Positions 1-64,000 of a DNA stretch of 64,000 nucleotides are shown piece by piece (positions within the stretch are counted from its first letter, which is position 1; the number at the start of each line of letters is the position of its first letter). The notes beneath the pieces were generated by a model, which was not told where the DNA came from, made no database searches, and saw nothing but the letters and a program-made list of their open reading frames with translations. Source of the DNA: Escherichia phage FFH2. Position numbers and translations under genes: made by a program. The stretch lies in the sequence record KJ190158, one strand, 5' to 3'.

Positions 1-479
1 CTGCTGAGCGTATTGACTGGATCTGCAAACAGGTCAGATATTATATCCACACGCATCACGTTGACACCGTGGTTATGGAAGGGCTTTCCTTTGGATCACG
101 CGGGGATGCCACACGTGAACTGGCTGGGTTGTTTTACGGTCTTGAAATTATGCTTTGGGATGCCTTAGCTGATTGTGAAAATGACGGCCTGTTTAAGGTC
201 CACACAGTGACACCAACAACTGCCAAAAAGTTTGCTCGTAGTCATCTTCCTGAAGAACTTGCTTTTGAGGAGAAGAAAAAGCTTGACAAAAAGACAGGTA
301 AAGAGCATACTGTGAAGAAACCTGTTACAATGGATAAAAAGTTGATGGTTAAGGCCTGCGAAGTATCTGAACCTGGGTTCCTAGACGGGATCAATTTGGT
401 ACAAGGTAAGGCCGATCTCGCAGATGCTTATTGGATAGGCAGGGCTCATCTGGAGGGATTATCGCAAAGCGTAAAATAA
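1..479 (+). CDS. RuvC-like Holliday junction resolvase, 5' end outside window
   Basis: Frame open to position 3; C-terminal GKADLADAYWIG resembles RuvC DAADALAIA acidic pair. Confidence 0.5.
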   Translation, partial: AERIDWICKQVRYYIHTHHVDTVVMEGLSFGSRGDATRELAGLFYGLEIMLWDALADCENDGLFKVHTVTPTTAKKFARSHLPEELAFEEKKKLDKKTGKEHTVKKPVTMDKKLMVKACEVSEPGFLDGINLVQGKADLADAYWIGRAHLEGLSQSVK

Positions 480-1036
480 GAAAGAAAGCTGTCAAAGCCC
501 CAGTTCATAACGGGTGGTTAAAAGATTCTAAGGACATAGCCAACTTTCGAAAAGAATTGTCAGAGGAGCAGGATGGTCTTGATCCGATCTTGTGCGAGCC
601 ACTTCGTAAGCCTTGTTTAGATCATGATCATCTGACTGGTCGTTGCAGGGGTGTTTTGTCTCAATGCACTAATACCTTTGAGGGGTATGTGCTTAAATAC
701 TGGATGAAATACTGTAACGAGTATACAGATTGCAGTTTATCAGAGGCGTTGCGCCGGATGGCTGACTATTTGGAGAAAGACTACAGCGACTTCCCGCTCC
801 ACAAAAACTACAGAGATGATATGACAAAGTTCTTGAGGAGATGCTCTAAAGCTACGATTATTGCACGAGCAGAATCAGATCTCAATCTTGTCATTGATCC
901 GGAGTGCACCAAGCATGAGGCTATTGAGTTCTACATGCAAGAGTTTATAAAGAAAACTGAGGAGAGAGATTTCTATGGGGATGAAAAAGGTATTCAATCC
1001 TTGCGACTCGGTCCTGATCAGGATGAAATACCGTAA
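431..1036 (+). CDS. Recombination endonuclease VII-like
   Basis: CLDHDHLTGRCRGVL..CTNTFEG matches T4 EndoVII core; start uncertain (TTG 431 overlaps upstream ORF, no ATG). Confidence 0.65.
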   Translation: MDRQGSSGGIIAKRKIRKKAVKAPVHNGWLKDSKDIANFRKELSEEQDGLDPILCEPLRKPCLDHDHLTGRCRGVLSQCTNTFEGYVLKYWMKYCNEYTDCSLSEALRRMADYLEKDYSDFPLHKNYRDDMTKFLRRCSKATIIARAESDLNLVIDPECTKHEAIEFYMQEFIKKTEERDFYGDEKGIQSLRLGPDQDEIP

Positions 1037-1196
1037 CTGGAAAGGTGTTGTTGCAGATCGCTGCGTTACTGAGCCTAATTTATGGTTTGGCTCTACAGAG
1101 TATCATAAAGAAGAGCAGTGGTTGATGCGTGCCTTCGATGTAGACAAGGGCGAATATCGTGACTTCGCTTTAAAAGACATTCTTCAGTTTTACTAA
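975..1196 (+). CDS. hypothetical protein
   Basis: ORF only; overlaps EndoVII end; start may be ATG 1023. Confidence 0.3.
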   Translation: MGMKKVFNPCDSVLIRMKYRNWKGVVADRCVTEPNLWFGSTEYHKEEQWLMRAFDVDKGEYRDFALKDILQFY

Positions 1197-1208
1197 GGAA
1201 TCTTAACG

Positions 1209-2192
1209 ATGATGACAAAGTTAACTCTTGAGCAAATTTTAACACTAAAGCAACAGGGATACACTAATAGACAAATTGCTCGTGAATTTTTAGGCCGTGA
1301 GTCACGTGAGAGCTGGATCCGACTGCAGCTTAAACGTGCACAAGAGAATATGTCAGAGATTGTAGGAGAAGCAACGGAGCGCTTCCTTGAAGAGCACAAA
1401 GGTGCTAAAGTTTGGGTGTATGATACAGAGACATCTCCAACAAACGGCTGGTTCTTTGGGCACTATAAGACCAACATTCAAACCTGCGGTATTGAAATTA
1501 TGCCATATATGCTAACTTTCGCAGGTAAGTGGTTAGACAGTCCTAGTGTGGTTGACTGCGCTCTTCCTGATTATAAAATGTGGAGCGAAGATATTCACAA
1601 TGATCTTGAATTGATTCAGGACTTGTGGTATTATCTTGATAAATGCGATGTAGCAGTAGCCCACAATTCAGGTTTTGACTGTGGGTGGGCCAACCAACGA
1701 TTTGCATTTCACGGGTTGCCTCCAACAAGCTCCTACAAAGAGGTTGACACCCTTAAAATGATCAAGAAGGCATTCCGTTTGAATGCAAACACTTTAGAGT
1801 ATGCATGCAAATACTTCCAACTGGCCCGACAGAAACTGATTGACCACACATTTGAAATGTGGATCAAGTGTGTCCATGGCGATCTTGAGGCATTTAAACA
1901 GATGCGGGAGTATAATGTTGGTGATATCCTGTCTCTGGAAGGCTTGTATTTGCTGGCTCGCCCGTTTGCTAAGCAGCACCCAAACATGTCATTGTACTAC
2001 CAGGACGAGGAGCCAAAGGTTCGTTGCCCACGCTGTGGTGGAGAACACCTTCACGAGGAAGAAGCTTTGGCGTATACTCAGCTGAGTGCATTTAAAACAT
2101 ACCGCTGCGAAGGTTGTGGATCTGTTGTTCGTGATCGTAACAACATCCGTACCAGAGAAGAGATGAAAAACACCCTGATTCAGATAATCTAA
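1209..2192 (+). CDS. DEDD-family 3'-5' exonuclease (DnaQ-like)
   Basis: Exo motifs VYDTETS, AHNSGFDCGW, YNVGD. Confidence 0.65.
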   Translation: MMTKLTLEQILTLKQQGYTNRQIAREFLGRESRESWIRLQLKRAQENMSEIVGEATERFLEEHKGAKVWVYDTETSPTNGWFFGHYKTNIQTCGIEIMPYMLTFAGKWLDSPSVVDCALPDYKMWSEDIHNDLELIQDLWYYLDKCDVAVAHNSGFDCGWANQRFAFHGLPPTSSYKEVDTLKMIKKAFRLNANTLEYACKYFQLARQKLIDHTFEMWIKCVHGDLEAFKQMREYNVGDILSLEGLYLLARPFAKQHPNMSLYYQDEEPKVRCPRCGGEHLHEEEALAYTQLSAFKTYRCEGCGSVVRDRNNIRTREEMKNTLIQII

Positions 2193-2198
2193 CAAGTA

Positions 2199-2228
2199 GA
2201 GGGAGGCTTGCGCCTCCCTTTTCCTTTT
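2199..2228 (+). terminator. Intrinsic terminator hairpin gggaggc-ttgc-gcctccc plus T-tract
   Basis: Perfect 7-bp stem followed by ttttcctttt directly after exonuclease stop. Confidence 0.6.
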
Positions 2229-2237
2229 GGAGGCACT

Positions 2238-3056
2238 TTGAGCAAGAAAGAGTCTAACGACAAATACTACACAAACCCTGAGTATGCAGAATATCTTGTT
2301 GGTAGAGTAAAAGACAAGTATGGGAATTGTGCATACGTTGAGCCTTCTGCTGGAAGGGGTTCTTTTTCAAAACTATTTTCAGAGATACTGTCGTACGATC
2401 TAGTACCAGATCCTGAATTTGAAGGACCAACACCGTGCATTCAGGCAAACTTCTTGGAGGTGCATCCCAAGGCAGATGTCTTCATAGGTAACCCACCATT
2501 TGGCAAGAATTCATCTTTAGCTTGCAAATTCTTTAACCATTGTGCATCGTTGCTAGATCTTGGCGGGGCTATAGCCTTCATCTTGCCACGGACATTTGAA
2601 AAAATATTTTTTGCAAACAAACTGGACATGTCTATGCACCTTGTCTACAGCGAAAGGTGCCCTAAGAACTCGTTTTTACTTAATGGCAAACCTTATGACG
2701 TGCCATGTGTTTTCCAAATTTGGGAGAAAAAGGCGTGCAATAGGGATCCTGTAGAGATTGGAGAGAATAGGTTATTTTCTTTTAGCACACCAGATGACTA
2801 CGACTTCTGTGTAAGACGTGTTGGGTATAATGCTGGAAAAGTATTGGGTGATGATGACCCAAAATCTAAAGAATCTACATATTTCATAAAATCTTTAGTT
2901 GACGGTGTTGACAGAGTGTTTGCTGAATGCTATTCTTCTTTTCAAGAAGAAGCAGGTAAGACTGCTGGAATGAAGAGTATAGGCAAGAAAGAACTACAAT
3001 ACATTTTGGAGACCCGGTATGATCAAAAGTATAGACTTGACCAAAGAACTTACTGA
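2238..3056 (+). CDS. DNA N6-adenine methyltransferase, gamma-class
   Basis: Motifs YYTNPEY, VEPSAGRGSF, IGNPPFG; TTG 2238 after GGAGG; table start 2208 lies inside terminator hairpin. Confidence 0.7.
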   Translation: MSKKESNDKYYTNPEYAEYLVGRVKDKYGNCAYVEPSAGRGSFSKLFSEILSYDLVPDPEFEGPTPCIQANFLEVHPKADVFIGNPPFGKNSSLACKFFNHCASLLDLGGAIAFILPRTFEKIFFANKLDMSMHLVYSERCPKNSFLLNGKPYDVPCVFQIWEKKACNRDPVEIGENRLFSFSTPDDYDFCVRRVGYNAGKVLGDDDPKSKESTYFIKSLVDGVDRVFAECYSSFQEEAGKTAGMKSIGKKELQYILETRYDQKYRLDQRTY

Positions 3057-3477
3057 TGCAAAAGCTTTTGGTGAGACAGCAGTACAAAGGGGGCAGGCGA
3101 TGGGACTGGCACTACCTTTCGTCTTAAAAGAGCACTTTACAGATTTTCAACTTATCAAGGGTGATAAGGGAATGCTTATCCTGGAGCATAAGTTGAGTAA
3201 GAAACGCTATAAAGTTGTTTTTAATTCTAAAGCTCCAACAAAACTGGGATTCAGAACTTACAATCTTAACCCATCCTACACTAAGGGTGTTGGAAGGGTA
3301 GAACAACAGCATTTCAGTGCCAGAGCTTCTTTAGCCCCTTTGATGCTAAATTTCTCAGGGGTGGCTTTAGGATACCTTGATAAGAAAAGAGTTCTTCATG
3401 TCCGTTTCACAGACTTTGTAACGCTCTTAGCTAACAACGAGGTTGATGAAAAGGGACGTGTAAAAACAAACTTCTAA
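3019..3477 (+). CDS. hypothetical protein
   Basis: ATG with GGAG upstream; no recognised domain. Confidence 0.45.
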   Translation: MIKSIDLTKELTDAKAFGETAVQRGQAMGLALPFVLKEHFTDFQLIKGDKGMLILEHKLSKKRYKVVFNSKAPTKLGFRTYNLNPSYTKGVGRVEQQHFSARASLAPLMLNFSGVALGYLDKKRVLHVRFTDFVTLLANNEVDEKGRVKTNF

Positions 3478-3504
3478 TAACGCATAGTATGATTGGAGAC
3501 CGAA

Positions 3505-3696
3505 ATGACACTAAAGTTAACAATTCCAGACAGCTTTTCAGAAAACTTTATCCCAGAAATGATGAGTAAGATGCGATCATTGCTTGATCAGATTGAGGAG
3601 GCTGTTTGGGAAGACGATGCTGTAGTGGCTAACGAGCTGGTAGATAAGTGTAAAAGTATTATTGATGCAGTTGAAGAATACCACGGAGGTTTTTGA
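3505..3696 (+). CDS. hypothetical small acidic protein
   Basis: ATG 3505 preceded by ggagac; table TTG 3493 less likely. Confidence 0.4.
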   Translation: MTLKLTIPDSFSENFIPEMMSKMRSLLDQIEEAVWEDDAVVANELVDKCKSIIDAVEEYHGGF

Positions 3697-4310
3697 TGGA
3701 TATTATTGTTCTTAACGCCCCACCCAGCAGTGGTAAGGATCACATTGCAGATCTCTTGTTGGAAGCTATTCCTAACTCACACCACCGCGAGGTTAAGGAG
3801 ATGCTCTTTAGTGTGGCAATTAAGGCAGCTGGTGTAACTCCTCAACTCTGGAATGCACTTTATGACCGCCACTACAAAGAAGAGCCTTGCCCTTTCTTAA
3901 TGATAGACGGCAAGCATGTTTCTCCGCGAGAATGGATGATCCATTGTAGTGAAAATCTGATTAAACCTATCTTTGGTGAAGATGCTTTCGGTAAAGCCGC
4001 AGTCGCATCTTTGAAGAAAGATTTCCCTAAAGGTAAAGGGGTTGTTGTTTACTCCGATGGTGGATTCAAAGAGGAGCTGGCATGCCTTAGCGAGTACGCA
4101 TACAGCACAGGTGGAGATCTGTTGTTGTTCCGTATTCACCGTGTCGGATATGACTGGGGAAATGATTCCAGAACCTATCTAAGTCTGGAAAAGAACGGAA
4201 TAAAAGGAATTGAGTTTGATGTTGTAAACCCTGAAGGTGCACCTTGGGAATGTGCATCGGAGATTGTGTGCAAGTATATTGATGCTAAAGAGGCCCAAGA
4301 AGAATGTTAA
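3696..4310 (+). CDS. P-loop kinase, putative deoxynucleoside monophosphate kinase
   Basis: N-terminal LNAPPSSGKDHIADL P-loop like T4 dNMP kinase; ATG 3696 after GGAGG. Confidence 0.5.
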   Translation: MDIIVLNAPPSSGKDHIADLLLEAIPNSHHREVKEMLFSVAIKAAGVTPQLWNALYDRHYKEEPCPFLMIDGKHVSPREWMIHCSENLIKPIFGEDAFGKAAVASLKKDFPKGKGVVVYSDGGFKEELACLSEYAYSTGGDLLLFRIHRVGYDWGNDSRTYLSLEKNGIKGIEFDVVNPEGAPWECASEIVCKYIDAKEAQEEC

Positions 4311-4897
4311 TCGGAATTGATGTAGATTTGACACTGGTAGATTCAGGAACAGCATGGTGGGAGTGGTTGGAGCGTTTGTATGGTCCAGCCAGTAAGACAG
4401 TCGCTAAACCTTCTAATGGACTGATGTATTACGATCTGTCAAAGTATTGGCCTGATCGCCCCAAAGAAAACATCATAGGGCCTTTTGATTTCTGGAGTGA
4501 CCCATTCCTCTACGACTTTCTTAAGCCTGAAGAGGGGGCTATTGAGGTTATGAAAGATTTGGTGGCTCGTGGTCACAAGCTTGCATTTATCTCGGTATGC
4601 AAGAAAGGTCACCTTGCATCTAAATCAAGGTTCTTAAAGCGTTGGACCAGTGATTTTATGGATCTGGACGATCACACCCAGGGTCACGGCTTCTACGCCA
4701 CACATTTCAAAGGAAATGTGGCTGTAGATGTTATAATTGACGACAGGCATGAATACCTTAACCAATTCGCTTCACGACCTGAAGTTATTAAAATCCTAAA
4801 AGATACGCCTTATGAGCAATTCGAGGAGTTAAAGGTCAGTGTTGACTATACCGCTAATAGTTGGTATAAAATAGGAAAGTTTTTAGAAGGTATTTGA
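4304..4897 (+). CDS. HAD-family 5'(3')-deoxyribonucleotidase-like
   Basis: N-terminal GIDVDLTLVD DxD motif typical of HAD nucleotidases. Confidence 0.55.
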   Translation: MLIGIDVDLTLVDSGTAWWEWLERLYGPASKTVAKPSNGLMYYDLSKYWPDRPKENIIGPFDFWSDPFLYDFLKPEEGAIEVMKDLVARGHKLAFISVCKKGHLASKSRFLKRWTSDFMDLDDHTQGHGFYATHFKGNVAVDVIIDDRHEYLNQFASRPEVIKILKDTPYEQFEELKVSVDYTANSWYKIGKFLEGI

Positions 4898-4898
4898 A

Positions 4899-5099
4899 AT
4901 GGGCAGATGTTCTAAAGGTGGCGATCCTGTAGTCAGATACGGTGACTGGCTGGAGGTATATGATCTGGGGGGTAAGCTAGTGTATGCCTCCAGGATCACC
5001 CAAGATATGTGCTCTGATATGTTTAACAGATACCTTGCATTTAAGGCCAATATAAACCCAGACGAAATTTCCAAAATTAAAACAAGGAGAGCTAAATAA
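4899..5099 (+). CDS. hypothetical protein
   Basis: ORF only. Confidence 0.4.
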   Translation: MGRCSKGGDPVVRYGDWLEVYDLGGKLVYASRITQDMCSDMFNRYLAFKANINPDEISKIKTRRAK

Positions 5100-6082
5100 T
5101 GCTAAAACTGTGCACTGCAAAGATCATTGCTGACAGCATTTCCGAGAAAGGTAAGCGTATCACCACTTTTGAACTAGAGTATCCTCGAATTATTCACTCA
5201 GAGCTTATGACGCACCGAGTATTCAGCCGAAACGCCATGTCTTCCCGTGCAGTGCCTGTCGGCAAGATGCTGCAGCAGATTGTGGAGAATCCGGCAATGC
5301 CAGTTCGCTTCGGTGTAAATAAGCGAGGGATGGAAGATGGTGGGGAACACGATCAAAAGATCCGTGTAGAGTACACTGACATGGAGCTAACCCCTGAAGA
5401 GTTTTGGAAAGAAGCTGCAAAAAACGCCGCTTGGCATGCAGAGAAGTTCGCCCTTGCTGGTTACCATAAACAAGTATGTAACCGCTTAGTGGAGCCGTTT
5501 CAGCGCATGAAAACAGTTGTAACAAGCACAGAGTGGAATAATTTTTTCCATCTCCGTTGCTGGCACGATGCGGATCCTACGATTCAGATGTTGGCTAATT
5601 GTATGTGGGAAGCTCTTGTGAATAGCACTCCTGAAATCCTTAAACCAGGTCAATGGCACACTCCATATGTAGAGCACGTTTATTTGGACGGAGAGTTTAA
5701 CTACGCTGTACGTGACACAGAAGGAAAGCTCTGCATTCTTGATACTAAAGAAGCTCTGTCTATTAGTGCTAGTTGCTGTGCACAAGTATCTTATCGAAAT
5801 ATTGACAGCACGTTTGAAAAGGCAGACAGTGTGGCTAAAAAATTGATTGGTGGGGATCGTATTCATGCAAGCCCTTACGAACACCAGGCAACACCTATGG
5901 ATCATGATAACGCAATGGAACGTTTAAACTACTACCTATCTTCATGTGAAATCACACAAGACATTAGTACTTGGCAGGAAGGTGTAACCCATCAAGACCG
6001 TGATGGTAAATTCTGGTCTGCCAACTTTTGTGGGTGGGTTCAGCACAGACAACTGCTTAATAACCACTTCGTGAAAGGTTAA
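5099..6082 (+). CDS. thyX: Flavin-dependent thymidylate synthase ThyX-like
   Basis: THRVFSRNAMSSRA matches ThyX RHRxxSxNxxSxR signature; RBS aaggaga. Confidence 0.6.
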   Translation: MLKLCTAKIIADSISEKGKRITTFELEYPRIIHSELMTHRVFSRNAMSSRAVPVGKMLQQIVENPAMPVRFGVNKRGMEDGGEHDQKIRVEYTDMELTPEEFWKEAAKNAAWHAEKFALAGYHKQVCNRLVEPFQRMKTVVTSTEWNNFFHLRCWHDADPTIQMLANCMWEALVNSTPEILKPGQWHTPYVEHVYLDGEFNYAVRDTEGKLCILDTKEALSISASCCAQVSYRNIDSTFEKADSVAKKLIGGDRIHASPYEHQATPMDHDNAMERLNYYLSSCEITQDISTWQEGVTHQDRDGKFWSANFCGWVQHRQLLNNHFVKG

Positions 6083-6111
6083 TCCTATCACAGCGATAGG
6101 TAACTTTTGTG

Positions 6112-6140
6112 TTGACTAATAGTATCAGATAATCTATAAT
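6112..6140 (+). promoter_or_regulatory. sigma70-type promoter TTGACT-N17-TATAAT
   Basis: Near-consensus -35 and -10 hexamers with 17-bp spacer, upstream of ATG 6181. Confidence 0.6.
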
Positions 6141-6180
6141 AATGGCTCACTTTGTTGGTGAGCCAGAAATGGAGACAGAT

Positions 6181-6642
6181 ATGAGTAATGTTATGATTCC
6201 TAAAAAGACATTTATTTCAGTTACTTTAGATTTCCTAGCTACCGTCCCTGGGTTTAACGTTCGCACACGAAACGGTCTCCGAGCTGCACTCTTCGCCGTA
6301 GGGTTTGATTTAAAAAATATTGATGTTCTTCGTGGAAAAAACGTTAGATGCAAAAATAAGCCAACCCATTATCGAAAGGCAGATGTATTTGCTGGTGTCA
6401 TGCGTGCAGACTTTAGATACCCACAAATGTATAACGGTGTAGATATTTTAGATGTAGATAAAGCACCTGGTGAGGCAATGCTTGTTCAAGATCTTCCGTA
6501 TGATATCCCTGTAGAGGATCGTGTTAATGTAAGAAAGTATACAAAACAATCTGAAAAGGCTGAAGATATTCATATTGTTGATGAACCTTTCAATTTTGAA
6601 GATCTGCATCGCCTAGAAAAATTATTCGGTATTGAAAGCTAA
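6181..6642 (+). CDS. hypothetical protein
   Basis: ATG 6181 with ggagaca RBS downstream of promoter; earlier ATGs lie upstream of predicted transcript start. Confidence 0.5.
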   Translation: MSNVMIPKKTFISVTLDFLATVPGFNVRTRNGLRAALFAVGFDLKNIDVLRGKNVRCKNKPTHYRKADVFAGVMRADFRYPQMYNGVDILDVDKAPGEAMLVQDLPYDIPVEDRVNVRKYTKQSEKAEDIHIVDEPFNFEDLHRLEKLFGIES

Positions 6643-6652
6643 GGTGGTGAAG

Positions 6653-6883
6653 ATGAGTCATAACTCCAAGTGGAAGGATCTTGGTTTTGCAAGTCGGGCA
6701 GAATATGTTGGCTGGCTTTGGTTCAACGGCCTGACAAACGATATTAAAATGTATGATGATGTTTATTATGACGAGTATACAGGTAAAATTATAAATATCT
6801 CTGTAGAAGAGGATACCTTTGTCCAGCAAGATACTGATACCTGCCTTGATAAATACGTTAATGAAGCGGAGGAAGCAAATTGA
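6653..6883 (+). CDS. hypothetical protein
   Basis: ATG 6653 after aaggtgg RBS. Confidence 0.45.
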   Translation: MSHNSKWKDLGFASRAEYVGWLWFNGLTNDIKMYDDVYYDEYTGKIINISVEEDTFVQQDTDTCLDKYVNEAEEAN

Positions 6884-9195
6884 TCACCAAGGTAATTAAA
6901 AGCAACGGATGTGAAGTGGCATTCGATCCAGAACGTTTAAATAAGGCAGCTATTTTCGGTGACGACGGTAACGGCAATTGGTCACACATTGCACTGGATG
7001 CATACAAACGACTGTATGATGGATGTACAACCAAAGAAGTTAACCAAGCTATCATAGACTCCTGTGTTAGCCGTAAAGACGAAGCACATTCCCGTATGGC
7101 TGGTCGTGTTCTTATTGGTCAGATTTATAAAGAGGCTTTTGGAGGGTTTACAAAGATCCCTTCCTTACCATCATTCTACAATACCATGGTTGAGAAAGGG
7201 TATTGGGAGGATATGGGCTATAGCTTTACCGAGCTAAACACTTTAGACGCTGTTATTGACCACAGTAAAGATCTCGGTTATGGCTATGCAGTCCTTAAAC
7301 AGTTTCGCGACAAATACGGGATCAAGGATACTCTTAAAGACACCTTGTTTGAATCTCCCCAGATGATGTTTATGGGGATAGCAATGGCTGTCATGAAGAA
7401 TATGCCGAAAGAACGTCGTATCAACGATGTTGTAAAATTATACACTTATCTGTCCGACTTAAAGATCAATGCCCCGACACCGTACTTAAACGGGCTGCGC
7501 ACAGGTAAGACAGGGTATGCATCTTGTTGTGTAATAAAAGCTGATGATACAGCAAAATCTATTGGTGTGGCACGTGAAGTTGCGTACACAATGACGGTTA
7601 ACCAAGCAGGTATCGGCTACTATTTATCATCAAGATCTGCAGGCGATGGTGTTCGTGGTAACACTATTAAACACATGGGTAAGATTCCATATTATCGAGG
7701 TATTGATGCTGGGGTTAAGGAGAACAGACAACAATCACGTGGCGGTTCTGCAACAGTATCATTCCTTGCACTAGACCCGCAGATTGATGAGCTAATCCGT
7801 TTGAGAAACCCTATGACTGTTGCTTCAAAAAGAATCAACACCATGGACTACTCTATAGGTATTAATAGGTCGTTTATCAACCGTGTGGCTAAGAATTTAG
7901 ATTGGATGCTTGTTTCTTATAAGCACGCGCCTCAACTGCATGAAGGTATCTTCACCATGTCTATGGAGGAGTTTGATGCAGAGGTTGATCGTATCGCTAA
8001 AGATGACAGTATTCCTAAAACATGGATCCGAGCTAGAGATCTTGCTGTTGAACTGCTCACGCAGCGTATTGAGGTTGGAAGGCTGTTCGTATACTGGACA
8101 GACGAGATGAATAGACATACACCTTTTAAAGATGTGATCTATTCAAGTAACCTGTGTGCAGAAATAGCCCTCCCGACAAAAGGCTATTCAGATATGCGTA
8201 ATATCTTCAAGCACGATGTTGATGATGGCGAAGTTGCATTGTGCTTCCTGTCATCACTTGTAGCTGGAAGGGTTACCCCAGAGGAGTATGAGGATGTTGC
8301 ATATTACACGGTGCTTATGATTGACAATGTTATGGAAATCATGACATATCCGTATGAAAATATGGAGAGCACTGTTAAAAAACGCAGATCCATCGGAGTT
8401 GGCCTTACCAATGTTGCACATTTTATTGCCAGCCACAAGGTTACTTACGGATCTCCTGAAAGTAAACAGCTTGTTCACGATCTTGCAGAACTTCACAGCT
8501 ACAGCTTGCATAAGGCAAGTTTACGGTTGGCAAAAGAGCGTGGTGTCTGCGAGTGGATGCATAAAACAAAATATCCAGAAGGTTGGTTACCAATCGACAC
8601 CTATAACAAAGAGGTCGATAGCGTGGTGAAAGATCCTTCTCTTAAACAGGATTGGGAAGGGTTACGTAAAGAAATCATTGAAAATGGTGGGCTACGTAAT
8701 AGCGTTCTTGAAGCATATATGCCTAATGAAAGCTCTTCGCTGGCAACAAACACCACTAATGGGGTTTATCCTGTCCGTGAGCACATTATCTTTAAAAAAT
8801 CGCCACAAGGGCAGGTGCTGTTTATCGTTCCTGACTATGATGAGTTGAAAGAGTATTACACCTCGGCTTGGGACGTTGATACTAACGACATGATCGATAT
8901 GTATGCTGTGATTCAAAAATTCACAGGTCAGGCAATCAGCGCGGATTTATACATAGACTACACCAAGTTGAAAGATGGTAAAATTTCAATGAAGGAGCAG
9001 CTAGGGTATCTTATCCGTGCCACTAAATTCGGGATGAAGACATGGTATTATTTAAACTCCAGGGTTGGTGCTGGTGACTCCTTGGCAGAGGAACTTCATG
9101 CCAAGAAACAGGCTGAAGATGAAACCAGAAAGAACTATCCTTTGATTGCAGATAGTTCAGTTGAAGATCCGTATTGCGAAAGTTGTGCACTATAA
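6880..9195 (+). CDS. nrdA: Ribonucleotide reductase class Ia large subunit
   Basis: 771 aa; N-terminal ATP-cone; NLCAEIALP active-site region; TTG start after GGAGG. Confidence 0.9.
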   Translation: MITKVIKSNGCEVAFDPERLNKAAIFGDDGNGNWSHIALDAYKRLYDGCTTKEVNQAIIDSCVSRKDEAHSRMAGRVLIGQIYKEAFGGFTKIPSLPSFYNTMVEKGYWEDMGYSFTELNTLDAVIDHSKDLGYGYAVLKQFRDKYGIKDTLKDTLFESPQMMFMGIAMAVMKNMPKERRINDVVKLYTYLSDLKINAPTPYLNGLRTGKTGYASCCVIKADDTAKSIGVAREVAYTMTVNQAGIGYYLSSRSAGDGVRGNTIKHMGKIPYYRGIDAGVKENRQQSRGGSATVSFLALDPQIDELIRLRNPMTVASKRINTMDYSIGINRSFINRVAKNLDWMLVSYKHAPQLHEGIFTMSMEEFDAEVDRIAKDDSIPKTWIRARDLAVELLTQRIEVGRLFVYWTDEMNRHTPFKDVIYSSNLCAEIALPTKGYSDMRNIFKHDVDDGEVALCFLSSLVAGRVTPEEYEDVAYYTVLMIDNVMEIMTYPYENMESTVKKRRSIGVGLTNVAHFIASHKVTYGSPESKQLVHDLAELHSYSLHKASLRLAKERGVCEWMHKTKYPEGWLPIDTYNKEVDSVVKDPSLKQDWEGLRKEIIENGGLRNSVLEAYMPNESSSLATNTTNGVYPVREHIIFKKSPQGQVLFIVPDYDELKEYYTSAWDVDTNDMIDMYAVIQKFTGQAISADLYIDYTKLKDGKISMKEQLGYLIRATKFGMKTWYYLNSRVGAGDSLAEELHAKKQAEDETRKNYPLIADSSVEDPYCESCAL

Positions 9196-9202
9196 TTTTA
9201 AA

Positions 9203-9222
9203 GGGGCTTCGGCCCCATTTTA
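9203..9222 (+). terminator. Intrinsic terminator ggggc-ttcg-gcccc plus attttag
   Basis: GC stem-loop and T-run immediately after nrdA stop. Confidence 0.6.
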
Positions 9223-9234
9223 GAGGTTAGAATA

Positions 9235-10323
9235 ATGGCTGTATTTAATGCTGAGAACACCGCTCATAAAACTGGTGACTATCCGCTGTTTCTAGGACAG
9301 CAAATGGGTATGTACGACTCTATCAACAAAAAATATCCACAACTGTTTGAACTATACAAAAAACAAAAAGAACAAGACTGGGCAGAGGATGAAGTGGATT
9401 TGTCGCAATCTATTTCAGATTTTGTAACATGCTCCAAGTCAACTTATGATGTGATGGTGCAGACCTTGATGTGGCAATGGGAGGCTGATAGCGTTGCGGC
9501 AAGATCGATCATCTGCCTCTTTTCACCATTCATCACTAATAGTGAGCTTTTCACTCTATTGATGAAACAGTCAGAGATTGAAGTTCTTCACGCACTAACT
9601 TACTCAGAGATTGTTAGACAATGCCTCCCCAATGCCCGTGAGATTATAGAAGAGATTCAGGAAAACCAAAACGTTCTGAGCAGATCTGGCGTTATTGTCA
9701 AATACATGCAAGAGCTTGAGGTTATTGGTGCAAAATACCGACTGGATCCTTCTAGTGTTAAAGAAGATATTGTGCGGAAATGCATTCTTAGAGCGCTTTT
9801 TGCACTTTTAGCCCTGGAAAGTATTGAGTTTATTGCAAGTTTTGCATGCACTTTCGCAGTAGCTGAACAGGGTATTTTTGTTCAGGTGGCGCAGCTTGTT
9901 CAAAAAATCATGCTTGACGAAATGCTACACTCGAAAGGTGATTTTGCCATCATTGATATCCTGCTTAATGATCCGGCATGGGAGAAAAGCTTCCTTGAGA
10001 TAAAAGGGGAGTTAAAAGAGATTCTTGATGAAGTACGAACCAAAGAGTACGGTTGGAGTGACTATATTTTCAGCGAAGGAAGAGCGATTATAGGTCTTAA
10101 CTCACCGTTGCTTAAAGAATGGGTTGACTATAACTGCTCACCAATTTATGATTACTATGGCATCGACAAAGACTTTGTGCCGCCAACAAAGGACCCTCTA
10201 CCGTTTATGCAGGTGTGGATGAAACCTTCATTGCAACAGACGGCGAACCAAGAAATGTCGAACACTGACTACCGCGTCAACACAACTGTTAACGACGCTG
10301 AAGAAGAAATTTGGGAGTTTTAA
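9235..10323 (+). CDS. nrdB: Ribonucleotide reductase class Ia small subunit
   Basis: 362 aa directly downstream of nrdA, R2-like length and composition. Confidence 0.8.
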   Translation: MAVFNAENTAHKTGDYPLFLGQQMGMYDSINKKYPQLFELYKKQKEQDWAEDEVDLSQSISDFVTCSKSTYDVMVQTLMWQWEADSVAARSIICLFSPFITNSELFTLLMKQSEIEVLHALTYSEIVRQCLPNAREIIEEIQENQNVLSRSGVIVKYMQELEVIGAKYRLDPSSVKEDIVRKCILRALFALLALESIEFIASFACTFAVAEQGIFVQVAQLVQKIMLDEMLHSKGDFAIIDILLNDPAWEKSFLEIKGELKEILDEVRTKEYGWSDYIFSEGRAIIGLNSPLLKEWVDYNCSPIYDYYGIDKDFVPPTKDPLPFMQVWMKPSLQQTANQEMSNTDYRVNTTVNDAEEEIWEF

Positions 10324-10326
10324 TAT

Positions 10327-10605
10327 ATGAGCTGTGAAAAATCTTTTTTCTTTATTATTTACGGTAAAGATAACTGCCCACATTGTGTAAGAGCAAAAGA
10401 ATTTGCAGTCAGTAAGGGTCTGCCTTTTGTATATAAGACACTTGGCGAGGGTTACACAAAAGAAGAGCTTATTGAGAAGTGCAGTCCAATCGTACCCAGA
10501 ACGTTGCCGCAGATCTTCTTAGAAAGTAATCTTGAAAGTGTCCATATAGGCGGTGCCGACGATTTCATCTCTTTTGTTAAAAATGGTTTTGGAGAGAAAA
10601 AGTGA
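10327..10605 (+). CDS. Glutaredoxin/thioredoxin-like redoxin
   Basis: CPHC redox motif in a 92-aa protein inside the nrd cluster. Confidence 0.7.
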   Translation: MSCEKSFFFIIYGKDNCPHCVRAKEFAVSKGLPFVYKTLGEGYTKEELIEKCSPIVPRTLPQIFLESNLESVHIGGADDFISFVKNGFGEKK

Positions 10606-11462
10606 AAGTTGTAAAACGGGACGGTAGAGAAGAGTTCTATAACGGAATTAAGGTGATCAAGGCGGCAGAGTCCGCCTTACTTGAGTCTGGACATACTGAA
10701 GAAGAAGCTTACCGGATCGCCTGCGCGGTTAATGAAGTTGTTGCTAACAATCTACCAACCGACCAGTGCACGATCTCTGTAAAAAATATCCATATCCTTG
10801 TTGAAGACGCTCTTATGGATATGGGTTTAAAATGTGCAGCCAGAGAATACATCCAGTATAGGCAGACAAGAGATAATAACAGAGAGGCAGGTGGAAAACT
10901 GCTTGCAGATATTAGTGGCTTCTTGGATCGCACTTGTGATGAATTTACAAAAGAAAACGCAAATAAGCCTACCAATCATGTACACACTCATCGTGACCTG
11001 CTTGCAGGCATCCTTAGCAAACACCTTGCATCAACACAGATCCTGACAGACCGTGTCTCAGAAGAGCACAATAAAGGCTTCATCCATGTGCATGATCTTG
11101 ACTACTTGATCAGTCCGTTAACAAACTGTTGTTTGGTAAATTATCCAGATATGTTGGAAAACGGATTCAACATTGGTAACGCCCATGTCAGTAAGCCGAA
11201 GTCAATAGGGGTTGCAACAACAATCCTTAGCCAAATCTCTAGTGCAGTAGCTAGTGCTCAATATGGAGGTCAGACTATGAGCCATATTGATCATTATCTG
11301 GCACAGTATGCTGAAGCGACCTATGAGAAGAACCTTAAATTTTGCCAGGAACATTGGTTGCCAGATGCTGAGACTGTTGCAATGCAAATGACAGATAAAG
11401 ACGTATTTGACAGCATGCAGACTTTGCTCTATCAAATCAATACGTTAACCTCTGTCAACGGT
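10602..11462 (+). CDS. nrdD: Anaerobic ribonucleotide reductase NrdD, exon 1
   Basis: ATP-cone VVKRDGREE; ends ...NTLTSVNG matching NrdD ...NTLHTANG before conserved QTPF. Confidence 0.8.
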
Positions 11463-12260
11463 TAACAAACTGGCCGTTGTAAAACTCTCCTAACCTCATA
11501 AGAGGGGTCGGTAAATCCGGCTAACGGGGAACGCTAAGGCGAAAGCTATGCCAATCCCGTGACTAGTTCTTACAGGAGTTGGAACGGTTGTAACGACTAA
11601 CGAAAGGCAGAGATGCTTGACAAACATTTCTGAACCAAGTAGTGTAGAGGTTAGTTGAAATACTAACTTCGAAATGGAGAGGCTCTATGAAAAAGATCAT
11701 TCTTAATGGTGAAGAATCAAACTATGTGATTGATGAGGTTGGAAACGTATACGGAAAACGTGGAATGCTACACCCAATATTGTGGGGAGGTTATGGAAAA
11801 GGTAACAAGCATGTTAAACGCCGTTATATGTACTCTTTCAACCACAAAGGTAAAAAGATTCGAATCCAAACCTCAAGGATTGTTGCCTTGTATTGTTTGC
11901 CAGATGTCCCAGAAGACCCTGAAAACTGGGAAGTGAATCATAAAGACGGCAATACATTGAATGATCATCCGTCTAACCTAGAGTGGGTTTTGCCGGAAGA
12001 TAATAAGAGACATGCTTTCCGAACAGGGCTTTGCCCAGGCAAGTGCTATAGGAAAGTGCAGGCATACAAAGGGAAAACCTTGGTGGGTGAATATCCTTCA
12101 CTCTATGCCTGTGCAAAAGCCTTAAATTTGAACGTAGGTAACGTTCATAGGGCTATCGAAGGAAATGCCGAAGGTAAGCATCTCACAATAAAGGGTTATT
12201 ATCTTATTGAAGTAGAGTAAGAGATAGTCTGGCCCTGTGGAAACACAGGGGAGGAGACAG
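11463..12260 (+). mobile_element. Group I intron interrupting nrdD, carrying an HNH homing endonuclease ORF
   Basis: Exon 1 ends on U, insert ends on G, splicing restores in-frame NGQTPF; P7-like gactag/tagtc pair; in-frame stop at intron start. Confidence 0.7.
11687..12220 (+). CDS. HNH homing endonuclease (intron-encoded)
   Basis: EVNHKDGNTLNDHPSNLEWV HNH motif; ggagagg RBS. Confidence 0.75.
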   Translation: MKKIILNGEESNYVIDEVGNVYGKRGMLHPILWGGYGKGNKHVKRRYMYSFNHKGKKIRIQTSRIVALYCLPDVPEDPENWEVNHKDGNTLNDHPSNLEWVLPEDNKRHAFRTGLCPGKCYRKVQAYKGKTLVGEYPSLYACAKALNLNVGNVHRAIEGNAEGKHLTIKGYYLIEVE

Positions 12261-13523
12261 CAGACTCCATTCATCACATTAAGTTTAGGACTGGATACCT
12301 CGGTCTTTGGTAGAATGATTACCAAAAATTACTTGAAAGTCCACAAAATGGGTCTTGGTGAAGAACGTATCACACCTGTGTTCCCTAAAGTGCTGTTCTT
12401 CCTAGAAGAGGGTGTCAACATGAACCCTGGAGATCCTAACTATGATTTGAAAAGATTGGCTCTGGAATGCTCTGCAGAGCGGATTTATCCTGACTTTGTT
12501 TCTGTTCCACTAAATCGTAAAGTGACAGGCTCGACAGATGGTAAAGTAACGAGCATGGGTTGCCGGAGTTTTCTTAGCAAATACAATGACTTGGAAACAG
12601 GCGAGGAGAAATACCTTGGCAGATTTAACTTAGGCGTTGTTAGCCTTAACCTGCCAATGATTGCGGCAAAAGCTAAAACGGAAGGTGTTGATTTCTTTGC
12701 AGTTCTTGACGAATACTTGGATCTTGCATACGAGGCTCACCTTGTAAGGGTTAACCGTCTAAAAGGAACAAAGGCAGGGCAGAACCCTATCATGTGGTGT
12801 GAAGGCGCTCTTGCTCGCCTGGATCCTGAAGAGAGTATTGATAAACTCTTCTATGACGGGTACGCTTCCATCAGTATTGGGTATATTGGTGTGTATGAAA
12901 CCTGTCAGATTTTGGGCAGAGAGGGTGACAAGGCTTTAGCTCTTGGAATCCTTCAGCACATGAAAGATGCTTGTGAGCGATATAAGAAGGAAAGTGGACT
13001 AGCATTTAGCTTGTACGGCACCCCTTCTGAGAGTTTATGCTATAAAGCTGCAACCTGTCTGGATCGTGAATATCCAGAAGTGTTGAAGCACGAGCATGAA
13101 TACCTCACCAACAGTTTCCATCAGCCAGTATGGATCAATAGTTCACCTTTTGATAAGTGGAAGTATGAAGAAGGTTTTGCTATGATCTCTTCTGGTGGCA
13201 ACATTGGATATATAGAGACACCTAACCTGAAAAACAACCTGGATGCTTTAGAGGCTCTTGTTGACTTCGGGTATAAACACATTATGTATTTTGGTATTAA
13301 CCAACCTGTGGATAAATGTCTCAAGTGTGGTTTCTCTGGTGAGTTCAGTGCAACAGCTAAAGGCTTTGTATGCCCAGAGTGTGGAAACCATGAAGAGGGA
13401 ACGATCAGTGTAATTCGACGTGTGTCCGGATACCTTTCCAGTCCTAACTCCCGTCCTTACAATAAAGGTAAGCAAGCGGAAGTTATCGAGCGAGTTAAGC
13501 ACTATGGAAGTTGTAGTTGCTGA
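12261..13523 (+). CDS. nrdD: Anaerobic ribonucleotide reductase NrdD, exon 2
   Basis: Begins QTPFITL; C-terminal Zn-ribbon CLKCG..CPECG and glycyl-radical motif RRVSGYL. Confidence 0.8.
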   Translation, partial: QTPFITLSLGLDTSVFGRMITKNYLKVHKMGLGEERITPVFPKVLFFLEEGVNMNPGDPNYDLKRLALECSAERIYPDFVSVPLNRKVTGSTDGKVTSMGCRSFLSKYNDLETGEEKYLGRFNLGVVSLNLPMIAAKAKTEGVDFFAVLDEYLDLAYEAHLVRVNRLKGTKAGQNPIMWCEGALARLDPEESIDKLFYDGYASISIGYIGVYETCQILGREGDKALALGILQHMKDACERYKKESGLAFSLYGTPSESLCYKAATCLDREYPEVLKHEHEYLTNSFHQPVWINSSPFDKWKYEEGFAMISSGGNIGYIETPNLKNNLDALEALVDFGYKHIMYFGINQPVDKCLKCGFSGEFSATAKGFVCPECGNHEEGTISVIRRVSGYLSSPNSRPYNKGKQAEVIERVKHYGSCSC

Positions 13524-13526
13524 TAC

Positions 13527-13556
13527 TTGACAAAAGCTACAAGGATGTGGCATATT
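13527..13556 (+). promoter_or_regulatory. sigma70-type promoter TTGACA-N18-CATATT with TG extended -10
   Basis: Consensus -35 and extended -10 between nrdD and downstream small ORF. Confidence 0.45.
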
Positions 13557-13586
13557 ATTGACACACAGTGAGCTAGGAGGTACAGT

Positions 13587-13703
13587 ATGTCTACAGGTAT
13601 TTATAAAATTTGCAAGTGTGGTTGTCGTTGCAATCTTCGTTGGTGCAAGGCACTGGACGATTTTATTTGGCATTGCCCTAAATGTGATGCGGAGTATCTA
13701 TGA
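13587..13703 (+). CDS. Small Cys-rich protein (38 aa), putative zinc ribbon
   Basis: aggagg RBS then ATG; MSTGIYKICKCGCRCNLRWCKALDDFIWHCPKCDAEYL; stop overlaps nrdG ATG. Confidence 0.4.
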   Translation: MSTGIYKICKCGCRCNLRWCKALDDFIWHCPKCDAEYL

Positions 13704-14173
13704 ACATTGCCGGATACACAGAAATATCTTACACCGAAGGACCAGGTATTAGAACTGCCTTATGGGTATCTGGGTGCCCACACGCTTGCCCTGGTTGCTT
13801 TAATCAGGCATTTTGGTCAAAAGATAAGGGGAGAGAGTTTACTGAAGAAGATTTGCAAAAAATCTTGTCAGATTTAGATAACCCGTCTGTGTGCGGTATC
13901 TCTCTGCTGGGTGGAGAACCATTAGCATACTATAATGAGCCAGATATTATTAGCCTGATGGAGAAAATTAAGGAAAAATTTGGTGACAAGAAAACTATTC
14001 TTGTATATACTGGGTTCACATTTGACCATATCTCTAGTGATGTTCTTAAACTGGCTGATATCATCATTGACGGTAAGTATGTAAAAGATTTACCAACCAA
14101 GAAACCGTTCCGAGGTAGCGATAACCAAAGAATGTTTAAAAAAGTAGCAGGCGGTTGGGTTCAGGTAGACTAG
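13700..14173 (+). CDS. nrdG: Anaerobic RNR activating enzyme (radical SAM)
   Basis: CPHACPGC radical-SAM cluster motif; follows nrdD. Confidence 0.8.
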   Translation: MNIAGYTEISYTEGPGIRTALWVSGCPHACPGCFNQAFWSKDKGREFTEEDLQKILSDLDNPSVCGISLLGGEPLAYYNEPDIISLMEKIKEKFGDKKTILVYTGFTFDHISSDVLKLADIIIDGKYVKDLPTKKPFRGSDNQRMFKKVAGGWVQVD

Positions 14174-14176
14174 TTG

Positions 14177-14206
14177 TTGACAAAGCTTTGTTTAGATAGG
14201 TATAAT
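14177..14206 (+). promoter_or_regulatory. sigma70-type promoter TTGACA-N18-TATAAT
   Basis: Consensus hexamers after nrdG stop. Confidence 0.55.
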
Positions 14207-14237
14207 TATCGTAAAATGAAAGAAGAGGGGGTGCCAA

Positions 14238-14351
14238 ATGGCTAAAAAAGCCTTGAAGAAGGCGTACAAAAAAGAGATTGCGCTTGAGCTTAAGAAAAAA
14301 CACAAGCGTGAAAAGAAATATCATGAGGATGAAGAGGGGGTGCAACAGTGA
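14238..14351 (+). CDS. Small basic protein (37 aa)
   Basis: RBS gaagagggggtgc then ATG; Lys-rich; below ORF-track size cutoff. Confidence 0.35.
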   Translation: MAKKALKKAYKKEIALELKKKHKREKKYHEDEEGVQQ

Positions 14352-14698
14352 CACAAGAACGTATCGATTTGGCTAATAAGTTTGTAGATCTCATTTTGCC
14401 ACGGTTAGTTACTCAACATGCAGATGCTATTTCTACTAATCTTGATGGCTTACGTCTAATGCTGAATCGCACAGATGACCCTCGTATTCGGGCTGATTTA
14501 GAAGCCTCTGCCAACAAACTGGAAAAGTTCTTGCAAGTGGACACGCAAGAAGCCTTGCACAAGATCATGGTGGAAGGTTTCTCTAAAGAATTTACCGTTA
14601 AAGAGCTTAAGGAGCTGATCCACCAAGAAGAGATGAATATCCGAGTTCAGGCTGTTGCAAGCAGCATGGAAGCGGCTATTGAAAAACTGTTGCAGTAA
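14348..14698 (+). CDS. hypothetical protein
   Basis: GTG start after second copy of gaagagggggtgc. Confidence 0.45.
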   Translation: MTQERIDLANKFVDLILPRLVTQHADAISTNLDGLRLMLNRTDDPRIRADLEASANKLEKFLQVDTQEALHKIMVEGFSKEFTVKELKELIHQEEMNIRVQAVASSMEAAIEKLLQ

Positions 14699-14736
14699 AA
14701 GTACTTGGCACATCTCAATCTGAAAGGAGTCCCAAC

Positions 14737-15525
14737 ATGGGTCGAGCTAAAGAAACAAAACGCATGCGTGATGAAGCTAGAGAGGCTCGCAAATCTGATC
14801 GCCTGCGTAAGGCTGCTGAGAAATTTGCTGACGAAAGAGAGCACACTGCTCCAGCTCTCCGACCAATGAATAAGAAGCAGCAAAAGTATCTTGATTATCT
14901 AGGGTCACGTAAGATTATTATTGTAAACGGTGTGTTTGGATCCGGTAAGACGTTCATGGCATCTGCATATGCAGGTGATCTTCTGCGTAAGAACGAGATT
15001 GATAAGATCATTGTTGCACGTCCTTACGTTCAGACAGGAAAGACTTCAGGATTTAAACCTGGAAATGCAATGCAGAAACTGTGGCCCTATCTTCGAAGCA
15101 TGATGGACACGATTTGTCGTCGTGTTGGCAAAGGTGCTTTTGCCGCAATGCTGGGAGACGGTCAGAACAGCCGTATCGAGATTTGTGAGGTTGAAAGCAT
15201 TCGTGGTCGTAGTTTCGATGAGCGATGCTTTGTCCTGATTGACGAGGCACAGCAAACTAACCCTGAAGAAATGTTGTCAATTATCACAAGGATCTCTGAT
15301 CAGGCCACCCTTGTAATTATGGGCGATAATAGCCAACGTGACATCCCTGGTAAATCTGGCCTTGCATGGGTGACGGATTTCTTTACTCGTCATCCAGATC
15401 CTGAGGTTGGAATGATCAGCTTTGATAGTCCAGACGATGTTGTTCGTTCCGGGTTGGGTCGTCAGATTGCACTCAATCTTATTGAGGATCGTGCAAATCA
15501 TATTTGGACCCCTGTTTCCGAGTAA
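14737..15525 (+). CDS. phoH: PhoH-like ATPase
   Basis: Walker A GVFGSGKT, Walker B VLIDEAQ, PhoH-like architecture; RBS aaaggag. Confidence 0.85.
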   Translation: MGRAKETKRMRDEAREARKSDRLRKAAEKFADEREHTAPALRPMNKKQQKYLDYLGSRKIIIVNGVFGSGKTFMASAYAGDLLRKNEIDKIIVARPYVQTGKTSGFKPGNAMQKLWPYLRSMMDTICRRVGKGAFAAMLGDGQNSRIEICEVESIRGRSFDERCFVLIDEAQQTNPEEMLSIITRISDQATLVIMGDNSQRDIPGKSGLAWVTDFFTRHPDPEVGMISFDSPDDVVRSGLGRQIALNLIEDRANHIWTPVSE

Positions 15526-15569
15526 TACAGAAGGGTGGTTATTCCACCCTTAGATATCTAAAACAGCTG

Positions 15570-15598
15570 TTGACAAACAGGTAAGATTTAGATATTAT
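15570..15598 (+). promoter_or_regulatory. sigma70-type promoter TTGACA-N17-TATTAT
   Basis: Consensus hexamers upstream of ATG 15629. Confidence 0.55.
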
Positions 15599-15628
15599 TA
15601 CCGGACAAGACAAGGAGAAGGAGATAGT

Positions 15629-15940
15629 ATGGCTACAATACAAGAGAGGCTGAATAAAATATACTGCCTGTTTGTCTATAACGGCGAGACAATTTTGGCA
15701 TATAAAGGATCCAAGAATGTATGGATCAAGGACAGTGGTGGTAATATAATCAACTTAGCGTTGCTACGTGAGCGCCGACACAGATTCTTTATCGAGTCTC
15801 GGATTATTGAAAGCAACACCTGCTACAGAACAGGCGATAAAGTGATTGTTGACAATGATACGTGGTATGTGGTAGACTGGCAATCATTGAGCTGTGATGC
15901 TTCTGACAATCGTAAGTATTCCCTAGTGATTGCTAAATAA
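15629..15940 (+). CDS. hypothetical protein
   Basis: ATG with aaggag RBS. Confidence 0.5.
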   Translation: MATIQERLNKIYCLFVYNGETILAYKGSKNVWIKDSGGNIINLALLRERRHRFFIESRIIESNTCYRTGDKVIVDNDTWYVVDWQSLSCDASDNRKYSLVIAK

Positions 15941-16000
15941 AGGTAAATGTGAATCAGGTTTAAATAAATAGCTTTCAACTTCCAATATTAAGGATTTCTC

Positions 16001-17050
16001 ATGAATTTAACACCTCGCAGCACCATGGTACACGGCATGAAAGAAAAACAGAACGGTTTCGAACCTATGAGTAATAAAATGTTTGGTATGCCGGGTGGTA
16101 TTATGGAAACATACAGCTACCCAACACCTGTTGTTGACCACGTTCTTTATATCGACGATTTGGAAGACTTACAAGATCATATGTCTCGTCTGCAGACGAT
16201 CCGTATGGCTCAGCCGGAAGAAAGCATTCGGGTGATCATCAATAGCCCTGGGGGTTGCGTGCACATTGCAATGGCTTATCTGCAGGCATTCCGCGAGTCT
16301 CAGGCAAGCGTTGTTGCACATGCCGAAGGGATGTGTTGCTCTGCTGGAACAATCTTATGGCTTGGTTGCAAAGAACGTACTGTGGCTCCGGACACAGAAT
16401 TTATGTTCCACTACTATCAAGGTGGCACTTATGGTAACGGTGTGAACATGAATACTCAGGTCAGCTACTGGAAAAAACGTTTTGAACGCCTGATCGAAAA
16501 ATACTACGGTGGGGTGCTGACAGAAGATGAGATCGCATCCATCACAGCTGGTGGCGAAGTGTGGTTGGACGGAGAAGAGCTGGCAGCACGCACTGGAGCT
16601 ATTATTCTGGATGAAGGCAACATACAACGCATCCAGAACGGACAAAAACCGAAAAAGCTTCTGGCAAAAGGTGATGAGGAAGGCGTGTTAGGTGAAGCAG
16701 GTCTTCCGGAGATTCACCAGTGCACATCTTTAGATGAGTTAGTTCATGCTGTTGAATCTGCAAAAGCGGGCGGTTCGAAAGGTGATGTTCACACCGTGTT
16801 CCTGAACCTGCAGATGGAAAGTGGCGAGACCGTCAGAATTGCCCTGGGTGAAATTACTTCAGAAGATCTGCAGAGATTCTCTGTCGTTGAACTTCAGGAT
16901 ATTCTGTCTCAATTGAAGACTACTCTGAACGGCGGTGAAGAGGTTAAGGTGAAAGATAAGACTCGCAAGCGTCTGGTGGATAATATTATTAAAACAGCAA
17001 AAGAGCTCAATGAAAAAATCCTGGGTGCAGGAATTGTCGAAGAAGTTTAA
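16001..17050 (+). CDS. ClpP-like serine peptidase (S14) with long C-terminal extension
   Basis: INSPGG, GMCCSAGT (Ser) and MFHYYQGG (His) align with ClpP catalytic motifs. Confidence 0.75.
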   Translation: MNLTPRSTMVHGMKEKQNGFEPMSNKMFGMPGGIMETYSYPTPVVDHVLYIDDLEDLQDHMSRLQTIRMAQPEESIRVIINSPGGCVHIAMAYLQAFRESQASVVAHAEGMCCSAGTILWLGCKERTVAPDTEFMFHYYQGGTYGNGVNMNTQVSYWKKRFERLIEKYYGGVLTEDEIASITAGGEVWLDGEELAARTGAIILDEGNIQRIQNGQKPKKLLAKGDEEGVLGEAGLPEIHQCTSLDELVHAVESAKAGGSKGDVHTVFLNLQMESGETVRIALGEITSEDLQRFSVVELQDILSQLKTTLNGGEEVKVKDKTRKRLVDNIIKTAKELNEKILGAGIVEEV

Positions 17051-17062
17051 ACATTAATTCTA

Positions 17063-17086
17063 AAGCCCTCTTCGGAGGGCTTTTAT
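17063..17086 (+). terminator. Intrinsic terminator gccctc-ttcg-gagggc plus tttt
   Basis: Stem-loop with T-tract after protease stop. Confidence 0.6.
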
Positions 17087-17101
17087 GATCTGGAGATTTG
17101 C

Positions 17102-17635
17102 ATGACTTGTGCTAGAAAACCTGATGAACAACGTAACGCCTACGATGAGTATGTGACACCGGAGTGGTGTGCAGAAGGGCTGTATGACCTTATTCCGTTC
17201 CCAGAAGACTGGACCTACTTAGAGCCTTGCAGGAATAGTGCCTCAGGTGTGTTCTACTCCCGTATGCCGTTAGGATCTGCATGGGGAGAAATCCAAGAAG
17301 GTGTTGACTATCTGAATACAGAATACAACCATGTTGACTGTATTATCACCAACCCACCATACAGCTTGGCTCGTGAGTTTGTAGACAAGGCGTTGAAAGA
17401 TGCTGACGTAGTTATTATGCTTTTACGTCTTAATTTTCTGGAAAGCAAAGCCAGATTTGAATGGTGGCTTGATAATGCACCTACCACTGTGATCACAATA
17501 TCTAAGCGTCCATCATTTCAATCAAATGGTAGAACTGACGGGCAAGCATATGCATATTTTGTATGGGACAAGAAAAACCGTCTAGACTTGCCGCCATTTA
17601 TGTGGTTGGCACCACCAGAGGCAGATTTGAAATGA
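17102..17635 (+). CDS. Phage-type DNA N6-adenine methyltransferase (small Dam-like)
   Basis: YVTPEW, LEPCRNSASG and catalytic ITNPPYS motifs. Confidence 0.65.
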   Translation: MTCARKPDEQRNAYDEYVTPEWCAEGLYDLIPFPEDWTYLEPCRNSASGVFYSRMPLGSAWGEIQEGVDYLNTEYNHVDCIITNPPYSLAREFVDKALKDADVVIMLLRLNFLESKARFEWWLDNAPTTVITISKRPSFQSNGRTDGQAYAYFVWDKKNRLDLPPFMWLAPPEADLK

Positions 17636-17916
17636 AAATGAGTGCTAAGGACAAGTTGCACCAGTTAGCGCTAAAACGTCCTGTAACGCTCCCTGACGAG
17701 CTTAACTCCATTTATGATGCGATTGTAGGGGAGATACAAAATAAAGCGTTAGCAGGCTTTCTGGGATGCGGATTTTCGATAAATCTACCCTCGCATCTCT
17801 CAGATTACTTCCCGCACATTGTTGGGGATTTGAGGGCAGGAGGTCTGCAGGTGGATGTTGTTGGCATCTCTCCGGAGAAAAATAACACAGTTGCCTACTT
17901 GACAGTGACCTGGTAG
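17632..17916 (+). CDS. hypothetical protein
   Basis: ATG overlapping upstream stop (ATGA). Confidence 0.4.
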   Translation: MKMSAKDKLHQLALKRPVTLPDELNSIYDAIVGEIQNKALAGFLGCGFSINLPSHLSDYFPHIVGDLRAGGLQVDVVGISPEKNNTVAYLTVTW

Positions 17917-17951
17917 TAGTGTATTTTGTTTTCAACAAGAGGGGGTCATTT

Positions 17952-18191
17952 ATGTACAAGTCATTCTCAATCTACTCAAGACAGGCGAAACACTACACAG
18001 AGATCCTGATCACTCAGAAAAAGTCTGTAGAAGGTGAGTGGGAGTATCACCATAAAATGTTGCGTCCAGATTGGGTTTTTGATAGACTTATTGCTATGAT
18101 CCCTCTTGGAGAAGTATACCCTCTGACAGGTCATAGGGATGCTTGGGATTTAATTGATTACATAGATTCATTTAAGGAGCCCAGTGTATGA
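17952..18191 (+). CDS. hypothetical protein
   Basis: ATG 17952 after agagggggt RBS. Confidence 0.4.
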   Translation: MYKSFSIYSRQAKHYTEILITQKKSVEGEWEYHHKMLRPDWVFDRLIAMIPLGEVYPLTGHRDAWDLIDYIDSFKEPSV

Positions 18192-18586
18192 AGATTGAGA
18201 TCACTAAAGAAGGTAAGAAAGTGTCTGGAGACTATGCAACAGTAATTCGAGATTTAATGTTTGAAACCACCAAGTTCGGCACATCTAAAGTTGGTCAAAC
18301 TGTTAGTGTGCAAGGCAATATCACCACAGGGGAGAAGATAATCATCGTGATCAAAGGACAAGATCCTGTGGAAGGAACAGTGGGCCGAGGAGGCTACCTG
18401 TGCATTTCTGAAGAACCGCGCATGCTGGTTGCTGATAACTCCACAGGTAAAAAGCGGGTATGTAACACGGACGAGGTGATGATTATCTATCCAGTCAATC
18501 CAGATGATCCGGCAACATGGATTGTGGGAAATGAAATCTTCTCTTTAGAAGAGTTATCCTTTCCAGCTCCGCGCTCTGTTCAGTAA
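18188..18586 (+). CDS. hypothetical protein
   Basis: ORF, coupled start. Confidence 0.5.
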   Translation: MKIEITKEGKKVSGDYATVIRDLMFETTKFGTSKVGQTVSVQGNITTGEKIIIVIKGQDPVEGTVGRGGYLCISEEPRMLVADNSTGKKRVCNTDEVMIIYPVNPDDPATWIVGNEIFSLEELSFPAPRSVQ

Positions 18587-18625
18587 TAATTTATCTTACC
18601 AGGGACGGTAGAAGTAGGAGGTAGC

Positions 18626-18859
18626 ATGAAAGTTAAATTTCTTACAGATTTAGGGTACCCTTCCTTGGTTGACTGCATTGGTAAAATTGTGGAAGCAAAA
18701 CGGCTATCTGCAAACGATAATGTTGTCATGGTTAAGGGAAAAGATTTATTAGCTGCAGGTGCAGAGTCTGGCAGGATCTCTCCTGACTATACATATTACT
18801 TATCTTTAAGTAATCTACCAGAACGAGGCGGCAAAGGCCTTGAAGTTGTGGAGGAGTGA
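18626..18859 (+). CDS. Small acidic protein, MKVK-family paralog
   Basis: MKVKFL N-terminus, KGKDLLAAGA core, EVVEE C-terminus shared with 22289-26674 array. Confidence 0.5.
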   Translation: MKVKFLTDLGYPSLVDCIGKIVEAKRLSANDNVVMVKGKDLLAAGAESGRISPDYTYYLSLSNLPERGGKGLEVVEE

Positions 18860-19401
18860 CAGGTATGCTTCTGATTAACTGGGAAGACCTCTATGGGGAC
18901 AAAGACCCTGTTGCGTTTGTTGATCGTAGATGGAGATACACTGAAGAACAACTGGCTGCAAAAAATTTAACTGCGAAACGCAGAAAGATCATCCAGTGCA
19001 AGTACAAATACGCACAATTTGCTGCAAAAGTGTCTCCACAAATCGAGAGTTTTGTACTTAAATTGTATGACGAATACCTCAAGTTCAAATTGGATTTTGT
19101 ACAGGTGTACCGTGCACAGGTACGCCCAGATACCAACATATGTAGATGGAAGGTTGTTTGTGACGGTAAAGATTTGCCGCTCAGCTTGACAATTGAGTGG
19201 CGTTATGGGTATCATGAGTGTGGTCTGTATGATACTTGGGATGTCATTGTAGATCCTGCTAAGTACCTGAACACAGAGGAGCTGGAATATATCAATAAGG
19301 TTATTCTCGATATGTTTTTCAGATACACCCGTGAAAACTCTGAGAAAGAACGGGATGATTTTCTTGACACCATCAGCAACCATCTGCAGTATACAATTTA
19401 A
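18856..19401 (+). CDS. hypothetical protein
   Basis: ORF only. Confidence 0.5.
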   Translation: MTGMLLINWEDLYGDKDPVAFVDRRWRYTEEQLAAKNLTAKRRKIIQCKYKYAQFAAKVSPQIESFVLKLYDEYLKFKLDFVQVYRAQVRPDTNICRWKVVCDGKDLPLSLTIEWRYGYHECGLYDTWDVIVDPAKYLNTEELEYINKVILDMFFRYTRENSEKERDDFLDTISNHLQYTI

Positions 19402-19419
19402 CCTACAAAGGGAGGGCTA

Positions 19420-19644
19420 ATGAGTATAAATGTTGTGCTAATAGGCTACCTGGTAATAGCCGTTATAACAGCGGTATTCTTGACAGGTATATGCATCGTG
19501 TCTAGACGAAAGGTGAAGTTTGATGATTTTATCACCATCATCACTGCTGCACCTTTTTGGCCTATTGTTATCTTCATCGTAATAATGTGCCTAGTTGATT
19601 ACTACAAGAATATTCGTAAGGAGAAAAAGGAGAGTAGGGATTGA
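19420..19644 (+). CDS. Small membrane protein (2 predicted TM)
   Basis: Hydrophobic segments VLIGYLVIAVITAVFL and FWPIVIFIVIMCLV. Confidence 0.5.
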   Translation: MSINVVLIGYLVIAVITAVFLTGICIVSRRKVKFDDFITIITAAPFWPIVIFIVIMCLVDYYKNIRKEKKESRD

Positions 19645-19875
19645 GACCGCACCTAAAACTGTTTATACTGTTCTTAAAGAGATTGCGTTCTACGCAGATC
19701 TTAGCCAGGCACCTTTATGGGAAAAGAGCATGTATTTAAAATGGTGCGTTAATTTAGGGAGACCTTCCAGTGTTTCAAGCCATGTTTATTGAGATGCTAT
19801 CTGGGGTATTGTTACTGGTAGCCATCTTAGGTGGTGCAGTTCTGATGTATAACTATCTTGAAAAAGGAGACAGCA

Positions 19876-20061
19876 ATGGCAAAAAATAAATCTTTAGAGC
19901 AGGCTGAAAACCTTCTCCACGAGCTGGTAAAGGAGTGGAAAGTTGAATACTCAGATTTTAATGCACGAGAGGGTGAAGATTATTGGCCTACGGAGCGCTC
20001 AGAGGGCGAATGGTATCAAGATTTTATAGAGTGGTTATATCAGACGTGCGATGAGGGGTGA
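19876..20061 (+). CDS. hypothetical protein
   Basis: ATG 19876 after aaaggaga. Confidence 0.4.
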   Translation: MAKNKSLEQAENLLHELVKEWKVEYSDFNAREGEDYWPTERSEGEWYQDFIEWLYQTCDEG

Positions 20062-20063
20062 CG

Positions 20064-20519
20064 ATGTTTGTTAAATATGTAAAAACGTGCCTCAACAGTC
20101 TTGGCAGAGAGCATTGGTACACCTTACTTGAAAAAGGAGAAATTTTAACAAAATCTGGAAAGATAACTTTGATACCCTTGGACGATAAAGACCCGTCACT
20201 CCTTGTCATAGATGATTACGTTACAGGTGTGTCGTACGAGGTCTCTGTGGAGAGGTTAATACGCAGAGCTGGCGGCCCTTGTGATCAAAGAGAGTATGTT
20301 TTCGATTCCGTTACAGAGAGGGATCATCCGTCTTTAATGTTCAGGATGGTAATCAGGGATATGAGGTCATCTATAGATAGGATCGTAAAGGACATTAAGG
20401 AACCTTTTAGGGTAAAAGTTAAGAAGTTTTTTGATTCTAAGATTAACATACTTGCTGTTGTGCTAGGCGTAATTCAACTTCTGTTAATTTTGCACTATTT
20501 TGAACTGTTGTTTAAGTAG
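20064..20519 (+). CDS. hypothetical protein with C-terminal TM helix
   Basis: ATG after gagggg; hydrophobic C-terminus. Confidence 0.45.
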   Translation: MFVKYVKTCLNSLGREHWYTLLEKGEILTKSGKITLIPLDDKDPSLLVIDDYVTGVSYEVSVERLIRRAGGPCDQREYVFDSVTERDHPSLMFRMVIRDMRSSIDRIVKDIKEPFRVKVKKFFDSKINILAVVLGVIQLLLILHYFELLFK

Positions 20520-20579
20520 TGTGCAACAAGGCACAAAGGATGTGCCATAATTAAACAAATTAAGAAAGAGGTAGAGAGA

Positions 20580-20927
20580 ATGTCAAAGATTAAATCGATA
20601 TTAATGTGGGTAGCTGTTGTGGCTTTTGTAGGATACTGGACTTGGGAAACTGAATTAAAAGATATCGGATATACCAGTCTTGAGAGCAAGGCATGCATTG
20701 GCATAACCGATGCATTCAGGCAAAATGCTATGGATCACGAATGTGTCGATGCAGATATAGATGAGAAACTGTCTAAGGACAAGGATTTTTACCATGGTCA
20801 TGCCTTGCTTGATAGTGGTGACACTGTAGAATTCTGGTCGTGGTTCCGTGAAGATGGAACAATAAAGACAGCAGTAAAGATTTCCAACAAAGAGTTAATG
20901 CTGTTGCAGCAGAAGGAGGTGCAATGA
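20580..20927 (+). CDS. hypothetical protein with N-terminal TM/signal anchor
   Basis: RBS agaggtagag; N-terminal ILMWVAVVAFVGYW. Confidence 0.5.
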   Translation: MSKIKSILMWVAVVAFVGYWTWETELKDIGYTSLESKACIGITDAFRQNAMDHECVDADIDEKLSKDKDFYHGHALLDSGDTVEFWSWFREDGTIKTAVKISNKELMLLQQKEVQ

Positions 20928-21211
20928 TTTGGATATCCTACACTGATGGCACCATGCTGTATACTGCAGGTACTAGGTATGAAGTTCAGGAGGACGATAA
21001 AAAATTTATCGTAAAAACATTTGACAAGGACGACAACCTTTTGTTAGAATTGACTTACAAGGTTGGGGAGGTATCTAGCATCCAATTGGATTGCGGTCAT
21101 AAAGATAACCCGCTCAAGAAACCTGGGGTAGGTAAAGCTTCAGAAGAACGCCTGTCTCGTATTGCAGAAAGCGTTTCTGCACAAAAATCTAAGAAGAGGA
21201 TTAGAAAATGA
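20924..21211 (+). CDS. hypothetical protein
   Basis: ORF, coupled start. Confidence 0.45.
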   Translation: MIWISYTDGTMLYTAGTRYEVQEDDKKFIVKTFDKDDNLLLELTYKVGEVSSIQLDCGHKDNPLKKPGVGKASEERLSRIAESVSAQKSKKRIRK

Positions 21212-21408
21212 GTGACAAAATTCTTAAATTTAATACCTACTATGAGAATGATTTGAACGATCTGTATTATATAGTGCGTAGCGAAAACCCAAATGTAGTA
21301 CTGTTTTGCCGAGAACCTTTCAAAAAAGAGGAGATTGAATCTACCATGGATGTGGATCAGATTTCACACCTGCTGCTCCTTGGATCATTAAAAGAGGCAG
21401 TATTCTAA
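21208..21408 (+). CDS. hypothetical protein
   Basis: ORF, coupled start. Confidence 0.45.
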   Translation: MSDKILKFNTYYENDLNDLYYIVRSENPNVVLFCREPFKKEEIESTMDVDQISHLLLLGSLKEAVF

Positions 21409-21427
21409 ACCAGGATGGAGGGTTTTT

Positions 21428-21613
21428 ATGAAGCACTATTGTCTGTCTGGTAGAATGGGTGCAGATTGTGATTGGGTTTTCTTAAAACTTGTCAGCATTC
21501 GAGAGTCCATTTCAGAGGAAGAGCAAGAAAGTGAGCTAATGTCCTGGATCAACCATTACGGTAACACTTTTCGGCATGTTAAGGTAGAAGAGTTGCCAAG
21601 TGAGGCTGATTGA
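21428..21613 (+). CDS. hypothetical protein
   Basis: ORF only. Confidence 0.4.
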   Translation: MKHYCLSGRMGADCDWVFLKLVSIRESISEEEQESELMSWINHYGNTFRHVKVEELPSEAD

Positions 21614-21615
21614 CT

Positions 21616-21705
21616 ATGATTGCATCAATATTAACGTTTATGGGTGGCGTGGCATTCGGATTCATTGTTTGCCTGTTTATAGTGATTATGTCTATGCGAG
21701 GCTGA
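21616..21705 (+). CDS. Small hydrophobic peptide (29 aa)
   Basis: MIASILTFMGGVAFGFIVCLFIVIMSMRG fills gap between two ORFs. Confidence 0.3.
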   Translation: MIASILTFMGGVAFGFIVCLFIVIMSMRG

Positions 21706-21708
21706 ATT

Positions 21709-22005
21709 ATGAAACTTTTTGAGTGGTTTAAAAAGTTTAAATATAAAGCTGTAGCCATCGTGCCGTGGTCCATTCAGTGGGTTGATGAAGGTGGTCTACC
21801 AATACCTGGTGACAAAGATACTGGGTACTGGATTATGATGGAGAACGGGTTTGGAAAGCGAAAGTATACGTGCACAAACTCTACTCGATCTGCGCTTAAT
21901 AGAGTGCCTGGTTACAAACTTATGGTTGTGTGGAAAATGTCAGGCGTGCCTCCAGCTAATGCTCAATTTCTTACTGACAATCCGACCACGGTAGAGGAAG
22001 ATTGA
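21709..22005 (+). CDS. hypothetical protein
   Basis: ORF only. Confidence 0.45.
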   Translation: MKLFEWFKKFKYKAVAIVPWSIQWVDEGGLPIPGDKDTGYWIMMENGFGKRKYTCTNSTRSALNRVPGYKLMVVWKMSGVPPANAQFLTDNPTTVEED

Positions 22006-22007
22006 TA

Positions 22008-22289
22008 ATGAAAAAGATTAACAGTGGTGAAGTTGAGTTTAAACTTGTCGGGAAAGGCACTTACTGGGAAGTTCGTCAAAAGGTATATTTGTTCGGTCTT
22101 ATTCCCTATTGGTCTAAATTCTACTGGGGAGCTAACGAGTGGGGAAGATACGCCACCAAATCAATGGCACTTATTGGTATAGCAGAGTACATTGCAGCCA
22201 GAGATAGGGTTGGAGACACTTATTACTATACTGCGGACGATATTCGTAACAGTGTTTACGTCCCACAACCACCTGATGGAGACCGTTGA
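22008..22289 (+). CDS. hypothetical protein
   Basis: ATG 22008 after gaggaag. Confidence 0.45.
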   Translation: MKKINSGEVEFKLVGKGTYWEVRQKVYLFGLIPYWSKFYWGANEWGRYATKSMALIGIAEYIAARDRVGDTYYYTADDIRNSVYVPQPPDGDR

Positions 22290-22513
22290 TGAAAGTTAAA
22301 GTTTTAGATTCAAGCTTCTATATTGGTCAGGAGCCTTTAGTAGGAAAAGTGTTTACTGCTGTCCCTAACGAAGATTACCCTGACCTTTTAAAAATAAAAG
22401 GAGCAGATCTTATTGCCGCTGGTGCATCTCAGGAATGCTTTGACAGTCAGTGGACCTACAACTTTGCCCTAGGTGAGGATGTAGAGGTAGTGGAGGACGA
22501 TCATGAAGGTTAA
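22289..22513 (+). CDS. Small acidic protein, MKVK-family paralog
   Basis: MKVKVLDSSFYIGQ..IKGADLIAAGA..VEVVEDD. Confidence 0.5.
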   Translation: MKVKVLDSSFYIGQEPLVGKVFTAVPNEDYPDLLKIKGADLIAAGASQECFDSQWTYNFALGEDVEVVEDDHEG

Positions 22514-22757
22514 AATTCTTGATTCTAACGTCTACTTGGGACAATCCTTCCTGAATGGAAAGGTCGTTCCTGCGGTATACTTTGAAGGGTTGCCGTGGGA
22601 TGATCCTGTGCGGCAACATCACAGTTATGTAGGCCACAACGTGGTGTTTATCTTGGGATCAGACCTGATCACCGCTGGTGCACCTGAATATTATTTCGGG
22701 GAAGAGTCCTACTATGCCTTTGGGGTAGGGTCAGATGCAGATATTGTAGAGCTGTGA
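22503..22757 (+). CDS. Small acidic protein, MKVK-family paralog
   Basis: MKVKILDSNVYLGQ..LGSDLITAGA..DIVEL. Confidence 0.5.
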   Translation: MKVKILDSNVYLGQSFLNGKVVPAVYFEGLPWDDPVRQHHSYVGHNVVFILGSDLITAGAPEYYFGEESYYAFGVGSDADIVEL

Positions 22758-22769
22758 TGGGTAACCGTT

Positions 22770-23168
22770 GTGAAAAATAAACTGTTTAAAGTTACAATGA
22801 AAATTCGCGGGGCTTGGAGCGTAAAGCAAGGGCGTATTCCAGAATTTGAGAAAGACTTCTACGTAGTCTCCACCTCGGAGGAGGCTGCATGCTGGCAGGC
22901 TGGCTATGCCTATGCAAGAACCTGGTACGAAGGGTACCAGACTGGGGGCTATGACGGAGAAATTATCAGCAAGGGTGTAGAAGAAATTAATGTGTTGACA
23001 AGTGAAAAAGTTTTTGTTATAGTGCATCCAGATTCCAGAGTGAAGCATTACTGGAATGCCAGAACAAAAACTTGGACACCGTTTGCAGATTCTGCTACGC
23101 CACTTTTAAACCAGAAAGCTCTTGACTCTGCCCCAAGTTATGGGGTTGTTGAAGAAAAGCTAAACTGA
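22770..23168 (+). CDS. hypothetical protein, paralog of 24975-25370
   Basis: Shares VIVHPDSRVKHYWNARTKTWTPF with VMRHPHSNIAYYWDVLNNEWTPDL. Confidence 0.5.
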   Translation: MKNKLFKVTMKIRGAWSVKQGRIPEFEKDFYVVSTSEEAACWQAGYAYARTWYEGYQTGGYDGEIISKGVEEINVLTSEKVFVIVHPDSRVKHYWNARTKTWTPFADSATPLLNQKALDSAPSYGVVEEKLN

Positions 23169-23185
23169 AACAGTGAGGTGTCACC

Positions 23186-23476
23186 ATGATGGATTTAATT
23201 CTAAATATTGATAACGCAGGAGAGTTTAAAGACGATGGTGTAACAAGCATGGACAAACCCTGCTCTGCTAAGGTTGACTCAAAATGGACCTACAAGTTTG
23301 ACGGAGAGATCTTCGCAAATGATGAGAAGGTTGTAGATGCTGCAGCCATTTTAAACGCTCTAGGGTACGACCCTGTGAATTCTTTGATCAAGGATCCTGT
23401 TGAGTTTGCAGAGTATGTTCGAAAAATGGCAGATCTTGCTGTGGATATTTTAAAAACTATCGACAACAAGCTGTAA
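23186..23476 (+). CDS. hypothetical acidic protein
   Basis: ORF only. Confidence 0.45.
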   Translation: MMDLILNIDNAGEFKDDGVTSMDKPCSAKVDSKWTYKFDGEIFANDEKVVDAAAILNALGYDPVNSLIKDPVEFAEYVRKMADLAVDILKTIDNKL

Positions 23477-23482
23477 AAACTG

Positions 23483-23511
23483 TTGACACAACGCTTCAGA
23501 TTTAGTATCAT
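23483..23511 (+). promoter_or_regulatory. sigma70-type promoter TTGACA-N17-TATCAT
   Basis: Consensus -35; followed by hairpin 23521-23544 and hpf ATG 23559. Confidence 0.5.
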
Positions 23512-23558
23512 TGTTTTCAAAGAGGGTTTGGTTCCCTCTTCTTTAAAAGGAACACGTT

Positions 23559-23876
23559 ATGCAAATTGAAATCACTGGCAACGTAGAAATCACTGAAGGT
23601 ATGGTGTCTTTCATTTCCCACAAAATGTCTAAGCTGGAGCGTTTGCACCCCTCTGCCAACTATGCACGTGTGAGTGTAAAAGTTGAAAATGATCACCAGG
23701 AAGTTATGGCGCTCATTTTTGACAATTCTGGAAAAGAAGTTATTGCCAGGGCTAAAGGTAGTGATGCTTACGAGGCAACTGACCGTATGGTAGATGTTGC
23801 AGCACGTCAGCTGGCTAAATGCGGTGGAAAGAAAGGTAAGGGGAAAGGCAAAGTAAAGATTGACTTTGGAGAATGA
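23559..23876 (+). CDS. hpf: Ribosome hibernation promoting factor / RaiA (YfiA) family homolog
   Basis: MQIEITGNVEITEGM..KLERL..VSVKVEN..GKEVIARAKGSDAYEATDRMVDVAARQLAK aligns along full length with E. coli HPF/RaiA. Confidence 0.8.
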   Translation: MQIEITGNVEITEGMVSFISHKMSKLERLHPSANYARVSVKVENDHQEVMALIFDNSGKEVIARAKGSDAYEATDRMVDVAARQLAKCGGKKGKGKGKVKIDFGE

Positions 23877-24013
23877 GGTGCTACAATGGGCGTGATTAAG
23901 AAACTAGTCCCAAATGTAGAGATTGCATGCTTTGAAATTATGTTTGCAATCGCAGTTGTAGTTAATGTGTTAGGTTACGGCTATTAATATCAAATAATTG
24001 AGGAGACCTCTAA

Positions 24014-24283
24014 ATGAAAATTAAATTATTCAAAACTGAGCTGGCAGACAAAAACTGTGGACTGGTTGAAGGCATGATTGTCGAAGCACGACCAGTTGAC
24101 TATATGAAGGTGGTTCGTGATGCCCTGGGTGAAGGTTTTGATCTGATGGAGCCAGCTCTGCGAGAAGATGTTATCGAGATGGCTAAAAAGCACACACCTG
24201 AAGGAATGGTGGTGTTTGTTGCACCAGGTAACGGAGAAGAGTTGATTGTAACTCCGGATGTGTATGAGATTGTAGAGGAATAA
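24014..24283 (+). CDS. Small acidic protein, MKVK-family paralog
   Basis: MKIKLFKTEL..YEIVEE. Confidence 0.5.
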   Translation: MKIKLFKTELADKNCGLVEGMIVEARPVDYMKVVRDALGEGFDLMEPALREDVIEMAKKHTPEGMVVFVAPGNGEELIVTPDVYEIVEE

Positions 24284-24374
24284 TCCTGCTTGGATTAGCA
24301 TACTTCCTCGACAAGGAAGGTTTGTAATTATTTGTGGGAAAGGAATCCCAATCTCTTACCATAGGTGATACTAT

Positions 24375-24638
24375 ATGATTGTTTATTTTAAAACTTCAGG
24401 TGGATACCCTGATTCTCAAAGCTTGATCGGAAAAACGTGCACAGCATACTCACCTCTTGATGAGGAGGTAGGCGATATTCTACGAAATATGTATCGGATT
24501 GATCCCCAAGAAGCCTTTGATCAAAACCTTGTATTTGTCAAGGGCTCAGACATGAAGTCTTTGGGAGCATTCCCTGAAGCAGATGATGATGCCGTTTATT
24601 CGTTCATGACCCCTTTTGAAGCTATGGTTGTCGGGTGA
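24375..24638 (+). CDS. Small acidic protein, MKVK-family related
   Basis: IGKTCTAY..VKGSDMKSLGA core. Confidence 0.45.
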   Translation: MIVYFKTSGGYPDSQSLIGKTCTAYSPLDEEVGDILRNMYRIDPQEAFDQNLVFVKGSDMKSLGAFPEADDDAVYSFMTPFEAMVVG

Positions 24639-24642
24639 TAAT

Positions 24643-24975
24643 ATGAAAGTACGCTTTATTGGTGAAACAATTCCTGTGCATCTCCGGTCGCCTGAAGATT
24701 CTGCAGATCTTGCATCTCAGAAGGCGAGAGGTTATGATAAGAAAGTAATCTCAACCGATGTAGAACTTGAGGCTACTAGTCTACCTGACCCTGCTGCATT
24801 CTTTAATCATTATGGATACTATTTCAGCAATCTGATGAATATCGGTGAGCTTGTGTTTATTAGTGGTGGAGAAATTGTTAGCAAGCTTGGCGGCGATCCG
24901 GATGTCTTTCATGAAACCTGTCCTTTTGCATTTGTGGTAGGTTCAGATGTGGAAGTTATTGAGGAGGTGCGGTAA
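24643..24975 (+). CDS. Small acidic protein, MKVK-family related
   Basis: ATG 24643; C-terminal GSDVEVIEEV. Confidence 0.45.
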   Translation: MKVRFIGETIPVHLRSPEDSADLASQKARGYDKKVISTDVELEATSLPDPAAFFNHYGYYFSNLMNIGELVFISGGEIVSKLGGDPDVFHETCPFAFVVGSDVEVIEEVR

Positions 24976-25370
24976 TGGTAAGCCTATACCGTGTTGAGTA
25001 TAGCTCAGATACTGTGTACAACGTAAGAAGCAAAGATCGCAGCGACAGAGTGCAAGAAATGTATGTTCTTGCCGACAGTCCGTTATCTGCAGCGTTCAAG
25101 GCAGGGGCTCTTGCATCTCGTTGGAAATTTGAAGGCGGATCTTTCTATGAAGAAACCCTTGAAGATTCTGTTGTTATTTCTTCTGTAGAGGTTTCAGATG
25201 ACTACGAAGGGAAAAAGTTCGTAATGCGGCACCCACACAGCAACATTGCGTACTACTGGGATGTTCTGAACAACGAGTGGACCCCAGATCTTCAGAAGGC
25301 TACTGTGCTAACACCGTTTTTGGCAGATAAGTTCCCACCAGAAGGTAATTTATCCGCACTGTTTCAGTAA
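24975..25370 (+). CDS. hypothetical protein, paralog of 22770-23168
   Basis: Shared HPxS..YW..WTP block. Confidence 0.5.
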   Translation: MVSLYRVEYSSDTVYNVRSKDRSDRVQEMYVLADSPLSAAFKAGALASRWKFEGGSFYEETLEDSVVISSVEVSDDYEGKKFVMRHPHSNIAYYWDVLNNEWTPDLQKATVLTPFLADKFPPEGNLSALFQ

Positions 25371-25388
25371 TTTTCTTGCACACAGGTG

Positions 25389-25417
25389 TTGACAACACCA
25401 ACCCTGTGTGAAATAAT
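25389..25417 (+). promoter_or_regulatory. sigma70-type promoter TTGACA-N17-AATAAT
   Basis: Consensus -35 with A/T-rich -10. Confidence 0.45.
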
Positions 25418-25449
25418 ACCTTCATCTTAACAAGACGGGAGACTGATTG

Positions 25450-25707
25450 ATGAAGATTAAACTGAAAAACCTTGAAATGGCAGAGATTCAGGATGGTGTT
25501 GATTTCCGCTCTAAAGATGGTGACATCTTAGAGGTAAATCTTCCAACCTACGAGCTGATTAAAGGTTTTGGCAACGTTCAGGAAGAGGATATTCCAGAAA
25601 TTCTTATGATGTTGATTCTTGACGGAACTGTGTTTGTAGGTGAAGGTGAGAACGCTATTGCAATCCCAGGCCATTTTTATGAAGTAGTTGACGAAGAGGT
25701 GCTGTAA
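25450..25707 (+). CDS. Small acidic protein, MKVK-family paralog
   Basis: MKIKLKNLE..FYEVVDEEVL; ATG after gggag. Confidence 0.5.
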   Translation: MKIKLKNLEMAEIQDGVDFRSKDGDILEVNLPTYELIKGFGNVQEEDIPEILMMLILDGTVFVGEGENAIAIPGHFYEVVDEEVL

Positions 25708-26058
25708 ATGAAAGTAGAAATTACCGGTTTTGATGTGAATGTGGTTCCGGAAGATATTTTAGCTAAACTTCCAGAAGGTTTTGGTAACGGCGTTGTGGTG
25801 GATGCTGTTCCTCCTACCAAAGACATTCTGCTGCAGTATGGTGTAGCAGAGGAAGATGTCGATAAAGTTCTTACAATGATGGCAATCGATCGTGTTGTCG
25901 TTGTTAAAGGTCTCGATAATTTTGAGAGTGATCCACTGATTATTCGTGGAGATGACTACAAAATCATCGATAATGAAGGCCAAGAGTTCTATGAGCCTTG
26001 TGCAGAAGATATTCTTAACTTATTACTGGAAGCAGGCACCGAAGAGGAGGACGAATAA
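25708..26058 (+). CDS. Small acidic protein, MKVK-family paralog
   Basis: MKVEITGFDV..; strongly acidic tail. Confidence 0.5.
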   Translation: MKVEITGFDVNVVPEDILAKLPEGFGNGVVVDAVPPTKDILLQYGVAEEDVDKVLTMMAIDRVVVVKGLDNFESDPLIIRGDDYKIIDNEGQEFYEPCAEDILNLLLEAGTEEEDE

Positions 26059-26387
26059 TGAAGATTGACCCGTTACTGAAGGCTCGTGCAGAAAAAGCGT
26101 ACACCATTAAGTTGACCAACTTGGTTCCTACTTGTCATCCGGATGTAGGTTGGCCCGAAGGTTTGGTGGAGGGAACTGTAACAGCTGCATACCTTCCTAA
26201 CATCAAATACCTCATGGAAATCTTGGAGCTGGATGAGGAAACGGCAGAAGAGTTCCAGTTGGACATGAAACAAAGTGGGACTCTGGTTATTCACGGGTGG
26301 TATAATACTAAAGATGCAGAAGACCCTCTGGTAACTTCTAATCTGGCATATGAAATCTTAGGGCCTTTGAACCTGGAGGAAGACTAA
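26058..26387 (+). CDS. Small acidic protein
   Basis: Coupled ORF in array. Confidence 0.5.
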   Translation: MKIDPLLKARAEKAYTIKLTNLVPTCHPDVGWPEGLVEGTVTAAYLPNIKYLMEILELDEETAEEFQLDMKQSGTLVIHGWYNTKDAEDPLVTSNLAYEILGPLNLEED

Positions 26388-26674
26388 TGAAAGATCTGGT
26401 TAAGATTAAGATTAAAGATACCAATGGAGAACTCAGTCATTTTGGAATTAATGATGGTGACGAGCTGATCGCACACCTGCCTACCAAGGAGGTTGTAAGC
26501 AAAGCAGTTGCCGGAGAAGAAGCTGCAATGCAGGCTGCAGGTGTGGATGAAAACTATGTAGCTATGTGCATGTGCCGAGATCAGGTTGTTCTGTATAAAG
26601 CGTATCGACCAAACGGAGCCACGGAGTGGCTTGTATTCCGACCCGAAGGATATGAAATCTTAGAGGCACTATGA
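26387..26674 (+). CDS. Small acidic protein
   Basis: Coupled ORF in array, C-terminal YEILEAL. Confidence 0.5.
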   Translation: MKDLVKIKIKDTNGELSHFGINDGDELIAHLPTKEVVSKAVAGEEAAMQAAGVDENYVAMCMCRDQVVLYKAYRPNGATEWLVFRPEGYEILEAL

Positions 26675-26763
26675 TAAATCTTGCCAAGGTTGCAACGGCA
26701 CTGTTAATTATTTGCTGGTCAGTAACCTTAACACTGTGTCTTGTATTTCAGTGAGGTGCTTGT

Positions 26764-27027
26764 ATGAACATCCTGATGTGGGTTATAGCAGTGGCGTTTG
26801 TTGCATGTTTTTGCTGCTGGGTTGCGGTGAGGATTTCTGTAGCTACCCTTCGGAAGTTGGGGTTCTCAGAATGGGATATTAATATCCTTTCTTTTCGCAA
26901 TGAAACAATCTCAGCCGCCCTGCTTTGTAAGAAATTTAAGTGGGAACCTTGTGAGGTCATGAGCTATCTAAGAACAGGCGATATCCCTGAAAGATTTAAA
27001 AAAGTTCTTGACGGCAAGGATAAATGA
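26764..27027 (+). CDS. Small membrane protein
   Basis: N-terminal ILMWVIAVAFVACFCCWVAV TM segment. Confidence 0.45.
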   Translation: MNILMWVIAVAFVACFCCWVAVRISVATLRKLGFSEWDINILSFRNETISAALLCKKFKWEPCEVMSYLRTGDIPERFKKVLDGKDK

Positions 27028-27182
27028 CAGTATAGTGACTAACAAGAGGTGAGGGGTGACTGATTTTACTGAAGCTTTAATGATGGCCTTGTCTGTTTTA
27101 GCGCTATCGGTGTGTTTTGGGGCGTTATTCACATCTCTGGTTAAAGTTTTACATACAGTATTATTACCCAAGGAGCGCAGTA

Positions 27183-27434
27183 ATGACGAAGATTGACTTG
27201 AATGCTGGTGATCATGTTGTTGTCAAATGCATTGGAGATTATCTTGGATTCACAATCGGCAATACTTACGAGGCGGTAGTGGCGAAGGTTTATCATGATA
27301 AAGTCCTCAGTCTTGTATTTGACTGTGATGATGACGGAGATGACCGTTACGTCTGTGAGGTGCTGGCTCGTGACGATAGTGAAGACCAGAAATTCCTGGT
27401 TATTGAACTGAACGGTATTTTTGTAGAACGTTAA
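27183..27434 (+). CDS. hypothetical acidic protein
   Basis: ATG 27183 after aaggag. Confidence 0.45.
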   Translation: MTKIDLNAGDHVVVKCIGDYLGFTIGNTYEAVVAKVYHDKVLSLVFDCDDDGDDRYVCEVLARDDSEDQKFLVIELNGIFVER

Positions 27435-27462
27435 TTTAAAACAACATAAGGAGACTCTTACT

Positions 27463-27768
27463 ATGGCTAAATCTAAAGTTGAACTGTTCACCTCTCTTCC
27501 TTCTGACACTGCAGAGCGTGATCGCCTTCGCAAAACAATCGAAGAACTGGTGGAACTCCAACTTCAGATTAAAGATCTGAAAGATGCCATTAAGGATATC
27601 ATTCTCGTTGAGAAGCAGGATCACCTGTATTCTCCTAAATTCATCAAATCTCTGGTTGCTACCGAGTTTGATATTCGCTATGAGGCTGAAAAACGTCGAG
27701 CTAAAATCGAAGAAGAGGTTGAGCACATGTCCGAGGCAGACATTCTGTTCAAACGCTCTGTAGAATAA
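27463..27768 (+). CDS. hypothetical coiled-coil protein
   Basis: ATG with aaggaga RBS; followed by strong terminator. Confidence 0.5.
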   Translation: MAKSKVELFTSLPSDTAERDRLRKTIEELVELQLQIKDLKDAIKDIILVEKQDHLYSPKFIKSLVATEFDIRYEAEKRRAKIEEEVEHMSEADILFKRSVE

Positions 27769-27774
27769 TGACAA

Positions 27775-27800
27775 AGAGGGGGGCTTGGGCCCCTCTTTTT
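27775..27800 (+). terminator. Intrinsic terminator gagggg..cccctc plus ttttt
   Basis: GC-rich stem-loop and T-run. Confidence 0.6.
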
Positions 27801-27823
27801 ACTATCTATGGAGGAGATTTAAG

Positions 27824-28156
27824 ATGGGTATACCGATCACTGTAAAAGAATTGAATGAACGTGATGCAGGTGGTCTATGGCCTGCACGAAAAATACGCTG
27901 CATCCGTATGAAAGAGAACCTTGAGCATCTTGAGCAACAGAAACGGATTGAGGTTGGCGATATTTTCGAAGTATTTTATTCTGATCGCCGTAACTGGGAA
28001 ACCATTCAACCTTCCGGTTTTGTTCTTGCTAAGCTTGACACTGGAGAAGTGATTGTTCCTGGGTTGGATATTGTCTTCGAAATTATACAGGAGTGGGATC
28101 CGGACAAGATTAGATACGAAGAGCTATTCGGTGAAGGTATTATCAAACCTGTGTGA
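27824..28156 (+). CDS. hypothetical protein
   Basis: ATG 27824 after ggaggag. Confidence 0.5.
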   Translation: MGIPITVKELNERDAGGLWPARKIRCIRMKENLEHLEQQKRIEVGDIFEVFYSDRRNWETIQPSGFVLAKLDTGEVIVPGLDIVFEIIQEWDPDKIRYEELFGEGIIKPV

Positions 28157-28164
28157 GGTGGATT

Positions 28165-28464
28165 ATGTCTACAAAGGCGGCTAAATACTCCTATATGCCA
28201 TCAACCTCTGCAGAGGTAGACTTTAGTTTCGATGTGTTTCCACTGTTTGAGGTGGTTCTGGCATACCCAACAATACTATCTACTCCTGAATCACTTGTGC
28301 CTGTTAAGTTGCAGAACGCTATGCATTACATGCACTACAACAACAAATGTAGGCACAGATGGTGTCAGGACGAGGAAAAAGATTTGGATAGTTTGAGAGA
28401 TTTTGACAGTCACCTTTTGACACCTTTCAGCTACTCCAACCTTGATAAGCCCTCGTGGGTATAG
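28165..28464 (+). CDS. hypothetical protein
   Basis: ATG 28165 after gaggtgg. Confidence 0.45.
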   Translation: MSTKAAKYSYMPSTSAEVDFSFDVFPLFEVVLAYPTILSTPESLVPVKLQNAMHYMHYNNKCRHRWCQDEEKDLDSLRDFDSHLLTPFSYSNLDKPSWV

Positions 28465-28488
28465 CAAAATATCAAATTTAAGACACCT

Positions 28489-28515
28489 AGGACGCTCTGT
28501 GGCGTCCTTTTCTTT
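28489..28515 (+). terminator. Intrinsic terminator aggacgc-tctgtg-gcgtcct plus T-tract
   Basis: 7-bp stem and T-run after stop at 28464. Confidence 0.55.
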
Positions 28516-28726
28516 ATCTGGTGCACGATTGCATACCTTGGGTAGTTAATCTCATTACAGAGCGTTTAAGAGCTCCCTACAAACAACTCCATATTTCGAG
28601 CGTAGCGAGAACGCACGTCCGTTTTGACCCAAATCACCATACGCTCGGATTTTAACCAAACCCTCGCGGCGTTTCTGTGGACACATTACCGATCCAGTGA
28701 TAGTATCCACACATAGTTTGTAGAAT

Positions 28727-28828
28727 ATGGAGTACACAATGAGAACATTGTCCGAAGTTTTAGTGGTGATCCTGATGATCATTACGTCCATAGCGGCTGT
28801 TGCCGGAATACTCACGGGTGGAACATGA
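28727..28828 (+). CDS. Small hydrophobic peptide (33 aa)
   Basis: MEYTMRTLSEVLVVILMIITSIAAVAGILTGGT; stop overlaps next ATG. Confidence 0.3.
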   Translation: MEYTMRTLSEVLVVILMIITSIAAVAGILTGGT

Positions 28829-29037
28829 TCAACACACATGCATCTGAAGAGACATCCGAAGGAGTTACCATCTGTCCCTTGGCTGAGCCAGTGAAAGAGG
28901 AAAACTTCGATTCTGAAGATTATCCATCTCCGTCCCAGGTAGATCCTGAGGCTGATGACCTAACGTGGGAAGACATCGTAGATATCTGGTTCTCTATTAT
29001 GCCTGAGCACGAAGAGTTCAGGGGTGGTAGACTATGA
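28825..29037 (+). CDS. hypothetical acidic protein
   Basis: ORF only. Confidence 0.45.
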   Translation: MINTHASEETSEGVTICPLAEPVKEENFDSEDYPSPSQVDPEADDLTWEDIVDIWFSIMPEHEEFRGGRL

Positions 29038-29156
29038 AGCACCGAGCCCACACAGGTTCCTCATACTAAAGCATGGCCTGAAGAGGCAAACGTGCATAAT
29101 TCCTGCGCATTTGGACGTATAATCCTGTTCACACTCTCATTTCCAGAGGAGATTTT

Positions 29157-29372
29157 ATGAAGATAGAAATATTTGGTGGAGCTGACAACACTCGTGGCCT
29201 GATTTACCTTGAATTTGATGAATCATACCTGCCAGAGGTGTTAAATATAGACTCTGTTGCTGAGGCTTTGGGAGTAAACCCTAAAGAACTCCACTCTTGT
29301 GCTGAGATCGATGGTTGGGAAGAGACCATGAACATTGATTTCAGTGAAGTAGAGGATGAACCGCTGGACTGA
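29157..29372 (+). CDS. hypothetical acidic protein
   Basis: RBS agaggag; last rightward ORF before ORF-free region. Confidence 0.45.
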   Translation: MKIEIFGGADNTRGLIYLEFDESYLPEVLNIDSVAEALGVNPKELHSCAEIDGWEETMNIDFSEVEDEPLD

Positions 29373-29499
29373 CACACAATTAGCTGCCCGGCTAAAGTGC
29401 TGGAAGCACCTATAACACATCTTTCAACTAAATTTCCTACCACCACAATCACTTACCTCCCACACATGACTGTTTGCTTGTTTAGTGAGCAGTCATGCC

Positions 29500-29527
29500 T
29501 TGACATTCTTGCCTATCCTGATAAAAT
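29500..29527 (+). promoter_or_regulatory. sigma70-type promoter TTGACA-N16-TAAAAT with TG extended -10, firing into ORF-free region
   Basis: Consensus -35, extended -10; preceded by 8-bp inverted repeat catgactg..cagtcatg; no ORF downstream. Confidence 0.5.
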
Positions 29528-30841
29528 TAAGTTCTTCTCTTTTCTTTTACCGAGTAATTCGGGTTTTCTGTTCTCTTCGGTTTGAAGGGGTATAGAGATA
29601 CACCTGAGTGAACAGGGTGAACAACCGAACATTTGGCTATGGCATTAGCATGGCGAAGCGGACGGGTGACGAAAGAGGGGCCGGAGGACACCAGTCACTG
29701 CCATATGATATATGGGTGATAACCTGAAGAGTCTGAATAAGTGTTTAAGTACCAGTCAGAGGAAAAGGTGAATGGTAGCCGAAGGGGGAGGGGGGTTTCT
29801 TGTATCTTTAATTTGTATATTATGTATACACTTGTAAACCAATCTCATCTGAATTTGTTTACCACACAAAGTGGATAGGGACAAATATTACCTATTAAAC
29901 TTGAATTATTTATAGAAATACCACAACACCACTTAAGTCTTTGATTTTACACACAAATCCTACAGATATTCACCCTCCATATTTAACATACCTGTAACAT
30001 ATTCCATACCCTACCTGACCGATCAATTCACCCAACTACATCCCCATATTTTCCCTGTCTGTACTACCCCTGCCCCGCCGGGAGTCCCGTCATATCTGGC
30101 TTTCCAGCAAATATCACACCCACAAATATCATTGCCTGAAGAGGGTTTCATCCCATAATACATGCCTTACCTGAAGAGCGCTTCATACACCACGTAAATT
30201 TTTTAATTGACCCCCTCCCCGCCGCCGGAGAGGTTGGCTTTTCCCACACAGACCTGAAGAGTCAGCCAGAAATATCTGAACAGGTCCAGCTATGCCACGA
30301 TTTTGTGCTTGTCCTACAGGAGTGCCTCCCTGTCAGGAGCCGGTAGCGACTGGAGTGCTGCCAGGCGGACGAAATGGGAATCATTCTCATTCTTATAACA
30401 ATTCTCAAATATCGAGGCAGTGAGGCAAATTAATAGGTGAGGCCGTTCACACAATGGCACAACATTTGCAACCTATCTTGTGGGAGTGAATGAGAATACC
30501 TATCATTGTGAGAATAGTTATCATTACGGGCAATTTAACATAATACCCATTATGCGCACCACTGGCGATCCATACAGGGATTGATAACATGGGTTACTGT
30601 TTACACACATAACAATTATATTTCTTACTATTTGTGTGGGATATAGTTAGCAGCCGATAGATTAGATATTGACCTGTAGACTTCCAACCGTCCAGACGTC
30701 TAAACGCCCACACAACAAGGGTTATACATACACAACTGAATGTAAACAGGGCCGCAAAAATGCTACCATACAAGCTTGTAAATTTTTCATGCAGCACTTG
30801 ACAAAGAGGAGGAAAACTTGTCTGACACTTTAGACACAATA

Positions 30842-30888
30842 GTGACATAATATGACATAATGGTGACACTGAACATAATTGACATGCC
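30842..30888. repeat. Tandem 10-bp iterons (G/A)TGACA(T/C)(A/T)AT
   Basis: gtgacataat-atgacataat-ggtgacactg-aacataattgacatgcc. Confidence 0.55.
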
Positions 30889-30992
30889 TGACTGTTTACA
30901 TAGCTAACTATTCATACAGAAATGATAAGCCATGCCATTCGTTTGCATGATAATAATTAACTTGTTTACAATAGATGACATAATATAAAAGC

Positions 30993-31025
30993 AGGGCAAC
31001 TATTAGAAGATCTATAGTTGCCTTG
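30993..31025. repeat. Near-perfect palindrome around GGCAACTAT / ATAGTTGCC
   Basis: agggcaactat-tagaagatc-tatagttgccttg; 9-mer recurs at 31052 and 31159. Confidence 0.55.
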
Positions 31026-31774
31026 CTTGTTATGTCATGATTAACTAAATACAAGGCAACTATGATCTGATTAATAGTTTGCAGACAAACTATCACGGGG
31101 GTGATGGTTACTGCTTTTATATTATGTCGCGACTCCGTCGCGCCATGCCATTCGTTTGCATAGTTGCCTTATTGTTACAGATAAAATAATTGTATTGTTA
31201 ATTATTTCTTATCTTTCTCTTAGTCATCTAATGATTCCAGTCAGTATAGTAATGTACAGTAAACATTAGACGACTAAAGATTTCTCTGTTTATTATAACT
31301 TACCGTGACAATTTCAGGCTGTTTACGAAAAATGTTGACACCTGGGCCGATTTATGTTATGCAGTTTACACGAATAATTATTTTATGCAGGTATTGACTA
31401 TTCCGTTATTCTATGGTTGGAATAAATACTTAGCAGACTATAGAATGGTGAGCGTACGTAAATTCTGAGATCTGGCGGCTATAGTTATACTCGATTTTTC
31501 ACGTAGAACACGCTTTTGTTAGTGTGTAAGTGTATGACTTATAAAGATTTTTAGTTGTTGACAAGATATTGAAGATGTGCATCAGGTTAAATTTTGTGCA
31601 ATAGCGGCATTACGTGCAATTTTGAGAGAGAAAACGGGTAAAAATGGCCTTGCTATCACACAATGAAAAATTATGCAATAGTTATTTTACATGTATGTTT
31701 GTACAGTGTGTGGGATTGATGGCTAGTCAATTATTCCACTTGCCAGGCTGGGCCGTTTGTGGTAGGAGAAATAC

Positions 31775-31806
31775 AGACAAAAAGAAAGGGGCCTTTTAAA
31801 GCCCCT
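31775..31806 (-). terminator. Intrinsic terminator for leftward cluster
   Basis: aggggc..gcccct stem followed on minus strand by ttctttttg. Confidence 0.55.
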
Positions 31807-31824
31807 GATAGTTTAGTTAAGAAA

Positions 31825-32244
31825 TTATAATGATTCGTATATTTCATAGATTCGATTTGCCAGGTCGTTACGGTAGCGGAATTTTTCCTCACGTTTGATC
31901 ATCAGATCTTTAAAGCCATATTCTTTAAGCACTTCATTAACTTTATGGCGGCATACCTTCATATTATCCTGTGCGTCACCAATAAACCTGTTGCTATGGT
32001 GCATGGCTTTAATTTCTTCTTCCAGGACCAGAGCAACTATGCGGACCGGATCAAGCTGATAGGCGGTAACATCCATGCGGCATTGTAAACGACTTTTTAC
32101 GTCTGCCACCGGATATACTGCAACCTCTTCCCCGTCAACATTGACAATAATTAGTTTACCATCGATTTCGAATCCTTTCGCCGCCGGACCGTGACAAAAA
32201 GCGTTATCAAAGCTATATGCCGGATTATTAGATTTAATGTTCAT
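31825..32244 (-). CDS. hypothetical protein
   Basis: ORF with own promoter (32294-32322) and terminator. Confidence 0.55.
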   Translation of the reverse strand: MNIKSNNPAYSFDNAFCHGPAAKGFEIDGKLIIVNVDGEEVAVYPVADVKSRLQCRMDVTAYQLDPVRIVALVLEEEIKAMHHSNRFIGDAQDNMKVCRHKVNEVLKEYGFKDLMIKREEKFRYRNDLANRIYEIYESL

Positions 32245-32293
32245 GGTGTTTTTACCTCTTAGTTAATTTTCTTACAACTTCCCTTCAAAAAAG

Positions 32294-32322
32294 AATATAG
32301 CAAAACTGCCGATCCTTGTCAA
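32294..32322 (-). promoter_or_regulatory. sigma70-type promoter TTGACA-N17-TATATT (minus strand)
   Basis: Reverse complement gives consensus -35 and -10 upstream of gene 31825-32244. Confidence 0.5.
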
Positions 32323-32390
32323 CCAAGGATAGCATAATTTTTATGTGATCAAGGGGCTTTATTGCCCCCCTGATCGTGCAACTTGTTGTA

Positions 32391-32654
32391 TTATTTGTTG
32401 CTCATCCAGTTTTCCCAAGCTGCCTGATAATCTGCCTCACTGCGGCGGATCTCTTCTTGTTCTTCAAGCCGGATCTCTTCTTCCAGGTACCCCAGGATAT
32501 CGGCTTTTTTGGTCTGGCGTAACATCCAATCATCTTTTTTACGAGTAAAGATCTTATAAGCTTTCTCGCAAACCTCTTTTTTGCTACCTTTTTGGACTTC
32601 AAGAACACGATAAGCCATATATTGAACTAGTTTGAGCTGGTCAAGACGTTTCAT
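32391..32654 (-). CDS. hypothetical protein
   Basis: RBS aaagaggaaaac; flanked by GC hairpins. Confidence 0.5.
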   Translation of the reverse strand: MKRLDQLKLVQYMAYRVLEVQKGSKKEVCEKAYKIFTRKKDDWMLRQTKKADILGYLEEEIRLEEQEEIRRSEADYQAAWENWMSNK

Positions 32655-32714
32655 AGTGTTTTCCTCTTTGTGCGGTTCTGATTAGTGGGCCTTTTGGCCC
32701 GTGTCATTATCTTA

Positions 32715-32987
32715 TTACTTATGGCGGCAGAATTCAAGCGTTTTTAATTGATAATCTTCCTCAGCCTGGAGTACTACCGCCTCGATCATTTCGTTGGCAT
32801 TGTTAAAGCCATAACCTTTAGCGAACTCATCCGCGCCACCTTCGTGATCATGTTCTGCGTTCATCGCTTCCACAAAATGGAATTCCAAATTGTTGAGGTA
32901 GGGGCTTGATGTTCCGTCCTCTTTTTCGATGAGATCCCAGATAGCATTAAAACGTGATTCGACTTCTTGATTAATCCAGCTTGACAT
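32715..32987 (-). CDS. hypothetical acidic protein
   Basis: RBS agagaggaaaac. Confidence 0.5.
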   Translation of the reverse strand: MSSWINQEVESRFNAIWDLIEKEDGTSSPYLNNLEFHFVEAMNAEHDHEGGADEFAKGYGFNNANEMIEAVVLQAEEDYQLKTLEFCRHK

Positions 32988-33198
32988 AATGTTTTCCTCT
33001 CTTCTGGTTGTTGTGTGGGCACTTTTGCCCCTTCAAGATAAATGTTACCCCACCCCCTGGCAGATGTCAACGGTTTTTATAGTTCTTATATGACAGGCAG
33101 GCCCGGTGATTGTCTCCCCCCGTCGCCAGGTGCCTGCCGTTGAATAAGTATAACAAAAAACAGGACCATTGCAAGCCCTGTTTTCTAGTCAATAAGGA

Positions 33199-33390
33199 TT
33201 ATATTTTTTCGCCTATGTAGTCCGGTCGGTTTTTCTCTGTCATGCGCTTTAGCAATTCTTGCATGTTACTTATGGCTTGTAGTGTATCCCCTTCCAGGCT
33301 TGAATCAACATAATCAGGATCGTCTATGACCTTTCTATGATTATGATAACGCAGTACCGCTAATACCTTTCTAACTTGTTCGATATTCAT
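33199..33390 (-). CDS. hypothetical protein
   Basis: ORF only. Confidence 0.4.
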   Translation of the reverse strand: MNIEQVRKVLAVLRYHNHRKVIDDPDYVDSSLEGDTLQAISNMQELLKRMTEKNRPDYIGEKI

Positions 33391-33402
33391 TTTTACCGCT
33401 CT

Positions 33403-33537
33403 TTAAAACAAGGTGCCAACCGTTTCCAATAGATCACTGACTACCAGGACAATACTGATCAGCACATACCTAACCATAAGGGGAAAGAGCGCCAGCGATC
33501 CCGCCACAATCCCCAAGGTGATGATTATCTTTCTCAT
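33403..33537 (-). CDS. Small membrane peptide (44 aa)
   Basis: MRKIIITLGIVAGSLALFPLMVRYVLISIVLVVSDLLETVGTLF; starts 2 nt after upstream stop. Confidence 0.3.
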   Translation of the reverse strand: MRKIIITLGIVAGSLALFPLMVRYVLISIVLVVSDLLETVGTLF

Positions 33538-33539
33538 GG

Positions 33540-33824
33540 TTAACGGTTTACGTAAGCTTTACCGTTTACGGTGATGGGCAGATCTTCCAGGTCTGGATCT
33601 TCCTTAAGGTCGCGAGCAAGCTCACCGCACCGGATACCCTCGAATCCGTAGTACTCTGTCGTGCCGTCCTGGAAAGTTTTAGCGGCAAGGCATAAGCGAT
33701 AAGTAACCCCGATTTGATTGACGGCATGAATATCCGTTAGATTAACCTCTTTTGCCAGCTCTTTAGCCATTACAGGCGCATTAAGTCCAACAACCAGGGC
33801 AACCACTGCGATCATCTTTTTCAT
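33540..33824 (-). CDS. Small secreted/periplasmic protein
   Basis: N-terminal MKKMIAVVALVVGLNAPVMA resembles Sec signal peptide. Confidence 0.5.
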   Translation of the reverse strand: MKKMIAVVALVVGLNAPVMAKELAKEVNLTDIHAVNQIGVTYRLCLAAKTFQDGTTEYYGFEGIRCGELARDLKEDPDLEDLPITVNGKAYVNR

Positions 33825-33915
33825 TGTGTCTATCCTCTTTCTGCTACGTTTAAGGCGGCGGTAACCGCCTGTTTATGCTTTGTTGGTTAATTTTCGGGTA
33901 TCGGTATAAATTAAA

Positions 33916-34131
33916 CTATGCTGTACGCTCAACTATAACAACGGTTTGGGGGATCTCCCCTTCCACCACTAGTAAGGCCTTTTTCTGCGTGATAGATATC
34001 TTTACCCGTTGCAGCGTGGCGGTGAAGTCTTTCATTTCGTCACGTGGTGTTTTAGTGCAATGCCAGATTTCAGGCTTGCCGATCTGTAAGTTGCGTAAAA
34101 ATTCTGTTTTTCCTGTTTTGTTAGTGATCAT
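33916..34131 (-). CDS. hypothetical protein
   Basis: ORF only. Confidence 0.4.
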   Translation of the reverse strand: MITNKTGKTEFLRNLQIGKPEIWHCTKTPRDEMKDFTATLQRVKISITQKKALLVVEGEIPQTVVIVERTA

Positions 34132-34140
34132 TTGTCAACC

Positions 34141-34245
34141 TCACCCGATACCGTTGGAAGACAAGATCACATTAGCCATGGTTGCAATCAGGCCAATACC
34201 TAAGGCAATAACCAGGATCACAGCATCAATTAATTTTTGTTTCAT
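34141..34245 (-). CDS. Small membrane peptide (34 aa)
   Basis: MKQKLIDAVILVIALGIGLIATMANVILSSNGIG. Confidence 0.3.
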   Translation of the reverse strand: MKQKLIDAVILVIALGIGLIATMANVILSSNGIG

Positions 34246-34322
34246 GGTGTTTATTCTCTTCTGTTAGTAACCTTATTCATGGGGCCGTAGCAGCGGCCCC
34301 AGGGTAAGGCGGCTATATGCTT

Positions 34323-34568
34323 TTAGTGTTTCATTCCAACCATCGCGGCACGGATCGCCGTAGTGCTGTACTTGAAGCCGTCCGGGGTCTTATCTTGTCC
34401 GGTTAGCTCCAGAAAAAGCATCATATCCCGCGCCGCATCATTACGATTAGCATTGGCGTTAATAAAGCCTTGGGCCAACCGGTACAATGACTCATCGTTA
34501 TTAATCCAAAGGCTTACATTCCAATGAGTTTTGTTTTTGTAACCGTTATAACCTTTATTGCTTTTCAT
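34323..34568 (-). CDS. hypothetical protein
   Basis: RBS aagaggtaaac. Confidence 0.45.
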   Translation of the reverse strand: MKSNKGYNGYKNKTHWNVSLWINNDESLYRLAQGFINANANRNDAARDMMLFLELTGQDKTPDGFKYSTTAIRAAMVGMKH

Positions 34569-34659
34569 GGTGTTTACCTCTTCTTTGTTCCAGGTGGCGG
34601 ATCATTCTACCACCTTATGTATTATGCTTTGTTAGATGGTTGTTTGTTGTCAAACTATT

Positions 34660-34839
34660 TTAACGATAATCATCATATGCTTTATTGACCTGGCGAATAT
34701 AACATTCAAAAGCTAGATCAATAGATTTATATTCACGGATATATTCACCGTAGGAAACCACATACATTTCTATAGCTTCCTCATATGCGAGTAGAATAGA
34801 ATCTAAGCCTACGATCTCAGTCTTTGCAATAATAGCCAT
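34660..34839 (-). CDS. hypothetical small protein (59 aa)
   Basis: ATG after aaagagga RBS; below ORF-track cutoff. Confidence 0.4.
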   Translation of the reverse strand: MAIIAKTEIVGLDSILLAYEEAIEMYVVSYGEYIREYKSIDLAFECYIRQVNKAYDDYR

Positions 34840-34914
34840 GATTTTTATCCTCTTTGTGGTTGGTGGGGCTTGTTGCCCCCTTTGATTTATATATTACAGT
34901 CTTATATGGTCATG

Positions 34915-35148
34915 TCAACTATTTTCAAAAAATTTTTCTGCTGTGATATTCTTCCCGGTAGGGTTCGCTACTTTCAAAATTTTATCATGCACTGGACGCC
35001 CAAAAGAATAAGCGCCGTACACAGTAAACCAATAATCGCCGTCAGGTTGTACTATTACCGCCGCATATGGTACGCCTTTTTCGTTTTTGCTGACAAAATA
35101 GATCACATTGCCATTAATAGCCTCAGCGCGTTTAATTTGTTCCATCAT
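34915..35148 (-). CDS. hypothetical protein
   Basis: RBS aagagagg. Confidence 0.45.
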   Translation of the reverse strand: MMEQIKRAEAINGNVIYFVSKNEKGVPYAAVIVQPDGDYWFTVYGAYSFGRPVHDKILKVANPTGKNITAEKFFENS

Positions 35149-35202
35149 GATGATTTACCTCTCTTTATTTTCATAATTGGGGCCTTTTCGGCCCCGCCAG
35201 GT

Positions 35203-35487
35203 TTATTTATTGATAGCGTGCAGTGGGAAAGGTACGCCAGGTTGATAAATAACCTTTACAACCTCATCAGGACAAAAGAAGTTGCAGAACTCACCGCAAT
35301 ATGCCTCATCCTCTTTCAACTCTTCATCAACATACTCAAAAAAGTAGTCGATGCTTGGATAATCCTGGCCGGGATTATAGTCAACCATCGTTAATAATAA
35401 CTCTTGATCATTCCGTAGGATGTGCATACCCGCTTTTAAGTATTTTGCTTCCATTTCTACTACATCGCCAGCGGTAACAATAGCCAT
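35203..35487 (-). CDS. hypothetical acidic Cys-containing protein
   Basis: ORF with RBS. Confidence 0.45.
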   Translation of the reverse strand: MAIVTAGDVVEMEAKYLKAGMHILRNDQELLLTMVDYNPGQDYPSIDYFFEYVDEELKEDEAYCGEFCNFFCPDEVVKVIYQPGVPFPLHAINK

Positions 35488-35689
35488 GATTTTAACTCCT
35501 ATCTATCTGGTCAACGATTGGGGGCCTCCCCCTCGACAACTCTTATTATCCATATTGTCGGGAATGATGCAAGTACTTCTTTAAAAATTTTTTAAGCGCC
35601 CCGTATGCCGTTGTAACGCCAAAATAATAAAGGCCATGCGGTTGCATGGCCTTTATGTGATTATATTGCTGCAGGCCCTGCTAGGGGCC

Positions 35690-36040
35690 TTATTTTGCAT
35701 TCTTGCCTGTATTGCCGCCACGGTACCAGCGTCTGCGGTGAAAATGGTAATAATCACCCTCGGCATTAAACATCAGATGATTTTCAATAACCAGCTTACG
35801 AAGGTAGGCCGGATCTTGTTCCATTCTTGCCAGATTCCAGCGGCTGTTACGTAAGCGTATAAATTCCATATTCAGGCCGTTGATTGCAGTATGGATGTCA
35901 AAGTAACCACCTTTGAGACGTTCACGCATGGCGTTAAGCTCAACACAATATACAGATTTCTCACAAATCAAGGTATTAGCTATGGCGCGGACCTGGGCAA
36001 GGGGGTTAAGCTCATTAAGGTAATATAGTTTTATTTTCAT
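35690..36040 (-). CDS. hypothetical protein
   Basis: ORF with RBS caggtg. Confidence 0.45.
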   Translation of the reverse strand: MKIKLYYLNELNPLAQVRAIANTLICEKSVYCVELNAMRERLKGGYFDIHTAINGLNMEFIRLRNSRWNLARMEQDPAYLRKLVIENHLMFNAEGDYYHFHRRRWYRGGNTGKNAK

Positions 36041-36057
36041 AAAATCACCTGCTGAAA

Positions 36058-36366
36058 TTAGTTTGAGAAAACATCGTTCACAATAGCGATCACAATGCCG
36101 CCCACCTTGTCACGGTCAACAACGCACAAATCACCATAGATCATGCGGTAGTCTGGATGATCTTTCACAGAATAGTCAATAAGTGTTTTCTTGTCGTCCA
36201 GCTTCGTAACTTCCATTCTCATAACGATATGAGAATCATCAAAGGCATTATTCCGAAAAGTCATAGCCTGACCGCCAGGGCACCCGGTGATCTCCACTTC
36301 CACACCATCTACGATCTGACCATCAAAGAAATAAAGATTATTAGCCTGGATAAACATGTCTATCAC
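36058..36366 (-). CDS. hypothetical protein
   Basis: RBS aaggagtg; conserved 45-bp element upstream. Confidence 0.45.
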   Translation of the reverse strand: MIDMFIQANNLYFFDGQIVDGVEVEITGCPGGQAMTFRNNAFDDSHIVMRMEVTKLDDKKTLIDYSVKDHPDYRMIYGDLCVVDRDKVGGIVIAIVNDVFSN

Positions 36367-36450
36367 TCCTTGTTAACTGCGTGGTCTTTTAACAGGGTTT
36401 AAATTTACTTTATTGATGGCCCTGAAGTCAAGGCCATCTAAAAATAAATT

Positions 36451-36651
36451 TTACAGGCCTACAATCTCTTTGATTCGTTTAACCGCCGCCTCAGCGCCTT
36501 GGGGGTAAAAATTATGGTAACCAATCACGCGAGTGATACTAATCGCCGTTTGATGATCTTCATAGTCGCCCTTGAAGATTTCTTGACCGTCAATCAGCAC
36601 GGCAATTTTTTCTTCTTTTTTGAAGTTAATAACGCGGATATTGTTGCTCAT
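36451..36651 (-). CDS. hypothetical protein
   Basis: RBS aaaggagaaac. Confidence 0.45.
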   Translation of the reverse strand: MSNNIRVINFKKEEKIAVLIDGQEIFKGDYEDHQTAISITRVIGYHNFYPQGAEAAVKRIKEIVGL

Positions 36652-36930
36652 TTTTGTTTCTCCTTTCTGGTTTTTGTGTTGGTGGGGATGTTTCCCCGTT
36701 GATTGTTATTATCCATATTGCGGACCAGATTGCAACACCCTGGAAGAAAAATTTTTTGAAAAAGTTAAGCCCCCATGATCGGGGGCGTTATCAGTTACTT
36801 ATAGCAATAAAGTACATTCCTACCCCTAACAATATTTCAAGGGCGATGATCTCAAGCCATACCATAACACGGCGCACCTTATCAGCGCATGGCTTATCCT
36901 TGGTTGTCATCGTCTCCCCCTTCCCTCCTG

Positions 36931-37152
36931 TTAGTAGTGACGTGGTTTACAATGGCCCCCAGGAGTCCTATCACCACGCACACCACAAGAAAAATTATCT
37001 CCGCTGTTGTTCGATCCATTGTTATAAAATTCCTCAAGATCAGGCCTGAAAATAAAGCGTTCGTTATTGAATCCGTCACGCCAGGCGGCTGGCTTCAAAT
37101 CTTCACTAAAGGGATTAATTAACGTGACGTTATTTAAACGGCTGGTCCACAT
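36931..37152 (-). CDS. hypothetical protein
   Basis: ATG 37152 after gagagga; alternative overlapping frame 36894-37016 encodes a TM peptide. Confidence 0.35.
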   Translation of the reverse strand: MWTSRLNNVTLINPFSEDLKPAAWRDGFNNERFIFRPDLEEFYNNGSNNSGDNFSCGVRGDRTPGGHCKPRHY

Positions 37153-37503
37153 ATTTTCTATTCCTCTCAAATAGGCGATCCGCCTCAGTTAAACATATCT
37201 CATGGGCTTGGTCTCTGGTTTTAGCCTCATCAAAAACCTGTTGTGCCAGGCTGCAGCGTAGGGAGACTGGAAGATCACTATAATAGGCGTTGACAAACGT
37301 TTGTGCGTCATACAGGTCGGAAAACACTTTACCCTTTCTATTATCGCCCTTGTCAACAATTGCAAGGATAACCAATACAATAGTTGCAACCACTCCCAGG
37401 AAAATAGATATAACAAACCATAGAAAAGCGGATCTACCTATCTTGCCAGCGATCCAGGCGTTGAACAAGGCAACTACTACAGCCAAAATAATAAATTCCA
37501 TTC
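37130..37503 (-). CDS. Membrane protein (2 predicted TM)
   Basis: ATG 37503 after aaagagg; hydrophobic N-terminal half. Confidence 0.45.
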
Positions 37504-37565
37504 TATGTACCTCTTTTGCAGTTCTGTTTAACAATAAGGCGGCAAATATGCCGCCTGTTACCTGA

Positions 37566-37946
37566 TTAAAAATTATCGCCGTAAATCTTTCCGCTTTCTG
37601 CCCACACCACCACGCGGGGCATGTTATCCCATACATCTTGTTTCAGATTTAACGCGTGCAATTCTTCGGTGGTGCTCATACCAGGCACGGGCTGATTGTA
37701 TACTGCAAAACGACCACCTGCATAATCATAGGCCAGGGTTAAATCACACTGAATCATCTTTTTGATCATGGCGTTGAGCATAGCGTTAGCCGCATACTGG
37801 TCACGTTTTAAAGGCAACTCTTTGATTAGTTTGCGATAGTTTTCAATGTGATCGCACACTGTTTCACGTGGAAGATCTTTCATATCCTCGCGAAAGGTAA
37901 CCAGGTTAAACATAACGGTGTCAATAGCTTTAGTAGTGTTTTTCAT
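37566..37946 (-). CDS. hypothetical protein
   Basis: RBS aagaggaaaac. Confidence 0.5.
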   Translation of the reverse strand: MKNTTKAIDTVMFNLVTFREDMKDLPRETVCDHIENYRKLIKELPLKRDQYAANAMLNAMIKKMIQCDLTLAYDYAGGRFAVYNQPVPGMSTTEELHALNLKQDVWDNMPRVVVWAESGKIYGDNF

Positions 37947-38035
37947 AATGTTTTCCTCTTTGTTTTGTGTGGGGCAAACGTCTTGCCCCCTTGAGTTTTA
38001 ATATAGCAGGTTTTTAGATTATTGCAACACTTTAT

Positions 38036-38659
38036 TTATGAAAAACTCATCTCTCCATATTCATCTACATCAAACCGCCAATCATTGGCCTCAATAAGGC
38101 CGATCAGGTTTTCGGTAGTGAACTGCTCTAGATAGGCCTCCTCCAGGTCTACGTAAACCTTGCGGGATAGCTCCCGTACCGTCTCGGTGATCAGCTCTTC
38201 CAGGTCTTCCACTTTGTTTTCTTGTTTGGCGGTCAGATCTAGCCAGGTGGTATCAATGTATCCGCTTACAGTGTTTTCATGGCTGTAATGGCTGTACTTG
38301 TCGCGTTCAATACTGGCTGATAACTCGCCATCGTGCATTGTGCCGAACAAGTGACGAATTGATCGGAACTTGGTCAGGGCCTTTACTTTACGCAAGAATT
38401 TTTCTAAATCCACGTTTTCAGCACTGATTGACGCGCCGTCACCCTGGCACCAAAAGCCGGACCAATGTACATCGGTATCTTCAAGGCCGTACTCTGGAAA
38501 AACTTGTTCTTTATAATATTCAATTACACTTTCTGCGAAAAAATCCTCTCCGCTGTGTTCTTCTCTTTCGCGGACCATTTCAATAGCTTTTTCTTTTTGT
38601 TCGTCGGTCAGCACGTCGAAAGATAAATTGCAACCTGTGGTAATGTTAACGGTGGTCAT
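38036..38659 (-). CDS. hypothetical strongly acidic protein (207 aa)
   Basis: RBS aggagaaaat; very high Asp/Glu content. Confidence 0.5.
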   Translation of the reverse strand: MTTVNITTGCNLSFDVLTDEQKEKAIEMVREREEHSGEDFFAESVIEYYKEQVFPEYGLEDTDVHWSGFWCQGDGASISAENVDLEKFLRKVKALTKFRSIRHLFGTMHDGELSASIERDKYSHYSHENTVSGYIDTTWLDLTAKQENKVEDLEELITETVRELSRKVYVDLEEAYLEQFTTENLIGLIEANDWRFDVDEYGEMSFS

Positions 38660-38733
38660 GATATTTTCTCCTGTTTTCTTTGTTAGTGGCGGGAAGTTTT
38701 CCCGCCTGTGTGTTTAATTATACTTATTGAGAT

Positions 38734-38994
38734 TTACTTGTCAACACTATTTTTTAAATTATTGTGGCGCAAAATGTTTAAAATCTCTTCAACGTCATCA
38801 ACACGGCGGCAATTTTTAAACGCTACCAATTGCCCCATGATTTTAATCACTGGGCGGCCTTGCCAGTGCCCCTGGAGAAAGCGCGCCTTGACTTTATCGG
38901 TGGGACTATCACGCCACCAAATGGCCTTGTTATTGCAGTAGTAAAAATTATTCAGGACAATATCAACTTTATCAAAATTTTTTAATTTACGCAT
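38734..38994 (-). CDS. hypothetical basic protein
   Basis: RBS aaggagtaaac. Confidence 0.45.
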   Translation of the reverse strand: MRKLKNFDKVDIVLNNFYYCNNKAIWWRDSPTDKVKARFLQGHWQGRPVIKIMGQLVAFKNCRRVDDVEEILNILRHNNLKNSVDK

Positions 38995-39239
38995 AGTGTT
39001 TACTCCTTCCTTCTTGCTTTGATGTGGTTAGTATATCCGGACTATTCCAAGGTGTCAAGCTTTAAATAAAATCACTGTCAATGATATTTTTAACACCATA
39101 AAACGGCCCTAGGCGATGTTTTCAGGTTAATAAAGGGGATTGCATAGGTAGGGGCTTTTGTGGCGTTTGTGGGGCCAACCAGGGGCGCTATTCGTAGGAT
39201 AGAAATAAAAAGCCCCGCACAATGGCGGGGCGTTGGTTG

Positions 39240-39437
39240 CTATTTGTCTTTGTGGCGGTATCGTTCCGCCTGTCGTTCACGTTCCAAAAGCAGGCCCGGT
39301 AATTTGCGATCATAGTGATTTCTCCAGATCTTCCCGAACCTTTTCGGTTTATTCAGTTTATTGTTACGCTGGCGGCGTTCCGGCAGCTCTTCGGAATCGT
39401 GGGGGCGCTTTACAATTTTTTCGAAATTAATTTTCAT
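39240..39437 (-). CDS. hypothetical basic protein
   Basis: ATG 39437 after aagggggcg. Confidence 0.4.
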   Translation of the reverse strand: MKINFEKIVKRPHDSEELPERRQRNNKLNKPKRFGKIWRNHYDRKLPGLLLERERQAERYRHKDK

Positions 39438-39780
39438 AAACGCCCCCTTTACTGATCTCAATATTTGCCTGAATCGCCCGGATACGACGTTTTATAGTCT
39501 CCTGATCCTTGCAATCATATCCCCAAAAGTCTACGATTTTTGCGCCGCCAGCCTTTAAGCGGTATAATGTTTCTTGCATCTTGTAAGCTGGGATCGGTCT
39601 CGGTGTTACCTGGTCCCCTTTCCCATCCTTGTACTTGATAATGTAGTCTTCGTTGTCGTTGAATACCCAAAATGGGTATTCTGTAAGCGCGTTGCTCTCT
39701 TTTTCGTTTTTGGATTGGATCTTGTTTACAATTAAAGCCGTAGCAATAGCGCCAATAATAAAACTTGCCCCGCTGATCAT
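39427..39780 (-). CDS. hypothetical protein with N-terminal TM helix
   Basis: ATG 39780 after aaaggagaaag. Confidence 0.45.
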   Translation of the reverse strand: MISGASFIIGAIATALIVNKIQSKNEKESNALTEYPFWVFNDNEDYIIKYKDGKGDQVTPRPIPAYKMQETLYRLKAGGAKIVDFWGYDCKDQETIKRRIRAIQANIEISKGGVYEN

Positions 39781-39856
39781 GTTACTTTCTCCTTTCATTG
39801 TGCTGATAAACTATCTTTATAGATGGCCCTGCCACCAGGACCACCGAAAAAACAGT

Positions 39857-40102
39857 TTATTTGACGATACCGACAAAACAGATCCCGCCTTCCCCTATAT
39901 AGGCAATATCGGTAATTTTATAATTTGTCAAGATCCGCGTGTTCAGATCATTAATAAAATCGGTCATCGCGTTGGTGTAGTTGTCTTCCGTGTCTAAGGC
40001 ATAATCCCAGGTGTAAACCTTTTTACGTCCGAAGCCTTTTACCATGATACGGGCGCTTTTGGTGTTGGTAGGGGCATAATATTTGGTAATTAGTGCGGCC
40101 AT
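39857..40102 (-). CDS. hypothetical protein
   Basis: RBS agaggag. Confidence 0.45.
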   Translation of the reverse strand: MAALITKYYAPTNTKSARIMVKGFGRKKVYTWDYALDTEDNYTNAMTDFINDLNTRILTNYKITDIAYIGEGGICFVGIVK

Positions 40103-40191
40103 TGTTTTAACTCCTCTATATTAGTTCAGTGTTAACAGTGTAAAGTTTACTTTATTGATGGCCCTGGAGTCAAGGCCATCTAAAAATAAAT

Positions 40192-40533
40192 TTACTCGTT
40201 TTCTTCCAGTTCTGCAAGCTCTTCTTTCACTTCTTCAAGCTCTGTCTGTAATTCTTGGTATTCTTCATCGTCCTCAATATCCAGGCTGTCGATGTAGTCG
40301 CTAAATCCGCAGCGGTAAGCGATAGGATCTAGCTCCTTGAGGATACGCGACGGAAGAAAAGAAATGTTTCCGATCATAATTTCGCCGTAGATCTCGTCTA
40401 ACCATTCATCATAGTTTTCGTCGTACTTGTCCTCGTCGATTTCAAAGTTATCGATCTTATTCTCAAGGTCTGCGATCTGTTTTTTCAGCGCGGCGATCTG
40501 CATGGCTTTTTCTGCGGCGGTCATAGTAGTCAT
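40192..40533 (-). CDS. hypothetical acidic coiled-coil protein
   Basis: RBS aaaggagaaaac. Confidence 0.45.
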   Translation of the reverse strand: MTTMTAAEKAMQIAALKKQIADLENKIDNFEIDEDKYDENYDEWLDEIYGEIMIGNISFLPSRILKELDPIAYRCGFSDYIDSLDIEDDEEYQELQTELEEVKEELAELEENE

Positions 40534-40611
40534 GGTGTTTTCTCCTTTTGTGTGTTCTGGGAAGTTTTCCCGTTTATGTGTTTAGTATACTGATCTAAGT
40601 TAGCTTGTCAA

Positions 40612-40731
40612 TTAAAAGTTTAAGAAAAATTTTGCGATACCGTTGGCGCTACCCATCAACATTTGCGCCAGGATGTAACCAATGATGCAAACGATAATAG
40701 TTACCTTTGTGTGCTGGCGTGTAGTACTCAT
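40612..40731 (-). CDS. Small membrane peptide (39 aa)
   Basis: Strong RBS aaaaggagg; MSTTRQHTKVTIIVCIIGYILAQMLMGSANGIAKFFLNF. Confidence 0.4.
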   Translation of the reverse strand: MSTTRQHTKVTIIVCIIGYILAQMLMGSANGIAKFFLNF

Positions 40732-40810
40732 CTTCAAGCCTCCTTTTAGCTTAACTGGGATTAGTTTACTTTATTGATGGCCCTGGCGTCAAGACCATCT
40801 AAAAATAAAC

Positions 40811-41206
40811 TTAGTAAGTTTTCAGTACTTTCCCGTCCAATCTGTCAAGCTGGATCTCGATAGCTGCAGAAAACCTATTATAAACCACATCGCCCATGGA
40901 GTCCAGCCAATCTATGACGTTATACACCTGCTCTTTATTCTTGCAAGTCCGGATCCGTTTCATTACGTAAGACGGATCAATATTAGTGCTCTCGTTGTTG
41001 TGGTCATGCGCCTGGCCTGCTGCATTAGTTATAGATTTTACAACCACCTGAAAGGGCTTTAAGGTGCCTTTTGCGTTCATCTCACGCGCTTTTGCGGCGC
41101 GGTTGTTATATGTTACACAACGGCGGCAAATGTTGACCAAATGCATATCAATAATTTTTTCATCGTTTGCCAGTTCGTTCATGATGCGGCGTACGTTCTT
41201 ATTCAT
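40811..41206 (-). CDS. hypothetical protein
   Basis: RBS aaaggaaaaag. Confidence 0.45.
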   Translation of the reverse strand: MNKNVRRIMNELANDEKIIDMHLVNICRRCVTYNNRAAKAREMNAKGTLKPFQVVVKSITNAAGQAHDHNNESTNIDPSYVMKRIRTCKNKEQVYNVIDWLDSMGDVVYNRFSAAIEIQLDRLDGKVLKTY

Positions 41207-41292
41207 GATCTTTTTCCTTTGTGTTGGCGGGAAACATTCCCGCCTTTTGTGCCCAGTTTACTTTAATTTTGCAGCGTGTCAATAATTTTTTT

Positions 41293-41691
41293 TTATTCGT
41301 GGGCGCATGTCACAATGTGCTTTTTATACCCCAGGTGGGCAGCAAGTGCTGACAAAAACTCATCTTCATAGATCCAGCCGTTGGCAGTGATCCCCATAGC
41401 ATTTAACGCGCTTTCAAGTGCTGCATTGGCCTTATCATAACCGTGACCGCTCGCCTTGCCACCAGTATAACCGTACTTGTTGTTCTTGCTGTCGTGCATC
41501 CAAAAGACGCAATAATGAGTGTTACCGCTGGAGGCGGCATAGTACCGGATCTCCGCTACTTCGTGCAAATTATTATCATCGTCCAGGCCAACCAGATTAT
41601 AAGCCTTGTAAAATCCACGATCACGGCGGCAGTTCTTGACATCAGAAAAAGAGAAGTCGGCATTGTCAAAATTAAAGGTTGTGGTTTTCAT
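41293..41691 (-). CDS. hypothetical protein
   Basis: RBS aagaggataaaatc. Confidence 0.45.
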   Translation of the reverse strand: MKTTTFNFDNADFSFSDVKNCRRDRGFYKAYNLVGLDDDNNLHEVAEIRYYAASSGNTHYCVFWMHDSKNNKYGYTGGKASGHGYDKANAALESALNAMGITANGWIYEDEFLSALAAHLGYKKHIVTCAHE

Positions 41692-41755
41692 GATTTTATC
41701 CTCTTAGTGTCTTTTGTGATTTCAGTATATTTTGTGTCGGGGCGTATGTCAATAC

Positions 41756-41953
41756 TTATTTTTTATTAAACCAGTGATTGATCTGACCTTTTGTCAGGGC
41801 GCAACGATTAAGTTGGTGCCGGGTATAGCTCTGACCGCGACGGAATTTATAAAGGCCTTGCCCGTTGTTGATGGTTACGTCCACCTGGCAAACCATTTGA
41901 TCGGTGACCACCTGGCGAGCGTTGCGACGTACTTTGATTCCGTAGGCGTTCAT
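41756..41953 (-). CDS. hypothetical basic protein
   Basis: RBS gagaggataaaaaatc. Confidence 0.45.
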   Translation of the reverse strand: MNAYGIKVRRNARQVVTDQMVCQVDVTINNGQGLYKFRRGQSYTRHQLNRCALTKGQINHWFNKK

Positions 41954-42038
41954 GATTTTTTATCCTCTCTGTTAATTAGTGTGGTGTTGTTCACCTTGCG
42001 AGGATAAGAATAACAAGAACTGTCCGAGCTGTCAACTA

Positions 42039-42215
42039 TTAGTTAAAATTATTTTTTGGGCGGAATTCTCCAGCCGCCGCCCCTGCCAGGTTAACCATCA
42101 TTTTTTCGTACTCTTCTTTATATTCCAACGCTCCCGCTATAGCCTTTTCAACCAGGGCGATAGCCTCAGCGTCATTAATAGCTACATTTTCCAGGGGGAT
42201 CATATTACCTTTCAT
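42039..42215 (-). CDS. hypothetical small protein (58 aa)
   Basis: Strong RBS agaggaggtacaaaa then ATG; first gene downstream of repeat region on minus strand. Confidence 0.45.
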   Translation of the reverse strand: MKGNMIPLENVAINDAEAIALVEKAIAGALEYKEEYEKMMVNLAGAAAGEFRPKNNFN

Positions 42216-42474
42216 TTTTGTACCTCCTCTTCAATTGTTACCTATCCTATAGCATAGGCCCACCAGGTTTACAAGCCTTCATTCTCTCCTACCTGGTCAG
42301 TTAGGTCCTGCCAGGCTGGCCCCACTAGGTTGCAGCGGTTAGTGCATCAGGTTAGAAAAATTTTTTGAAAAGTGTTGACAGCGGCCCCGCCAGGTGGCAC
42401 AATATACCTATCGAAAGGACGGCAGGCACCGGTGACGGGGGAGACAACCACCGGGGATGGGCGCTGCATAAAAT

Positions 42475-42497
42475 GAGAACGGTTATCATTATCATTT
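42475..42497. promoter_or_regulatory. Fur-box-like site
   Basis: Reverse complement aaatgataatgataaccgttctc matches GATAATGATAATCATTATC at about 16 of 19. Confidence 0.4.
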
Positions 42498-42610
42498 AAA
42501 AATTTATGCAAAAAATCCTTGCTTTCTTTGTCCTGTGTGATACTATAATAACAAGCCGGGGCAACAGGGGCCGGGAGACAATCACCGGGCCTGCCCGTTA
42601 TTCTGCAAAC

Positions 42611-42627
42611 GAGAATGATTATCATTC
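42611..42627. promoter_or_regulatory. Fur-box-like site
   Basis: gagaatgattatcattc / rc gaatgataatcattctc matches Fur consensus at about 15 of 16. Confidence 0.4.
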
Positions 42628-43231
42628 AAAATTCTAAATGAGAACTCCTCGCATTTAATAAATTTAATTAGCACGCTAATTACACTCCGTAACAATTTAC
42701 TATAAAATAGTATCCACTAAAATATTCCCATATAGAAATTTTAAAAATCCATTTCTGAAAACGAAAAATCGATTTCGTCCCTAAAAATTTCAGGCCTAGA
42801 TCCGGAACGATTTCCAGAAAATCCGATTCAGAAAACGAAAAACAGATCGAGTACTGAGAAATTTATCGAGAAAAATTTTCAGAAAATCCAAGCCCTGAAA
42901 TGAAAAGTAGATCGAGTACCTGGAAAGCTGCACCGCAACTTCAAGATAGTGGTTAGATTGTTACCATAGAAGGTCAAGGGTAAGTGGAGGAAGTTCTAGT
43001 AGAGGGAGGTTAGCATGTGTGGGAAATCTATAATGGTGGCCTGGAATATAGTGCAAACGATAGGATGAGTTATTCAGCTTGTCGCGCCTACTCTGAAAAA
43101 TCCATTTTAGTTTTCGATCCATTTTCTGATTTTCTAAGAATTTTAAAATATCCGGCCCGGTGAAATATCAAAAGGAGGAAATCCATTTTAGAAATCCCCC
43201 TTATACTTGATATGCCAGGAATTTTCAAGTA

Positions 43232-43561
43232 TCAGCTGTCTTTGTTTTTAGGTTTGTACATGCGCAGAGGTATGGTCTTTGTAACATTCCATTTCCTCAA
43301 CCCTTCCCAGCTCCAGTTGTGGGCGTGATACCCGGTTATGCATGCACTGCTGGCGTGATCATAAGCATAAGAGAACGCTATGTGCACCAGGTGGGGCCAG
43401 TCCTTCCACGGCTGTGGACCGTAAGCCTTTCTCCAACACCGACACAAACTAATTGTCTCAAGAATAGGGAGAATAACAATTCCATATACCACCACCAGAA
43501 TGGTCAGTGCAATGATTGTCAGGAACACATACCCTGCAGTTGAAATGATGATCTCTGTCAT
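43232..43561 (-). CDS. Membrane protein
   Basis: N-terminal TM segments IIISTAGYVFLTIIALTILVVVYGIVILPIL. Confidence 0.5.
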   Translation of the reverse strand: MTEIIISTAGYVFLTIIALTILVVVYGIVILPILETISLCRCWRKAYGPQPWKDWPHLVHIAFSYAYDHASSACITGYHAHNWSWEGLRKWNVTKTIPLRMYKPKNKDS

Positions 43562-43761
43562 TTGTCGTCCCCTTTCTTACGAATATAGATGTGAGAGCCT
43601 GCCTGTATATAAATTTCTCGACCATCCTCTGCAAAGATATGAAATACACGATCACCTTCGTACTCGATACGAGATATCTTCATAATGGTCTTTCCACCTG
43701 GGATACGGATCTCGTCCCCCACAGCGATGTTCCATGCAGATTTAAGCTTAAACATCTGCAC
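43558..43761 (-). CDS. hypothetical protein
   Basis: RBS aaggaggg. Confidence 0.45.
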   Translation of the reverse strand: MQMFKLKSAWNIAVGDEIRIPGGKTIMKISRIEYEGDRVFHIFAEDGREIYIQAGSHIYIRKKGDDK

Positions 43762-43993
43762 CCTCCTTTGGGAACTTGAACTCTGGCATAGCCATATACG
43801 CTACAACAGGGTTGTGATCAAAGTAGAACTGACCGTTAATTATCCCGGTTTTGTCCACATAGTTACCAGATCCTGCAAGAACAACCTCGCAAGCTCCGAA
43901 ATCCACATTGCCATTCTCATCTGCCATGGCTACAATATACTTTCCTAGAGGCATGTTTTTAACGCCGTCTACAAATGTCCACCCTTTGTTCAT
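43748..43993 (-). CDS. hypothetical protein
   Basis: RBS aggagat. Confidence 0.45.
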   Translation of the reverse strand: MNKGWTFVDGVKNMPLGKYIVAMADENGNVDFGACEVVLAGSGNYVDKTGIINGQFYFDHNPVVAYMAMPEFKFPKEGADV

Positions 43994-44014
43994 AACTTTA
44001 TCTCCTGGACTTTC

Positions 44015-44347
44015 TTAAGGTAACCAGTAAACAATTTCGCCTTTCAGTTCCATGTCGTTACCGACATAGATTTTCCAGCCATCCATTTTAGCCACTGCAG
44101 GAGTGAAGTCCGAAGAACCACTAACCTCTTTCCAAGTCCCGTAGTCAGGTTGCCAGATATAGAATCCACCTTCCTTGTCCCATGCTCCATATACCACATC
44201 GAGCAGGTTGCCCATTGCAACAATAGTAGGCCGTGGGAACAATGCATCTACAGATGCGCCACAATATCTAGTATCTTTTAAATTGCACTCCCAAAAGATG
44301 TCTGCCAGTGTGGCGGCGATAGCTTTACGTCTTTCTAATGTTACCAT
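44015..44347 (-). CDS. hypothetical protein
   Basis: ORF only. Confidence 0.45.
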   Translation of the reverse strand: MVTLERRKAIAATLADIFWECNLKDTRYCGASVDALFPRPTIVAMGNLLDVVYGAWDKEGGFYIWQPDYGTWKEVSGSSDFTPAVAKMDGWKIYVGNDMELKGEIVYWLP

Positions 44348-44354
44348 ATCATAC

Positions 44355-44546
44355 TCACTTGTTGTTGATAAGTTCTAAAACTTTCTGTCTTACTTTGTCA
44401 AGGTCTGTGGATTCAAAAACTGTACGATATCCCCAACTTTGCCCATAGGAGTGACTGCAATCCCCGTAGCACCATTGCTCAATTTGATAGTATTCAAGGA
44501 ACGGGTGCTGTCTAACTATGATACCATCCCGGTTAAAAATTACCAT
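44355..44546 (-). CDS. hypothetical protein
   Basis: ORF only. Confidence 0.4.
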   Translation of the reverse strand: MVIFNRDGIIVRQHPFLEYYQIEQWCYGDCSHSYGQSWGYRTVFESTDLDKVRQKVLELINNK

Positions 44547-44609
44547 AATACATCACTCTCTGTTAGTTTATGCATATATTATACACTGCAGTTTTCAGAT
44601 GTCAATCTT

Positions 44610-44804
44610 TTACAGGTTACTCCAGTATAATCGGCATTTACATTTTGGGCAATAAGGTTCTTTTATGTAATAACCATCAGTCTTTGGAACACTTTTTGGT
44701 GCAGTTTTAAGATTGTACCTGGTAAAACATCGGAAGCAGGTTACCTCTCCCACCTGTTGATCGTTGATCCACTCACCAGAGTAAAGCTCTTTCTTGTTTC
44801 TCAT
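44610..44804 (-). CDS. Small C4 zinc-ribbon protein
   Basis: ATG 44804 after gggagag; CFRCF..CPKCKC. Confidence 0.45.
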   Translation of the reverse strand: MRNKKELYSGEWINDQQVGEVTCFRCFTRYNLKTAPKSVPKTDGYYIKEPYCPKCKCRLYWSNL

Positions 44805-45054
44805 AATTCTCTCCCAAATCCTCTGCAATCTTATACCAAAATCTCCAGCCAGAAAGCACACGGGAACACTTTGAGGATTGAATCTTTACTTGGCTCGGAA
44901 GTTCTTTTTCCGTATGGTAGGTAGAAATACCCTCCTGCAGACTCTAACACAGCCCCTTCGGTTGTATCTATCACAGCCAGAATTAAGATTTTAGTCTCCA
45001 TAGTGCTCCCTCTCTCAATCGTTGTGGTGACTATACCATCTCAAAAACCAGCTG

Positions 45055-45552
45055 TCAACACTTTTTGTACTCCACCACGATAATATCCATATCAAAAGTG
45101 GCAAGGTTAATAACGTCCTCTACGTGCTCCCACTTCAAACCGCCTATGCCGCACCCGATCTTAGGGATGTAGAATGGTAAAGTCGATCCACTGAATACCT
45201 CATTGACTAGCTCAAAGCCTTTCAGGATTGAGAAATATTCAGCATTAGGTCCTGGGTAGAACTGAGTATACAGATTGATTCCGTAGACAATACCTCTCGG
45301 AGATAAGTGCTCCCATCGGGAGAACGCACCCAGTTTACTTAGGCAACCATGTCTGGTCTCTTTGTCAGCTGCCAATGCTTGAGGGAACTCACGGGCAATC
45401 TGTTTTGCTATCCCCTTGCCCATTGTGTGGAAGCAGTTACAACCGTGGATCAGGTGACCAGCACCACTCTTAAAAAGGGAGATTAAATCTCCCTCTACAG
45501 TATCAATAATCACGGTATGCCAGCTCCTCTTCCACAATTTCAAAAAACTCAT
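45055..45552 (-). CDS. Macro-domain protein (ADP-ribose binding/processing)
   Basis: GDLISLF..HGCNCFHTMGKGIAKQI and IPKIGCGIGG fit macro-domain Gly-rich motifs; start ATG 45552 assumed. Confidence 0.55.
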   Translation of the reverse strand: MSFLKLWKRSWHTVIIDTVEGDLISLFKSGAGHLIHGCNCFHTMGKGIAKQIAREFPQALAADKETRHGCLSKLGAFSRWEHLSPRGIVYGINLYTQFYPGPNAEYFSILKGFELVNEVFSGSTLPFYIPKIGCGIGGLKWEHVEDVINLATFDMDIIVVEYKKC

Positions 45553-45928
45553 CCCAACCTTGTGGCATATTTGAGTTACCGAAGTGGCTTTCATAGTAAA
45601 GGTTCTTACCGCTAGGAAGGTAGAAATCTGTTACCTCATAAAATCCACAATCGTCGCACTCACCTTCTTCAAACTTGGCCTTAACCTTAATACCGAGGAA
45701 GGTGAAAAGTTTATGGACATCTTCAGTTTCGAACTCCCAGGGAATGTTGTTTTCCGCATCGGTGTAGAACTGGATCAGCAGACCATTGTCCAGTTTACCA
45801 AAATACTCTGTGAAGTAACTTCCTTCCCAGAAATCTTTATGACAAATAATATCCATGCGTTTGCCCATAATAATGGTGTGAGCGTTTTGGGCATCGTCAC
45901 GAATCAGTTTTGGCATTTCATAGATCAT
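45503..45928 (-). CDS. hypothetical acidic protein
   Basis: ORF; overlaps macro-domain start. Confidence 0.45.
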   Translation of the reverse strand: MIYEMPKLIRDDAQNAHTIIMGKRMDIICHKDFWEGSYFTEYFGKLDNGLLIQFYTDAENNIPWEFETEDVHKLFTFLGIKVKAKFEEGECDDCGFYEVTDFYLPSGKNLYYESHFGNSNMPQGWDEFFEIVEEELAYRDY

Positions 45929-45996
45929 CTTAGTTCTCCGGGTTCAACAGGTGGTGGCGCTACAGGAAGATCATAAAACATAGCTATCACAGTCTC

Positions 45997-46194
45997 TTAC
46001 ACAGGAATTGCTTCAAACAGGCCGTTATCTATACCGTCCTTCAGATAGAGATTATATTCTATGTCGGTATCTGTGTAAAGGGCAGCATCCAGCATTCTAT
46101 CTGTGAGTCCATCCATTGGGTGGAGAAACCACCACCCACGCCAGTCAAAGTAACAGCCTGGTGCATCTTCTCTTACACGGATTCGATAAATCAT
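45997..46194 (-). CDS. hypothetical protein
   Basis: RBS aggaggcc. Confidence 0.45.
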   Translation of the reverse strand: MIYRIRVREDAPGCYFDWRGWWFLHPMDGLTDRMLDAALYTDTDIEYNLYLKDGIDNGLFEAIPV

Positions 46195-46290
46195 GGGCAG
46201 TGGCCTCCTGTTAGTTATACATCCCAGTTTTCTTCGTTCATCACGTCCTCCCGTTCTATGAAGTTATAATTGCACACCTTTCAACCTGTG

Positions 46291-46707
46291 TCAACAGAAA
46301 ACTTCAACAAATTCTTCCACAGTTTTAATGTCGTGGGAAAAAGGTTTACGGCTATAACGGGCAATAGCACTATCAACCACCGCCCGGTACTCTAAATCTT
46401 CAGAGTATTTCATGAAGCATTGTAGCGTCTCTGGACAGATAGCTAAATAGCTCCACCACCCCTCTTCAGATTGGTAGTCGAATCCCATACTCTCCAACCA
46501 TGAAGCGTACACACCTGCACCCTCTAGCCAGTGGGTATTTTCATCAAGAAATTTATTCACCGACATGTGTGCTTCCAGGCACTCGTCAAGCTCTTTTCCG
46601 TTAACCAGCCATGCACTGACTGTGGCGCATCCGAGGTCTACAGATTGAGTTGACAGGTTGTATTGGTCATAGTTCTCAGGTTTAACAATGATATCTTCTA
46701 ATGTCAT
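46291..46707 (-). CDS. hypothetical acidic protein
   Basis: RBS aaggagatctgaaa. Confidence 0.5.
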   Translation of the reverse strand: MTLEDIIVKPENYDQYNLSTQSVDLGCATVSAWLVNGKELDECLEAHMSVNKFLDENTHWLEGAGVYASWLESMGFDYQSEEGWWSYLAICPETLQCFMKYSEDLEYRAVVDSAIARYSRKPFSHDIKTVEEFVEVFC

Positions 46708-46721
46708 TTTTCAGATCTCCT

Positions 46722-46754
46722 TATACAAAAATGCCCCACCCTTTCGGGCAGGGC
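46722..46754 (-). terminator. Intrinsic terminator gccctgccc-gaaa-gggtggggc plus T-run
   Basis: 9-bp stem with GAAA tetraloop followed by attttt after SSB stop; identical copy at 58445-58474. Confidence 0.6.
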
Positions 46755-46769
46755 TATGTTAACTAGATG

Positions 46770-47996
46770 TTAAAACGGTATGTCATCATCAAAGGCGTAC
46801 TGTGCTGGATTCTGATCCATCGGGTCATCTTCCTCATCATTTACAGGAGGAGCGTCTACAGTGTTTTGCTGTGGAGCTGCTTCCTGTTTGGCAGCCTGAG
46901 GTTCTTGATGGTCAGTTGACCCAGCACCGTTCTTGATCCAATCGTACAACGGCTCAGCCAGATTAGTCAAGACATCTTTTGCTTCTGCAGTAATTGCCAC
47001 TGCAAAATCATCAACTTTCGTTTTCTTGTCAATACGGCGACAAGCGTTCAACACCGCATTACCGACACTGGCACCTACTTCATCTTCAGTTCGGTTGGTG
47101 GCTTGAGCATACTCTTTCTTAAGCTCAATGGTGACTACGTGCAGTGTTTTAGCCACTCCCAGTGGGTCGTCTACCTTAAACCCGCGATCCAGGATGATCT
47201 GCAACGCATTGATGCTATGCCCCGTTTCCACACCGATAGGGTCGTAAGAGGATTTACGCTTGCCACCAGATCCTTGAGTGCCGTTCTCTGCCTTAGGGGG
47301 ATAGGCCTTGAAACCACTGATAATGTTTCCGGTGTCTTTGTCAACAATGGCTGCAACACGACCACCTACCACCAGGTCTTTAAGCTGCTCATCAGTTACA
47401 ACCATAGCACCTTCGCCAATCTTGTGGTCATTAACAGTAACCACGTTGCCAACAATCTGAGTCACATCACCATAGATGCGTAAAACGTCCTGATTGGCAT
47501 TCTGCTGAGGTTTCTGCTTCTGGCCTTGTGATTGTGCACCTTGTTGCTGTTTTTGCTGCTGAGTCGCTGCTGGAGCCTCTCCTGCACCCAGCTTAACCAT
47601 CTTAGCCAGTGAGCCCTTGTAATAGGTCTTACCGTTATGCTCGTTTGCCTTCAAAGGGATATTTACGATCCATCCTGGCGTTACGGTTTCCCACTTGTCA
47701 TCAATCTTAACAGAGACAGAGTCTTGATGACCTGGTTTAAGCAGCTTATCACCCATGCTGATCCAGACTTCTTCACCACCTTGAAGCAGGTTATCAGAGG
47801 AATCCAGTTCAGAAATCAGTAAAGAGATGGTGTGGCTGGATTCAATTTTCTTACCTTGCCACACAGTGGTTTTAATACCTGTTGTAGGATCAGCACCTTT
47901 AATAGGCTTGATGCTAACACGTTTAATCATGCCGTGAGCTAGTAAAACAGTTTCACGCGGATTCATTGGGTTAGCGAATTGTTGAATAACGCTCAT
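46770..47996 (-). CDS. ssb: ssDNA-binding protein with SSB-type acidic C-terminal tail
   Basis: Ends DDDIPF identical to E. coli SSB tail; Gln/Gly-rich linker; N-terminal domain not assigned. Confidence 0.6.
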   Translation of the reverse strand: MSVIQQFANPMNPRETVLLAHGMIKRVSIKPIKGADPTTGIKTTVWQGKKIESSHTISLLISELDSSDNLLQGGEEVWISMGDKLLKPGHQDSVSVKIDDKWETVTPGWIVNIPLKANEHNGKTYYKGSLAKMVKLGAGEAPAATQQQKQQQGAQSQGQKQKPQQNANQDVLRIYGDVTQIVGNVVTVNDHKIGEGAMVVTDEQLKDLVVGGRVAAIVDKDTGNIISGFKAYPPKAENGTQGSGGKRKSSYDPIGVETGHSINALQIILDRGFKVDDPLGVAKTLHVVTIELKKEYAQATNRTEDEVGASVGNAVLNACRRIDKKTKVDDFAVAITAEAKDVLTNLAEPLYDWIKNGAGSTDHQEPQAAKQEAAPQQNTVDAPPVNDEEDDPMDQNPAQYAFDDDIPF

Positions 47997-48361
47997 TATT
48001 TGTCTCCTTGTTCTTCGTTAGTGCTTGCCGTGTGTGCGAACCCTGCTTGAATTAATTTGTCCTGAACTTGAGCCAACAGGCCCATTGCAAAACTTGTGGT
48101 CCCAGAGAGGGCCATCAGCATATCCCGTTGTTGAGCTACCCAACCTAAGGCATAGTCCAAACGACGATATTTTTCTTCTTCACGCAGAGCCTGAAATAAT
48201 TGTTCAGCCTCCGGTTGTTGTGTGAGCTCCTGAAGTCTTCCCATGAAAGAAGAAAGCACTAGCAAAAGAGACACTTGATCTTTACTTAACCCTAAGAAAA
48301 ATTCTTGAGGTTGTTCTTGCTCGTTCATCGCAACCGACTCTTGATCGTTCATTTGTTCCAT
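47996..48361 (-). CDS. hypothetical protein
   Basis: Stop overlaps SSB start. Confidence 0.45.
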   Translation of the reverse strand: MEQMNDQESVAMNEQEQPQEFFLGLSKDQVSLLLVLSSFMGRLQELTQQPEAEQLFQALREEEKYRRLDYALGWVAQQRDMLMALSGTTSFAMGLLAQVQDKLIQAGFAHTASTNEEQGDK

Positions 48362-48444
48362 TATGGAATCTCCGATTTTATTTGAACAACATAGAAGGAG
48401 ACACTATTTTAGCATCCCCTTCTGTAAATTACAATAGGTATTTG

Positions 48445-48690
48445 TTAGCCAATCACTTCGAAAGTTCCCCAATTCCCGTCCAGCAGGCAGGTGATCGGAT
48501 CCCCATCGTCGTCAAAGATTTCAAAGTTTTCAGCATCCAGGATGTGGCCCTCGAACACAATACTTTCGTCGCCACCACCAGAGATAACAGCGTATTCCTT
48601 ACCTTGAGTCAAGTTTTGACACCCTTTGCCACCAAAACCTACTTCAACACAACGTACTTTCTGTCCTGCGCGAGCAACTACTTCAGTCAT
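48445..48690 (-). CDS. hypothetical protein
   Basis: RBS aggagacc. Confidence 0.45.
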   Translation of the reverse strand: MTEVVARAGQKVRCVEVGFGGKGCQNLTQGKEYAVISGGGDESIVFEGHILDAENFEIFDDDGDPITCLLDGNWGTFEVIG

Positions 48691-48707
48691 CTTAAGGTCT
48701 CCTGATA

Positions 48708-49028
48708 TTAATCGTCAAGTTCAAAATAGATTTTAACAGCTTCATCGAAGATTGGAATCCCGATGTTGTTGATAAGCTGCCAAACTACCATATCTTTACC
48801 TGGATCTGGGAGAATGTCAACCTTTCTCCATGCGCTGTATACCCAGTTCGGACCGCCTTCTGCACTAACTGGCAGATTTTCACCAGCCTCCTGTAGATAC
48901 TTATACAGCAAAAGATATTCTGGATACTCCAGAACACTGTCCTCTGTAGTATATAGCAGTTCACGGTATACTTTTAAGAACCCTGCTGGGGTGATGTTTT
49001 CAGTCTTCATTTGCTGCTTCTCCTGCAT
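48708..49028 (-). CDS. hypothetical protein
   Basis: ORF only. Confidence 0.45.
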   Translation of the reverse strand: MQEKQQMKTENITPAGFLKVYRELLYTTEDSVLEYPEYLLLYKYLQEAGENLPVSAEGGPNWVYSAWRKVDILPDPGKDMVVWQLINNIGIPIFDEAVKIYFELDD

Positions 49029-49389
49029 TCATCAGATCTGCCATAGCGTCACCCACGAAGAGAACAACCACATCGTTTACCGCGTCAGCATCATCTTTGT
49101 TGACGTTGCTGAATTTAGGACACACAGCAATAATCATATAGACACCGTTACCCACCTGAACTGTCCGTGTGGTGCACATCATGGCGGTATTTGTGCCTTC
49201 TTTGAAGGCGAAGCCTTGAAGACGCTCCTCTAGAGTGTTACCGGTAGACTTCAGAAGCGCCAGCTCGTCCAAGGCATAGATGATATCTCCGGAAGTTAGT
49301 GTTGCCTTGCCATCAGACACCATAATCACTCCATCAGCACCGTCAAGCTTAGAGGCTTCAAAGATATCAATATCCCAAATATTTTTCAT
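49000..49389 (-). CDS. hypothetical protein
   Basis: ORF only. Confidence 0.45.
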   Translation of the reverse strand: MKNIWDIDIFEASKLDGADGVIMVSDGKATLTSGDIIYALDELALLKSTGNTLEERLQGFAFKEGTNTAMMCTTRTVQVGNGVYMIIAVCPKFSNVNKDDADAVNDVVVLFVGDAMADLMNAGEAANED

Positions 49390-49721
49390 TACGCTTCCTC
49401 GTCGTCTAAGTAATCATCAAGAGAGGTGAAGATTTCACCGAAGTATTCTAAGATTTCTAGCTCACGTGTGGTGCAGCAAACATAATCGCCTTGGTCGTCC
49501 TTAATAGTGGCCTCTTTACCCAGAATATCTACTTCAAGTTCATCGTTCAACAGGACGGCCCCTGTGTAAACTTTGTCAGCTGTGCAGTCCCGAAAAGCAG
49601 AGTCCTTCTCCAGATAGTCTGGCTTAACCTTGGCTTTAATTCGTTGGTATTGTTTGGTCATTGTTGTGGTCCCCTTTCGTTTTGATAGGACCATTGTATT
49701 AGGTCCTATCGCTGTTGTCAA
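49389..49721 (-). CDS. hypothetical protein, paralog of 49725-49979
   Basis: Shared KVKPDY..AFRDCTADKVY vs ITLKPEC..AFKDCTVGAIY. Confidence 0.45.
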   Translation of the reverse strand: MTTAIGPNTMVLSKRKGTTTMTKQYQRIKAKVKPDYLEKDSAFRDCTADKVYTGAVLLNDELEVDILGKEATIKDDQGDYVCCTTRELEILEYFGEIFTSLDDYLDDEEA

Positions 49722-49724
49722 GTA

Positions 49725-49979
49725 TTAATGTTCAGGTTTTACAAAAACGACTTCATTAACAGTGCACCAGACAGAGTCTCCTTCATCATCTTTAAAGGTA
49801 AGGCACTGTGCTGAGTTTTCCAGCTCATCGATCTCTTCTTGTGATAAAGGGGCCCCTTCTTCCAGAAGGGCTTTTACCAGAGGGTTCTCACAAAACTCTG
49901 CTTCATAAATTGCACCGACTGTGCAATCTTTAAAAGCTCGGTCATTTGCAACGCATTCTGGCTTCAAAGTAATTTTCAT
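49725..49979 (-). CDS. hypothetical protein, paralog of 49389-49721
   Basis: See paired gene; RBS aaggagactg. Confidence 0.45.
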   Translation of the reverse strand: MKITLKPECVANDRAFKDCTVGAIYEAEFCENPLVKALLEEGAPLSQEEIDELENSAQCLTFKDDEGDSVWCTVNEVVFVKPEH

Positions 49980-50055
49980 CTTGGCAGTCTCCTTAGTTAT
50001 TTAAAAATCACCGATCTGTTTGTGTGAAGCATCTTATATCTAATCTTACTTCTTG

Positions 50056-50427
50056 TCAATGGCTATTTTCAATCAGCCACACAGGGTCGAGGTAAATTTG
50101 TTGGCGTGTTGCCCAATGACAAACTTCATTGTACATCTGAATCTCTTTGTCCGTCAGTTCACGAATAGGCTCATCTATACCCTCATTTTTGTGGTAATCC
50201 CAGTCGGCATCGATTTCCCACAGCCATGACTTGTTGTCACCACGCTTACGCACACAGAAGTCACCGGGACGGCCTGCCAATGCATTTAAGAACTCGTTCT
50301 CCGCTCGCTCTTGGAGAATACTAAGGAGCAAAACGTTAGAACATGACCGTAGAATATGCTTCAGCTCACAATCATCAATCTCAACTTCAATACGTTGTTT
50401 GACTGTGTGGGTACCTTTTACTAACAT
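50056..50427 (-). CDS. hypothetical protein
   Basis: ATG 50427 after gaggagg. Confidence 0.45.
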   Translation of the reverse strand: MLVKGTHTVKQRIEVEIDDCELKHILRSCSNVLLLSILQERAENEFLNALAGRPGDFCVRKRGDNKSWLWEIDADWDYHKNEGIDEPIRELTDKEIQMYNEVCHWATRQQIYLDPVWLIENSH

Positions 50428-50437
50428 CCTACCTCCT

Positions 50438-50632
50438 CTAAACGAACTCTGCAAGGGTTGTGTTGTTCACTGCACCGCAGTAAATGGAGTATCCCAGCCC
50501 ATTAGAGTGCAGAAACCACGGCGTTCCGAAATTATCTTTCACGTAGACATCGCCGTTGCTTGTAAAGGGCCAATATTCTTCGCCAAGGGTAAAATACCTA
50601 CTCATACCTTCAGCAAGATACTTTACTTTCAT
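50438..50632 (-). CDS. hypothetical protein
   Basis: ORF only. Confidence 0.4.
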   Translation of the reverse strand: MKVKYLAEGMSRYFTLGEEYWPFTSNGDVYVKDNFGTPWFLHSNGLGYSIYCGAVNNTTLAEFV

Positions 50633-50856
50633 AGGTCCTCTTCTACAGCTACAAACTTGGCAAGCAGGGTGGTTCCGTAGATATGATACTCACCGTTTGC
50701 CAGATGGGAGATAAACCAGGCAATCCCTTCCTCGTCTTTAATCATCTTGTTTGCACGATTTTTATCGTAATAAACCTCGTAGGTCTTTCCTTCTTTAAAG
50801 AATGACAGGTCTGTCATCTTTTCTTCTACAAAAGTAGCTTTAACCAAAGTTGTCAT
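50629..50856 (-). CDS. hypothetical protein
   Basis: ORF only. Confidence 0.4.
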   Translation of the reverse strand: MTTLVKATFVEEKMTDLSFFKEGKTYEVYYDKNRANKMIKDEEGIAWFISHLANGEYHIYGTTLLAKFVAVEEDL

Positions 50857-51170
50857 TGATCGGTCTCCTTCTTGTTAAGTCTGAATACTGCAATAATAAC
50901 ATTCCCAAGGTGCAGTGTCAAATCATTTCCAAGATACCACAACATTCCACGGTCATCTTTGATGAAAGGGTAACAATCTGGTGCCTTCCAGACATTGTAC
51001 ACTTTCCCAACCTGAAAGAAATCAGGCCCTGTTGGGATTTTGGTACCAGGCCACACTTGAGATACCTGAACACACTCCACCTGCATAATAACAGGGATAG
51101 TCATAGATGTAAATGTTTTTGTTGGTTCTACTACCATAAAAGTCTCCTCTTTGCTCAACAACACTTCCAT
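50853..51170 (-). CDS. hypothetical protein
   Basis: ORF-track GTG start 51227 would overlap polymerase exon 2; ATG 51170 chosen, no clear RBS. Confidence 0.3.
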   Translation of the reverse strand: MEVLLSKEETFMVVEPTKTFTSMTIPVIMQVECVQVSQVWPGTKIPTGPDFFQVGKVYNVWKAPDCYPFIKDDRGMLWYLGNDLTLHLGNVIIAVFRLNKKETDQ

Positions 51171-51186
51171 GTGTTGATAGTTTACA

Positions 51187-51540
51187 TTAGTGACAATCAC
51201 CCCAATTACGACCACACAAGTATTCACCTGTGATCTGGAACGGGACTCCCATCATTTTAGAAGCTTGCCAGAAGCAATGTACCACCATTTCGCCCACAGG
51301 ACTCCAGATAAGTTCAAGCTTTCCGTCATCGTTCAAGATAGGATCGTACACCGTGTTTCCGTCTCTGTCAACCACTTCGTTTCCGTCCTCATCCTTGCGT
51401 GCCTTTTTGTACTTATGACCGTCGAACACATGAAGTTTGGCCTCCTGCTCTGCCTTAAATGCTTCCAGTTCTTCGATTGTGTCGAAGGTGTACACAGTCT
51501 TATACTTCGGTGTGTCAGGGACTTGAAGCTGATATTCATC
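51187..51540 (-). CDS. DNA polymerase family A, exon 2 (C-terminal, begins DE of motif C)
   Basis: Begins DEYQLQV completing YYH-DE; ends GRNWGDCH like T7 pol terminal GPNWAICH. Confidence 0.75.
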   Translation of the reverse strand, partial: DEYQLQVPDTPKYKTVYTFDTIEELEAFKAEQEAKLHVFDGHKYKKARKDEDGNEVVDRDGNTVYDPILNDDGKLELIWSPVGEMVVHCFWQASKMMGVPFQITGEYLCGRNWGDCH

Positions 51541-52383
51541 CATCTGTTCAGGTAGGTCGTTAAGCTACCCCGCACCATTACGTGCATAGCCATACAGTTT
51601 CCTGTATGGATCGGACTACCTCACTGCCTTGGTAACAAGGCACCTCCCATTTCGACCGCACTTGCTGGCCTACTCTACTCGCTTCTTCACACCAACCTAT
51701 GTTGGAGCTATGCTTTCGATAGTCTCTGAACGTTACTACCAGGTGTAGTTTTTAGAGATATGTTTCCACTGTCTTCTTTGCTTTATAGCCCTGACGGTCT
51801 CATAAGGATATCCAAGATCCCTAATCTCGCATTGTCGTAGACCACTCTGCAACAGTTCGCAAATCTCTATTACCTCATCTTCTGTCAGCACAGCGTTAGC
51901 ATTATACTCACCAACTGGCCTTACTCTGAGGTCATTATCATAGGCGTGCTTGATATTTCCACCAGGGGTGGTCCATTCTAGGTTCCAGTATGCATTGTTG
52001 TACTTATTCCCATCCTTATGGTTCACCCATGTGAGTCTTTCAGGATCTGGGTTTGATACAAAGCATTCAGCAACCAGGTGGTGGACACCTTTTGTGCACT
52101 GCTTCCCCTCGATTAGCATGGTTACGCAAAGGTAACCTCTACCATTATCAAAACAAAACATTGTTGTATGATCACGTTTCGATAAAGGTATTGTTCCATC
52201 ATCAAACACGGTATACCCGTGATAATCAGCTGTTCTAGCCATTTTAACTACACCCCTTTAGTCTTCGCTGCGGATTAGCATATTGAGCTTTTACCATACT
52301 CAGGTGTAAAAGTCAACTTAGCTTCCCCGTCAATTAAAGAGGTTATTCGACATAGATTACTCTATGAAGCCACAATGTTATTT
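51541..52383 (-). mobile_element. Group I intron in DNA polymerase gene, carrying an HNH homing endonuclease ORF
   Basis: Insert splits HDE motif; exon 1 ends on U, insert ends on G; agacta/tagtc P7-like pair in 195-nt 3' core. Confidence 0.7.
51736..52242 (-). CDS. HNH homing endonuclease (intron-encoded)
   Basis: VNHKDGNKYNNAYWNLEWTTPGGNIKH HNH motif; RBS aaagggg. Confidence 0.7.
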   Translation of the reverse strand: MARTADYHGYTVFDDGTIPLSKRDHTTMFCFDNGRGYLCVTMLIEGKQCTKGVHHLVAECFVSNPDPERLTWVNHKDGNKYNNAYWNLEWTTPGGNIKHAYDNDLRVRPVGEYNANAVLTEDEVIEICELLQSGLRQCEIRDLGYPYETVRAIKQRRQWKHISKNYTW

Positions 52384-54807
52384 ATGGTAATAAATAATAC
52401 GACGAACACCTTCATCGTACCACCCACGCTTCACCATTTGGTGGTGCATGAGTATCCCAACTAAGTCACACAACGATGCACCACCATTTTGTTGGTATGC
52501 ATTAAGTAAAGAGTGTTTAGATCGGGTCCAGATGGCATGACCATCAAAAGAGTAGATAAACTTCTTACCCGTTGCTTCCCAGAATTTCTCCAGATCCTCT
52601 TTACGGCCCTTAAGACCAGGGTTGGCATCCCAAAGCGCATCGATTACCCTTTGTCCCAACTCTGGAGAGATGTCCAGCATATCTGCAACTTTATCTTTTT
52701 GTGCCCCGTACATAACCCCATACGTGATAGGTTTACCGTCGTTACGGGACACCTCTCTGCCTGCTACTTTTGTATATGCCTCAGCATTGTTTTGGTGTGC
52801 GTCTCCGTTACTTACAACATCATAATACAAGCCGTTGTCGAACTCAAAGGCACCCCAAGCCCCGATAAGCTGCTCTAAGTTGGACCCGTCAATACCGATC
52901 TCAAAGTATCCAGGAGGAACACCCCACAGACTACGCATCTCTTTACCCATAACCACTTTAGGAGATGGTTTAGGCATGTTTGCACAAATACTGTGTTTCT
53001 GTCTGGAAGTGTTTGTTAATCCAGAGCTTTTAGCAGGAAGCTTATGGTCAATCTTCAAACGTGGGTGATTAAGAAGACCAGTGTCAACCTTATCCTCCTT
53101 GATTGGATCAAGTACCGATCTGCGGTTTCGCAATGATAACCATAAGACGATATCTTTAGCCATCTCTCCGTTCAATTTTTCAAGATTCGGACACAGGTGT
53201 CCAAACGTATCTTTCAGTTGCGGAGAAGTAATAAGTGCCCTAGCTTTTCTACGTATTTTCCCGAATACTTCCTTTTTAATCCTTTCGGAGTTAGGAAAGC
53301 TTCGGAACTTGTGCACTGTTGTCTGAAACTTAGCATCAGTTTTGTTCCAGAAGTTGATAATTAGGTCACAATACTCTGACTCTAAAAGCTCGTCCATGTA
53401 TGCATATACTCGTGCATCAACATCTGCATCAGGTAGAGCTTTCTTCTTGCTGTCTTTAGTTACATCCTTAGTTCTCCACATTGTCGGAAGCCAACCAGCA
53501 CTGATCAGGTATCGCTTAATGTCGTCCTGATTGCTGATTTTCATAGGTATCTTGCAGTCAGGCATTCGCTTCTGCTGCAGATCGCTTATTGCCTGATCCA
53601 TCAGCTCTTTAGGCAAAGGTTGTGGTGTGGAGGTGCCCTTAATATAGCCTCTCAAGAAATCAGCCATCTTATCGTGGTCTTTGCAGCCCATCTCTTCACA
53701 CCATTTTATCCCCATTTTACTGACATCTCCTGTGGAGGTAAATGCTCGCTTAGGTGGGGCTTTGAACTCTAAAGCGCTCATGTCTACAGGATAGCCAAGC
53801 TTATCTTTTAACCATTTCCAACCATTATTGGAGATTGTCCCATCTTGGTTAAACGGCTTTTCAGGGAACTTGGGCCGCTGAGACATTGACAGCTCTTTTA
53901 AAGGTAGTTGTGGTTCAACACGATCAGCTATTTCTTTCATCCACGCATCGCAACGGTCACGTAAAGCAATAGCCCCGTCTATGTCGAAATACACACCCTG
54001 ACGGGCCTGCAGCTCCATCAGGAAGTGCTGCAGCATGCCTCGACGTAGTGCGTTCTTCCAGGTGATCTTCTTGAACCCTTTCGGCTTCTCTTTGGCTGGA
54101 TCGTACATAAAGTTCTGCATGTCAGATTTGCCGTAGAATACACCTTTTGATTCCGCTACCAGCTCTTTCCAGAGCAGCTCCTGGATGATAACGTCCTCGA
54201 ATACACGATCCACATACTTCCACAACGGAAGATCGCGCCAGTCATCAATTTGAACTTTCTGGTTACCAAGGGCGTAGCCCCATGCCATAAGGCCGTGAGG
54301 ACCAACAGGCTGCATTTTCTTAGTAACCGGGTTGAATACAGAGTCCGGACAACCTTTTGGTAAAGGGCGATCAGGCCACAAGATTCGGCTCATCGCCAAC
54401 GTATCAAACAGGTTAACCTGGTGGTCGTTGATAGTCCCCATACATTTAGGATCACGGAACATATCAAAATGAATACCGGATAATCTCTCCATCAGCATAA
54501 AGTCATAACTGTAGCAGTTATGGCAGTTCAAAGCTGTTGGTGACCAGTCGGAATTGCCTGTAAGCCAACCCTCCAACTCCGAAAAATCTGCTATGCGAAC
54601 TTCAAAATCCTTATAAAGAGTTTTCTTTGCCAGAATAAAGTTCTTAGCCTTCTCTATATCCTCCTCGGAGTAGTGTGTGCGGTCATTTAGAGGAAGGAAC
54701 AGCATAAAACGGTTCTTATTCAGCTCTTTAAACAGGCCGCAATGATAATAAAGATCTGGGTCTTCCAAAAGCCCTGAGGCCTCCAGATCGAAGCACCAAT
54801 TACTCAT
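52384..54807 (-). CDS. DNA polymerase family A, exon 1 (3'-5' exo and polymerase motifs A/B)
   Basis: Exo I CFDLEASG; motif B KPITYGVMYGAQ; region QQNGGASLCDLVGIL..KRGWYDEG aligns with T7 pol just upstream of HDE. Confidence 0.8.
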
Positions 54808-55538
54808 ACTGTCTCCTCCTGTGTCTTCTCAGCATTCTTTCTTGCAGCTATTGCATCGTCCCTGTTCTTGAAATACCCAAGGCATTTCCTTTTACCATCT
54901 ACATGAATTCTGGCTACCCATCTTTCATGGGTTTTATCCCAATTCACCCCTGAGCAACCGCTGGTGTTATTATACTGCACGGCTCTTCCACTCTTGTGCG
55001 AAAAACCATTATCTTCGAAGAACTTTCTTGCCCACTCTGCCTCTTCAAAAGTTCTGTACTGGCCTAGCCAGACCCTTTCACCTACAGAGTCTGTGCCTTG
55101 AGCTACCCATGCCCCTCTTTCTTCAGAATAGTGCACCCCGACCCTGCCAGATTTGTTGTTGCTACGAGGTATCTTGCAACTTTTCTTTTTGTTATCTGTA
55201 GGTTCGAGTAGTTGCAAATTATGAATACTGTTGTCAGCCACACCACCTGTTTCCCTTATCTCCTTGATGTGGTCAACCTCATACCCTTCCGGTACAGGAC
55301 CGTTAAACATTTCCCAGATTATAACGTGGGCACCTTTAGTGCAATGCTTTCCTAGACTAACCACAGGCCTGCCATCAGCATCTTGCCCCTTGTCAGCTCT
55401 GGAGCCTGCTGAAGTTTTAACATATCCTACACCGCTGCCTGCCAGAATGTCTATCTTCCAAAAAAGATTTTGACCGTCATACTCCAATATTTCTGACCAC
55501 AAGTGATTAGCTACACAGTGATCTCTGAACTCGTTCAT
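54804..55538 (-). CDS. Free-standing HNH endonuclease with AP2-like DNA-binding repeats
   Basis: YEVDHIKEIRETGGVADNSIHNLQLL HNH; two GV(H/N)..ERG/W..WVA AP2-like repeats. Confidence 0.65.
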   Translation of the reverse strand: MNEFRDHCVANHLWSEILEYDGQNLFWKIDILAGSGVGYVKTSAGSRADKGQDADGRPVVSLGKHCTKGAHVIIWEMFNGPVPEGYEVDHIKEIRETGGVADNSIHNLQLLEPTDNKKKSCKIPRSNNKSGRVGVHYSEERGAWVAQGTDSVGERVWLGQYRTFEEAEWARKFFEDNGFSHKSGRAVQYNNTSGCSGVNWDKTHERWVARIHVDGKRKCLGYFKNRDDAIAARKNAEKTQEETV

Positions 55539-55596
55539 AAAGTGTTCTCCTTAAAGGGGAGGCGGTTGTACTACCCCTCCCACTCTTTGTTAAACA

Positions 55597-57675
55597 TTAA
55601 AAAGGTGTTTCATCATCCTCAAAACCAGGGACCGGATCAGAGGATGGATCATCGTATTGGAGGTCTTCCTGCGTGTCAATAGGCTTGACAGTGGGTGTTA
55701 CAACCTTATCAGCCACAACCTTGCCCATAGGTGTTTCTACAACTGCATGCTCTTGATCCTCAAACATAGCCTGAGGTCTCCAAACAACCTCCCCACCTTC
55801 TCCGTCTGTAAACATTTGCATTTCTTTGTCCCAGTACCAATTACTGGCATCATGGAACTTACCTGTGTGCGGGTCCATAACTAAAGTGTCAGCAATACCT
55901 AAAGTTTTTGCTGGACGGTTCTTAAGACCTACCAGACGGACACGTCCACGAGAACGATCCACCATTTCTTCGGCCTCGACACCTATGACTACCCAACTCA
56001 ACTGTTCAAGCCCAGCCGATCCTCGCAAATTCTCTTTTCGCACAGGATACCAGAAAGGTAACGGGTTACCATCTTTGTCCTTAGGAGGCACAATCTCTGT
56101 ACGTTTGAGGTGAGCGATCACCAAGATAAACACGTTAAACTGCTTACAAAACGCAGCCAGTTGGGTCATAGCCATGTCCAGTTCTTTTCGCTCATCCTTA
56201 ACATTAAGCCCTGAAATTACCATGGACAGGTGATCCAGCACAATATAACGACAATAGTACAGGCAAACCATTTGCTTAAGCTTGGTAATCAACTCGTCCA
56301 CCGGAATAGACCCGAAATGTTTGAACACTTTGATTTTTCCAGCTTTTGCCCATGATTGGTGAATCTCTGCGTGTTCTTGATCAGTTAAAAACTGGCTAGG
56401 ATCTTCAACAAACTCTTTAACATCAAACCCTAACTGGTTTGCATACAAGGAGTTAATTGCTTCCTCTGGATCCTCCTCAAGATGGATCATGCATAGACGA
56501 TCATCCTCTTCATAGTCATCGGCCTTCGGGCATGTCGGGTCCATTAAGTATCTTGCAATACAGTGTTCCAGTTTTTTAGCCACGGTTGTTTTACCGCCGC
56601 CTGATGGACCTGTAAGCATTACGAGTGTCCCTTTGTGCAAGCCTTTTAGCATTTTTTGCAGTTTTGGGAACTCTGCACTGATATCTACCCCGTTGGAAGT
56701 CTTTTTCCGCAAAGACTCGATAGAGAAGTCTTCTAAATCCGACACAGCATCAGGCACATATTTAACAGGGTGCCGGAACATGTTGACAATATCTTCCAGC
56801 TTTTTAGCCTTCAGCATGTCTCGGATATCTTTTACACCGTCAGGGTCATTTACTTCACCAGGGTATTCTACGTGGTAAACGTTATCAGCCATCAAAAATG
56901 CTGCGATATTGTGCGTGGCCTCAACACCTTTAATGACGTGTTTTTGCTTCTCTACCTCGTTAGCTGCATCGTTATCCATTGCCAGCACAACTGTTCCATA
57001 GCTACGGATAAACTTCTCATTGTTTGCAAAAGTATCTACTGCGTTTGCACATCCACAGTTAATTCCAACAAAAGGCAGGCAGGGTTTTCCTGCCAGATCA
57101 CCACCGTTGATAACTGCGTCGATCCCGTCCTGGACCTCTTTAGCCCACTGCTTCACCTTTGCCGGGGCTTTAGCGTTGGTGAGAATCCCTTTTACTTGTA
57201 TCTGATATGCAGCCTGCCATGCTGCAATAACATCACCTTCTCCCTCACAAACGTTAATCTGCTTACGGTTGTTGGAAGATGCACACAGCTTTTGACCAAA
57301 CATCTGGGAGTTGGCCTTTACGATGCCAACAACGGAGAAATGGCCCCTTTGCTCTTTAGGAATAGTCCAGTCACGCTTTTTGAAACCAGACAGATTTCCG
57401 TAGCGGTCGTAATATGGGAAATATGTTGCAGTGACTGTCACACCGTCTTCTTGGGACAATGCTGATCGCACACCAAAATATTGTGCAGCCATCAGACCGA
57501 TATTTTGTTGTGGGACAGGGACAATTTTAGTATTTTCTAAAACAGTCTCTACAGTTTCAACTTCTTTTTCATCACGATAGTCTCGTTTCACACTTCCCCC
57601 ACTTTTATACTTAGTTGCTTTCGGGTTTGGCTCACCGAAACGGTTGTATGCAGATGCCATAAATTTACTTCCCAT
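55597..57675 (-). CDS. Primase-helicase (T7 gp4-like)
   Basis: Walker A LTGPSGGGKTT in C-terminal helicase half; N-terminal primase-like half; start may be ATG 57660. Confidence 0.75.
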   Translation of the reverse strand: MGSKFMASAYNRFGEPNPKATKYKSGGSVKRDYRDEKEVETVETVLENTKIVPVPQQNIGLMAAQYFGVRSALSQEDGVTVTATYFPYYDRYGNLSGFKKRDWTIPKEQRGHFSVVGIVKANSQMFGQKLCASSNNRKQINVCEGEGDVIAAWQAAYQIQVKGILTNAKAPAKVKQWAKEVQDGIDAVINGGDLAGKPCLPFVGINCGCANAVDTFANNEKFIRSYGTVVLAMDNDAANEVEKQKHVIKGVEATHNIAAFLMADNVYHVEYPGEVNDPDGVKDIRDMLKAKKLEDIVNMFRHPVKYVPDAVSDLEDFSIESLRKKTSNGVDISAEFPKLQKMLKGLHKGTLVMLTGPSGGGKTTVAKKLEHCIARYLMDPTCPKADDYEEDDRLCMIHLEEDPEEAINSLYANQLGFDVKEFVEDPSQFLTDQEHAEIHQSWAKAGKIKVFKHFGSIPVDELITKLKQMVCLYYCRYIVLDHLSMVISGLNVKDERKELDMAMTQLAAFCKQFNVFILVIAHLKRTEIVPPKDKDGNPLPFWYPVRKENLRGSAGLEQLSWVVIGVEAEEMVDRSRGRVRLVGLKNRPAKTLGIADTLVMDPHTGKFHDASNWYWDKEMQMFTDGEGGEVVWRPQAMFEDQEHAVVETPMGKVVADKVVTPTVKPIDTQEDLQYDDPSSDPVPGFEDDETPF

Positions 57676-58429
57676 TAATTCTGCTCCTTACTACAGGCTC
57701 GTTTGCTAAGAATACGGCTTTTGCCCAGCCACGTGGTGTGAGGCTTCGGATCATCTTCGTTCTTGCACTCTTTCCACCCAGCTTGGCGTGTTGCATGGAA
57801 TACCCGCTAACCGCGTCAACTATTTGCGGGACAGGTTTTGTGGCCGGGATTATAAATCCATTACCTATCCAGCCGCAAGTTATTTTTGGATAGGCATCAC
57901 GTGGAGCTATAAATTCAGGAAACCAGGGGTTTACATCATCCTCCGGTAAATACCCGCCATAGTCAGAAGGGTGAAAACGGTAATCAGGTTTGCGCCACAG
58001 TGTGGACATAACACCCACAGGATTCTCTACATGCCACGGGCAATCGTAAATCTCTCCCAACTCTTCTGCAACCCGAGCATCCTTTACAGCATTAATCTGG
58101 ATCAGCGGGTCCTTAGCCAGCTTCTTCTTAAAGTGTGCAGCACCTGACACCGCTAAGTGGGTGCACGGAGGAAATGCAAGAACAAAGTCCGGAGCGGGGT
58201 ACATGCAGAAAGTTTCCTGAGGGAACCATGGATCAATCCAATAATCTACATAGTGAATATTTGGATGATCGGTGATCACCTCTGCATAACTGCCGTGGTC
58301 AGCACCTTCTGCATTAAAGCACAGGCACAGGTACCCAGCTTTTGCCCAGTCAATAACTGCACCACCAGACCCGTCAAATAGGCTCCACACAACACCTTTG
58401 TGGTAGTGTTCTTTGTAGATGAATTTCAA
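57665..58429 (-). CDS. DNA cytosine-C5 methyltransferase-like
   Basis: Motif I LFDGSGG, motif IV FPPCT, motif VI HVENPVG; TTG 58429 after ggagac; table GTG 58459 lies in terminator stem. Confidence 0.6.
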   Translation of the reverse strand: MKFIYKEHYHKGVVWSLFDGSGGAVIDWAKAGYLCLCFNAEGADHGSYAEVITDHPNIHYVDYWIDPWFPQETFCMYPAPDFVLAFPPCTHLAVSGAAHFKKKLAKDPLIQINAVKDARVAEELGEIYDCPWHVENPVGVMSTLWRKPDYRFHPSDYGGYLPEDDVNPWFPEFIAPRDAYPKITCGWIGNGFIIPATKPVPQIVDAVSGYSMQHAKLGGKSARTKMIRSLTPRGWAKAVFLANEPVVRSRINGK

Positions 58430-58444
58430 TTTGCTGTCTCCTAA

Positions 58445-58474
58445 TGCAAAAAGCCCCACCCTTTCGGGCAGGGC
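58445..58474 (-). terminator. Intrinsic terminator, identical to 46722-46754 hairpin
   Basis: gccctgcccgaaagggtggggc then tttttg on minus strand. Confidence 0.55.
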
Positions 58475-58480
58475 CTAATG

Positions 58481-58963
58481 TTAAACCCGGATACCTATTG
58501 TATACTCGGTGGATACCAATGTCAAATCTAAATTTAAAATTTCTTGCATCTCATAGTATGCGTCCAGGGTGAGATACATTTCCCCATCCTTTTCTACATA
58601 TTTGTCCAAGTGCTTGAGGCATTTCGGATAACTATCAAGTGCAGCTTTCAGGCACTCAAACTCTGTGCTGTTGATGAACCCTTCCATCTTGGCTACCCGT
58701 TCTGGGGTAACGATAGCACTGTAGTGAGATTTAGCTTCCTGAATGCAATGCGTCCAAGCATCAACCTTCTCTTCGAAAAGCCCGAAGAACTTCTTTTTGG
58801 TGAGCTTCAGATTCTTCAAGTGCTTAAGCACTCGGTTGCCGATTACAGCCACATCACGAAACTTAAGGATCACCTTGTCGATATCCTCGCGGCCTATTTT
58901 CACAAAGCAGGCTTCGCACATTTCAGGGGCTGCGTAACCTACTTTCCACATAAAATCTGACAT
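58481..58963 (-). CDS. hypothetical protein
   Basis: RBS aaggagaagg. Confidence 0.5.
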   Translation of the reverse strand: MSDFMWKVGYAAPEMCEACFVKIGREDIDKVILKFRDVAVIGNRVLKHLKNLKLTKKKFFGLFEEKVDAWTHCIQEAKSHYSAIVTPERVAKMEGFINSTEFECLKAALDSYPKCLKHLDKYVEKDGEMYLTLDAYYEMQEILNLDLTLVSTEYTIGIRV

Positions 58964-58975
58964 ACCGCCTTCTCC

Positions 58976-59371
58976 TTATTCCTTAAAAGCTATGATATCA
59001 TAGGAACTTGCAGATGATTCTGGTGAAGAATGACTCCAGTCCAGGTCATCAGAATAGTCAGCGTACTGTGCGCCACTACGCAGTTTGTATTTTACCCACT
59101 TACCTGGTGCAGGGTTTTCACCACCTTCCCATACTTCCCAGCCTTCTGGCAGGCCGTCCTGAGCGTAGTCATCCACCTCACTAATGATCTTAGGGTTTGG
59201 CACCAAGATCCCCGCAGGCTCTTCCTTCCGGATAAGTGTCCACACAGCGTAGGTGTCTGAGCAGGCGCATGATAGTAAAGTATATCCACTATTCAGAACT
59301 TCTGCAAGCTCTTTTTCAGCATCTTCCAATTTGGTTAAGTGGTATTGGATAATCTTCACACCTGTAATCAT
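58976..59371 (-). CDS. hypothetical acidic protein
   Basis: ORF only. Confidence 0.45.
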   Translation of the reverse strand: MITGVKIIQYHLTKLEDAEKELAEVLNSGYTLLSCACSDTYAVWTLIRKEEPAGILVPNPKIISEVDDYAQDGLPEGWEVWEGGENPAPGKWVKYKLRSGAQYADYSDDLDWSHSSPESSASSYDIIAFKE

Positions 59372-59676
59372 CAGAAACCTCCCACTTCTTCAGCAAATGC
59401 AGCTGCTGTCGTCGCTGCATCCAGATATGACTCTAGTTCACGGGCTGCACGTTTGTAAATTGAGTGGCGCATATCGTTTGGCAGTTGGTGGAAGTCCACC
59501 TCTTCACCGTTGTGGTAAACATGCACATCAGTGATTTGTCTAAATCCATAATAGTCAACATCAGAATCACGGCACTCTGGGTCTGGCAACTGGACAACTG
59601 CCTGAGCTTCCACAGTGAACATATCGTCAAGTTCGAAATCGATTTCAAAAGTGTATGGTTTATAACGTTTCATCAT
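59371..59676 (-). CDS. hypothetical protein
   Basis: RBS aaagagtac. Confidence 0.45.
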   Translation of the reverse strand: MMKRYKPYTFEIDFELDDMFTVEAQAVVQLPDPECRDSDVDYYGFRQITDVHVYHNGEEVDFHQLPNDMRHSIYKRAARELESYLDAATTAAAFAEEVGGF

Positions 59677-59689
59677 TTGATTGTACTCT

Positions 59690-61015
59690 TTATTGATCAG
59701 ACTTATCTTTCGTAATTAAGGTCGGAGTAAGTTTGTAATAGCGGAAGCCACCACCACCTTGCCAGTTTACAGACTTAGAAATACCCCCTTGATCTTCACC
59801 ATCGATCACTTTTTCCAAGCGCGGAATAATATGGGTATGACAATGATCACCTAGCTCGATTGAGATCCAACGTCTTTTCATCTTGTGAGCTACAGCAGCA
59901 GTAGTTCCCGAACCACCGAATGAATCCAATACCAAATCGCCTTCTAGCGTACACATTTCGAAAATCCGCTTCAAAAGAGCTTCTGGTTTTTTCCCATTTT
60001 TGAAACTAACGCCGCCTTCATTTGCTATTCCATTCCAACTAATGTCTGTCCAAACATCAGTTATTAGTTCTGCAGGTTGCATCTCACCGTCAATTTCCAA
60101 AAGTCTATTGGAGTAAAAGACCATTTGCCTACCATTTGCGATATAAAATCCTTCAACATCCTCATTTGGATGTACATAAACCTTATTCCTATCTCTCTTT
60201 GACTTCTCGATAGTTTCTTTTCTCTTTATTTTAGCTCCACCACCAATTGCAACAGATTGAAATACACGTTCTGCATTATCAATTGCGAATTGTGCTAATT
60301 CATCATCGAATGTATCAGGCAGTTTTTTCTTGGCTTCTTTTGCATCTTTATAGCCATTGGCCTTTGCAAACGCATCGGCAATACCGCACCACGTCCAATT
60401 TTTATAATGGTCGTCCGGGTTTAATAAGTATTTGTTATACCCTGTATCATACCCTTTAGGTATATAGATTTTGTTAAGCGGTTTCTGGGTGCGATCTTTT
60501 GCATATACAAGCAAAAAGTTTGCTGTGGAGAAAACTGTAGCTCCTGTTGCCTTAAATCCTGAAGGGGAGTTTGTGGTCATCGATATGGTATTTAACTGAT
60601 TTGCACGACCAAAAATCTCGTCCATCAAAACTTTTAAATACGCCATTTCGCAATCATCTAAGTGAACGAATATTACCCCATCATCACTTAGAAGATTACG
60701 AATTATTTCTAACCTATCCCTCATTAAGCCCAGCCAAATGGAATGCTCCAGGCTATCATCGTAGTGCTCAAAAGCCCTTCCGGTATTGAATGGTGGGTCG
60801 ATGTAAACACACTTCACTTTGCCTGTATACTCTTGCTCTAGCGCCTTCAATGCTAATAAGTTATCTCCAAAAATCAGTTTATTATCAAAAATATCGTTTT
60901 CGGTCACTTTCTGGCTGCGGTAAGACTTGCTCGAATCTTCTAACAAAATGTGCGGCTCTAGCTTTTTGCGCTCGTTTTTACCTATCCAGGTAAGTTCTAA
61001 TTTAGTTTTGCTCAT
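59690..61015 (-). CDS. DNA methyltransferase, beta-class amino-MTase (Type III Mod-like)
   Basis: Catalytic IDPPFNTG precedes AdoMet motif DSFGGSGTT; N-terminal LTWIGK. Confidence 0.7.
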   Translation of the reverse strand: MSKTKLELTWIGKNERKKLEPHILLEDSSKSYRSQKVTENDIFDNKLIFGDNLLALKALEQEYTGKVKCVYIDPPFNTGRAFEHYDDSLEHSIWLGLMRDRLEIIRNLLSDDGVIFVHLDDCEMAYLKVLMDEIFGRANQLNTISMTTNSPSGFKATGATVFSTANFLLVYAKDRTQKPLNKIYIPKGYDTGYNKYLLNPDDHYKNWTWCGIADAFAKANGYKDAKEAKKKLPDTFDDELAQFAIDNAERVFQSVAIGGGAKIKRKETIEKSKRDRNKVYVHPNEDVEGFYIANGRQMVFYSNRLLEIDGEMQPAELITDVWTDISWNGIANEGGVSFKNGKKPEALLKRIFEMCTLEGDLVLDSFGGSGTTAAVAHKMKRRWISIELGDHCHTHIIPRLEKVIDGEDQGGISKSVNWQGGGGFRYYKLTPTLITKDKSDQ

Positions 61016-61076
61016 CGTTTGGTGCTCTCCTTAGTTTTTGTGGGGAGGAGTGCCTCCCCTTTATACTCACATCTTA

Positions 61077-61418
61077 CTACTCAAGGTCTTCAGAGTCAAG
61101 CTCAAAAAGAATCAAACTGTGCATGCCTGCAGAGAGATCAACACACCCTGCAACAATAAGGGTCTGATAGTAAGGTTCAGCACCCTCAATGTCTTCGTTA
61201 AAATCTACAACAAGATAGTCACCTTTGTTAAAGGTGTATTTGTCCGATGTAAACGCAAAACCTGCCCAGTCCCCGACTGCAGGATCTTTATCAGTCACCT
61301 TTGTTAGCAGCAGGTCTTTTTCACGAGATCTTTTAGTAAAATCGTGAATCACAACATCCTTCTCTTCAGGAGTTGGATTGCCACACACGTAGTTAACTAT
61401 ATTTCTCCACAAACTCAT
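61077..61418 (-). CDS. hypothetical protein
   Basis: Stop overlaps downstream start. Confidence 0.45.
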   Translation of the reverse strand: MSLWRNIVNYVCGNPTPEEKDVVIHDFTKRSREKDLLLTKVTDKDPAVGDWAGFAFTSDKYTFNKGDYLVVDFNEDIEGAEPYYQTLIVAGCVDLSAGMHSLILFELDSEDLE

Positions 61419-62785
61419 ACGTCCCCCTCTTCTGCTCTGGTTTCAAAATCTTTCCTGACAATTTTGTCTAAGTCAGGGAATGTTGTATTGTAAAACTCTA
61501 CGACTCGCGGGTCAACAATAATGTCAACTTCTCTTAGTGGACGCAACAAGTTTATTCCTTGTATTGTCTTAACTCTACTCAAAGCGACATACGTCATCCC
61601 AGGAGAGAAAGCTCCGTTCTTTCCAAGGTCTAGGTTGTAACAATCTAGCGTAAGTCCTTGACTTTTATGAGATGTTACGGCGTACCCAGATTTCAGAGGA
61701 AGTTGCTTGTATGACCCAATCACTACCCTCTCTATAAACTTCTCCATCTTCCTTTCTGCAATGTTGTATCTTTGAGAGGGCTTATACTCGTTATTCTCCC
61801 ACAACCTCTGCTCTATGTCAACCTGTGTTCCATCTTCAAGCTCTACCACCACCGCCTTGTTCTTAAATTTAACAATTGTGGCACGTGTTCCGTTAACATA
61901 ATAAGGTACTTTGTGCGTCGGGTCAACATCGTTGGCGGTTATCATAACTTTCATGCCAATTTTCAACTTCATCTCCTGCTCAACTGGCAGGGTGGAGGGA
62001 AACTTACCCTTCATTTCACCAGTGTATACCTTCTCTGGGGCGTTGATGGCATCATAGAACCTTCTGTTTACTTCCTCTGCTTGTTTGTTGGTGGCGCAAA
62101 TTGTGAGAGCATCTGTTGGTACACCACCTTTGTAACAGCGAGCATTAAGTTCTGCTACAACCTCTTTTATGCGACGACCCTCACGAACACAGTTGAGCAT
62201 TGTGGCAAATCGAATAGACTCCTGTCGGAACTGATCTATTAGGGCTATGTTGTGGAGGTCAAGCTCTTTCCAAGATTCGGTGTAGCAACACAGGTCCGTA
62301 TGGTAGAAGTTGAAGTAGGCTTCCTTCTCCATAGAAGAGACAACAGGAGGTGCCTGGTAAAAATCGCCAAACAATATGACCTGTATGCCTCCGAAAGGTT
62401 TGTCATTTTTTCGAAGGAAGCGGAGTTTCCTATCCATCTCTATAAACTTATCAGCACGGATCATAGAGATTTCATCGATAATTAGGATGGTAAATGCCTT
62501 GCTTTTCAAAGGCTTTGCTGTTTTTGCCCTTATTGCGGTCCAGTCCGACTCCATGCTCACACCTGCTGCAAGATCGAATGTTCGGTGTGCTGTTGCTCCA
62601 TTAACGTTTAAAGCGGCTACCCCTGTCGGGGCAACCGTTATGCAAGAGTCTCCATACATTGACTGGATCATGTTGATGAGATACGTCTTCCCACAACCTG
62701 CAGGTCCTGAAACGAAGACATTCTCACCGCTCATGATTGCAATGAGGGCAGCATCTGTGCCTACGTCATACTGCCCTTTTTCCAT
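61415..62785 (-). CDS. SF1 helicase, Dda/RecD-like
   Basis: Walker A VSGPAGCGKT, Walker B LIIDEISM, motif VTSHKSQGLT. Confidence 0.75.
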   Translation of the reverse strand: MEKGQYDVGTDAALIAIMSGENVFVSGPAGCGKTYLINMIQSMYGDSCITVAPTGVAALNVNGATAHRTFDLAAGVSMESDWTAIRAKTAKPLKSKAFTILIIDEISMIRADKFIEMDRKLRFLRKNDKPFGGIQVILFGDFYQAPPVVSSMEKEAYFNFYHTDLCCYTESWKELDLHNIALIDQFRQESIRFATMLNCVREGRRIKEVVAELNARCYKGGVPTDALTICATNKQAEEVNRRFYDAINAPEKVYTGEMKGKFPSTLPVEQEMKLKIGMKVMITANDVDPTHKVPYYVNGTRATIVKFKNKAVVVELEDGTQVDIEQRLWENNEYKPSQRYNIAERKMEKFIERVVIGSYKQLPLKSGYAVTSHKSQGLTLDCYNLDLGKNGAFSPGMTYVALSRVKTIQGINLLRPLREVDIIVDPRVVEFYNTTFPDLDKIVRKDFETRAEEGDV

Positions 62786-63990
62786 TACGCCTCCTCGTAG
62801 ATAATGTCGATGATGTTACCATCACGGTCAACTACGTATTCAATCGGATCGCCATCTTTGCGTGATTCCGGTGCTGCTACGATTTCGTAGCGGCATGCAC
62901 GGCACTTAGCACTGTTGTGTTGGTATGGCACACTAACCACATCCGCAGGGTCAACCATAACCATCATTACAGTGCCATAGCCCGCTGCATACTCTTTGCT
63001 GGCGCAGTGCAGGCCATAAGAACACGCAGCTTCCGGATCATCTTCTACAAAGTTACGAGGCATGGACACAAAAGCACCCTGGTATTGTGGAACTTTACCG
63101 CTGTGCCAATCCACCCACCTGCTCCCGTTAAACTGAACCCCCTTATAGCAAATGATTCGACCATCTTCTGCAACCTGGATGTCATTAGCCTGCATGAAAT
63201 CGTAGAGCATGTTCACAGATTTTGCAGACGGGTTGCGTAGCAGACGGACAAGGAATTTAACATATCGGTCGTCCAGTGTTCCATCTACATAATCTTCCTC
63301 AATTTTCTTTGCAATGGTGGATCGCATCTCTACACCGTAGTAGTAGAGCTTACCATCTTTCATGATCAGGTTGTCTGCAAGTGTGGTGAACTCATTCTTG
63401 CGTTCCAGCCAGACAAGGATTTCACCAATTGCCTCGTCATATTCCTGAACAGAGATATGATCGAAGACTTTCTGGTAAACTTCCTCACTTTCGCTGCGGC
63501 GAATTTCAAAAATGCCTTCGTTGCAGGTGATCTGGAGGAGTTCCCCGCAAATAACTACCAAAGGCTCGATGCTTCGAGTCTGTTGCTGAGACACACTGCT
63601 CACCACCTCCAGCACCGGATCTTTGACTTCTACTAAAGGTTCTTCTGACTTGATTGCCACTCCAGTGAACCCCACACCGTGAACAACACACAGTGGGTAT
63701 ACCACACCCCAACGTTTAACGGAACCTTCCCCTAAGTCTAAGATCATGGCGTACTTACCGTTATCTTCCAGCCCATATCGAAATAAACGGGCCTCTTCAC
63801 GGGTTTCAAAATCCTCACGGGTGTAGCAGACGCTGTCACGGTCAGGATCGAACAGCTCTGGGGCACCTACTGCCAGTGTCCAGGTTGTGTCACCTTTCTC
63901 AATGGCACATGTGAAACCCTTCTTCTCAAGTTCTGCACGGCGGTCGCGTGCTTCTTTACGAGTTTTGAAATGTTCGTAGATGAAAATCAT
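62785..63990 (-). CDS. hypothetical protein (401 aa)
   Basis: Large ORF heading replication block; no motif recognised by eye. Confidence 0.5.
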   Translation of the reverse strand: MIFIYEHFKTRKEARDRRAELEKKGFTCAIEKGDTTWTLAVGAPELFDPDRDSVCYTREDFETREEARLFRYGLEDNGKYAMILDLGEGSVKRWGVVYPLCVVHGVGFTGVAIKSEEPLVEVKDPVLEVVSSVSQQQTRSIEPLVVICGELLQITCNEGIFEIRRSESEEVYQKVFDHISVQEYDEAIGEILVWLERKNEFTTLADNLIMKDGKLYYYGVEMRSTIAKKIEEDYVDGTLDDRYVKFLVRLLRNPSAKSVNMLYDFMQANDIQVAEDGRIICYKGVQFNGSRWVDWHSGKVPQYQGAFVSMPRNFVEDDPEAACSYGLHCASKEYAAGYGTVMMVMVDPADVVSVPYQHNSAKCRACRYEIVAAPESRKDGDPIEYVVDRDGNIIDIIYEEA

Positions 63991-64000
63991 CTTGGTCTCC

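What the first reader, a model, noticed from the sequence alone, without database searches (positions are those of the whole stretch)
2238..61015. Four DNA methyltransferases of different classes in one 64-kb segment
A gamma-class N6A MTase (2238-3056, NPPF), a small phage Dam-like N6A MTase (17102-17635, NPPY), a C5-cytosine MTase-like gene (57665-58429) and a beta-class Type III Mod-like MTase (59690-61015, DPPF then FGGSG). No cognate restriction nuclease is adjacent. This points to broad self-methylation against host restriction systems.
Basis: partly seen in the sequence, partly recalled or inferred. Interest (0 to 1): 0.55.

Follow-up and report, generated by a model that had tools for sequence, protein, structure and literature searches.

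The report
Four orphan methyltransferases in rV5-like phage
This stretch comes from a common, well-studied kind of E. coli phage whose four DNA-methylating enzymes are already annotated in public records; they mark a few specific short DNA words rather than protecting the phage broadly, and one is a trimmed copy of a host defence gene.

Summary
The four genes exist at the stated coordinates with the stated motifs. The window is an rV5-like Vequintavirus, about 97% identical to BASEL phages whose GenBank records already annotate all four as methyltransferases. M2 (17102-17635) is 100% identical to the Bas51 enzyme shown by nanopore sequencing to methylate GATC and to trigger retrons. Bas51 has 703 GATC and 258 GTAC sites, and the published methylated-adenine counts (1405; 509-511) mean both motifs are about fully methylated. 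GTAC methylation does not need M2. M3 is a compact C5-MTase, 53% identical to the phage K42 Dcm that puts 5mC on CCWGG. M4 is a copy of an E. coli Type III R-M Mod gene (94% nt identity). It lacks Res and the Res-contacting C-terminal domain, is under purifying selection, and is present in only 84 of 115 relatives. M1 is a gamma-class fold and, by elimination, the likely GTAC enzyme. No restriction nuclease is nearby. "Broad" protection is contradicted: Bas51 plates at about 1e-4 on EcoRI and not at all on EcoRV or EcoP1I. Verdict: real, already known, narrow site-specific self-methylation. The host-derived truncated Mod is the only fresh detail.

The parts
2238..3056 (+). M1: gamma-class amino-methyltransferase (272 aa, TTG start), the probable GTm6AC enzyme
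   Evidence: ORF. phrog_5172 at 2.4e-128 and phrog_799 'DNA methyltransferase' at 4.5e-13. Invariant DQFYT, EPSAGxGxF and GNPPFG in 32 homologs. AF2 model pLDDT 92. The fold matches CamA, M.TaqI, M.BseCI and HsdM, and also tRNA TrmN. Annotated 'putative N6 adenine methyltransferase' in Bas54 and Bas51. The GTAC assignment is by elimination only.
17102..17635 (+). M2: small GATC-specific N6-adenine DNA methyltransferase (177 aa), a retron trigger
   Evidence: 100% identical at protein level to Bas51 bas51_0176. The published loss-of-function and escape mutations D69G, D79G and T83P fall on D69, D79 and T83 of this ORF. Nanopore data: 1405 methylated A in GATC in wild type against 35 in T83P. 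Bas51 has 703 GATC sites.
57665..58429 (-). M3: compact Dcm-like C5-cytosine DNA methyltransferase (254 aa)
   Evidence: phrog_757 at 7e-87. Invariant FDGSG, FPPC (Cys89) and ENP (E135). AF2 pLDDT 88.5. Foldseek top hits are the DNMT3A/3B catalytic domain, prob 1.0. 53% identical over the full length to the Bas06 Dcm-like protein, the family shown to make 5mC at CCWGG on Ec86 msDNA.
59690..61015 (-). M4: beta-class Type III Mod methyltransferase lacking the C-terminal Res-contacting domain (441 aa)
   Evidence: PF01555 at 1.7e-41. PADLOC MTase_III PDLC03636 at 4.5e-203, covering only positions 2-444 of 575. 94.3% nt identity to the E. coli mod gene that sits next to a Type III res gene. dN/dS is 0.11 against E. 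coli and 0.06-0.09 among phage alleles.
59679..61011 (.). The 1.33-kb M4 cassette: a presence/absence polymorphism in the genus that coincides with the E. coli-homologous segment (59681-61028)
   Evidence: 84 of 115 Vequintavirus records carry it and about 30 have only the flanks. In MaxTheCat the flanking ORFs are adjacent.
59670..59678 (.). Left copy of a 9-bp microhomology (TCATCATTT) at the cassette boundary, overlapping the start codon of ORF 59371-59676
   Evidence: The two blastn segments overlap by 9 bp in the M4-less phage (TCATCGTTT); sequences are printed.
61012..61020 (.). Right copy of the 9-bp microhomology (TCATCGTTT), overlapping the M4 start codon and RBS
   Evidence: The E. 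coli homology extends 13 nt upstream of the M4 start codon.

Best explanation
The window is part of an rV5-like E. coli myovirus (Vequintavirus) that encodes four stand-alone ('orphan') SAM-dependent DNA methyltransferases among its replication and nucleotide-metabolism genes. During infection they methylate newly made phage DNA at a small set of defined motifs. M2 methylates GATC on both strands; this is shown experimentally for an identical protein. A second enzyme methylates GTAC on both strands. That activity is shown in Bas51, and I assign it to M1 by elimination, which is inference. M4 is a Type III Mod that keeps its dimerisation, catalytic and target-recognition domains but lacks the Res-binding C-terminal domain. 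It most likely hemimethylates the short asymmetric site of the E. coli Type III R-M system it was copied from (inferred). M3 is a Dcm-like C5 enzyme, probably acting at CCWGG or a related site (inferred from a 53% homolog). The result is narrow, motif-by-motif masking against cognate restriction systems: GATC cutters, GTAC cutters or glycosylases, one particular Type III system, and EcoRII-like enzymes. It is not general immunity, and it exposes the phage to methylation-sensing retrons.
For: Identity and annotation. M2: 100% identity, mutated residues match, GATC methylation lost in T83P. Full occupancy: 703 GATC = 1406 A against 1405 reported; 258 GTAC = 516 A against 509/511 reported, unchanged in the M2 mutant. 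M3: invariant catalytic Cys and Glu, DNMT3-like fold, 53% identity to the K42/Bas06 Dcm family with LC-MS evidence for 5mC. M4: the E. coli homolog is a PADLOC Type III MTase next to a Type III REase; 94.3% nt identity with dN/dS 0.11, and 0.06 in the TRD third. The missing part aligns to the EcoP15I Mod CTD, which contacts Res, while dimerisation uses the NTD and MTase domains and Mod2 works alone as a methylase. M1: gamma-class motifs and fold. No nuclease is adjacent. Narrowness: Bas51 EOP data and the BASEL text.
Against: No experiment assigns GTAC to M1 rather than M4. M1's single best structural hit is a tRNA m6A enzyme (TrmN), and some sources label its homologs 'RNA methylase'. The target sites of M3 and M4 are not measured in this phage, and 5mC was not called in the published data. 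No plating experiment has tested any of the four against a cognate restriction system, so protection itself is inferred. GTAC is strongly depleted (obs/exp 0.59) despite being methylated, which suggests methylation alone has not removed selection on that site.
Confidence: 0.8

Rival explanations
1. This is the first reader's view: the four enzymes together give broad self-methylation that shields the phage from host restriction systems in general.
For: There are four MTases with different specificities and no nuclease partner. Two 4-bp motifs are fully methylated.
Against: Bas51 carries all four genes yet is restricted about 10^4-fold by EcoRI and below detection by EcoRV and EcoP1I. [quoted passage not shown] Four short motifs cannot mask unrelated sites.
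Confidence: 0.07
2. The main role of at least M2 (GATC), and perhaps M1 and M3, is not anti-restriction. Instead they manage the phage's own DNA metabolism: keeping fast-replicating DNA fully Dam-methylated to avoid MutHLS cleavage, or using methylation for timing, packaging or gene regulation, as Dam does for phage P1.
For: GATC is not avoided in the genome (obs/exp 0.99) and is methylated to about 100% by the phage enzyme even in a dam+ laboratory host, whose own Dam evidently cannot keep up (35 of 1406 in T83P). The M2 gene is conserved next to ClpP across distant relatives in Klebsiella, Erwinia and Pectobacterium phages. M2 mutants are viable.
Against: The M2 mutants plated normally without the retron, so there is no obvious replication defect in the laboratory. 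No packaging or regulatory GATC cluster was looked for or found here.
Confidence: 0.25
3. M4, not M1, is the GTAC methyltransferase. M1 would then act on RNA or on another DNA site.
For: M1's best fold hit is the tRNA m6A enzyme TrmN, and homologs are sometimes named RNA methylase. M4 is an undoubted DNA adenine MTase. Neither has been tested.
Against: M4 is 94% identical to the Mod gene of a Type III system. By established knowledge such enzymes recognise asymmetric 5-6 bp sites and methylate one strand, whereas GTAC is a 4-bp palindrome methylated on both strands (509 of 516 adenines). The 349 'other' m6A sites left in the M2 mutant are close to the roughly 275 expected for an asymmetric 5-bp site. 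M1's other fold hits are monomeric gamma-class DNA MTases.
Confidence: 0.15
4. M4 is an inactive remnant of a captured host gene, a truncated pseudogene with no function in the phage.
For: It lacks the last ~126 residues of the host protein. An 11-nt deletion creates its stop codon. It is missing from about a quarter of relatives.
Against: There is strong purifying selection both since capture (dN/dS 0.11) and among phage alleles (0.06-0.09). The whole PF01555 domain, both catalytic motifs and the TRD are intact. The missing domain is dispensable for Mod dimerisation and methylation in EcoP15I.
Confidence: 0.08

Closest known systems
Escherichia phage WalterGehring (Bas51) N6-adenine methyltransferase bas51_0176 (Nakamura et al. 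2025, PMC12548924)
   Same: M2 has an identical protein sequence (177/177) and the same genomic position next to ClpP. GATC specificity and retron Asa1/Squ1 triggering were shown experimentally.
   Different: Nothing at the protein level; the window is a different isolate (about 97% nt identity).
Phage K42 / KarlJaspers (Bas06) Dcm-like C5 methyltransferase, the trigger of retron Ec86 (bioRxiv 10.1101/2023.08.16.553469)
   Same: M3 is 53% identical over the full length. The catalytic and binding residues C82, E128, K175 and K176 correspond to C89, E135, K182 and K183. Both are compact, at about 240-250 aa.
   Different: The host phage family differs (Drexlerviridae against Vequintavirinae). 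At 53% identity the target site (CCWGG) may not be the same. M3's activity is untested.
Type III R-M Mod subunits (EcoP15I Mod, PDB 4zcf) and specifically the E. coli chromosomal mod-res pair WP_024226319 / WP_024226320
   Same: M4 has the same NTD, beta-class MTase core (DPPF ... FGGSG) and TRD. It shares 94.3% nt identity with the E. coli gene and matches the same PADLOC Type III MTase model.
   Different: There is no Res gene in the phage. The C-terminal domain that contacts Res in EcoP15I is absent. So M4 is an orphan, Res-blind Mod rather than part of an R-M system.
Capture of a host R-M methylase domain by a virulent phage (Lactococcus phage phi50 and LlaI/pTR2030; B. subtilis phage SPR), reviewed in PMC10286901 and in Murphy et al. 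2013
   Same: A lytic phage acquires part of a host R-M methyltransferase gene and so encodes its own cognate protection. M4 shows the same pattern, with near-identical host DNA and a defined 1.33-kb cassette.
   Different: Here the source is a Type III Mod, and the capture removed the Res-binding domain. The protection has not been demonstrated.
Gamma-class N6-adenine DNA methyltransferases (M.TaqI, CamA, M.BseCI)
   Same: M1 has the same motif order (FYT ... EPxxGxGxF ... NPPF) and the same catalytic-domain fold (Foldseek prob 1.0, TM 0.40-0.47).
   Different: M1 is much smaller (272 aa against 380-580) and has an unrelated short C-terminal region. It is below the Pfam and NCBIfam cutoffs. 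Its specificity is unproven.

Membership tests
Gamma-class N6-adenine DNA methyltransferase (M1) | Motif order: N-terminal FxTP-like motif, then motif I (ExxxGxGxF), then motif IV (NPPY/F) | tested here: met
   KYYTNPEY, then EPSAGRGSF, then GNPPFG. All are invariant or nearly so in 32 homologs.
Gamma-class N6-adenine DNA methyltransferase (M1) | Rossmann-like MTase fold closest to known gamma-class DNA MTases | tested here: met
   AF2 pLDDT 92. Foldseek hits are CamA, M.TaqI, M.BseCI and HsdM at prob 1.0, but the top hit is tRNA TrmN.
Gamma-class N6-adenine DNA methyltransferase (M1) | Curated family score cutoff (Pfam or NCBIfam) | tested here: not met
   Eco57I scores 16 bits against 25.3 and MTS 13 against 23. 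NCBIfam gives no hit.
Gamma-class N6-adenine DNA methyltransferase (M1) | DNA (not RNA) substrate and a defined target site | not testable with these tools
   GTAC is assigned only by elimination.
Bas51-type phage GATC methyltransferase (M2) | Sequence identity with the characterised enzyme, including residues whose mutation abolishes activity | tested here: met
   177/177 identical. D69, D79 and T83 are present.
Dam families: PF02086 (E. coli/T4 Dam, alpha class) and PF05869/TIGR01712 (phage Dam) (M2) | Score above the curated cutoff | tested here: not met
   PF02086 gives no hit. PF05869 scores 19.2 bits against 28.1. TIGR01712 scores 16 against 97. M2 works like Dam (GATC) but is not a member of these families.
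C5-cytosine DNA methyltransferase (M3) | Motif I FxGxG, motif IV PC with catalytic Cys, motif VI ENV-like Glu | tested here: met
   LFDGSGG, FPPC (C89 invariant) and ENP (E135, N136 and P137 invariant) in 32 homologs.
C5-cytosine DNA methyltransferase (M3) | C5-MTase catalytic fold | tested here: met
   AF2 pLDDT 88.5, pTM 0.89. DNMT3A/3B MTase domain at prob 1.0, E 2e-6, TM about 0.55; also 3g7u.
C5-cytosine DNA methyltransferase (M3) | Pfam PF00145 above cutoff | tested here: not met
   M3 has no Pfam hit. A few homologs carry precomputed PF00145 hits.
C5-cytosine DNA methyltransferase (M3) | 5mC formation at a defined site | not testable with these tools
   Shown only for a 53%-identical homolog (K42 Dcm, CCWGG).
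Type III R-M Mod subunit (M4) | Beta-class N6_N4 MTase domain (motif IV DPPF/Y before motif I FxGxG) with a central TRD | tested here: met
   PF01555 at 1.7e-41. PADLOC MTase_III at 4.5e-203. PDB hits are H. pylori Mod 6k0w and EcoP15I Mod 4zcf.
Type III R-M Mod subunit (M4) | C-terminal domain that contacts Res | tested here: not met
   M4 covers only profile positions 2-444 of 575. The missing part aligns beyond EcoP15I residue ~531, and the CTD is 539-644. No CTD-coding DNA is present in the phage.
Type III R-M system (M4 locus) | Adjacent res gene (helicase-nuclease) | tested here: not met
   In the phage the neighbours are small ORFs with no nuclease or helicase hits. In E. coli the res gene follows 22 bp downstream.
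Restriction-modification system (any of the four) | Cognate restriction nuclease in the same locus or genome | tested here: not met
   Neighbour scans are negative. The whole Bas51 genome has only homing endonucleases and EndoVII annotated.

The most novel reading that the evidence does not exclude
M4 is a recent, microhomology-mediated capture of the 5' three-quarters of the mod gene of an E. coli Type III R-M system found in about 0.5% of complete E. coli genomes, many of them bovine or STEC strains. The copy was trimmed so that it keeps dimerisation, catalysis and target recognition but cannot bind Res. It would then be a 'Res-blind' antidote that pre-methylates phage DNA against that one system without feeding the host nuclease. 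It might even poison host Mod2Res1 assembly through mixed dimers. Its presence/absence polymorphism in the genus would mark an ongoing arms race with strains carrying that island.
Probability: 0.4. Interest if true: 0.5.

Novelty: already known. Interest (0 to 1): 0.25.

Why it matters
Vequintaviruses are frequent candidates for phage therapy and biocontrol of pathogenic E. coli. Knowing that their four methylases give only motif-specific masking explains three things. They remain highly restriction-sensitive. Natural isolates differ in host range, since M4 is present in some and absent in others. They are vulnerable to methylation-sensing retrons. The M4 case also gives a clean natural pair, M4-plus and M4-minus phages with the cognate host system identified, for testing how phages domesticate host R-M methylases.

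Tried and rejected
(1) Sequence searches of M1, M2 and M3 against PDB chains gave nothing useful, so fold searches were needed.

(2) I tested whether M1 forms a conserved two-gene module with the ORF that overlaps its 3' end (3019-3477), because bacterial M1 homologs are also followed by a small ORF. The downstream ORFs show only short, weak local matches, so I rejected this.

(3) The precomputed PF26055 hits listed for M1 homologs could not be reproduced with the Pfam copy available, so I did not use them.

(4) I considered labelling the E. coli island as ARMADA II or MANTIS, because it has a MAD1-like HTH and a DrmD-like SNF2 helicase. I rejected both. ARMADA II needs a YprA/DUF1998 helicase and a UvrD-like protein, and MANTIS needs an AAA+ ATPase. 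PADLOC calls the mod-res pair a Type III R-M system.

(5) I recalled that the known GTm6AC systems PabI and HpyAXII might help assign GTAC.

(6) A first gapless codon comparison of M4 with the E. coli gene was wrong because of a one-codon indel. I redid it with a protein-guided alignment.

(7) I could not assign the GTAC activity or the 349 'other' m6A sites to a gene with the available data.

(8) A literature search found no published description of the M4 host-capture event, but coverage of subscription journals is incomplete.

Full report
**Observation.**
- M1: 2238-3056 (+), 272 aa from a TTG start, EPSAGRGSF followed by GNPPFG.
- M2: 17102-17635 (+), 177 aa, ITNPPYS.
- M3: 57665-58429 (-), 254 aa, LFDGSGG, FPPCTH, HVENP.
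- M4: 59690-61015 (-), 441 aa, IDPPF followed by FGGSG.

Only M4 passes a curated Pfam cutoff (PF01555, 1.7e-41). M1 and M2 give sub-threshold hits and M3 gives none. NCBIfam adds nothing above cutoff. PHROGs places M2, M3 and M4 in 'DNA methyltransferase' families. It places M1 in an unannotated family, with a secondary hit to the same MTase PHROG as M2.

**What the window is.** It is an rV5-like Escherichia myovirus (Vequintavirus), about 97% identical over long stretches to more than 100 GenBank phage records. In the BASEL collection records all four genes are already annotated: 'putative N6 adenine methyltransferase' three times and 'Dcm-like C5 cytosine methyltransferase' once. The fully annotated genome of Bas51 (WalterGehring) has exactly these four MTases and no restriction enzyme. 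The window's proteins are 97.8% (M1), 100% (M2), 99.2% (M3) and 98.0% (M4) identical to those of Bas51.

**M2.** Nakamura et al. 2025 (PMC12548924) found that Bas51 mutants escaping retrons Asa1 and Squ1 carry mutations in 'an adenine methyltransferase'. The rebuilt mutations were D69G, D79G and T83P. Native nanopore sequencing showed GATC methylation that nearly vanished in T83P, and the protein was toxic when expressed alone. Residues 69, 79 and 83 of M2 are D, D and T, the T being that of ITNPPY. M4 has C at position 69, from my reading of the translation. So the characterised enzyme is the M2 ortholog, and here it is an identical protein. It works like Dam but reaches no Dam-family cutoff.

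**Occupancy and a second activity.** The paper's source data list methylated adenines as follows.

| Phage | GATC | GTAC | other |
|---|---|---|---|
| Bas51 wild type | 1405 | 509 | 576 |
| Bas51 T83P | 35 | 511 | 349 |

I counted 703 GATC and 258 GTAC sites in the 140,659-bp Bas51 genome, which is 1406 and 516 adenines. Both palindromes are therefore methylated on both strands at essentially every site. GTAC methylation is independent of M2. By established knowledge E. coli K-12 has no GTAC methylase, so a second phage N6A enzyme is active.

The host's own Dam evidently cannot methylate replicating phage DNA, since only 35 of 1406 adenines were methylated in the mutant. In Bas51, GATC is not avoided (obs/exp 0.99), whereas GTAC is the second most depleted 4-bp palindrome (0.59, z = -8.7) and CCWGG is at 0.70.

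**M3.** More than 3000 homologs exist, and about 1500 phage records carry one, many of them T1-like Drexlerviridae. An alignment of 32 homologs has invariant residues at the C5-MTase positions: FDGSG, FPPC with Cys89, and Glu135-Asn-Pro. The AlphaFold model is confident (pLDDT 88.5, pTM 0.89). Its best PDB matches are the DNMT3A/3B catalytic domains (prob 1.0, TM about 0.55) and a prophage DNA MTase, 3g7u.

A preprint on retron Ec86 showed that the 236-aa Dcm of phage K42 (a KarlJaspers/Bas06 relative) puts 5mC on msDNA. Triggering depends on a CCWGG site there, and the catalytic and binding residues are C82, E128, K175 and K176. The Bas06 protein is 53% identical to M3 over its full length (E 4e-86), and those residues correspond to M3 C89, E135, K182 and K183. 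M3 is thus a real C5-MTase family member. Its exact site in this phage is unmeasured.

**M1.** Its family has an invariant amino-MTase signature: DQFYT, EPSAGxGxF, GNPPFG. The model is confident (pLDDT 92). It matches the catalytic domains of gamma-class DNA adenine MTases (CamA, M.TaqI, M.BseCI, HsdM), although the single top hit is the tRNA enzyme TrmN. Bacterial homologs are followed by small ORFs, as in the phage, but these are not convincingly related to one another. So there is no evidence for a hidden partner nuclease.

**M4.** This is the only part I did not find described elsewhere.
- *Host counterpart.* A 567-aa E. coli chromosomal protein is 95% identical to M4, and the gene is found in 29 of 5426 complete E. 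coli genomes. In E. coli it is followed 22 bp downstream by a 912-aa helicase-nuclease. PADLOC scores the pair as Type III MTase (E 6e-284, full length) and Type III REase (E 9e-191). M4 matches only positions 2-444 of 575 of the same MTase model.
- *Host island.* The pair lies in an island at tRNA-Sec with a MAD1-like HTH, a DrmD-like SNF2 helicase, AbiD and an AIPR protein.
- *Boundaries.* Homology between phage and E. coli runs from 13 nt upstream of the M4 start codon to 9 nt past its stop (window 61028-59681). An 11-nt deletion creates the stop, and no DNA for the C-terminal 126 residues is present in the phage.
- *What is missing.* In the EcoP15I structure, Mod dimerises through its NTD and MTase domains, and Mod2 is a stand-alone methylase. 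The CTD (539-644) of one protomer makes the extensive contacts with Res. The part missing from M4 aligns to that CTD.
- *Selection.* The gene is under purifying selection: dN/dS is 0.11 against E. coli (0.06 in the TRD-containing third, only 4 substitutions) and 0.06-0.09 among phage alleles. It is probably active, with the host system's specificity.
- *Accessory status.* 84 of 115 Vequintavirus records carry it, and about 30 have only the flanks. In MaxTheCat the flanking ORFs are adjacent. The 1.33-kb indel coincides with the E. coli-like segment and is bounded by a 9-bp microhomology over two start-codon regions. That fits a discrete capture event.

**Assignment of GTAC.** By established knowledge Type III Mods recognise asymmetric 5-6 bp sites and methylate one strand, and M4 is nearly identical to one. 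So the palindromic, double-strand GTAC methylation is more likely the work of M1. The 349 'other' m6A sites in the M2 mutant are close to the roughly 275 expected for an asymmetric 5-bp site. This is inference by elimination; I give the opposite assignment 0.15.

**Interpretation.** Self-methylation is real, and an anti-restriction role is well supported for M4 and plausible for the others. It is narrow, however.
- BASEL reports that Vequintavirinae are 'exceptionally susceptible' to R-M systems.
- Its raw data for Bas51 give these EOP values: EcoRI 1e-4 to 4e-4; EcoRV and EcoP1I, no plaques; EcoCFT_II 1e-5 to 0.06; EcoKI 0.1-0.6.
- None of these systems targets GATC, GTAC or CCWGG. M4's cognate system was also not obviously in the panel: two M4-carrying phages, Bas50 and Bas52, give no plaques on the Type III system EcoCFT_II. 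So the data refute breadth but not site-specific protection.
- Methylation also carries costs. M2 triggers two retrons, and the M3 family triggers Ec86.
- A non-defence role for M2, such as avoiding MutHLS or regulating phage functions, remains a reasonable rival.

**Comparison with known systems and novelty.** Phage orphan MTases, including ones captured from host R-M systems (Lactococcus phage phi50/LlaI, B. subtilis phage SPR), are textbook. Relatives in Certrevirus carry the same adenine and cytosine pair. The finding as stated is therefore already known and largely already tested. The modestly new element is that M4 is a recent, CTD-less, Res-blind copy of an identifiable E. coli Type III Mod, segregating as a presence/absence cassette. 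That sets up a simple plating experiment.

**Verdict.** Interest: 0.25.

Noticed in passing
whole window; Bas51 genome (L003-L005): GTAC is strongly under-represented (obs/exp 0.65 in the window and 0.59 in Bas51, z = -8.7), although essentially every GTAC is methylated in Bas51. GATC is not depleted (1.08 and 0.99), and CCWGG is at 0.70 in Bas51. Avoidance and methylation of the same site coexist.
   Followed up: partly
window 18856-19401 (+): This ORF (phrog_13467, unknown function) is the ortholog of the BASEL 'putative glycosidase' bas51_0171. A premature stop in that gene lets Bas51 escape retron Asa1 (PMC12548924). It lies 1.2 kb downstream of M2, and its biochemical role is unknown.
   Followed up: no
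window 59371-59676 (-): This 101-aa ORF lies directly downstream of M4 and has a weak hit to phrog_1573 'DNA methyltransferase' (E 1.5e-5). It is retained in phages that lack M4, and its start codon lies in the 9-bp microhomology that bounds the M4 cassette.
   Followed up: partly
GenBank records MG0656xx ('Campylobacter phage C2, C5, C12, A138, A142 ...'): About 20 records named Campylobacter phage are about 97% identical to this E. coli Vequintavirus and are unannotated. They are probably mislabelled or contaminant assemblies. Genuine Campylobacter CP81-type phages carry only a 38-40% M4 homolog.
   Followed up: no
BASEL S1 Data: Bas51 plates partly on the Type III system EcoCFT_II (EOP up to 0.06) but not at all on EcoP1I. 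Bas50 and Bas52 show the reverse. All three carry M4, so the cause is unexplained.
   Followed up: no
L013 / L017 (E. coli island at tRNA-Sec): The host Type III R-M system related to M4 sits in a mobile defence island with a MAD1-like HTH, a DrmD-like SNF2 helicase, AbiD, an AIPR/AbiU-like protein, IS66 and integrase remnants. Whether the SNF2 and HTH genes work together with the mod-res pair is unknown.
   Followed up: partly
window 1209-2192 (+): The DnaQ-like exonuclease gene just upstream of M1 ends in a zinc-ribbon region with sub-threshold hits to several Zn-ribbon families, including Lar (restriction alleviation; 17.9 bits against a cutoff of 28.6). This is probably generic zinc-ribbon similarity.
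   Followed up: no

Follow-up and report, generated by a model that had tools for sequence, protein, structure and literature searches.

In the window analysed here, a stretch of 64,000 nucleotides from Escherichia phage FFH2 (KJ190158), the reading frame of the ribonucleotide reductase gene nrdD is broken by an insert, and the question arises whether the gene is disabled, divided into two working polypeptides or restored by splicing. The source of the window is a Vequintavirus (an rV5-like coliphage), with 97-98% identity to phage WalterGehring. That phage ribonucleotide reductase genes can harbour mobile group I introns has been known since the work on T4. As an observation on gene content, NrdB is encoded directly upstream of nrdD in the window, and related records annotate NrdA alongside.

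The two nrdD reading frames form one continuous gene

The nrdD gene starts with GTG at 10602 and its first exon closes with ...NTLTSVNG, the last codons being AAC GGU, after which an in-frame TAA (11463-11465) is reached; U11462 is the predicted 5' splice-site base. The first residues of exon 2, QTPFITLSLGLDTS, open at 12261. The first-pass annotation of this DNA had placed the stop at 11463 and the restart at 12261, coordinates which proved right to the base, and its statements that the insert follows an exon U (11462) and has G (12260) as its last base can both be read in the sequence. Its further claim that excision of 11463-12260 restores an in-frame NGQTPF was borne out. Deletion of these 798 nt yields a 2124-nt coding sequence of 707 aa reading ...SVNG/QTPF... 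(here and below, a slash within a sequence marks a junction), with which the NRDD profile and the intronless alleles agree.

In Pfam, NRDD profile positions 1-154 fall in exon 1 and positions 156-562 in exon 2, which also matches Gly_radical. Alignment of the spliced product to NrdD, which had been put forward as a check, gave a single unbroken match to T4 NrdD (PDB 1H78; residues 103-701, E=1.7e-167). At the level of the predicted protein, the profile positions and the unbroken T4 match confirm the continuity of the two exons. The uninterrupted nrdD genes of rV5, BP9, LL12, DrSchubert and ECP32 equal the spliced coding sequence in length and register, and a synthetic 400-nt spliced junction gave one gap-free match to intronless vequintavirus genomes, at 96-99% identity. 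Since the joined gene is exactly continuous, with a one-piece junction match and an nrdD of exactly 2124 nt in intronless genomes, the insertion lies far beyond chance.

The insert has the core of a group I intron

The coordinates of the exons, the insert and the elements placed within it are collected in Table 1.

Table 1. nrdD, the proposed intron and its predicted elements in the window
Feature	Coordinates	Strand	Description
nrdD exon 1	10602..11462	+	287 codons; ATP-cone and first part of the NrdD barrel (ORF list, Pfam)
Group I intron (proposed)	11463..12260	+	798 nt; UAA (in-frame stop) at start, G12260 (omega-G) at end; the segment missing from rV5, BP9, LL12, DrSchubert and ECP32
P1	11456..11479	+	exon CAACGGU (11456-11462) and intron UA (11463-11464) with internal guide UGGCCGUUG (11471-11479); 9/9 complementary
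P3 5' strand	11485..11490	+	CUCUCC with GGAGAG 11676-11681; 6/6 pairs; found in unconstrained MFE folds
J3/4 hairpins	11494..11521	+	hpA CCUC/GAGG (11494-11505) and hpB GUCGG/CCGGC (11507-11521); between P3 and P4
P4, P5, P5a	11524..11560	+	P4 ACGGGG/UCCCGU; GAAA tetraloop on P5a; recovered by MFE
P6 hairpin	11566..11585	+	GUUCUUAC/GUUGGAAC; 7/8 pairs; recovered by MFE
P7 5' strand	11594..11599	+	inside GUAACGACUAAC; with UAGUC(UG) 12225-12231; 5/5 complementary; presumed guanosine-binding site
P7.1	11608..11632	+	CAGAGAUG/CAUUUCUG; 8/8 pairs; recovered by MFE
P7.2	11648..11669	+	AGGUUAGU/ACUAACUU; 8/8 pairs; recovered by MFE
P3 3' strand	11676..11682	+	GGAGAG(G); also Shine-Dalgarno of the HNH ORF, 4 nt 5' of its AUG
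P8 5' strand	11682..11688	+	GCUCUAU, including AU of the start codon; with GUAGAGU 12212-12218; 7/7 pairs
HNH homing endonuclease gene (putative)	11687..12220	+	177 aa, I-HmuI-like; wholly in the P8 loop
J8/7, P7 3' strand, P9	12219..12250	+	AAGAGA; UAGUC 12225-12229; P9 CCCUGUG-GAAA-CACAGGG 12233-12250
nrdD exon 2	12261..13523	+	420 codons and stop; remainder of the barrel, glycyl-radical domain, Zn ribbon (Pfam)

The helices of the conserved group I core (P3-P8, P4-P6, the P7 pseudoknot and J8/7) could all be placed, and their strands are complementary. In P1, U11462 and G11473 form the splice-site U·G wobble pair, and the position of this helix agrees with the Rfam alignment of a shorter, ORF-less intron which other vequintaviruses, such as AlexBoehm, carry at the same site. 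G12260 stands in the place of omega-G, and the ORF-less allele likewise ends in G. There is potential for a P10 of 3 bp, in which CUG 11470-11472 can pair with exon-2 CAG 12261-12263. The 5' strand of P3 lines up with AUCUGCC in P3 of T4 nrdD, and the P4-P5a segment is near-identical to P4 of T4 td and nrdD and invariant across 31 relatives. At the 3' end, J8/7-P7-P9 matched the Rfam consensus AAGAUAUAGUCu...P9, the alignment here carrying posterior '*'.

A gactag/tagtc pair had been proposed as P7-like in the first pass. Its 3' strand, UAGUC at 12225-12229, stands, but gactag at 11561-11566 lies where P6 starts, and the 5' partner is more likely to be GACUA at 11595-11599 within AACGACUAAC, a motif common to T4 td and nrdD. 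In the ORF-less allele the P7 5' motif matches the Rfam consensus AaAGACUA with high posterior, and it is also present in T4 nrdD.

Comparison of the two intron forms revealed double compensatory changes in P1, P3, hpB, P6 and P9, and P8 also covaries. In AlexBoehm the outermost C-G of P1 is A-U, with the exon and the intron side both altered; P3 reads CUCUGC/GCAGGG, a C-G to G-C double change; hpA and hpB both covary (CCUUA/UGAGG and GUCAGC/GCUGGC); P6 is GCUUCAC/GUGAGGC, with 7/7 pairs; and in P9 a C-G pair is replaced by U-A. The P3 strands of three more distant relatives differ and are still complementary. The P8 pair G11682·U12218 is A-U in FV3, and the P7.2 pair A11648-U11669 is G·U in the four other HNH-containing copies compared. 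This covariation comes from a handful of hand-aligned sequences, using an explicit complementarity table and per-sequence folding; RNAalifold, run on 31 related 5' domains aligned automatically with MAFFT, returned P4/P5 only, the variable-length hairpins being out of register. Unconstrained MFE folds recovered P3, P4-P6, P8 and P9, and relative to shuffles the natural ORF-less allele had an MFE stability of z=-3.4 and the window, once the ORF was taken out, one of z=-4.9.

Peripheral hairpins of the P7.1/P7.2 type are typical of subgroup IA. Here they lie between P7 and P3', and P4 (ACGGGG/UCCCGU) and AACGACUA are as in T4, which points to subgroup IA and, within it, to the T4 td type; the choice of IA2 over other IA subgroups is made by resemblance and not by a curated classifier, and the core is therefore called IA2-like.

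Three nrdD alleles occur in the genus

Among 119 vequintavirus records, approximately 79 are intronless, 14 have a 257-nt ORF-less intron and 26 have the 798-nt intron with the HNH gene. WalterGehring (MZ501111), FV3 (JQ031132), slur16, nomo and EI-SP-GF carry the 798-nt intron at the identical nrdD site, and these copies depart from that of the window only at a few single positions and by an indel of 1 nt after P9. The ORF-less intron of AlexBoehm, nom, bov10K2 and CM1 has the same insertion site and U at -1 as the window, and shares with it the segment from P1 to the 5' strand of P7 (86% identity over the first 139 nt) as well as J8/7-P7-P9. It differs in having no endonuclease gene, with a short P8 hairpin where the window has the ORF, in a P7.1/P7.2 region of unrelated sequence, and in an exon 2 that begins with CAA instead of CAG, so that its P10 would be weaker. 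Two features of relatives are absent from the window: a second nrdD intron at an MGCRS/F site in JEP1, phita32 and C2, and a free-standing endonuclease gene after nrdD in WalterGehring.

The base at -1 was U (GGT) in 7/7 intron-bearing alleles examined and G (GGG) in 5/5 intronless ones, both being Gly codons. The intron is 97.4-99.5% identical between phages whose exons are only 92-96% identical, and this higher conservation of intron and ORF relative to the flanking exons would fit a recent, endonuclease-driven spread.

The HNH gene within the intron

The first-pass annotation had also read an HNH endonuclease at 11687-12220, and its 177-aa product matches both HNH_3 (29.3 bits, over the Pfam cut-off of 24.8) and, less well, I-HmuI_NUMOD-like (18.4 bits, under the cut-off of 27). 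The match to PHROG 59, HNH endonuclease, has E=1.5e-26. The protein aligns end to end with I-HmuI (PDB 1U3E; 8-160 to 8-159), the match being a weak one (23.8 bits, E=2.7e-4). Because the two P8 strands pair across it, the entire ORF would constitute the P8 loop, and an HNH motif followed by a C-terminal NUMOD/HTH module within an intron loop is the arrangement of an I-HmuI-type enzyme. A sigma-70 promoter scan of the intron found no promoter-like site. Among vequintavirus copies the HNH protein is 98.9-100% identical.

It could be argued that the intron is functional and self-splicing while the HNH protein is not, or is no longer, its homing enzyme, being either a passenger without activity or a nuclease that acts on a different target and entered the P8 loop of an already existing ORF-less intron. 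The ORF-less intron at the same site, with its diverged P7.1-P8 region, is consistent with an endonuclease gene having invaded an older intron, and the closest homologues outside the vequintaviruses are only ~32% identical. In addition, the position of the I-HmuI metal ligand Asp74 is occupied by Asn84 in the window protein, and endonuclease activity is therefore not guaranteed. However, the HNH motif residues H85 and N106 are retained, and intron and ORF are better conserved across phages than the exons around them. In five copies of the ORF, 19 of the 21 variable sites fall at the third codon position and there are no frameshifts, a pattern which indicates that the ORF is under purifying selection and points to ongoing selection for the protein. 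We consider it unlikely that the ORF is unconnected with homing of this intron.

A low Rfam score and a hairpin module in J3/4

The Rfam group I covariance model, also put forward as a check, did not give a match at the curated level. A scan of the whole window at the gathering threshold returned no match, and in permissive mode RF00028 (Intron_gpI) scored the window at 27.7 bits and the ORF-less allele at 29.8 bits, the gathering score being 50; in the same kind of search 105.3 bits were reached by the T4 nrdD intron. The Intron_gpI E-values for the window were 7e-5 locally and 0.005 over the whole window. In the permissive alignment of the window the 5' half of the model is misplaced into the HNH ORF; the ORF-less allele aligns to the model end to end. 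It is likely that the low score is due to the two-hairpin insertion of ~35 nt in J3/4 together with P7.1/P7.2 and the ORF. The threshold was reached in 0/12 other loci with the J3/4 module. Among the matches listed, mostly from IMG/VR, the form '...GCU/AACGGGG' was present in 73 of 133 td-like cores, and 59 of 65 folded with a stem ending beside GC.

A more far-reaching proposal, which we hold as tentative and on balance doubtful, is that there exists a large td-like phage group I lineage with a conserved two-hairpin module between P3 and P4, possibly an undescribed structural subclass, which Rfam systematically misses at its curated threshold, and that the placing of the Shine-Dalgarno sequence in the P3 3' strand and of the AUG in P8 makes folding and translation mutually exclusive. 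A literature search found no description of the vequintavirus nrdD intron or of the J3/4 hairpin module.

The low score and the unusual J3/4 insertion might instead be taken as marks of a decayed, splicing-incompetent relic, with nrdD a pseudogene whose loss would be tolerated thanks to a class Ia NrdAB; in aerobic growth in the laboratory nrdD may not be needed, with NrdB just upstream and NrdA annotated in relatives. Such decay appears very improbable, since both exons are open and under strong purifying selection: between the window and EI-SP-GF, both with the HNH gene, 138 codons differ and the amino acid is changed in 12 (FV3 and WalterGehring were left out of these synonymous and non-synonymous counts). 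Moreover, compensatory changes have preserved the pairing of the core helices, shuffled sequences fold less stably, and the presence of the J3/4 module in roughly half the td-like phage introns sampled marks it as a lineage trait and not as decay. Separately, exon 2 of FV3 was observed to contain a 3-nt indel.

It is scarcely credible that a free-standing HNH insertion has split nrdD into two separately translated polypeptides which reassemble with no splicing, as described for nrdA/mobE of Aeromonas phage Aeh1. Functional split, unspliced phage ribonucleotide reductase genes do exist (Aeh1 nrdA; PMC3653736), many GenBank records list the nrdD halves as separate CDSs, and there is no gathering-level Rfam match; yet no start codon with a ribosome-binding site occurs at or near 12261, and the sole in-frame upstream start, GTG 12237, lies inside P9 with no Shine-Dalgarno sequence. 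Furthermore, the 257-nt ORF-less variant at exactly the same site is inexplicable by insertion of a free-standing endonuclease gene, the ORF flanks form a full ribozyme core with covariation, and U at -1 is strictly tied to the presence of the insert. An intein was ruled out, the TAA following immediately at 11463 and the insert not being an open in-frame extension, and so was a group II intron, the insert being small and encoding no reverse transcriptase or maturase.

Proposed splicing and homing

The best reading, in view of the exact insertion, the ORF-less allele, the P1-P10 core, the U at -1 and the selection on the ORF, is the one put forward in the first pass, a group I intron with an HNH homing endonuclease gene. 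We put at about 0.92 the probability that 11463-12260 is a mobile group I intron in a Vequintavirus nrdD, its core being IA2-like and akin to that of T4 td. Splicing, the activity and target of the endonuclease, and homing we infer from sequence. Transcription of nrdD would run through the intron and the RNA would fold into P1-P9, the guide (11471-11479) pairing with the end of exon 1 so that U11462 stands opposite G11473. An exogenous guanosine in P7 would attack after U11462, and the freed 3'-OH would attack after omega-G12260, aided by the 3-bp P10. Ligation of the exons would give ...AAC GGU/CAG ACU... and a 707-aa NrdD. In a mixed infection, the HNH enzyme would nick or cut the intronless nrdD near its GGG/CAA site, and repair off the intron-bearing genome would copy the intron in. 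Since the ribosome would bind the P3 3' strand as its Shine-Dalgarno sequence and initiate at an AUG within P8, folding of the ribozyme should compete with translation of the endonuclease.

Comparison with known introns

The parallel with the T4 nrdD (sunY) intron drawn in the first-pass annotation holds in kind and not in detail. Both are IA-type group I introns that interrupt nrdD in one conserved block (...NTL..S.NGQTPF). They have the P3-UAA, P4 ACGGG, AACGACUA and GAUAUAGUCUG motifs in common, and in both an in-frame stop is reached soon after the intron begins. However, the T4 insertion site lies 32 nt upstream of that in the window, within the Tyr codon before EVNTL. The T4 junction used, 538/539, was deduced from the sequence and is not a database value: no other position yields U at -1 together with a G at the intron end, an intron of 1033 nt and an open frame. 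The T4 endonuclease, I-TevII, is a GIY-YIG enzyme whose ORF starts after P9, whereas the window has an HNH ORF in P8, and the J3/4 two-hairpin module is absent from the T4 nrdD intron.

The DNA polymerase intron of Bacillus phage SPO1 is also a phage group I intron with an endonuclease of the HNH and NUMOD type, I-HmuI (~175 aa), the ORF of which lies in P8; its host gene and phage lineage differ from those of the window and the protein match is weak. Nick-initiated homing has been documented for SPO1 and SP82 in work cited in PMC3984707.

The same order of elements as in the window, P3-[G/U]AA-hpA-hpB-GCUAA-P4, occurs in introns of Bacillus phage S4-2 and of three IMG/VR contigs (L006, L008 and L009), which also share a near-identical P4-P5a (GCUAAGNCGAAAG), the AACGACUA and GAUAUAGUC motifs and an HNH or GIY-YIG ORF. 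These introns interrupt other host genes, their ORFs are in the P6 loop and not in P8, and the sequences of their peripheral helices differ.

Implications for vequintavirus genomes

The intron is already known to annotators: the BASEL GenBank records (method described in PMC8594841) independently give nrdD as a joined CDS of both exons, with the ORF named as a putative homing endonuclease. It is an ordinary selfish element, and its conceptual addition is small. The rV5 paper mentions introns only in terminase, and the LL12 note only in terminase and DNA polymerase. For annotation, the value of the finding is that two 'NrdD fragments' and an intervening 'hypothetical protein' become a spliced nrdD CDS, join(10602..11462,12261..13523), and an intron-encoded HNH endonuclease. 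This type of intron escapes standard Rfam scanning at the gathering threshold, and if the lineage with the J3/4 module is real, many split phage genes would be annotated as fragments.

Taken across phages, nrdD has acquired the introns of T4 and of the vequintaviruses independently, at sites only a few dozen nucleotides apart. Within the genus, whether the splice-site base is G or U, a synonymous difference, follows the presence of the intron, and all three stages of the homing cycle are displayed at one site: the empty site, the ORF-less intron and the intron with its endonuclease.

Boundaries of the nrdD insert

The window derives from an rV5-like coliphage of the genus Vequintavirus, and BLAST matched 10602-13523 at 97-98% identity to WalterGehring, rV5_ev146, nomo and other Escherichia phages. 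The first-pass annotation had read nrdD from the sequence alone as interrupted by a group I intron with an HNH homing endonuclease, and its nrdD coordinates all proved correct. The frame opened by GTG at 10602 runs to ...NTLTSVNG and meets a TAA at 11463; exon 2 opens with QTPFITLSLGLDTS at 12261; and the insert is preceded by U11462, has G12260 as its final base and holds a 177-codon ORF starting with ATG. Since the bases flanking each boundary differ, the inserted segment is unambiguously 11463-12260. In spliced nrdD RNA the exons would be joined at ...GTCAACGGT/CAGACTCCA....

The alignment with NrdD that the annotation had proposed was carried out, and the 707-aa spliced product matched T4 NrdD (PDB 1H78) unbroken over residues 103-701 (E=1.7e-167). 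It also matched the 734-aa NrdD 9D3X over residues 1-703, and the Pfam NRDD profile falls to exon 1 for positions 1-154 and to exon 2 for 156-562. A synthetic 400-nt spliced junction found a single uninterrupted match in many vequintavirus genomes (identity 99.0% in BP9, 98.3% in typing phage 14, 98.0% in rV5), and the 2124-nt nrdD frame of rV5, BP9, ECP32, LL12 and DrSchubert agrees in length and register with the joined exons of the window.

In two relatives an additional gene separates nrdD from the small ORF that follows it, annotated as a 'putative homing endonuclease' in WalterGehring (locus L003, 4459-5451) and as a hypothetical protein in JEP1 (locus L002, 5251-6186). The window has no more than a short intergenic stretch at this place, in which the promoter scan gave two sigma-70-like matches.

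Features of the nrdD locus, predicted pairings of its intron and a second candidate intron
Feature	Position	Detail
nrdB	9235-10323	upstream of nrdD
Glutaredoxin gene	10327-10605	between nrdB and nrdD
nrdD exon 1	10602-11462
Insert	11463-12260	798 nt
HNH ORF	11687-12220	177 aa
nrdD exon 2	12261-13523
Intergenic stretch	~13524-13587	two sigma-70-like promoter matches
Small ORF		between nrdD and nrdG
nrdG	13700-14173	3' of the small ORF
P1		CAACGGU/UA with UGGCCGUUG; 9/9 positions pair; splice-site wobble U11462·G11473
P10	11470-2 and 12261-3	CUG with exon-2 CAG; possible pairing
P3	11485-90 and 11676-81	CUCUCC with GGAGAG
J3/4 hairpins hpA, hpB	11494-11521	between P3 and P4
P4, P5, P5a	11524-60	ACGGGG/UCCCGU, GAAA loop
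P6	11566-85
P7	11595-9 and 12225-9	GACUA with UAGUC
P7.1	11608-32
P7.2	11648-69
P8	11682-8 and 12212-8	GCUCUAU with GUAGAGU
J8/7		AAGAGA
P9	12233-50
DNA polymerase exon 1	54807..52384	minus strand
Candidate polymerase intron	51541-52383	minus strand; 843 nt
ORF in polymerase insert	52242..51736	minus strand; 168 aa

Three alleles at one site

Vequintavirus records carry three alleles at this site: no insert (about 79 records), a 257-nt insert without an ORF (14 records, including AlexBoehm, nom, bov10K2 and CM1) and the 798-nt insert with the HNH ORF (26 records; HNH+). The counts come from BLAST tables and include a few RefSeq/GenBank duplicates, the intronless figure being obtained by subtraction. 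Codons at 11460-11462 and 12261-12263 of the window were compared with those of five further loci (L004, L005 and L133-L135). The flanking Gly and Gln codons read GGG/CAA in intronless, GGT/CAA in ORF-less and GGT/CAG in HNH+ alleles, all synonymous. Exon 1 ends in GGT in 7/7 intron-bearing alleles examined (window, WalterGehring, FV3, EI-SP-GF, JEP1, AlexBoehm, nom), and the same codon is GGG in all five intronless alleles. Group I P1 requires a U at -1, and this allele-specific U/G difference is hard to explain other than by the needs of splicing. The CAG start of exon 2 in HNH+ alleles would give a 3-bp P10, the other two having CAA. Besides these splicing needs (U at -1, P10), the synonymous changes might affect endonuclease recognition too.

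JEP1, phita32 and 'Campylobacter phage' C2 carry another nrdD intron, whose HNH gene is a different one, at the position that corresponds to window 12569/12570; the window nrdD lacks it. In JEP1 (locus L002, 3468-4217; Rfam Intron_gpI, 32.9 bits) it splits the conserved MGCRS/F loop, and it is a third, independent nrdD intron beside those of T4 and of the NG/QTPF site. Nineteen 'Campylobacter phage' records with C. jejuni given as host (e.g. C2, A147, A141) are >90% identical to 10602-13523 and show the same intron polymorphisms as the E. coli vequintaviruses, which looks like host mislabelling or contamination.

The family A DNA polymerase gene of the window holds a further candidate group I intron. 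Its first exon ends with ...IIYYH, and reading continues at 51540 with DEYQLQVPD, so the gene is split inside its H/DE motif. This insert is preceded by U, ends in G and matches Rfam Intron_gpI weakly (26.8 bits, E=0.009 for the whole window); its ORF has an HNH-like motif (VNHKDGN...NLEW) and gave no Pfam match at E<=0.001.

Architecture of the predicted ribozyme

Every core element could be placed, with complementarity checked by script. Relative to the ORF-less allele, P1 shows a double compensatory change (C-G to A-U, exon and guide each contributing one substitution), and compensatory changes were likewise found in P3 (CUCUCC/GGAGAG to CUCUGC/GCAGGG) and hpB, the second J3/4 hairpin (GUCGG/CCGGC to GUCAGC/GCUGGC); P6 is altered on both strands and P9 changes C-G to U-A. 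In Bacillus phage S4-2 and two IMG/VR contigs the strands of P3, P8 and P9 are entirely different yet complementary. The RNA region shows few substitutions across five HNH+ copies, and three of them swap one standard pair for another: FV3 has A-U for G11682·U12218, the four copies other than the window have G·U for A11648-U11669, and EI-SP-GF has U·G for U12236-A12247. Unconstrained MFE folding recovered P3, both extra hairpins, P4-P6, P8 and P9. The natural 257-nt allele folds at -86.1 kcal/mol (z=-3.4), with none of 200 shuffles as stable; the window intron with its ORF interior replaced by a GAAA tetraloop gave z=-4.9, in an artificial construct that favours P8. Judged from sequence and covariation, the insert is a group I ribozyme and would be expected to splice.

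The Rfam search proposed with the first-pass annotation gave no RF00028 match at the gathering score. In permissive mode the model returned 27.7 bits (E=7e-5 for a 931-nt stretch, 0.005 for the whole window), its alignment being confident only over J8/7-P7-P9; the ORF-less allele was aligned end to end at 29.8 bits, and a comparable search gave the T4 nrdD intron 105.3 bits. On alignment, AAAACUCUCC-UAA of the window corresponds to AAAAUCUGCC-UAA of T4 (P3 and the start of J3/4), after which the window has about 35 extra bases, the two hairpins, before AACGGGG at P4. This insertion probably accounts for the low score. None of 12 module-bearing loci reached the Rfam group I threshold vs 2/8 without the module, a comparison confounded by ORFs and truncated loci.

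The parallel with T4 nrdD (sunY), another gene interrupted by a group I intron, stands, but the resemblance is generic. By tblastn of spliced NrdD against the T4 gene and inspection of the junction, the T4 intron interrupts the Tyr codon of ...AYEY/EVNTLFSSNGQTPF, and the position equivalent to NG/QTPF follows 32 nt downstream. Its enzyme is the GIY-YIG protein I-TevII, encoded from downstream of P9, whereas the window has an HNH ORF in the P8 loop, and the T4 intron lacks the J3/4 module.

The HNH endonuclease and its expression

The HNH ORF matches Pfam HNH_3 above threshold, an I-HmuI NUMOD-like domain below threshold and the PHROG 59 HNH endonuclease (E=1.5e-26), and I-HmuI (PDB 1U3E, 174 aa) aligns over nearly its full length (E=2.7e-4). 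His85 and Asn106 of the motif are kept, and Asn84 stands at the position of I-HmuI Asp74. The closest homologues outside the genus are HNH genes of many phage groups, ~30-38% identical. That the protein is inactive, or is not the cognate homing enzyme of this intron, seems to us improbable.

The ORF lies wholly inside the P8 loop, its Shine-Dalgarno sequence GGAGAGG (11676-11682) is the 3' strand of P3, and the AU of its AUG pairs in P8. With this anatomy, folding of the ribozyme should block the start of translation and a ribosome on the ORF would break up the core, so that the two are predicted to compete. Intron ORFs that overlap core sequence under tight expression control are a known theme (PMC3984707). 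A promoter scan detected no sigma-70-like promoter inside the intron.

Selection, mobility and alternative readings

In a comparison of the window with EI-SP-GF (both HNH+), 138 nrdD codons are different, of which only 12 encode another amino acid; comparisons with ORF-less and intronless alleles gave similar ratios, and internal stops are absent. In five copies of the HNH ORF, 19/21 variable sites are third codon positions, with two replacements, both conservative, and no frameshifts. The substitution patterns indicate selection on both the nrdD exons and the HNH gene. The intron is 97.4-99.5% identical among phages, such as FV3 and EI-SP-GF, whose nrdD exons share only 92-96% identity with those of the window, the pattern expected of an element moving horizontally within the population.

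A split gene yielding two polypeptides has a precedent in Aeh1 nrdA (PMC3653736), but three observations contradict it here: exon 2 lacks any start codon or ribosome binding site, the 257-nt allele without an ORF occupies this very site, and the ribozyme core is present. A dead intron or an nrdD pseudogene is contradicted by the base pairing that has been maintained and by the purifying selection that both exons show when intron-bearing lineages are compared. An intein is ruled out by the immediate in-frame stop.

With exact boundaries, a ribozyme core and an I-HmuI-type ORF, the reading of the insert as an nrdD group I intron with an HNH homing endonuclease is supported. The element is real and already known: in the FV3 record (2012) two nrdD ORFs flank a gene labelled as an HNH homing endonuclease, and in the BASEL records (2021) nrdD is given as a join of two exons, with the ORF called a putative homing endonuclease and the intron boundaries set by comparative annotation (PMC8594841). 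We found no paper in the literature demonstrating splicing or homing of the vequintavirus nrdD intron, nor a name for the J3/4 two-hairpin module.

The J3/4 hairpins covary within an otherwise T4 td-like core, and occur also in loci L001, L006, L008 and L009, the last three comprising Bacillus phage S4-2 and IMG/VR contigs, and in about 70 IMG/VR loci. The viral contig L008, which carries a related intron, also has a type II hammerhead ribozyme match near a tRNA cluster (13592-13660; 38.7 bits vs threshold 37). Among the matches listed, mostly from an IMG/VR pattern scan, the form '...GCU/AACGGGG' was found in 73/133 td-like P4 cores, and the stem ends beside GC in 59 of 65 distinct cases. Only the poor Rfam detectability and the wide spread of this module are mildly unexpected; the module is not peculiar to the window, being present in about half of the td-like phage introns among the matches listed.

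Follow-up and report, generated by a model that had tools for sequence, protein, structure and literature searches.

Two ancient A-A-B cassettes of small paralogous genes in the accessory region of a Vequintavirus

The window analysed here, i.e. the whole 64,000-nucleotide stretch of Escherichia phage FFH2 (record KJ190158), belongs to a Vequintavirus, an rV5-like E. coli myophage, and shows 99% identity with O157 typing phage 14 and with relatives of rV5. It contains two cassettes in which two genes of a small acidic family (A) are followed by one gene of another family (B), and the two A-A-B cassettes are ancient paralogues. The first cassette consists of A1, A2 and B1 (22289-23168) and the second of A3, A4 and B2 (24375-25370). 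All six are genuine protein-coding genes, and purifying selection acts on them. The explanation preferred here combines this ancient paralogy with an origin from a pair of genes followed by tandem copying, and with an accessory role in the binding of host proteins; as a whole it is given a probability of roughly 0.6. The family is also larger than a preliminary description of the sequence had stated, as there is a fifth A copy, a second family of acidic paralogues (C0 to C4), and a set of A homologues in temperate coliphages.

Both cassettes are located in a long plus-strand run of small accessory genes, downstream of genes for a ClpP-like protease and a methyltransferase, and the A, B and C genes, the genes between the cassettes, repeats D1 and D3 and the promoter P150 described below are on the plus strand. 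The tight spacing and the gene order are common to both. That this order occurs twice had been proposed in the preliminary description, and it is borne out: the ORFs are found at the coordinates claimed, the cassettes are collinear homologues, and both peptides quoted are present in B1 and B2. The term 'small MKVK genes' was accurate for A1 (MKVKVLDS...) and A2 (MKVKILDS...) but not for A3 (MIVYFKTS...) and A4 (MKVRFIGE...).

The A family comprises strongly acidic proteins of 74-110 amino acids, and it is mostly a single loop that sets the copies apart (0, 12, ~20 or ~45 extra residues). A1 (22289-22513) encodes a 74-aa protein with a pI of 4.1 and a predicted SH3-like beta-barrel. Its tandem paralogue A2 (22503-22757, 84 aa) has a start that overlaps the A1 stop by 11 nt. 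In the second cassette, A3 (24375-24638, 87 aa) carries an insertion of ~20 residues in the variable loop and A4 (24643-24975, 110 aa) one of ~45 residues. When all 467 ORFs of the window were searched with an iterative HMM, these four genes and a fifth copy, A0 (18626-18859, 77 aa), were recovered and nothing else. A0 is located outside the interval originally reported. Its E-value went from 3.7e-05 to 2.4e-33 and that of A3 from 6e-08 to 9e-36, while A4 was found at 4.8e-06 (and at 4e-05 to A2 by blastp). A0 is further linked to A1 by a Smith-Waterman z-score of 14, and it is 42% identical to a homologue from temperate phages and prophages (P0036).

The B genes are longer. B1 (22770-23168) encodes a 132-aa protein with the conserved HPxS..YW..WTP block and starts with GTG, a start that the alignment with the N-terminus of B2 supports. 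B2 (24975-25370) is its 131-aa paralogue; here the ATG overlaps the stop of A4 by 1 nt and is served by the ribosome-binding site GAGGAGG. With tblastn (E<=1e-3), B1 yielded Vequintavirus records only, and a note in the rV5 record that relates ORF142 (B1) to a protein of Listeria phage A118 could not be reproduced in this way. The 132-aa ORF at 18188, which adjoins A0, was considered as a third B gene and dropped since the B HMM does not find it. Matches of the B profile to proteins of 645-2655 aa were discarded as repeat-driven artefacts, each consisting of 4-8 weak stretches in Ig-like or low-complexity repeats. Against PDB sequences the B profile gave nothing below E 0.7, and the AF2 model of B, built from an alignment of 3 sequences, reached a pLDDT of only 56.

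The relationship between the copies is clear at the level of the proteins. B1 and B2 share 27.7% identity over 112 aa (blastp E 3.7e-11; Smith-Waterman z=19 with 500 shuffles), A1 and A2 share 40% (E 5e-15, z=24), and the A pairs between cassettes have shuffle z-scores of 5.0-8.8. In a self dot-plot of 22.2-25.4 kb, the collinear similarity that the preliminary description led one to expect is present in the translated comparison (tblastx) and almost absent from the DNA, so that the collinearity is visible only in the proteins. Two faint, collinear DNA matches are left, both of them coding: one of 74% over 46 nt joins the C-termini of A2 and A4, and one of 63% over 82 nt corresponds to the HPxS..YW..WTP block. 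No DNA similarity was found between the spacers of the two cassettes. With hardly any DNA similarity left and the synonymous sites between the paralogues saturated (pS 0.61-0.86), the duplication must be ancient. The B1/B2 split is also older than two uncultured lineages, L017 and L025, since the B gene of L017 is nearer to B1 (39%, against 29% to B2) and that of L025 (P0048) nearer to B2 (40%, against 27% to B1).

The same saturation bears on the question of selection. The preliminary description had suggested diversifying selection and a dN/dS comparison between the paralogues; the latter was computed and rejected, as the saturated synonymous sites make it uninterpretable. The suggestion itself is not supported. 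Among the orthologues from 11 Vequintavirus loci, all six genes are under purifying selection, with pN/pS values of 0.06-0.18 (A2 0.09, A3 0.08, A4 0.10, B1 0.06, B2 0.07). Even the divergent A2 allele of phage magaca (79% amino acid identity, pS 0.48) has a pN/pS of 0.30. The diversified parts are one loop of the A barrel, with 0 to ~45 inserted residues, and the pool of A2 alleles.

Between the cassettes, three further genes are found. The first, o23186 (23186-23476), encodes a 96-aa acidic protein with a weak A1-like patch, DSKWTYKF (z=3.8). It is followed by a homologue of the ribosome hibernation factor HPF/RaiA (23559-23876), which matches Pfam PF02482 with E 1.8e-12 and 48.2 bits, above the gathering score of 23.7, and is annotated as hpf in related phage records. 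The third, C0 (24014-24283), is the first member of the second small acidic family. Four further tandem paralogues, C1 to C4, are located at 25450-25707, 25708-26058, 26058-26387 and 26387-26674, so that the second cassette sits between C0 and C1. C0 to C4 were aligned from three lineages, and blastp gave E-values of 6e-4 (C0/C1), 1e-6 (C1/C2) and 2e-3 (C2/C4). C1 to C4 have pI values of 4.0-4.8 and shuffle z-scores of 5-8. A comparison of the A and C families with hhalign gave P=0.0035 with a probability of 9%, and A1/C0 a z-score of 0.4. The second cassette is flanked by a terminator-like hairpin (24303-24319) and, directly downstream of B2, by a sigma-70-like promoter (25389-25417; TTGACA-17-AATAAT with an extended -10 TG), which is named P150 in the annotation of the rV5 record. 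Promoter-like motifs are not enriched over shuffled sequence (15 found, 12.7 expected), and the presumable timing of expression is read from such motifs and the rV5 annotation only.

Recombination within the first cassette can be observed directly in natural variants. A 30-nt repeat in A1 (22400-22429) has a partner of 80% identity in A2 (22656-22685), and this repeat family, D1, encodes G[AS]DLI[AT]AGA. A natural hybrid (P0016, from the three samples L002-L004) joins the N-terminus of A1 to the C-terminus of A2, with the blast junction inside the D1 repeat. Another repeat family, D3, consists of a 19-nt sequence at 23093-23111 and its partner at 23338-23356 (74% identical). In L005, positions 23111-23331 of the window are deleted with the junction in this D3 repeat, which generates the natural B1::o23186 fusion protein P0004. 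The gene o23186 is the partner in a second natural fusion as well, A2::o23186 (P0017). A third repeat, D2 (83% over 24 nt), joins A2 and A4. Finally, phage Bas59 misses window positions 19261-23083, a 3.8-kb deletion, yet was isolated on K-12. The hybrids, the fusions and the Bas59 deletion show that the first cassette is dispensable and recombines at short repeats.

How the second cassette came about may be deduced in part from the two uncultured lineages. L017 contains a B1-type gene without A genes and without the second cassette; C0 is directly followed by C1, with no A3, A4 or B2 in between. L025 contains A1, A2, A3 and A4 and a B2-type gene, without B1. Only A3-A4-B2 travel together in the relatives, and A1, A2 and B1 are not gained or lost as a unit. 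The slot between x22002 and o23186 is filled differently in three lineages (A1-A2-B1, A1-A2-Y and Y-Z-B1). A scan of viral contigs for P0048 found nothing, and two matches from a metagenome scan both proved to be false positives. From the arrangement in the three lineages, the second cassette may have been inserted in the lineages of the window and L025, or it may have been lost in L017; both are compatible.

The preliminary description had interpreted the repeated order as a segmental duplication of a three-gene module. The A-A-B order does occur twice with components of common descent, but the copying of the trio in a single step is not favoured, as the A-family tree (neighbour-joining, 70 core columns, 100 bootstraps) pairs A1 with A2 (55%) and A3 with A4 (77%) and not by position (A1+A3 1%, A2+A4 14%). 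These bootstraps are modest, and the alignment of the A4 N-terminus is uncertain. The likeliest course is that an ancestral pair of one A and one B gene, or else two related cassettes, was duplicated or inserted again before the known Vequintavirus-like lineages split, after which an A gene would have been copied in tandem, independently within each cassette. The C0|C1 array of paralogues seems to have received the second cassette as a block. Recombination at short imperfect repeats would keep changing the arrays, giving rise to the hybrids, fusions and deletions.

An A-A-B unit may instead have existed beforehand and been copied once as a block, with gene conversion or unequal crossover within the block hiding the positional orthology. 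Concerted evolution of this kind could have wiped out the positional signal, as adjacent A genes do recombine (hybrid P0016); the identical order and tight spacing fit a block copy too, and the best DNA matches between the cassettes involve the second A genes (the A2/A4 C-termini and repeat D2). The bootstraps for the positional pairs nevertheless speak against it, and A4 resembles A1 (z 8.1) about as much as A2 (z 8.8), with A3 likewise close to parity (z 5.0 and 6.0). Moreover, A1 and A2 were already separate before the split from L025, where the A1 orthologues are 66% identical and the A2 orthologues 42% (A1/A2: 40%), so that any gene conversion must be very old. With relatives that contain A pairs without B, and B without A, a block copy is considered unlikely.

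Separate acquisition of the cassettes from other phages, where the repeated order would reflect a cassette common in a shared gene pool, is possible but doubtful. It would agree with the presence of the A family in unrelated temperate coliphages, prophages and an SU10-like podophage contig, with the different gene sets in the x22002-o23186 slot, with the localised A2 allele swap in phage magaca, and with the C array broken by the second cassette. However, in a search of 1.84 billion representative proteins the B family was seen only in Vequintavirus-like genomes, no outside donor with A-A-B was found, and the GC content is even throughout the region. The last explanation, chance or compositional similarity among small acidic ORFs, some of which would not be genes, could draw on the shortness and acidity of the proteins and on the negligible DNA similarity between the cassettes. 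It is refuted, with only a very slight residual probability, by the shuffle z-scores (19-24 for B1/B2 and A1/A2, 5-9 between cassettes), by the independent grouping of the genes in PHROGs, by the conservation of the genes in 11 genomes with pN/pS well below 1 and their presence in two distant lineages, and by the A1 model (pLDDT 92).

In this model, A1 is a five-stranded SH3-like barrel with the variable loop, a fold that is predicted for the A family in general. The best structural match in BFVD (E 1.3e-4, TM 0.81) is a protein of Shigella phage CM1 that has 87 aa, like A3, and is presumed to be the A3 orthologue. Against the PDB, Foldseek gave no significant match for the A1 model (E>=0.18). 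With SH3 domains, the KOW domains of Spt5/NusG and PsaE, the sequence identity is only 4-25%, and the resemblance would point to a common fold class and not to a family or function. None of the A, B and C proteins had a credible match in Pfam, NCBIfam or PADLOC, where PADLOC-DB covers defence and candidate-defence proteins and not anti-defence proteins.

The A and B proteins of the preferred explanation are probably accessory, expressed from sigma-70-type promoters, and bind host proteins. The variable loop and acidic surface of each paralogue would bind, and thereby modulate or block, a target of its own in the host or its defences, and such a role would make the genes useful in nature yet unnecessary on E. 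coli K-12 under laboratory conditions. It is a good deal more speculative, and rather improbable, that A, B and possibly C make up an extendable group of small acidic inhibitors around the hibernation factor gene, with loops tuned to different targets related to host defence or translation and with turnover through short-repeat recombination and temperate-phage exchange, which would amount to a Vequintavirus counter-defence island. If the suggested function were true, new small inhibitors that act on host or defence proteins could be drawn from the cassettes, in a genus that is widely used for the biocontrol of E. coli O157 and is represented in the BASEL collection. The cassettes would further offer a tidy example of accessory arrays that grow and shrink by short-repeat recombination.

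Large virulent phages such as T4 and SPO1 contain paralogous small accessory genes in their early or host-takeover regions. These genes are tightly packed, co-oriented, often acidic and individually dispensable in the laboratory; their copy number varies, and they are drawn from a shared phage pool. The genes described here are a conserved paralogue set of a kind common in large phages, and ordinary for such an accessory region, whereas the twofold A-A-B alternation between families is peculiar to the Vequintavirus genus. The genome paper of rV5 makes no mention of paralogues or duplication (PMC3606486). The paralogy is already implicit in the public classification, as the window proteins match PHROGs profiles over their full length (E 1e-32 to 1e-74): A1 (1.8e-38) and A2 (3.7e-32) match phrog_5009, and B1 (4.3e-74) and B2 (2.1e-66) match phrog_7379, both listed with unknown function. 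A3 matches phrog_5009 weakly (1.2e-4), and A4 gave no match with a cutoff of E<=0.01. Separate families (phrog_13920, 13661, 11868 and 12359) hold A3, A4 and the C genes in that classification, and PHROGs records neither a function nor a structure or cassette arrangement. The main practical value lies in the annotation, which gains five paralogues of A, two of B and five of C, a predicted SH3-like fold for the A proteins, and GTG as the corrected start of B1.

The A homologues of temperate phages (mEp021, mEp554 and MagusPhagus) and of E. coli prophages are proteins of 75 aa that keep the core motifs of the family, MKVKFL..GY..VGKVV..G.DLIAAGA..Y.FSL..LEVVEG (HMM E 1e-28). They occur singly, away from any B gene, among the small genes that separate the Q antiterminator from the holin gene, rather than in the accessory block of a lytic phage. 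Within the SU10-like contig, the A genes form a tandem A-A pair.

The A-A-B gene order is found twice on the plus strand. The first module consists of two small genes, A1 (22289-22513) and A2 (22503-22757), followed by the larger B1 (22770-23168), and the second of A3 (24375-24638), A4 (24643-24975) and B2 (24975-25370). The genes are co-oriented, with tight or overlapping spacing (11 nt overlap for A1/A2, 1 nt for A4/B2), and the open reading frames lie where the preliminary description had placed them. The repeated order that it had proposed is borne out at the protein level and by PHROGs. B1 and B2 are 27.7% identical over 112 residues (E 3.7e-11 in a 23-protein database); their alignment contains 35 invariant columns, including H86, P87, S89, Y94, W95 and W102-T-P, and their Smith-Waterman score exceeds that of shuffled sequences by 19 standard deviations. 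A1 and A2 share 40% identity (z=24 against shuffles), and A pairs spanning the two modules reach z=5.0-8.8. PHROGs independently assigns A1 and A2 to phrog_5009 (A3 as a weak match) and both B genes to phrog_7379. Two qualifications apply: A3 and A4 start with MIVY and MKVR, respectively, not with MKVK, and a self dot-plot of the region is nearly empty at the DNA level but for two faint collinear matches, one at the C-termini of A2/A4, the other at the HPxS..YW..WTP block.

Starting from A1 and A2, an iterative HMM converges on exactly five of all 467 window ORFs, A0-A4, and a B-family HMM recovers only B1 and B2 in the window. The fifth A copy, A0 (18626-18859, plus strand), lies 3.4 kb upstream of the two modules; downstream of it comes no B gene but an unrelated one of 175 aa, and among the copies it is the nearest to the temperate-phage and prophage homologues. 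The A paralogues keep a common core (MKVKxL, GY, vGKvv.A, vvfIkG.DLiaAGA, Y.F, vEvVE). Between strands 2 and 3 they carry an insertion of 0 (A0, A1), 12 (A2), ~20 (A3) or ~45 residues (A4). A1-A4 are strongly acidic (pI 4.1-4.6), with A0 as the exception (pI 5.4). A is predicted to fold as an SH3-like barrel that has an acidic surface and a single hypervariable loop.

Outside this phage group, an A homologue (P0036, 42% identical to A0) is present as a lone gene in E. coli prophages, in a small-gene block between the Q antiterminator and holin genes. The temperate phages mEp021, mEp554 and MagusPhagus encode A homologues that are 81-96% identical to P0036, and an SU10-like contig contains a tandem A-A pair followed by an HTH gene instead of B. 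The A genes belong to a pool that this phage group shares with temperate phages. B matches nothing in Pfam, NCBIfam, PADLOC or the PDB sequences. When 1.84 billion representative proteins were searched exhaustively with an HMM, only two credible full-length relatives emerged, P0047 and P0048, from the uncultured L017 and L025 lineages, respectively; long repetitive proteins that also scored were rejected as artefacts. The structure model of B is poor (pLDDT 56).

Five other small proteins, all very acidic (pI 4.0-4.8), make up a second paralogous family, whose genes surround and follow the second module: C0 (24014-24283) and C1-C4 (25450-26674), all on the plus strand and conserved in three lineages. 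In layout they are similar to A (MKIKL..., ...YEIVEE), but common descent with A is unproven (hhalign P=0.0035, probability 9%).

The arrangement can be compared with two uncultured, Vequintavirus-related lineages that have no close match among sequenced phages. The first comprises L017, L018 and L020 (IMG/VR contigs of ~121-141 kb), which are syntenic with the window. Here the upstream flanking gene x22002 is followed by Y (99 aa), Z (120 aa), a B1-type gene (39% identical to B1, 29% to B2), an o23186-like gene (o23186 lies downstream of B1), C0, C1, C2 and C4; A1, A2, A3, A4, B2 and the ribosome hibernation factor homologue HPF are all absent. The second, L025, is a 124-kb contig in GCA_034560175.1 with the order x22002, A1, A2, Y, o23186, HPF, C0, A3, A4, a B2-type gene, a P22_Y8K6-like gene and C1-C4. 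Its A genes are 66% (A1), 42% (A2), 58% (A3) and 54% (A4) identical to those of the window and its B2-type gene 40% to B2 and 27% to B1; B1 itself is absent. This gene content shows that the B1/B2 and A1/A2 splits are both older than these lineages, that A and B are separable, and that the slot between x22002 and o23186 can be occupied by interchangeable sets of genes. The second module falls exactly on the C0-C1 junction of L017, which suggests that it was inserted as a block into the C array. The Y gene (~96-99 aa, ...DPxVNRVxELIxK...; L017 4337-4636, L025 4068-4358, 96 aa) lies upstream of B1 in the former lineage and replaces it in the latter, which shows gene shuffling within the slot. 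The P22 Y8K6-like gene (PF27050; L025 6467-6763), between B2 and C1, is seen in the L025 lineage only.

The preliminary description had read the repeat as the duplication of a three-gene module. One-step copying of an A-A-B block predicts that A genes pair by position. In a neighbour-joining tree built for the A family from 16 sequences (70 core columns, 100 bootstraps), orthologue groups are supported at 99-100%, and the positional pairs obtain 1% (A1+A3) and 14% (A2+A4), which argues against such copying; the within-module pairs obtain 55% (A1+A2) and 77% (A3+A4). In the preferred reading, the starting point would be an ancestral pair of A and B, or a cassette related to it, that was copied or inserted a second time, with tandem duplication of A in each cassette afterwards. 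It is also possible that the whole block was duplicated and then homogenised inside each copy, or that the two cassettes were taken up separately from a shared pool.

Diversifying selection, which had been suggested, finds no support as an ongoing process. The paralogue dN/dS proposed as a check was computed but is not interpretable, since synonymous differences (proportion 0.61-0.86) have reached or nearly reached saturation. Across 11 Vequintavirus loci, drawn from isolates and metagenomic contigs, all six module genes are under purifying selection, with pooled pN/pS of 0.18 (A1), 0.09 (A2), 0.06 (B1), 0.08 (A3), 0.10 (A4) and 0.07 (B2), resembling adjoining genes such as HPF (0.06). The one local exception in diversity is the A2 allele of phage magaca (79% protein identity, pS 0.48), and even there pN/pS is only 0.30. 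The module copies are old genes, each constrained separately. The magaca allele (L013, MN850612.1, 5504-5758) lies among genes with 93-99% identity, and the protein clusters P0009-P0014 suggest that this divergent class is common, which points to localised mosaic exchange.

The gene array is still recombining. Three independent samples (L002-L004) have, in place of A1 and A2, a single 70-aa hybrid that joins the N-terminus of A1 to the C-terminus of A2. Its junction falls within a 30-nt repeat, 80% identical between both genes (22400-22429, 22656-22685), that encodes G.DLI.AGA, the most conserved motif of the family. P0017 is an A2::o23186 fusion from which B1 has been removed, and in L005 the loss of 220 bp (23111-23331) fuses B1 with o23186, the junction lying at a 19-nt repeat. 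Bas59 (EduardKellenberger), a BASEL phage isolated on E. coli K-12, is without 19261-23083, a deletion that takes out A1, A2, nine further small genes and ~104 codons from the start of B1. The first module is not required in the laboratory. The second is intact in all genomes examined but the L017 lineage. The 3.8-kb Bas59 deletion (L028, MZ501061.1) has ~15 nt of microhomology and fuses the gene that follows A0 with the final ~30 codons of B1 (4635-5102); the label 'putative glycosidase' on the fusion product is probably an annotation artefact. In the window, o23186 bears an A1-like patch (23274-23300 versus 22440-22466, 78% over 27 nt; DSKWTYKF versus DSQWTYNF, protein z=3.8), possibly the remnant of an A-type gene.

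The six module genes are real and conserved. Their products would bind host or defence proteins rather than act as enzymes or virion parts, each paralogue being specialised via its own loop, and B may act jointly with the A genes upstream; as A and B are found apart, their coupling is facultative at most. This function is proposed tentatively, the structural and evolutionary description is very probably correct, and overall confidence, combining the two, is about 0.6. Arrays built from paralogous small accessory genes are well known from large virulent phages. The paralogy described here is already implicit in PHROGs; the rV5 genome paper makes no mention of it. New, though modest, are the full extent of the families, the predicted fold of A, the finding that A and B can be separated, the naturally occurring hybrids and deletions, and the evidence that speaks against one-step block duplication and against diversifying selection.

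Both modules, equivalent to ORF140-142 and ORF147-149 of rV5, lie within a long plus-strand series of small, closely packed genes annotated as hypothetical, with ClpP-like protease and methyltransferase genes upstream. HPF (an HPF/RaiA homologue; 23559-23876, plus strand; Pfam PF02482, E 1.8e-12) lies between them; the window and L025 lineages have it, and the syntenic L017 lineage lacks it. Two sigma-70-like promoters, at 23483-23511 and 25389-25417, correspond to P144 and P150 in the rV5 annotation. At ~28-30 kb, GC skew and gene orientation flip from plus to minus strand, marking the end of the small-gene block. The region 21.5-27.5 kb matches 119 phage records, nearly all Escherichia Vequintavirus (rV5-like myophages), at 90-99% identity overall and 97.5-99% among the matches listed, where O157 typing phage 14 is the top match (99.0%). 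Eighteen GenBank records named 'Campylobacter phage' with C. jejuni as host (MG0656xx) also match this E. coli Vequintavirus region, at 95.6-99.2% identity in the hits listed for them; these host labels are probably wrong or reflect contamination.
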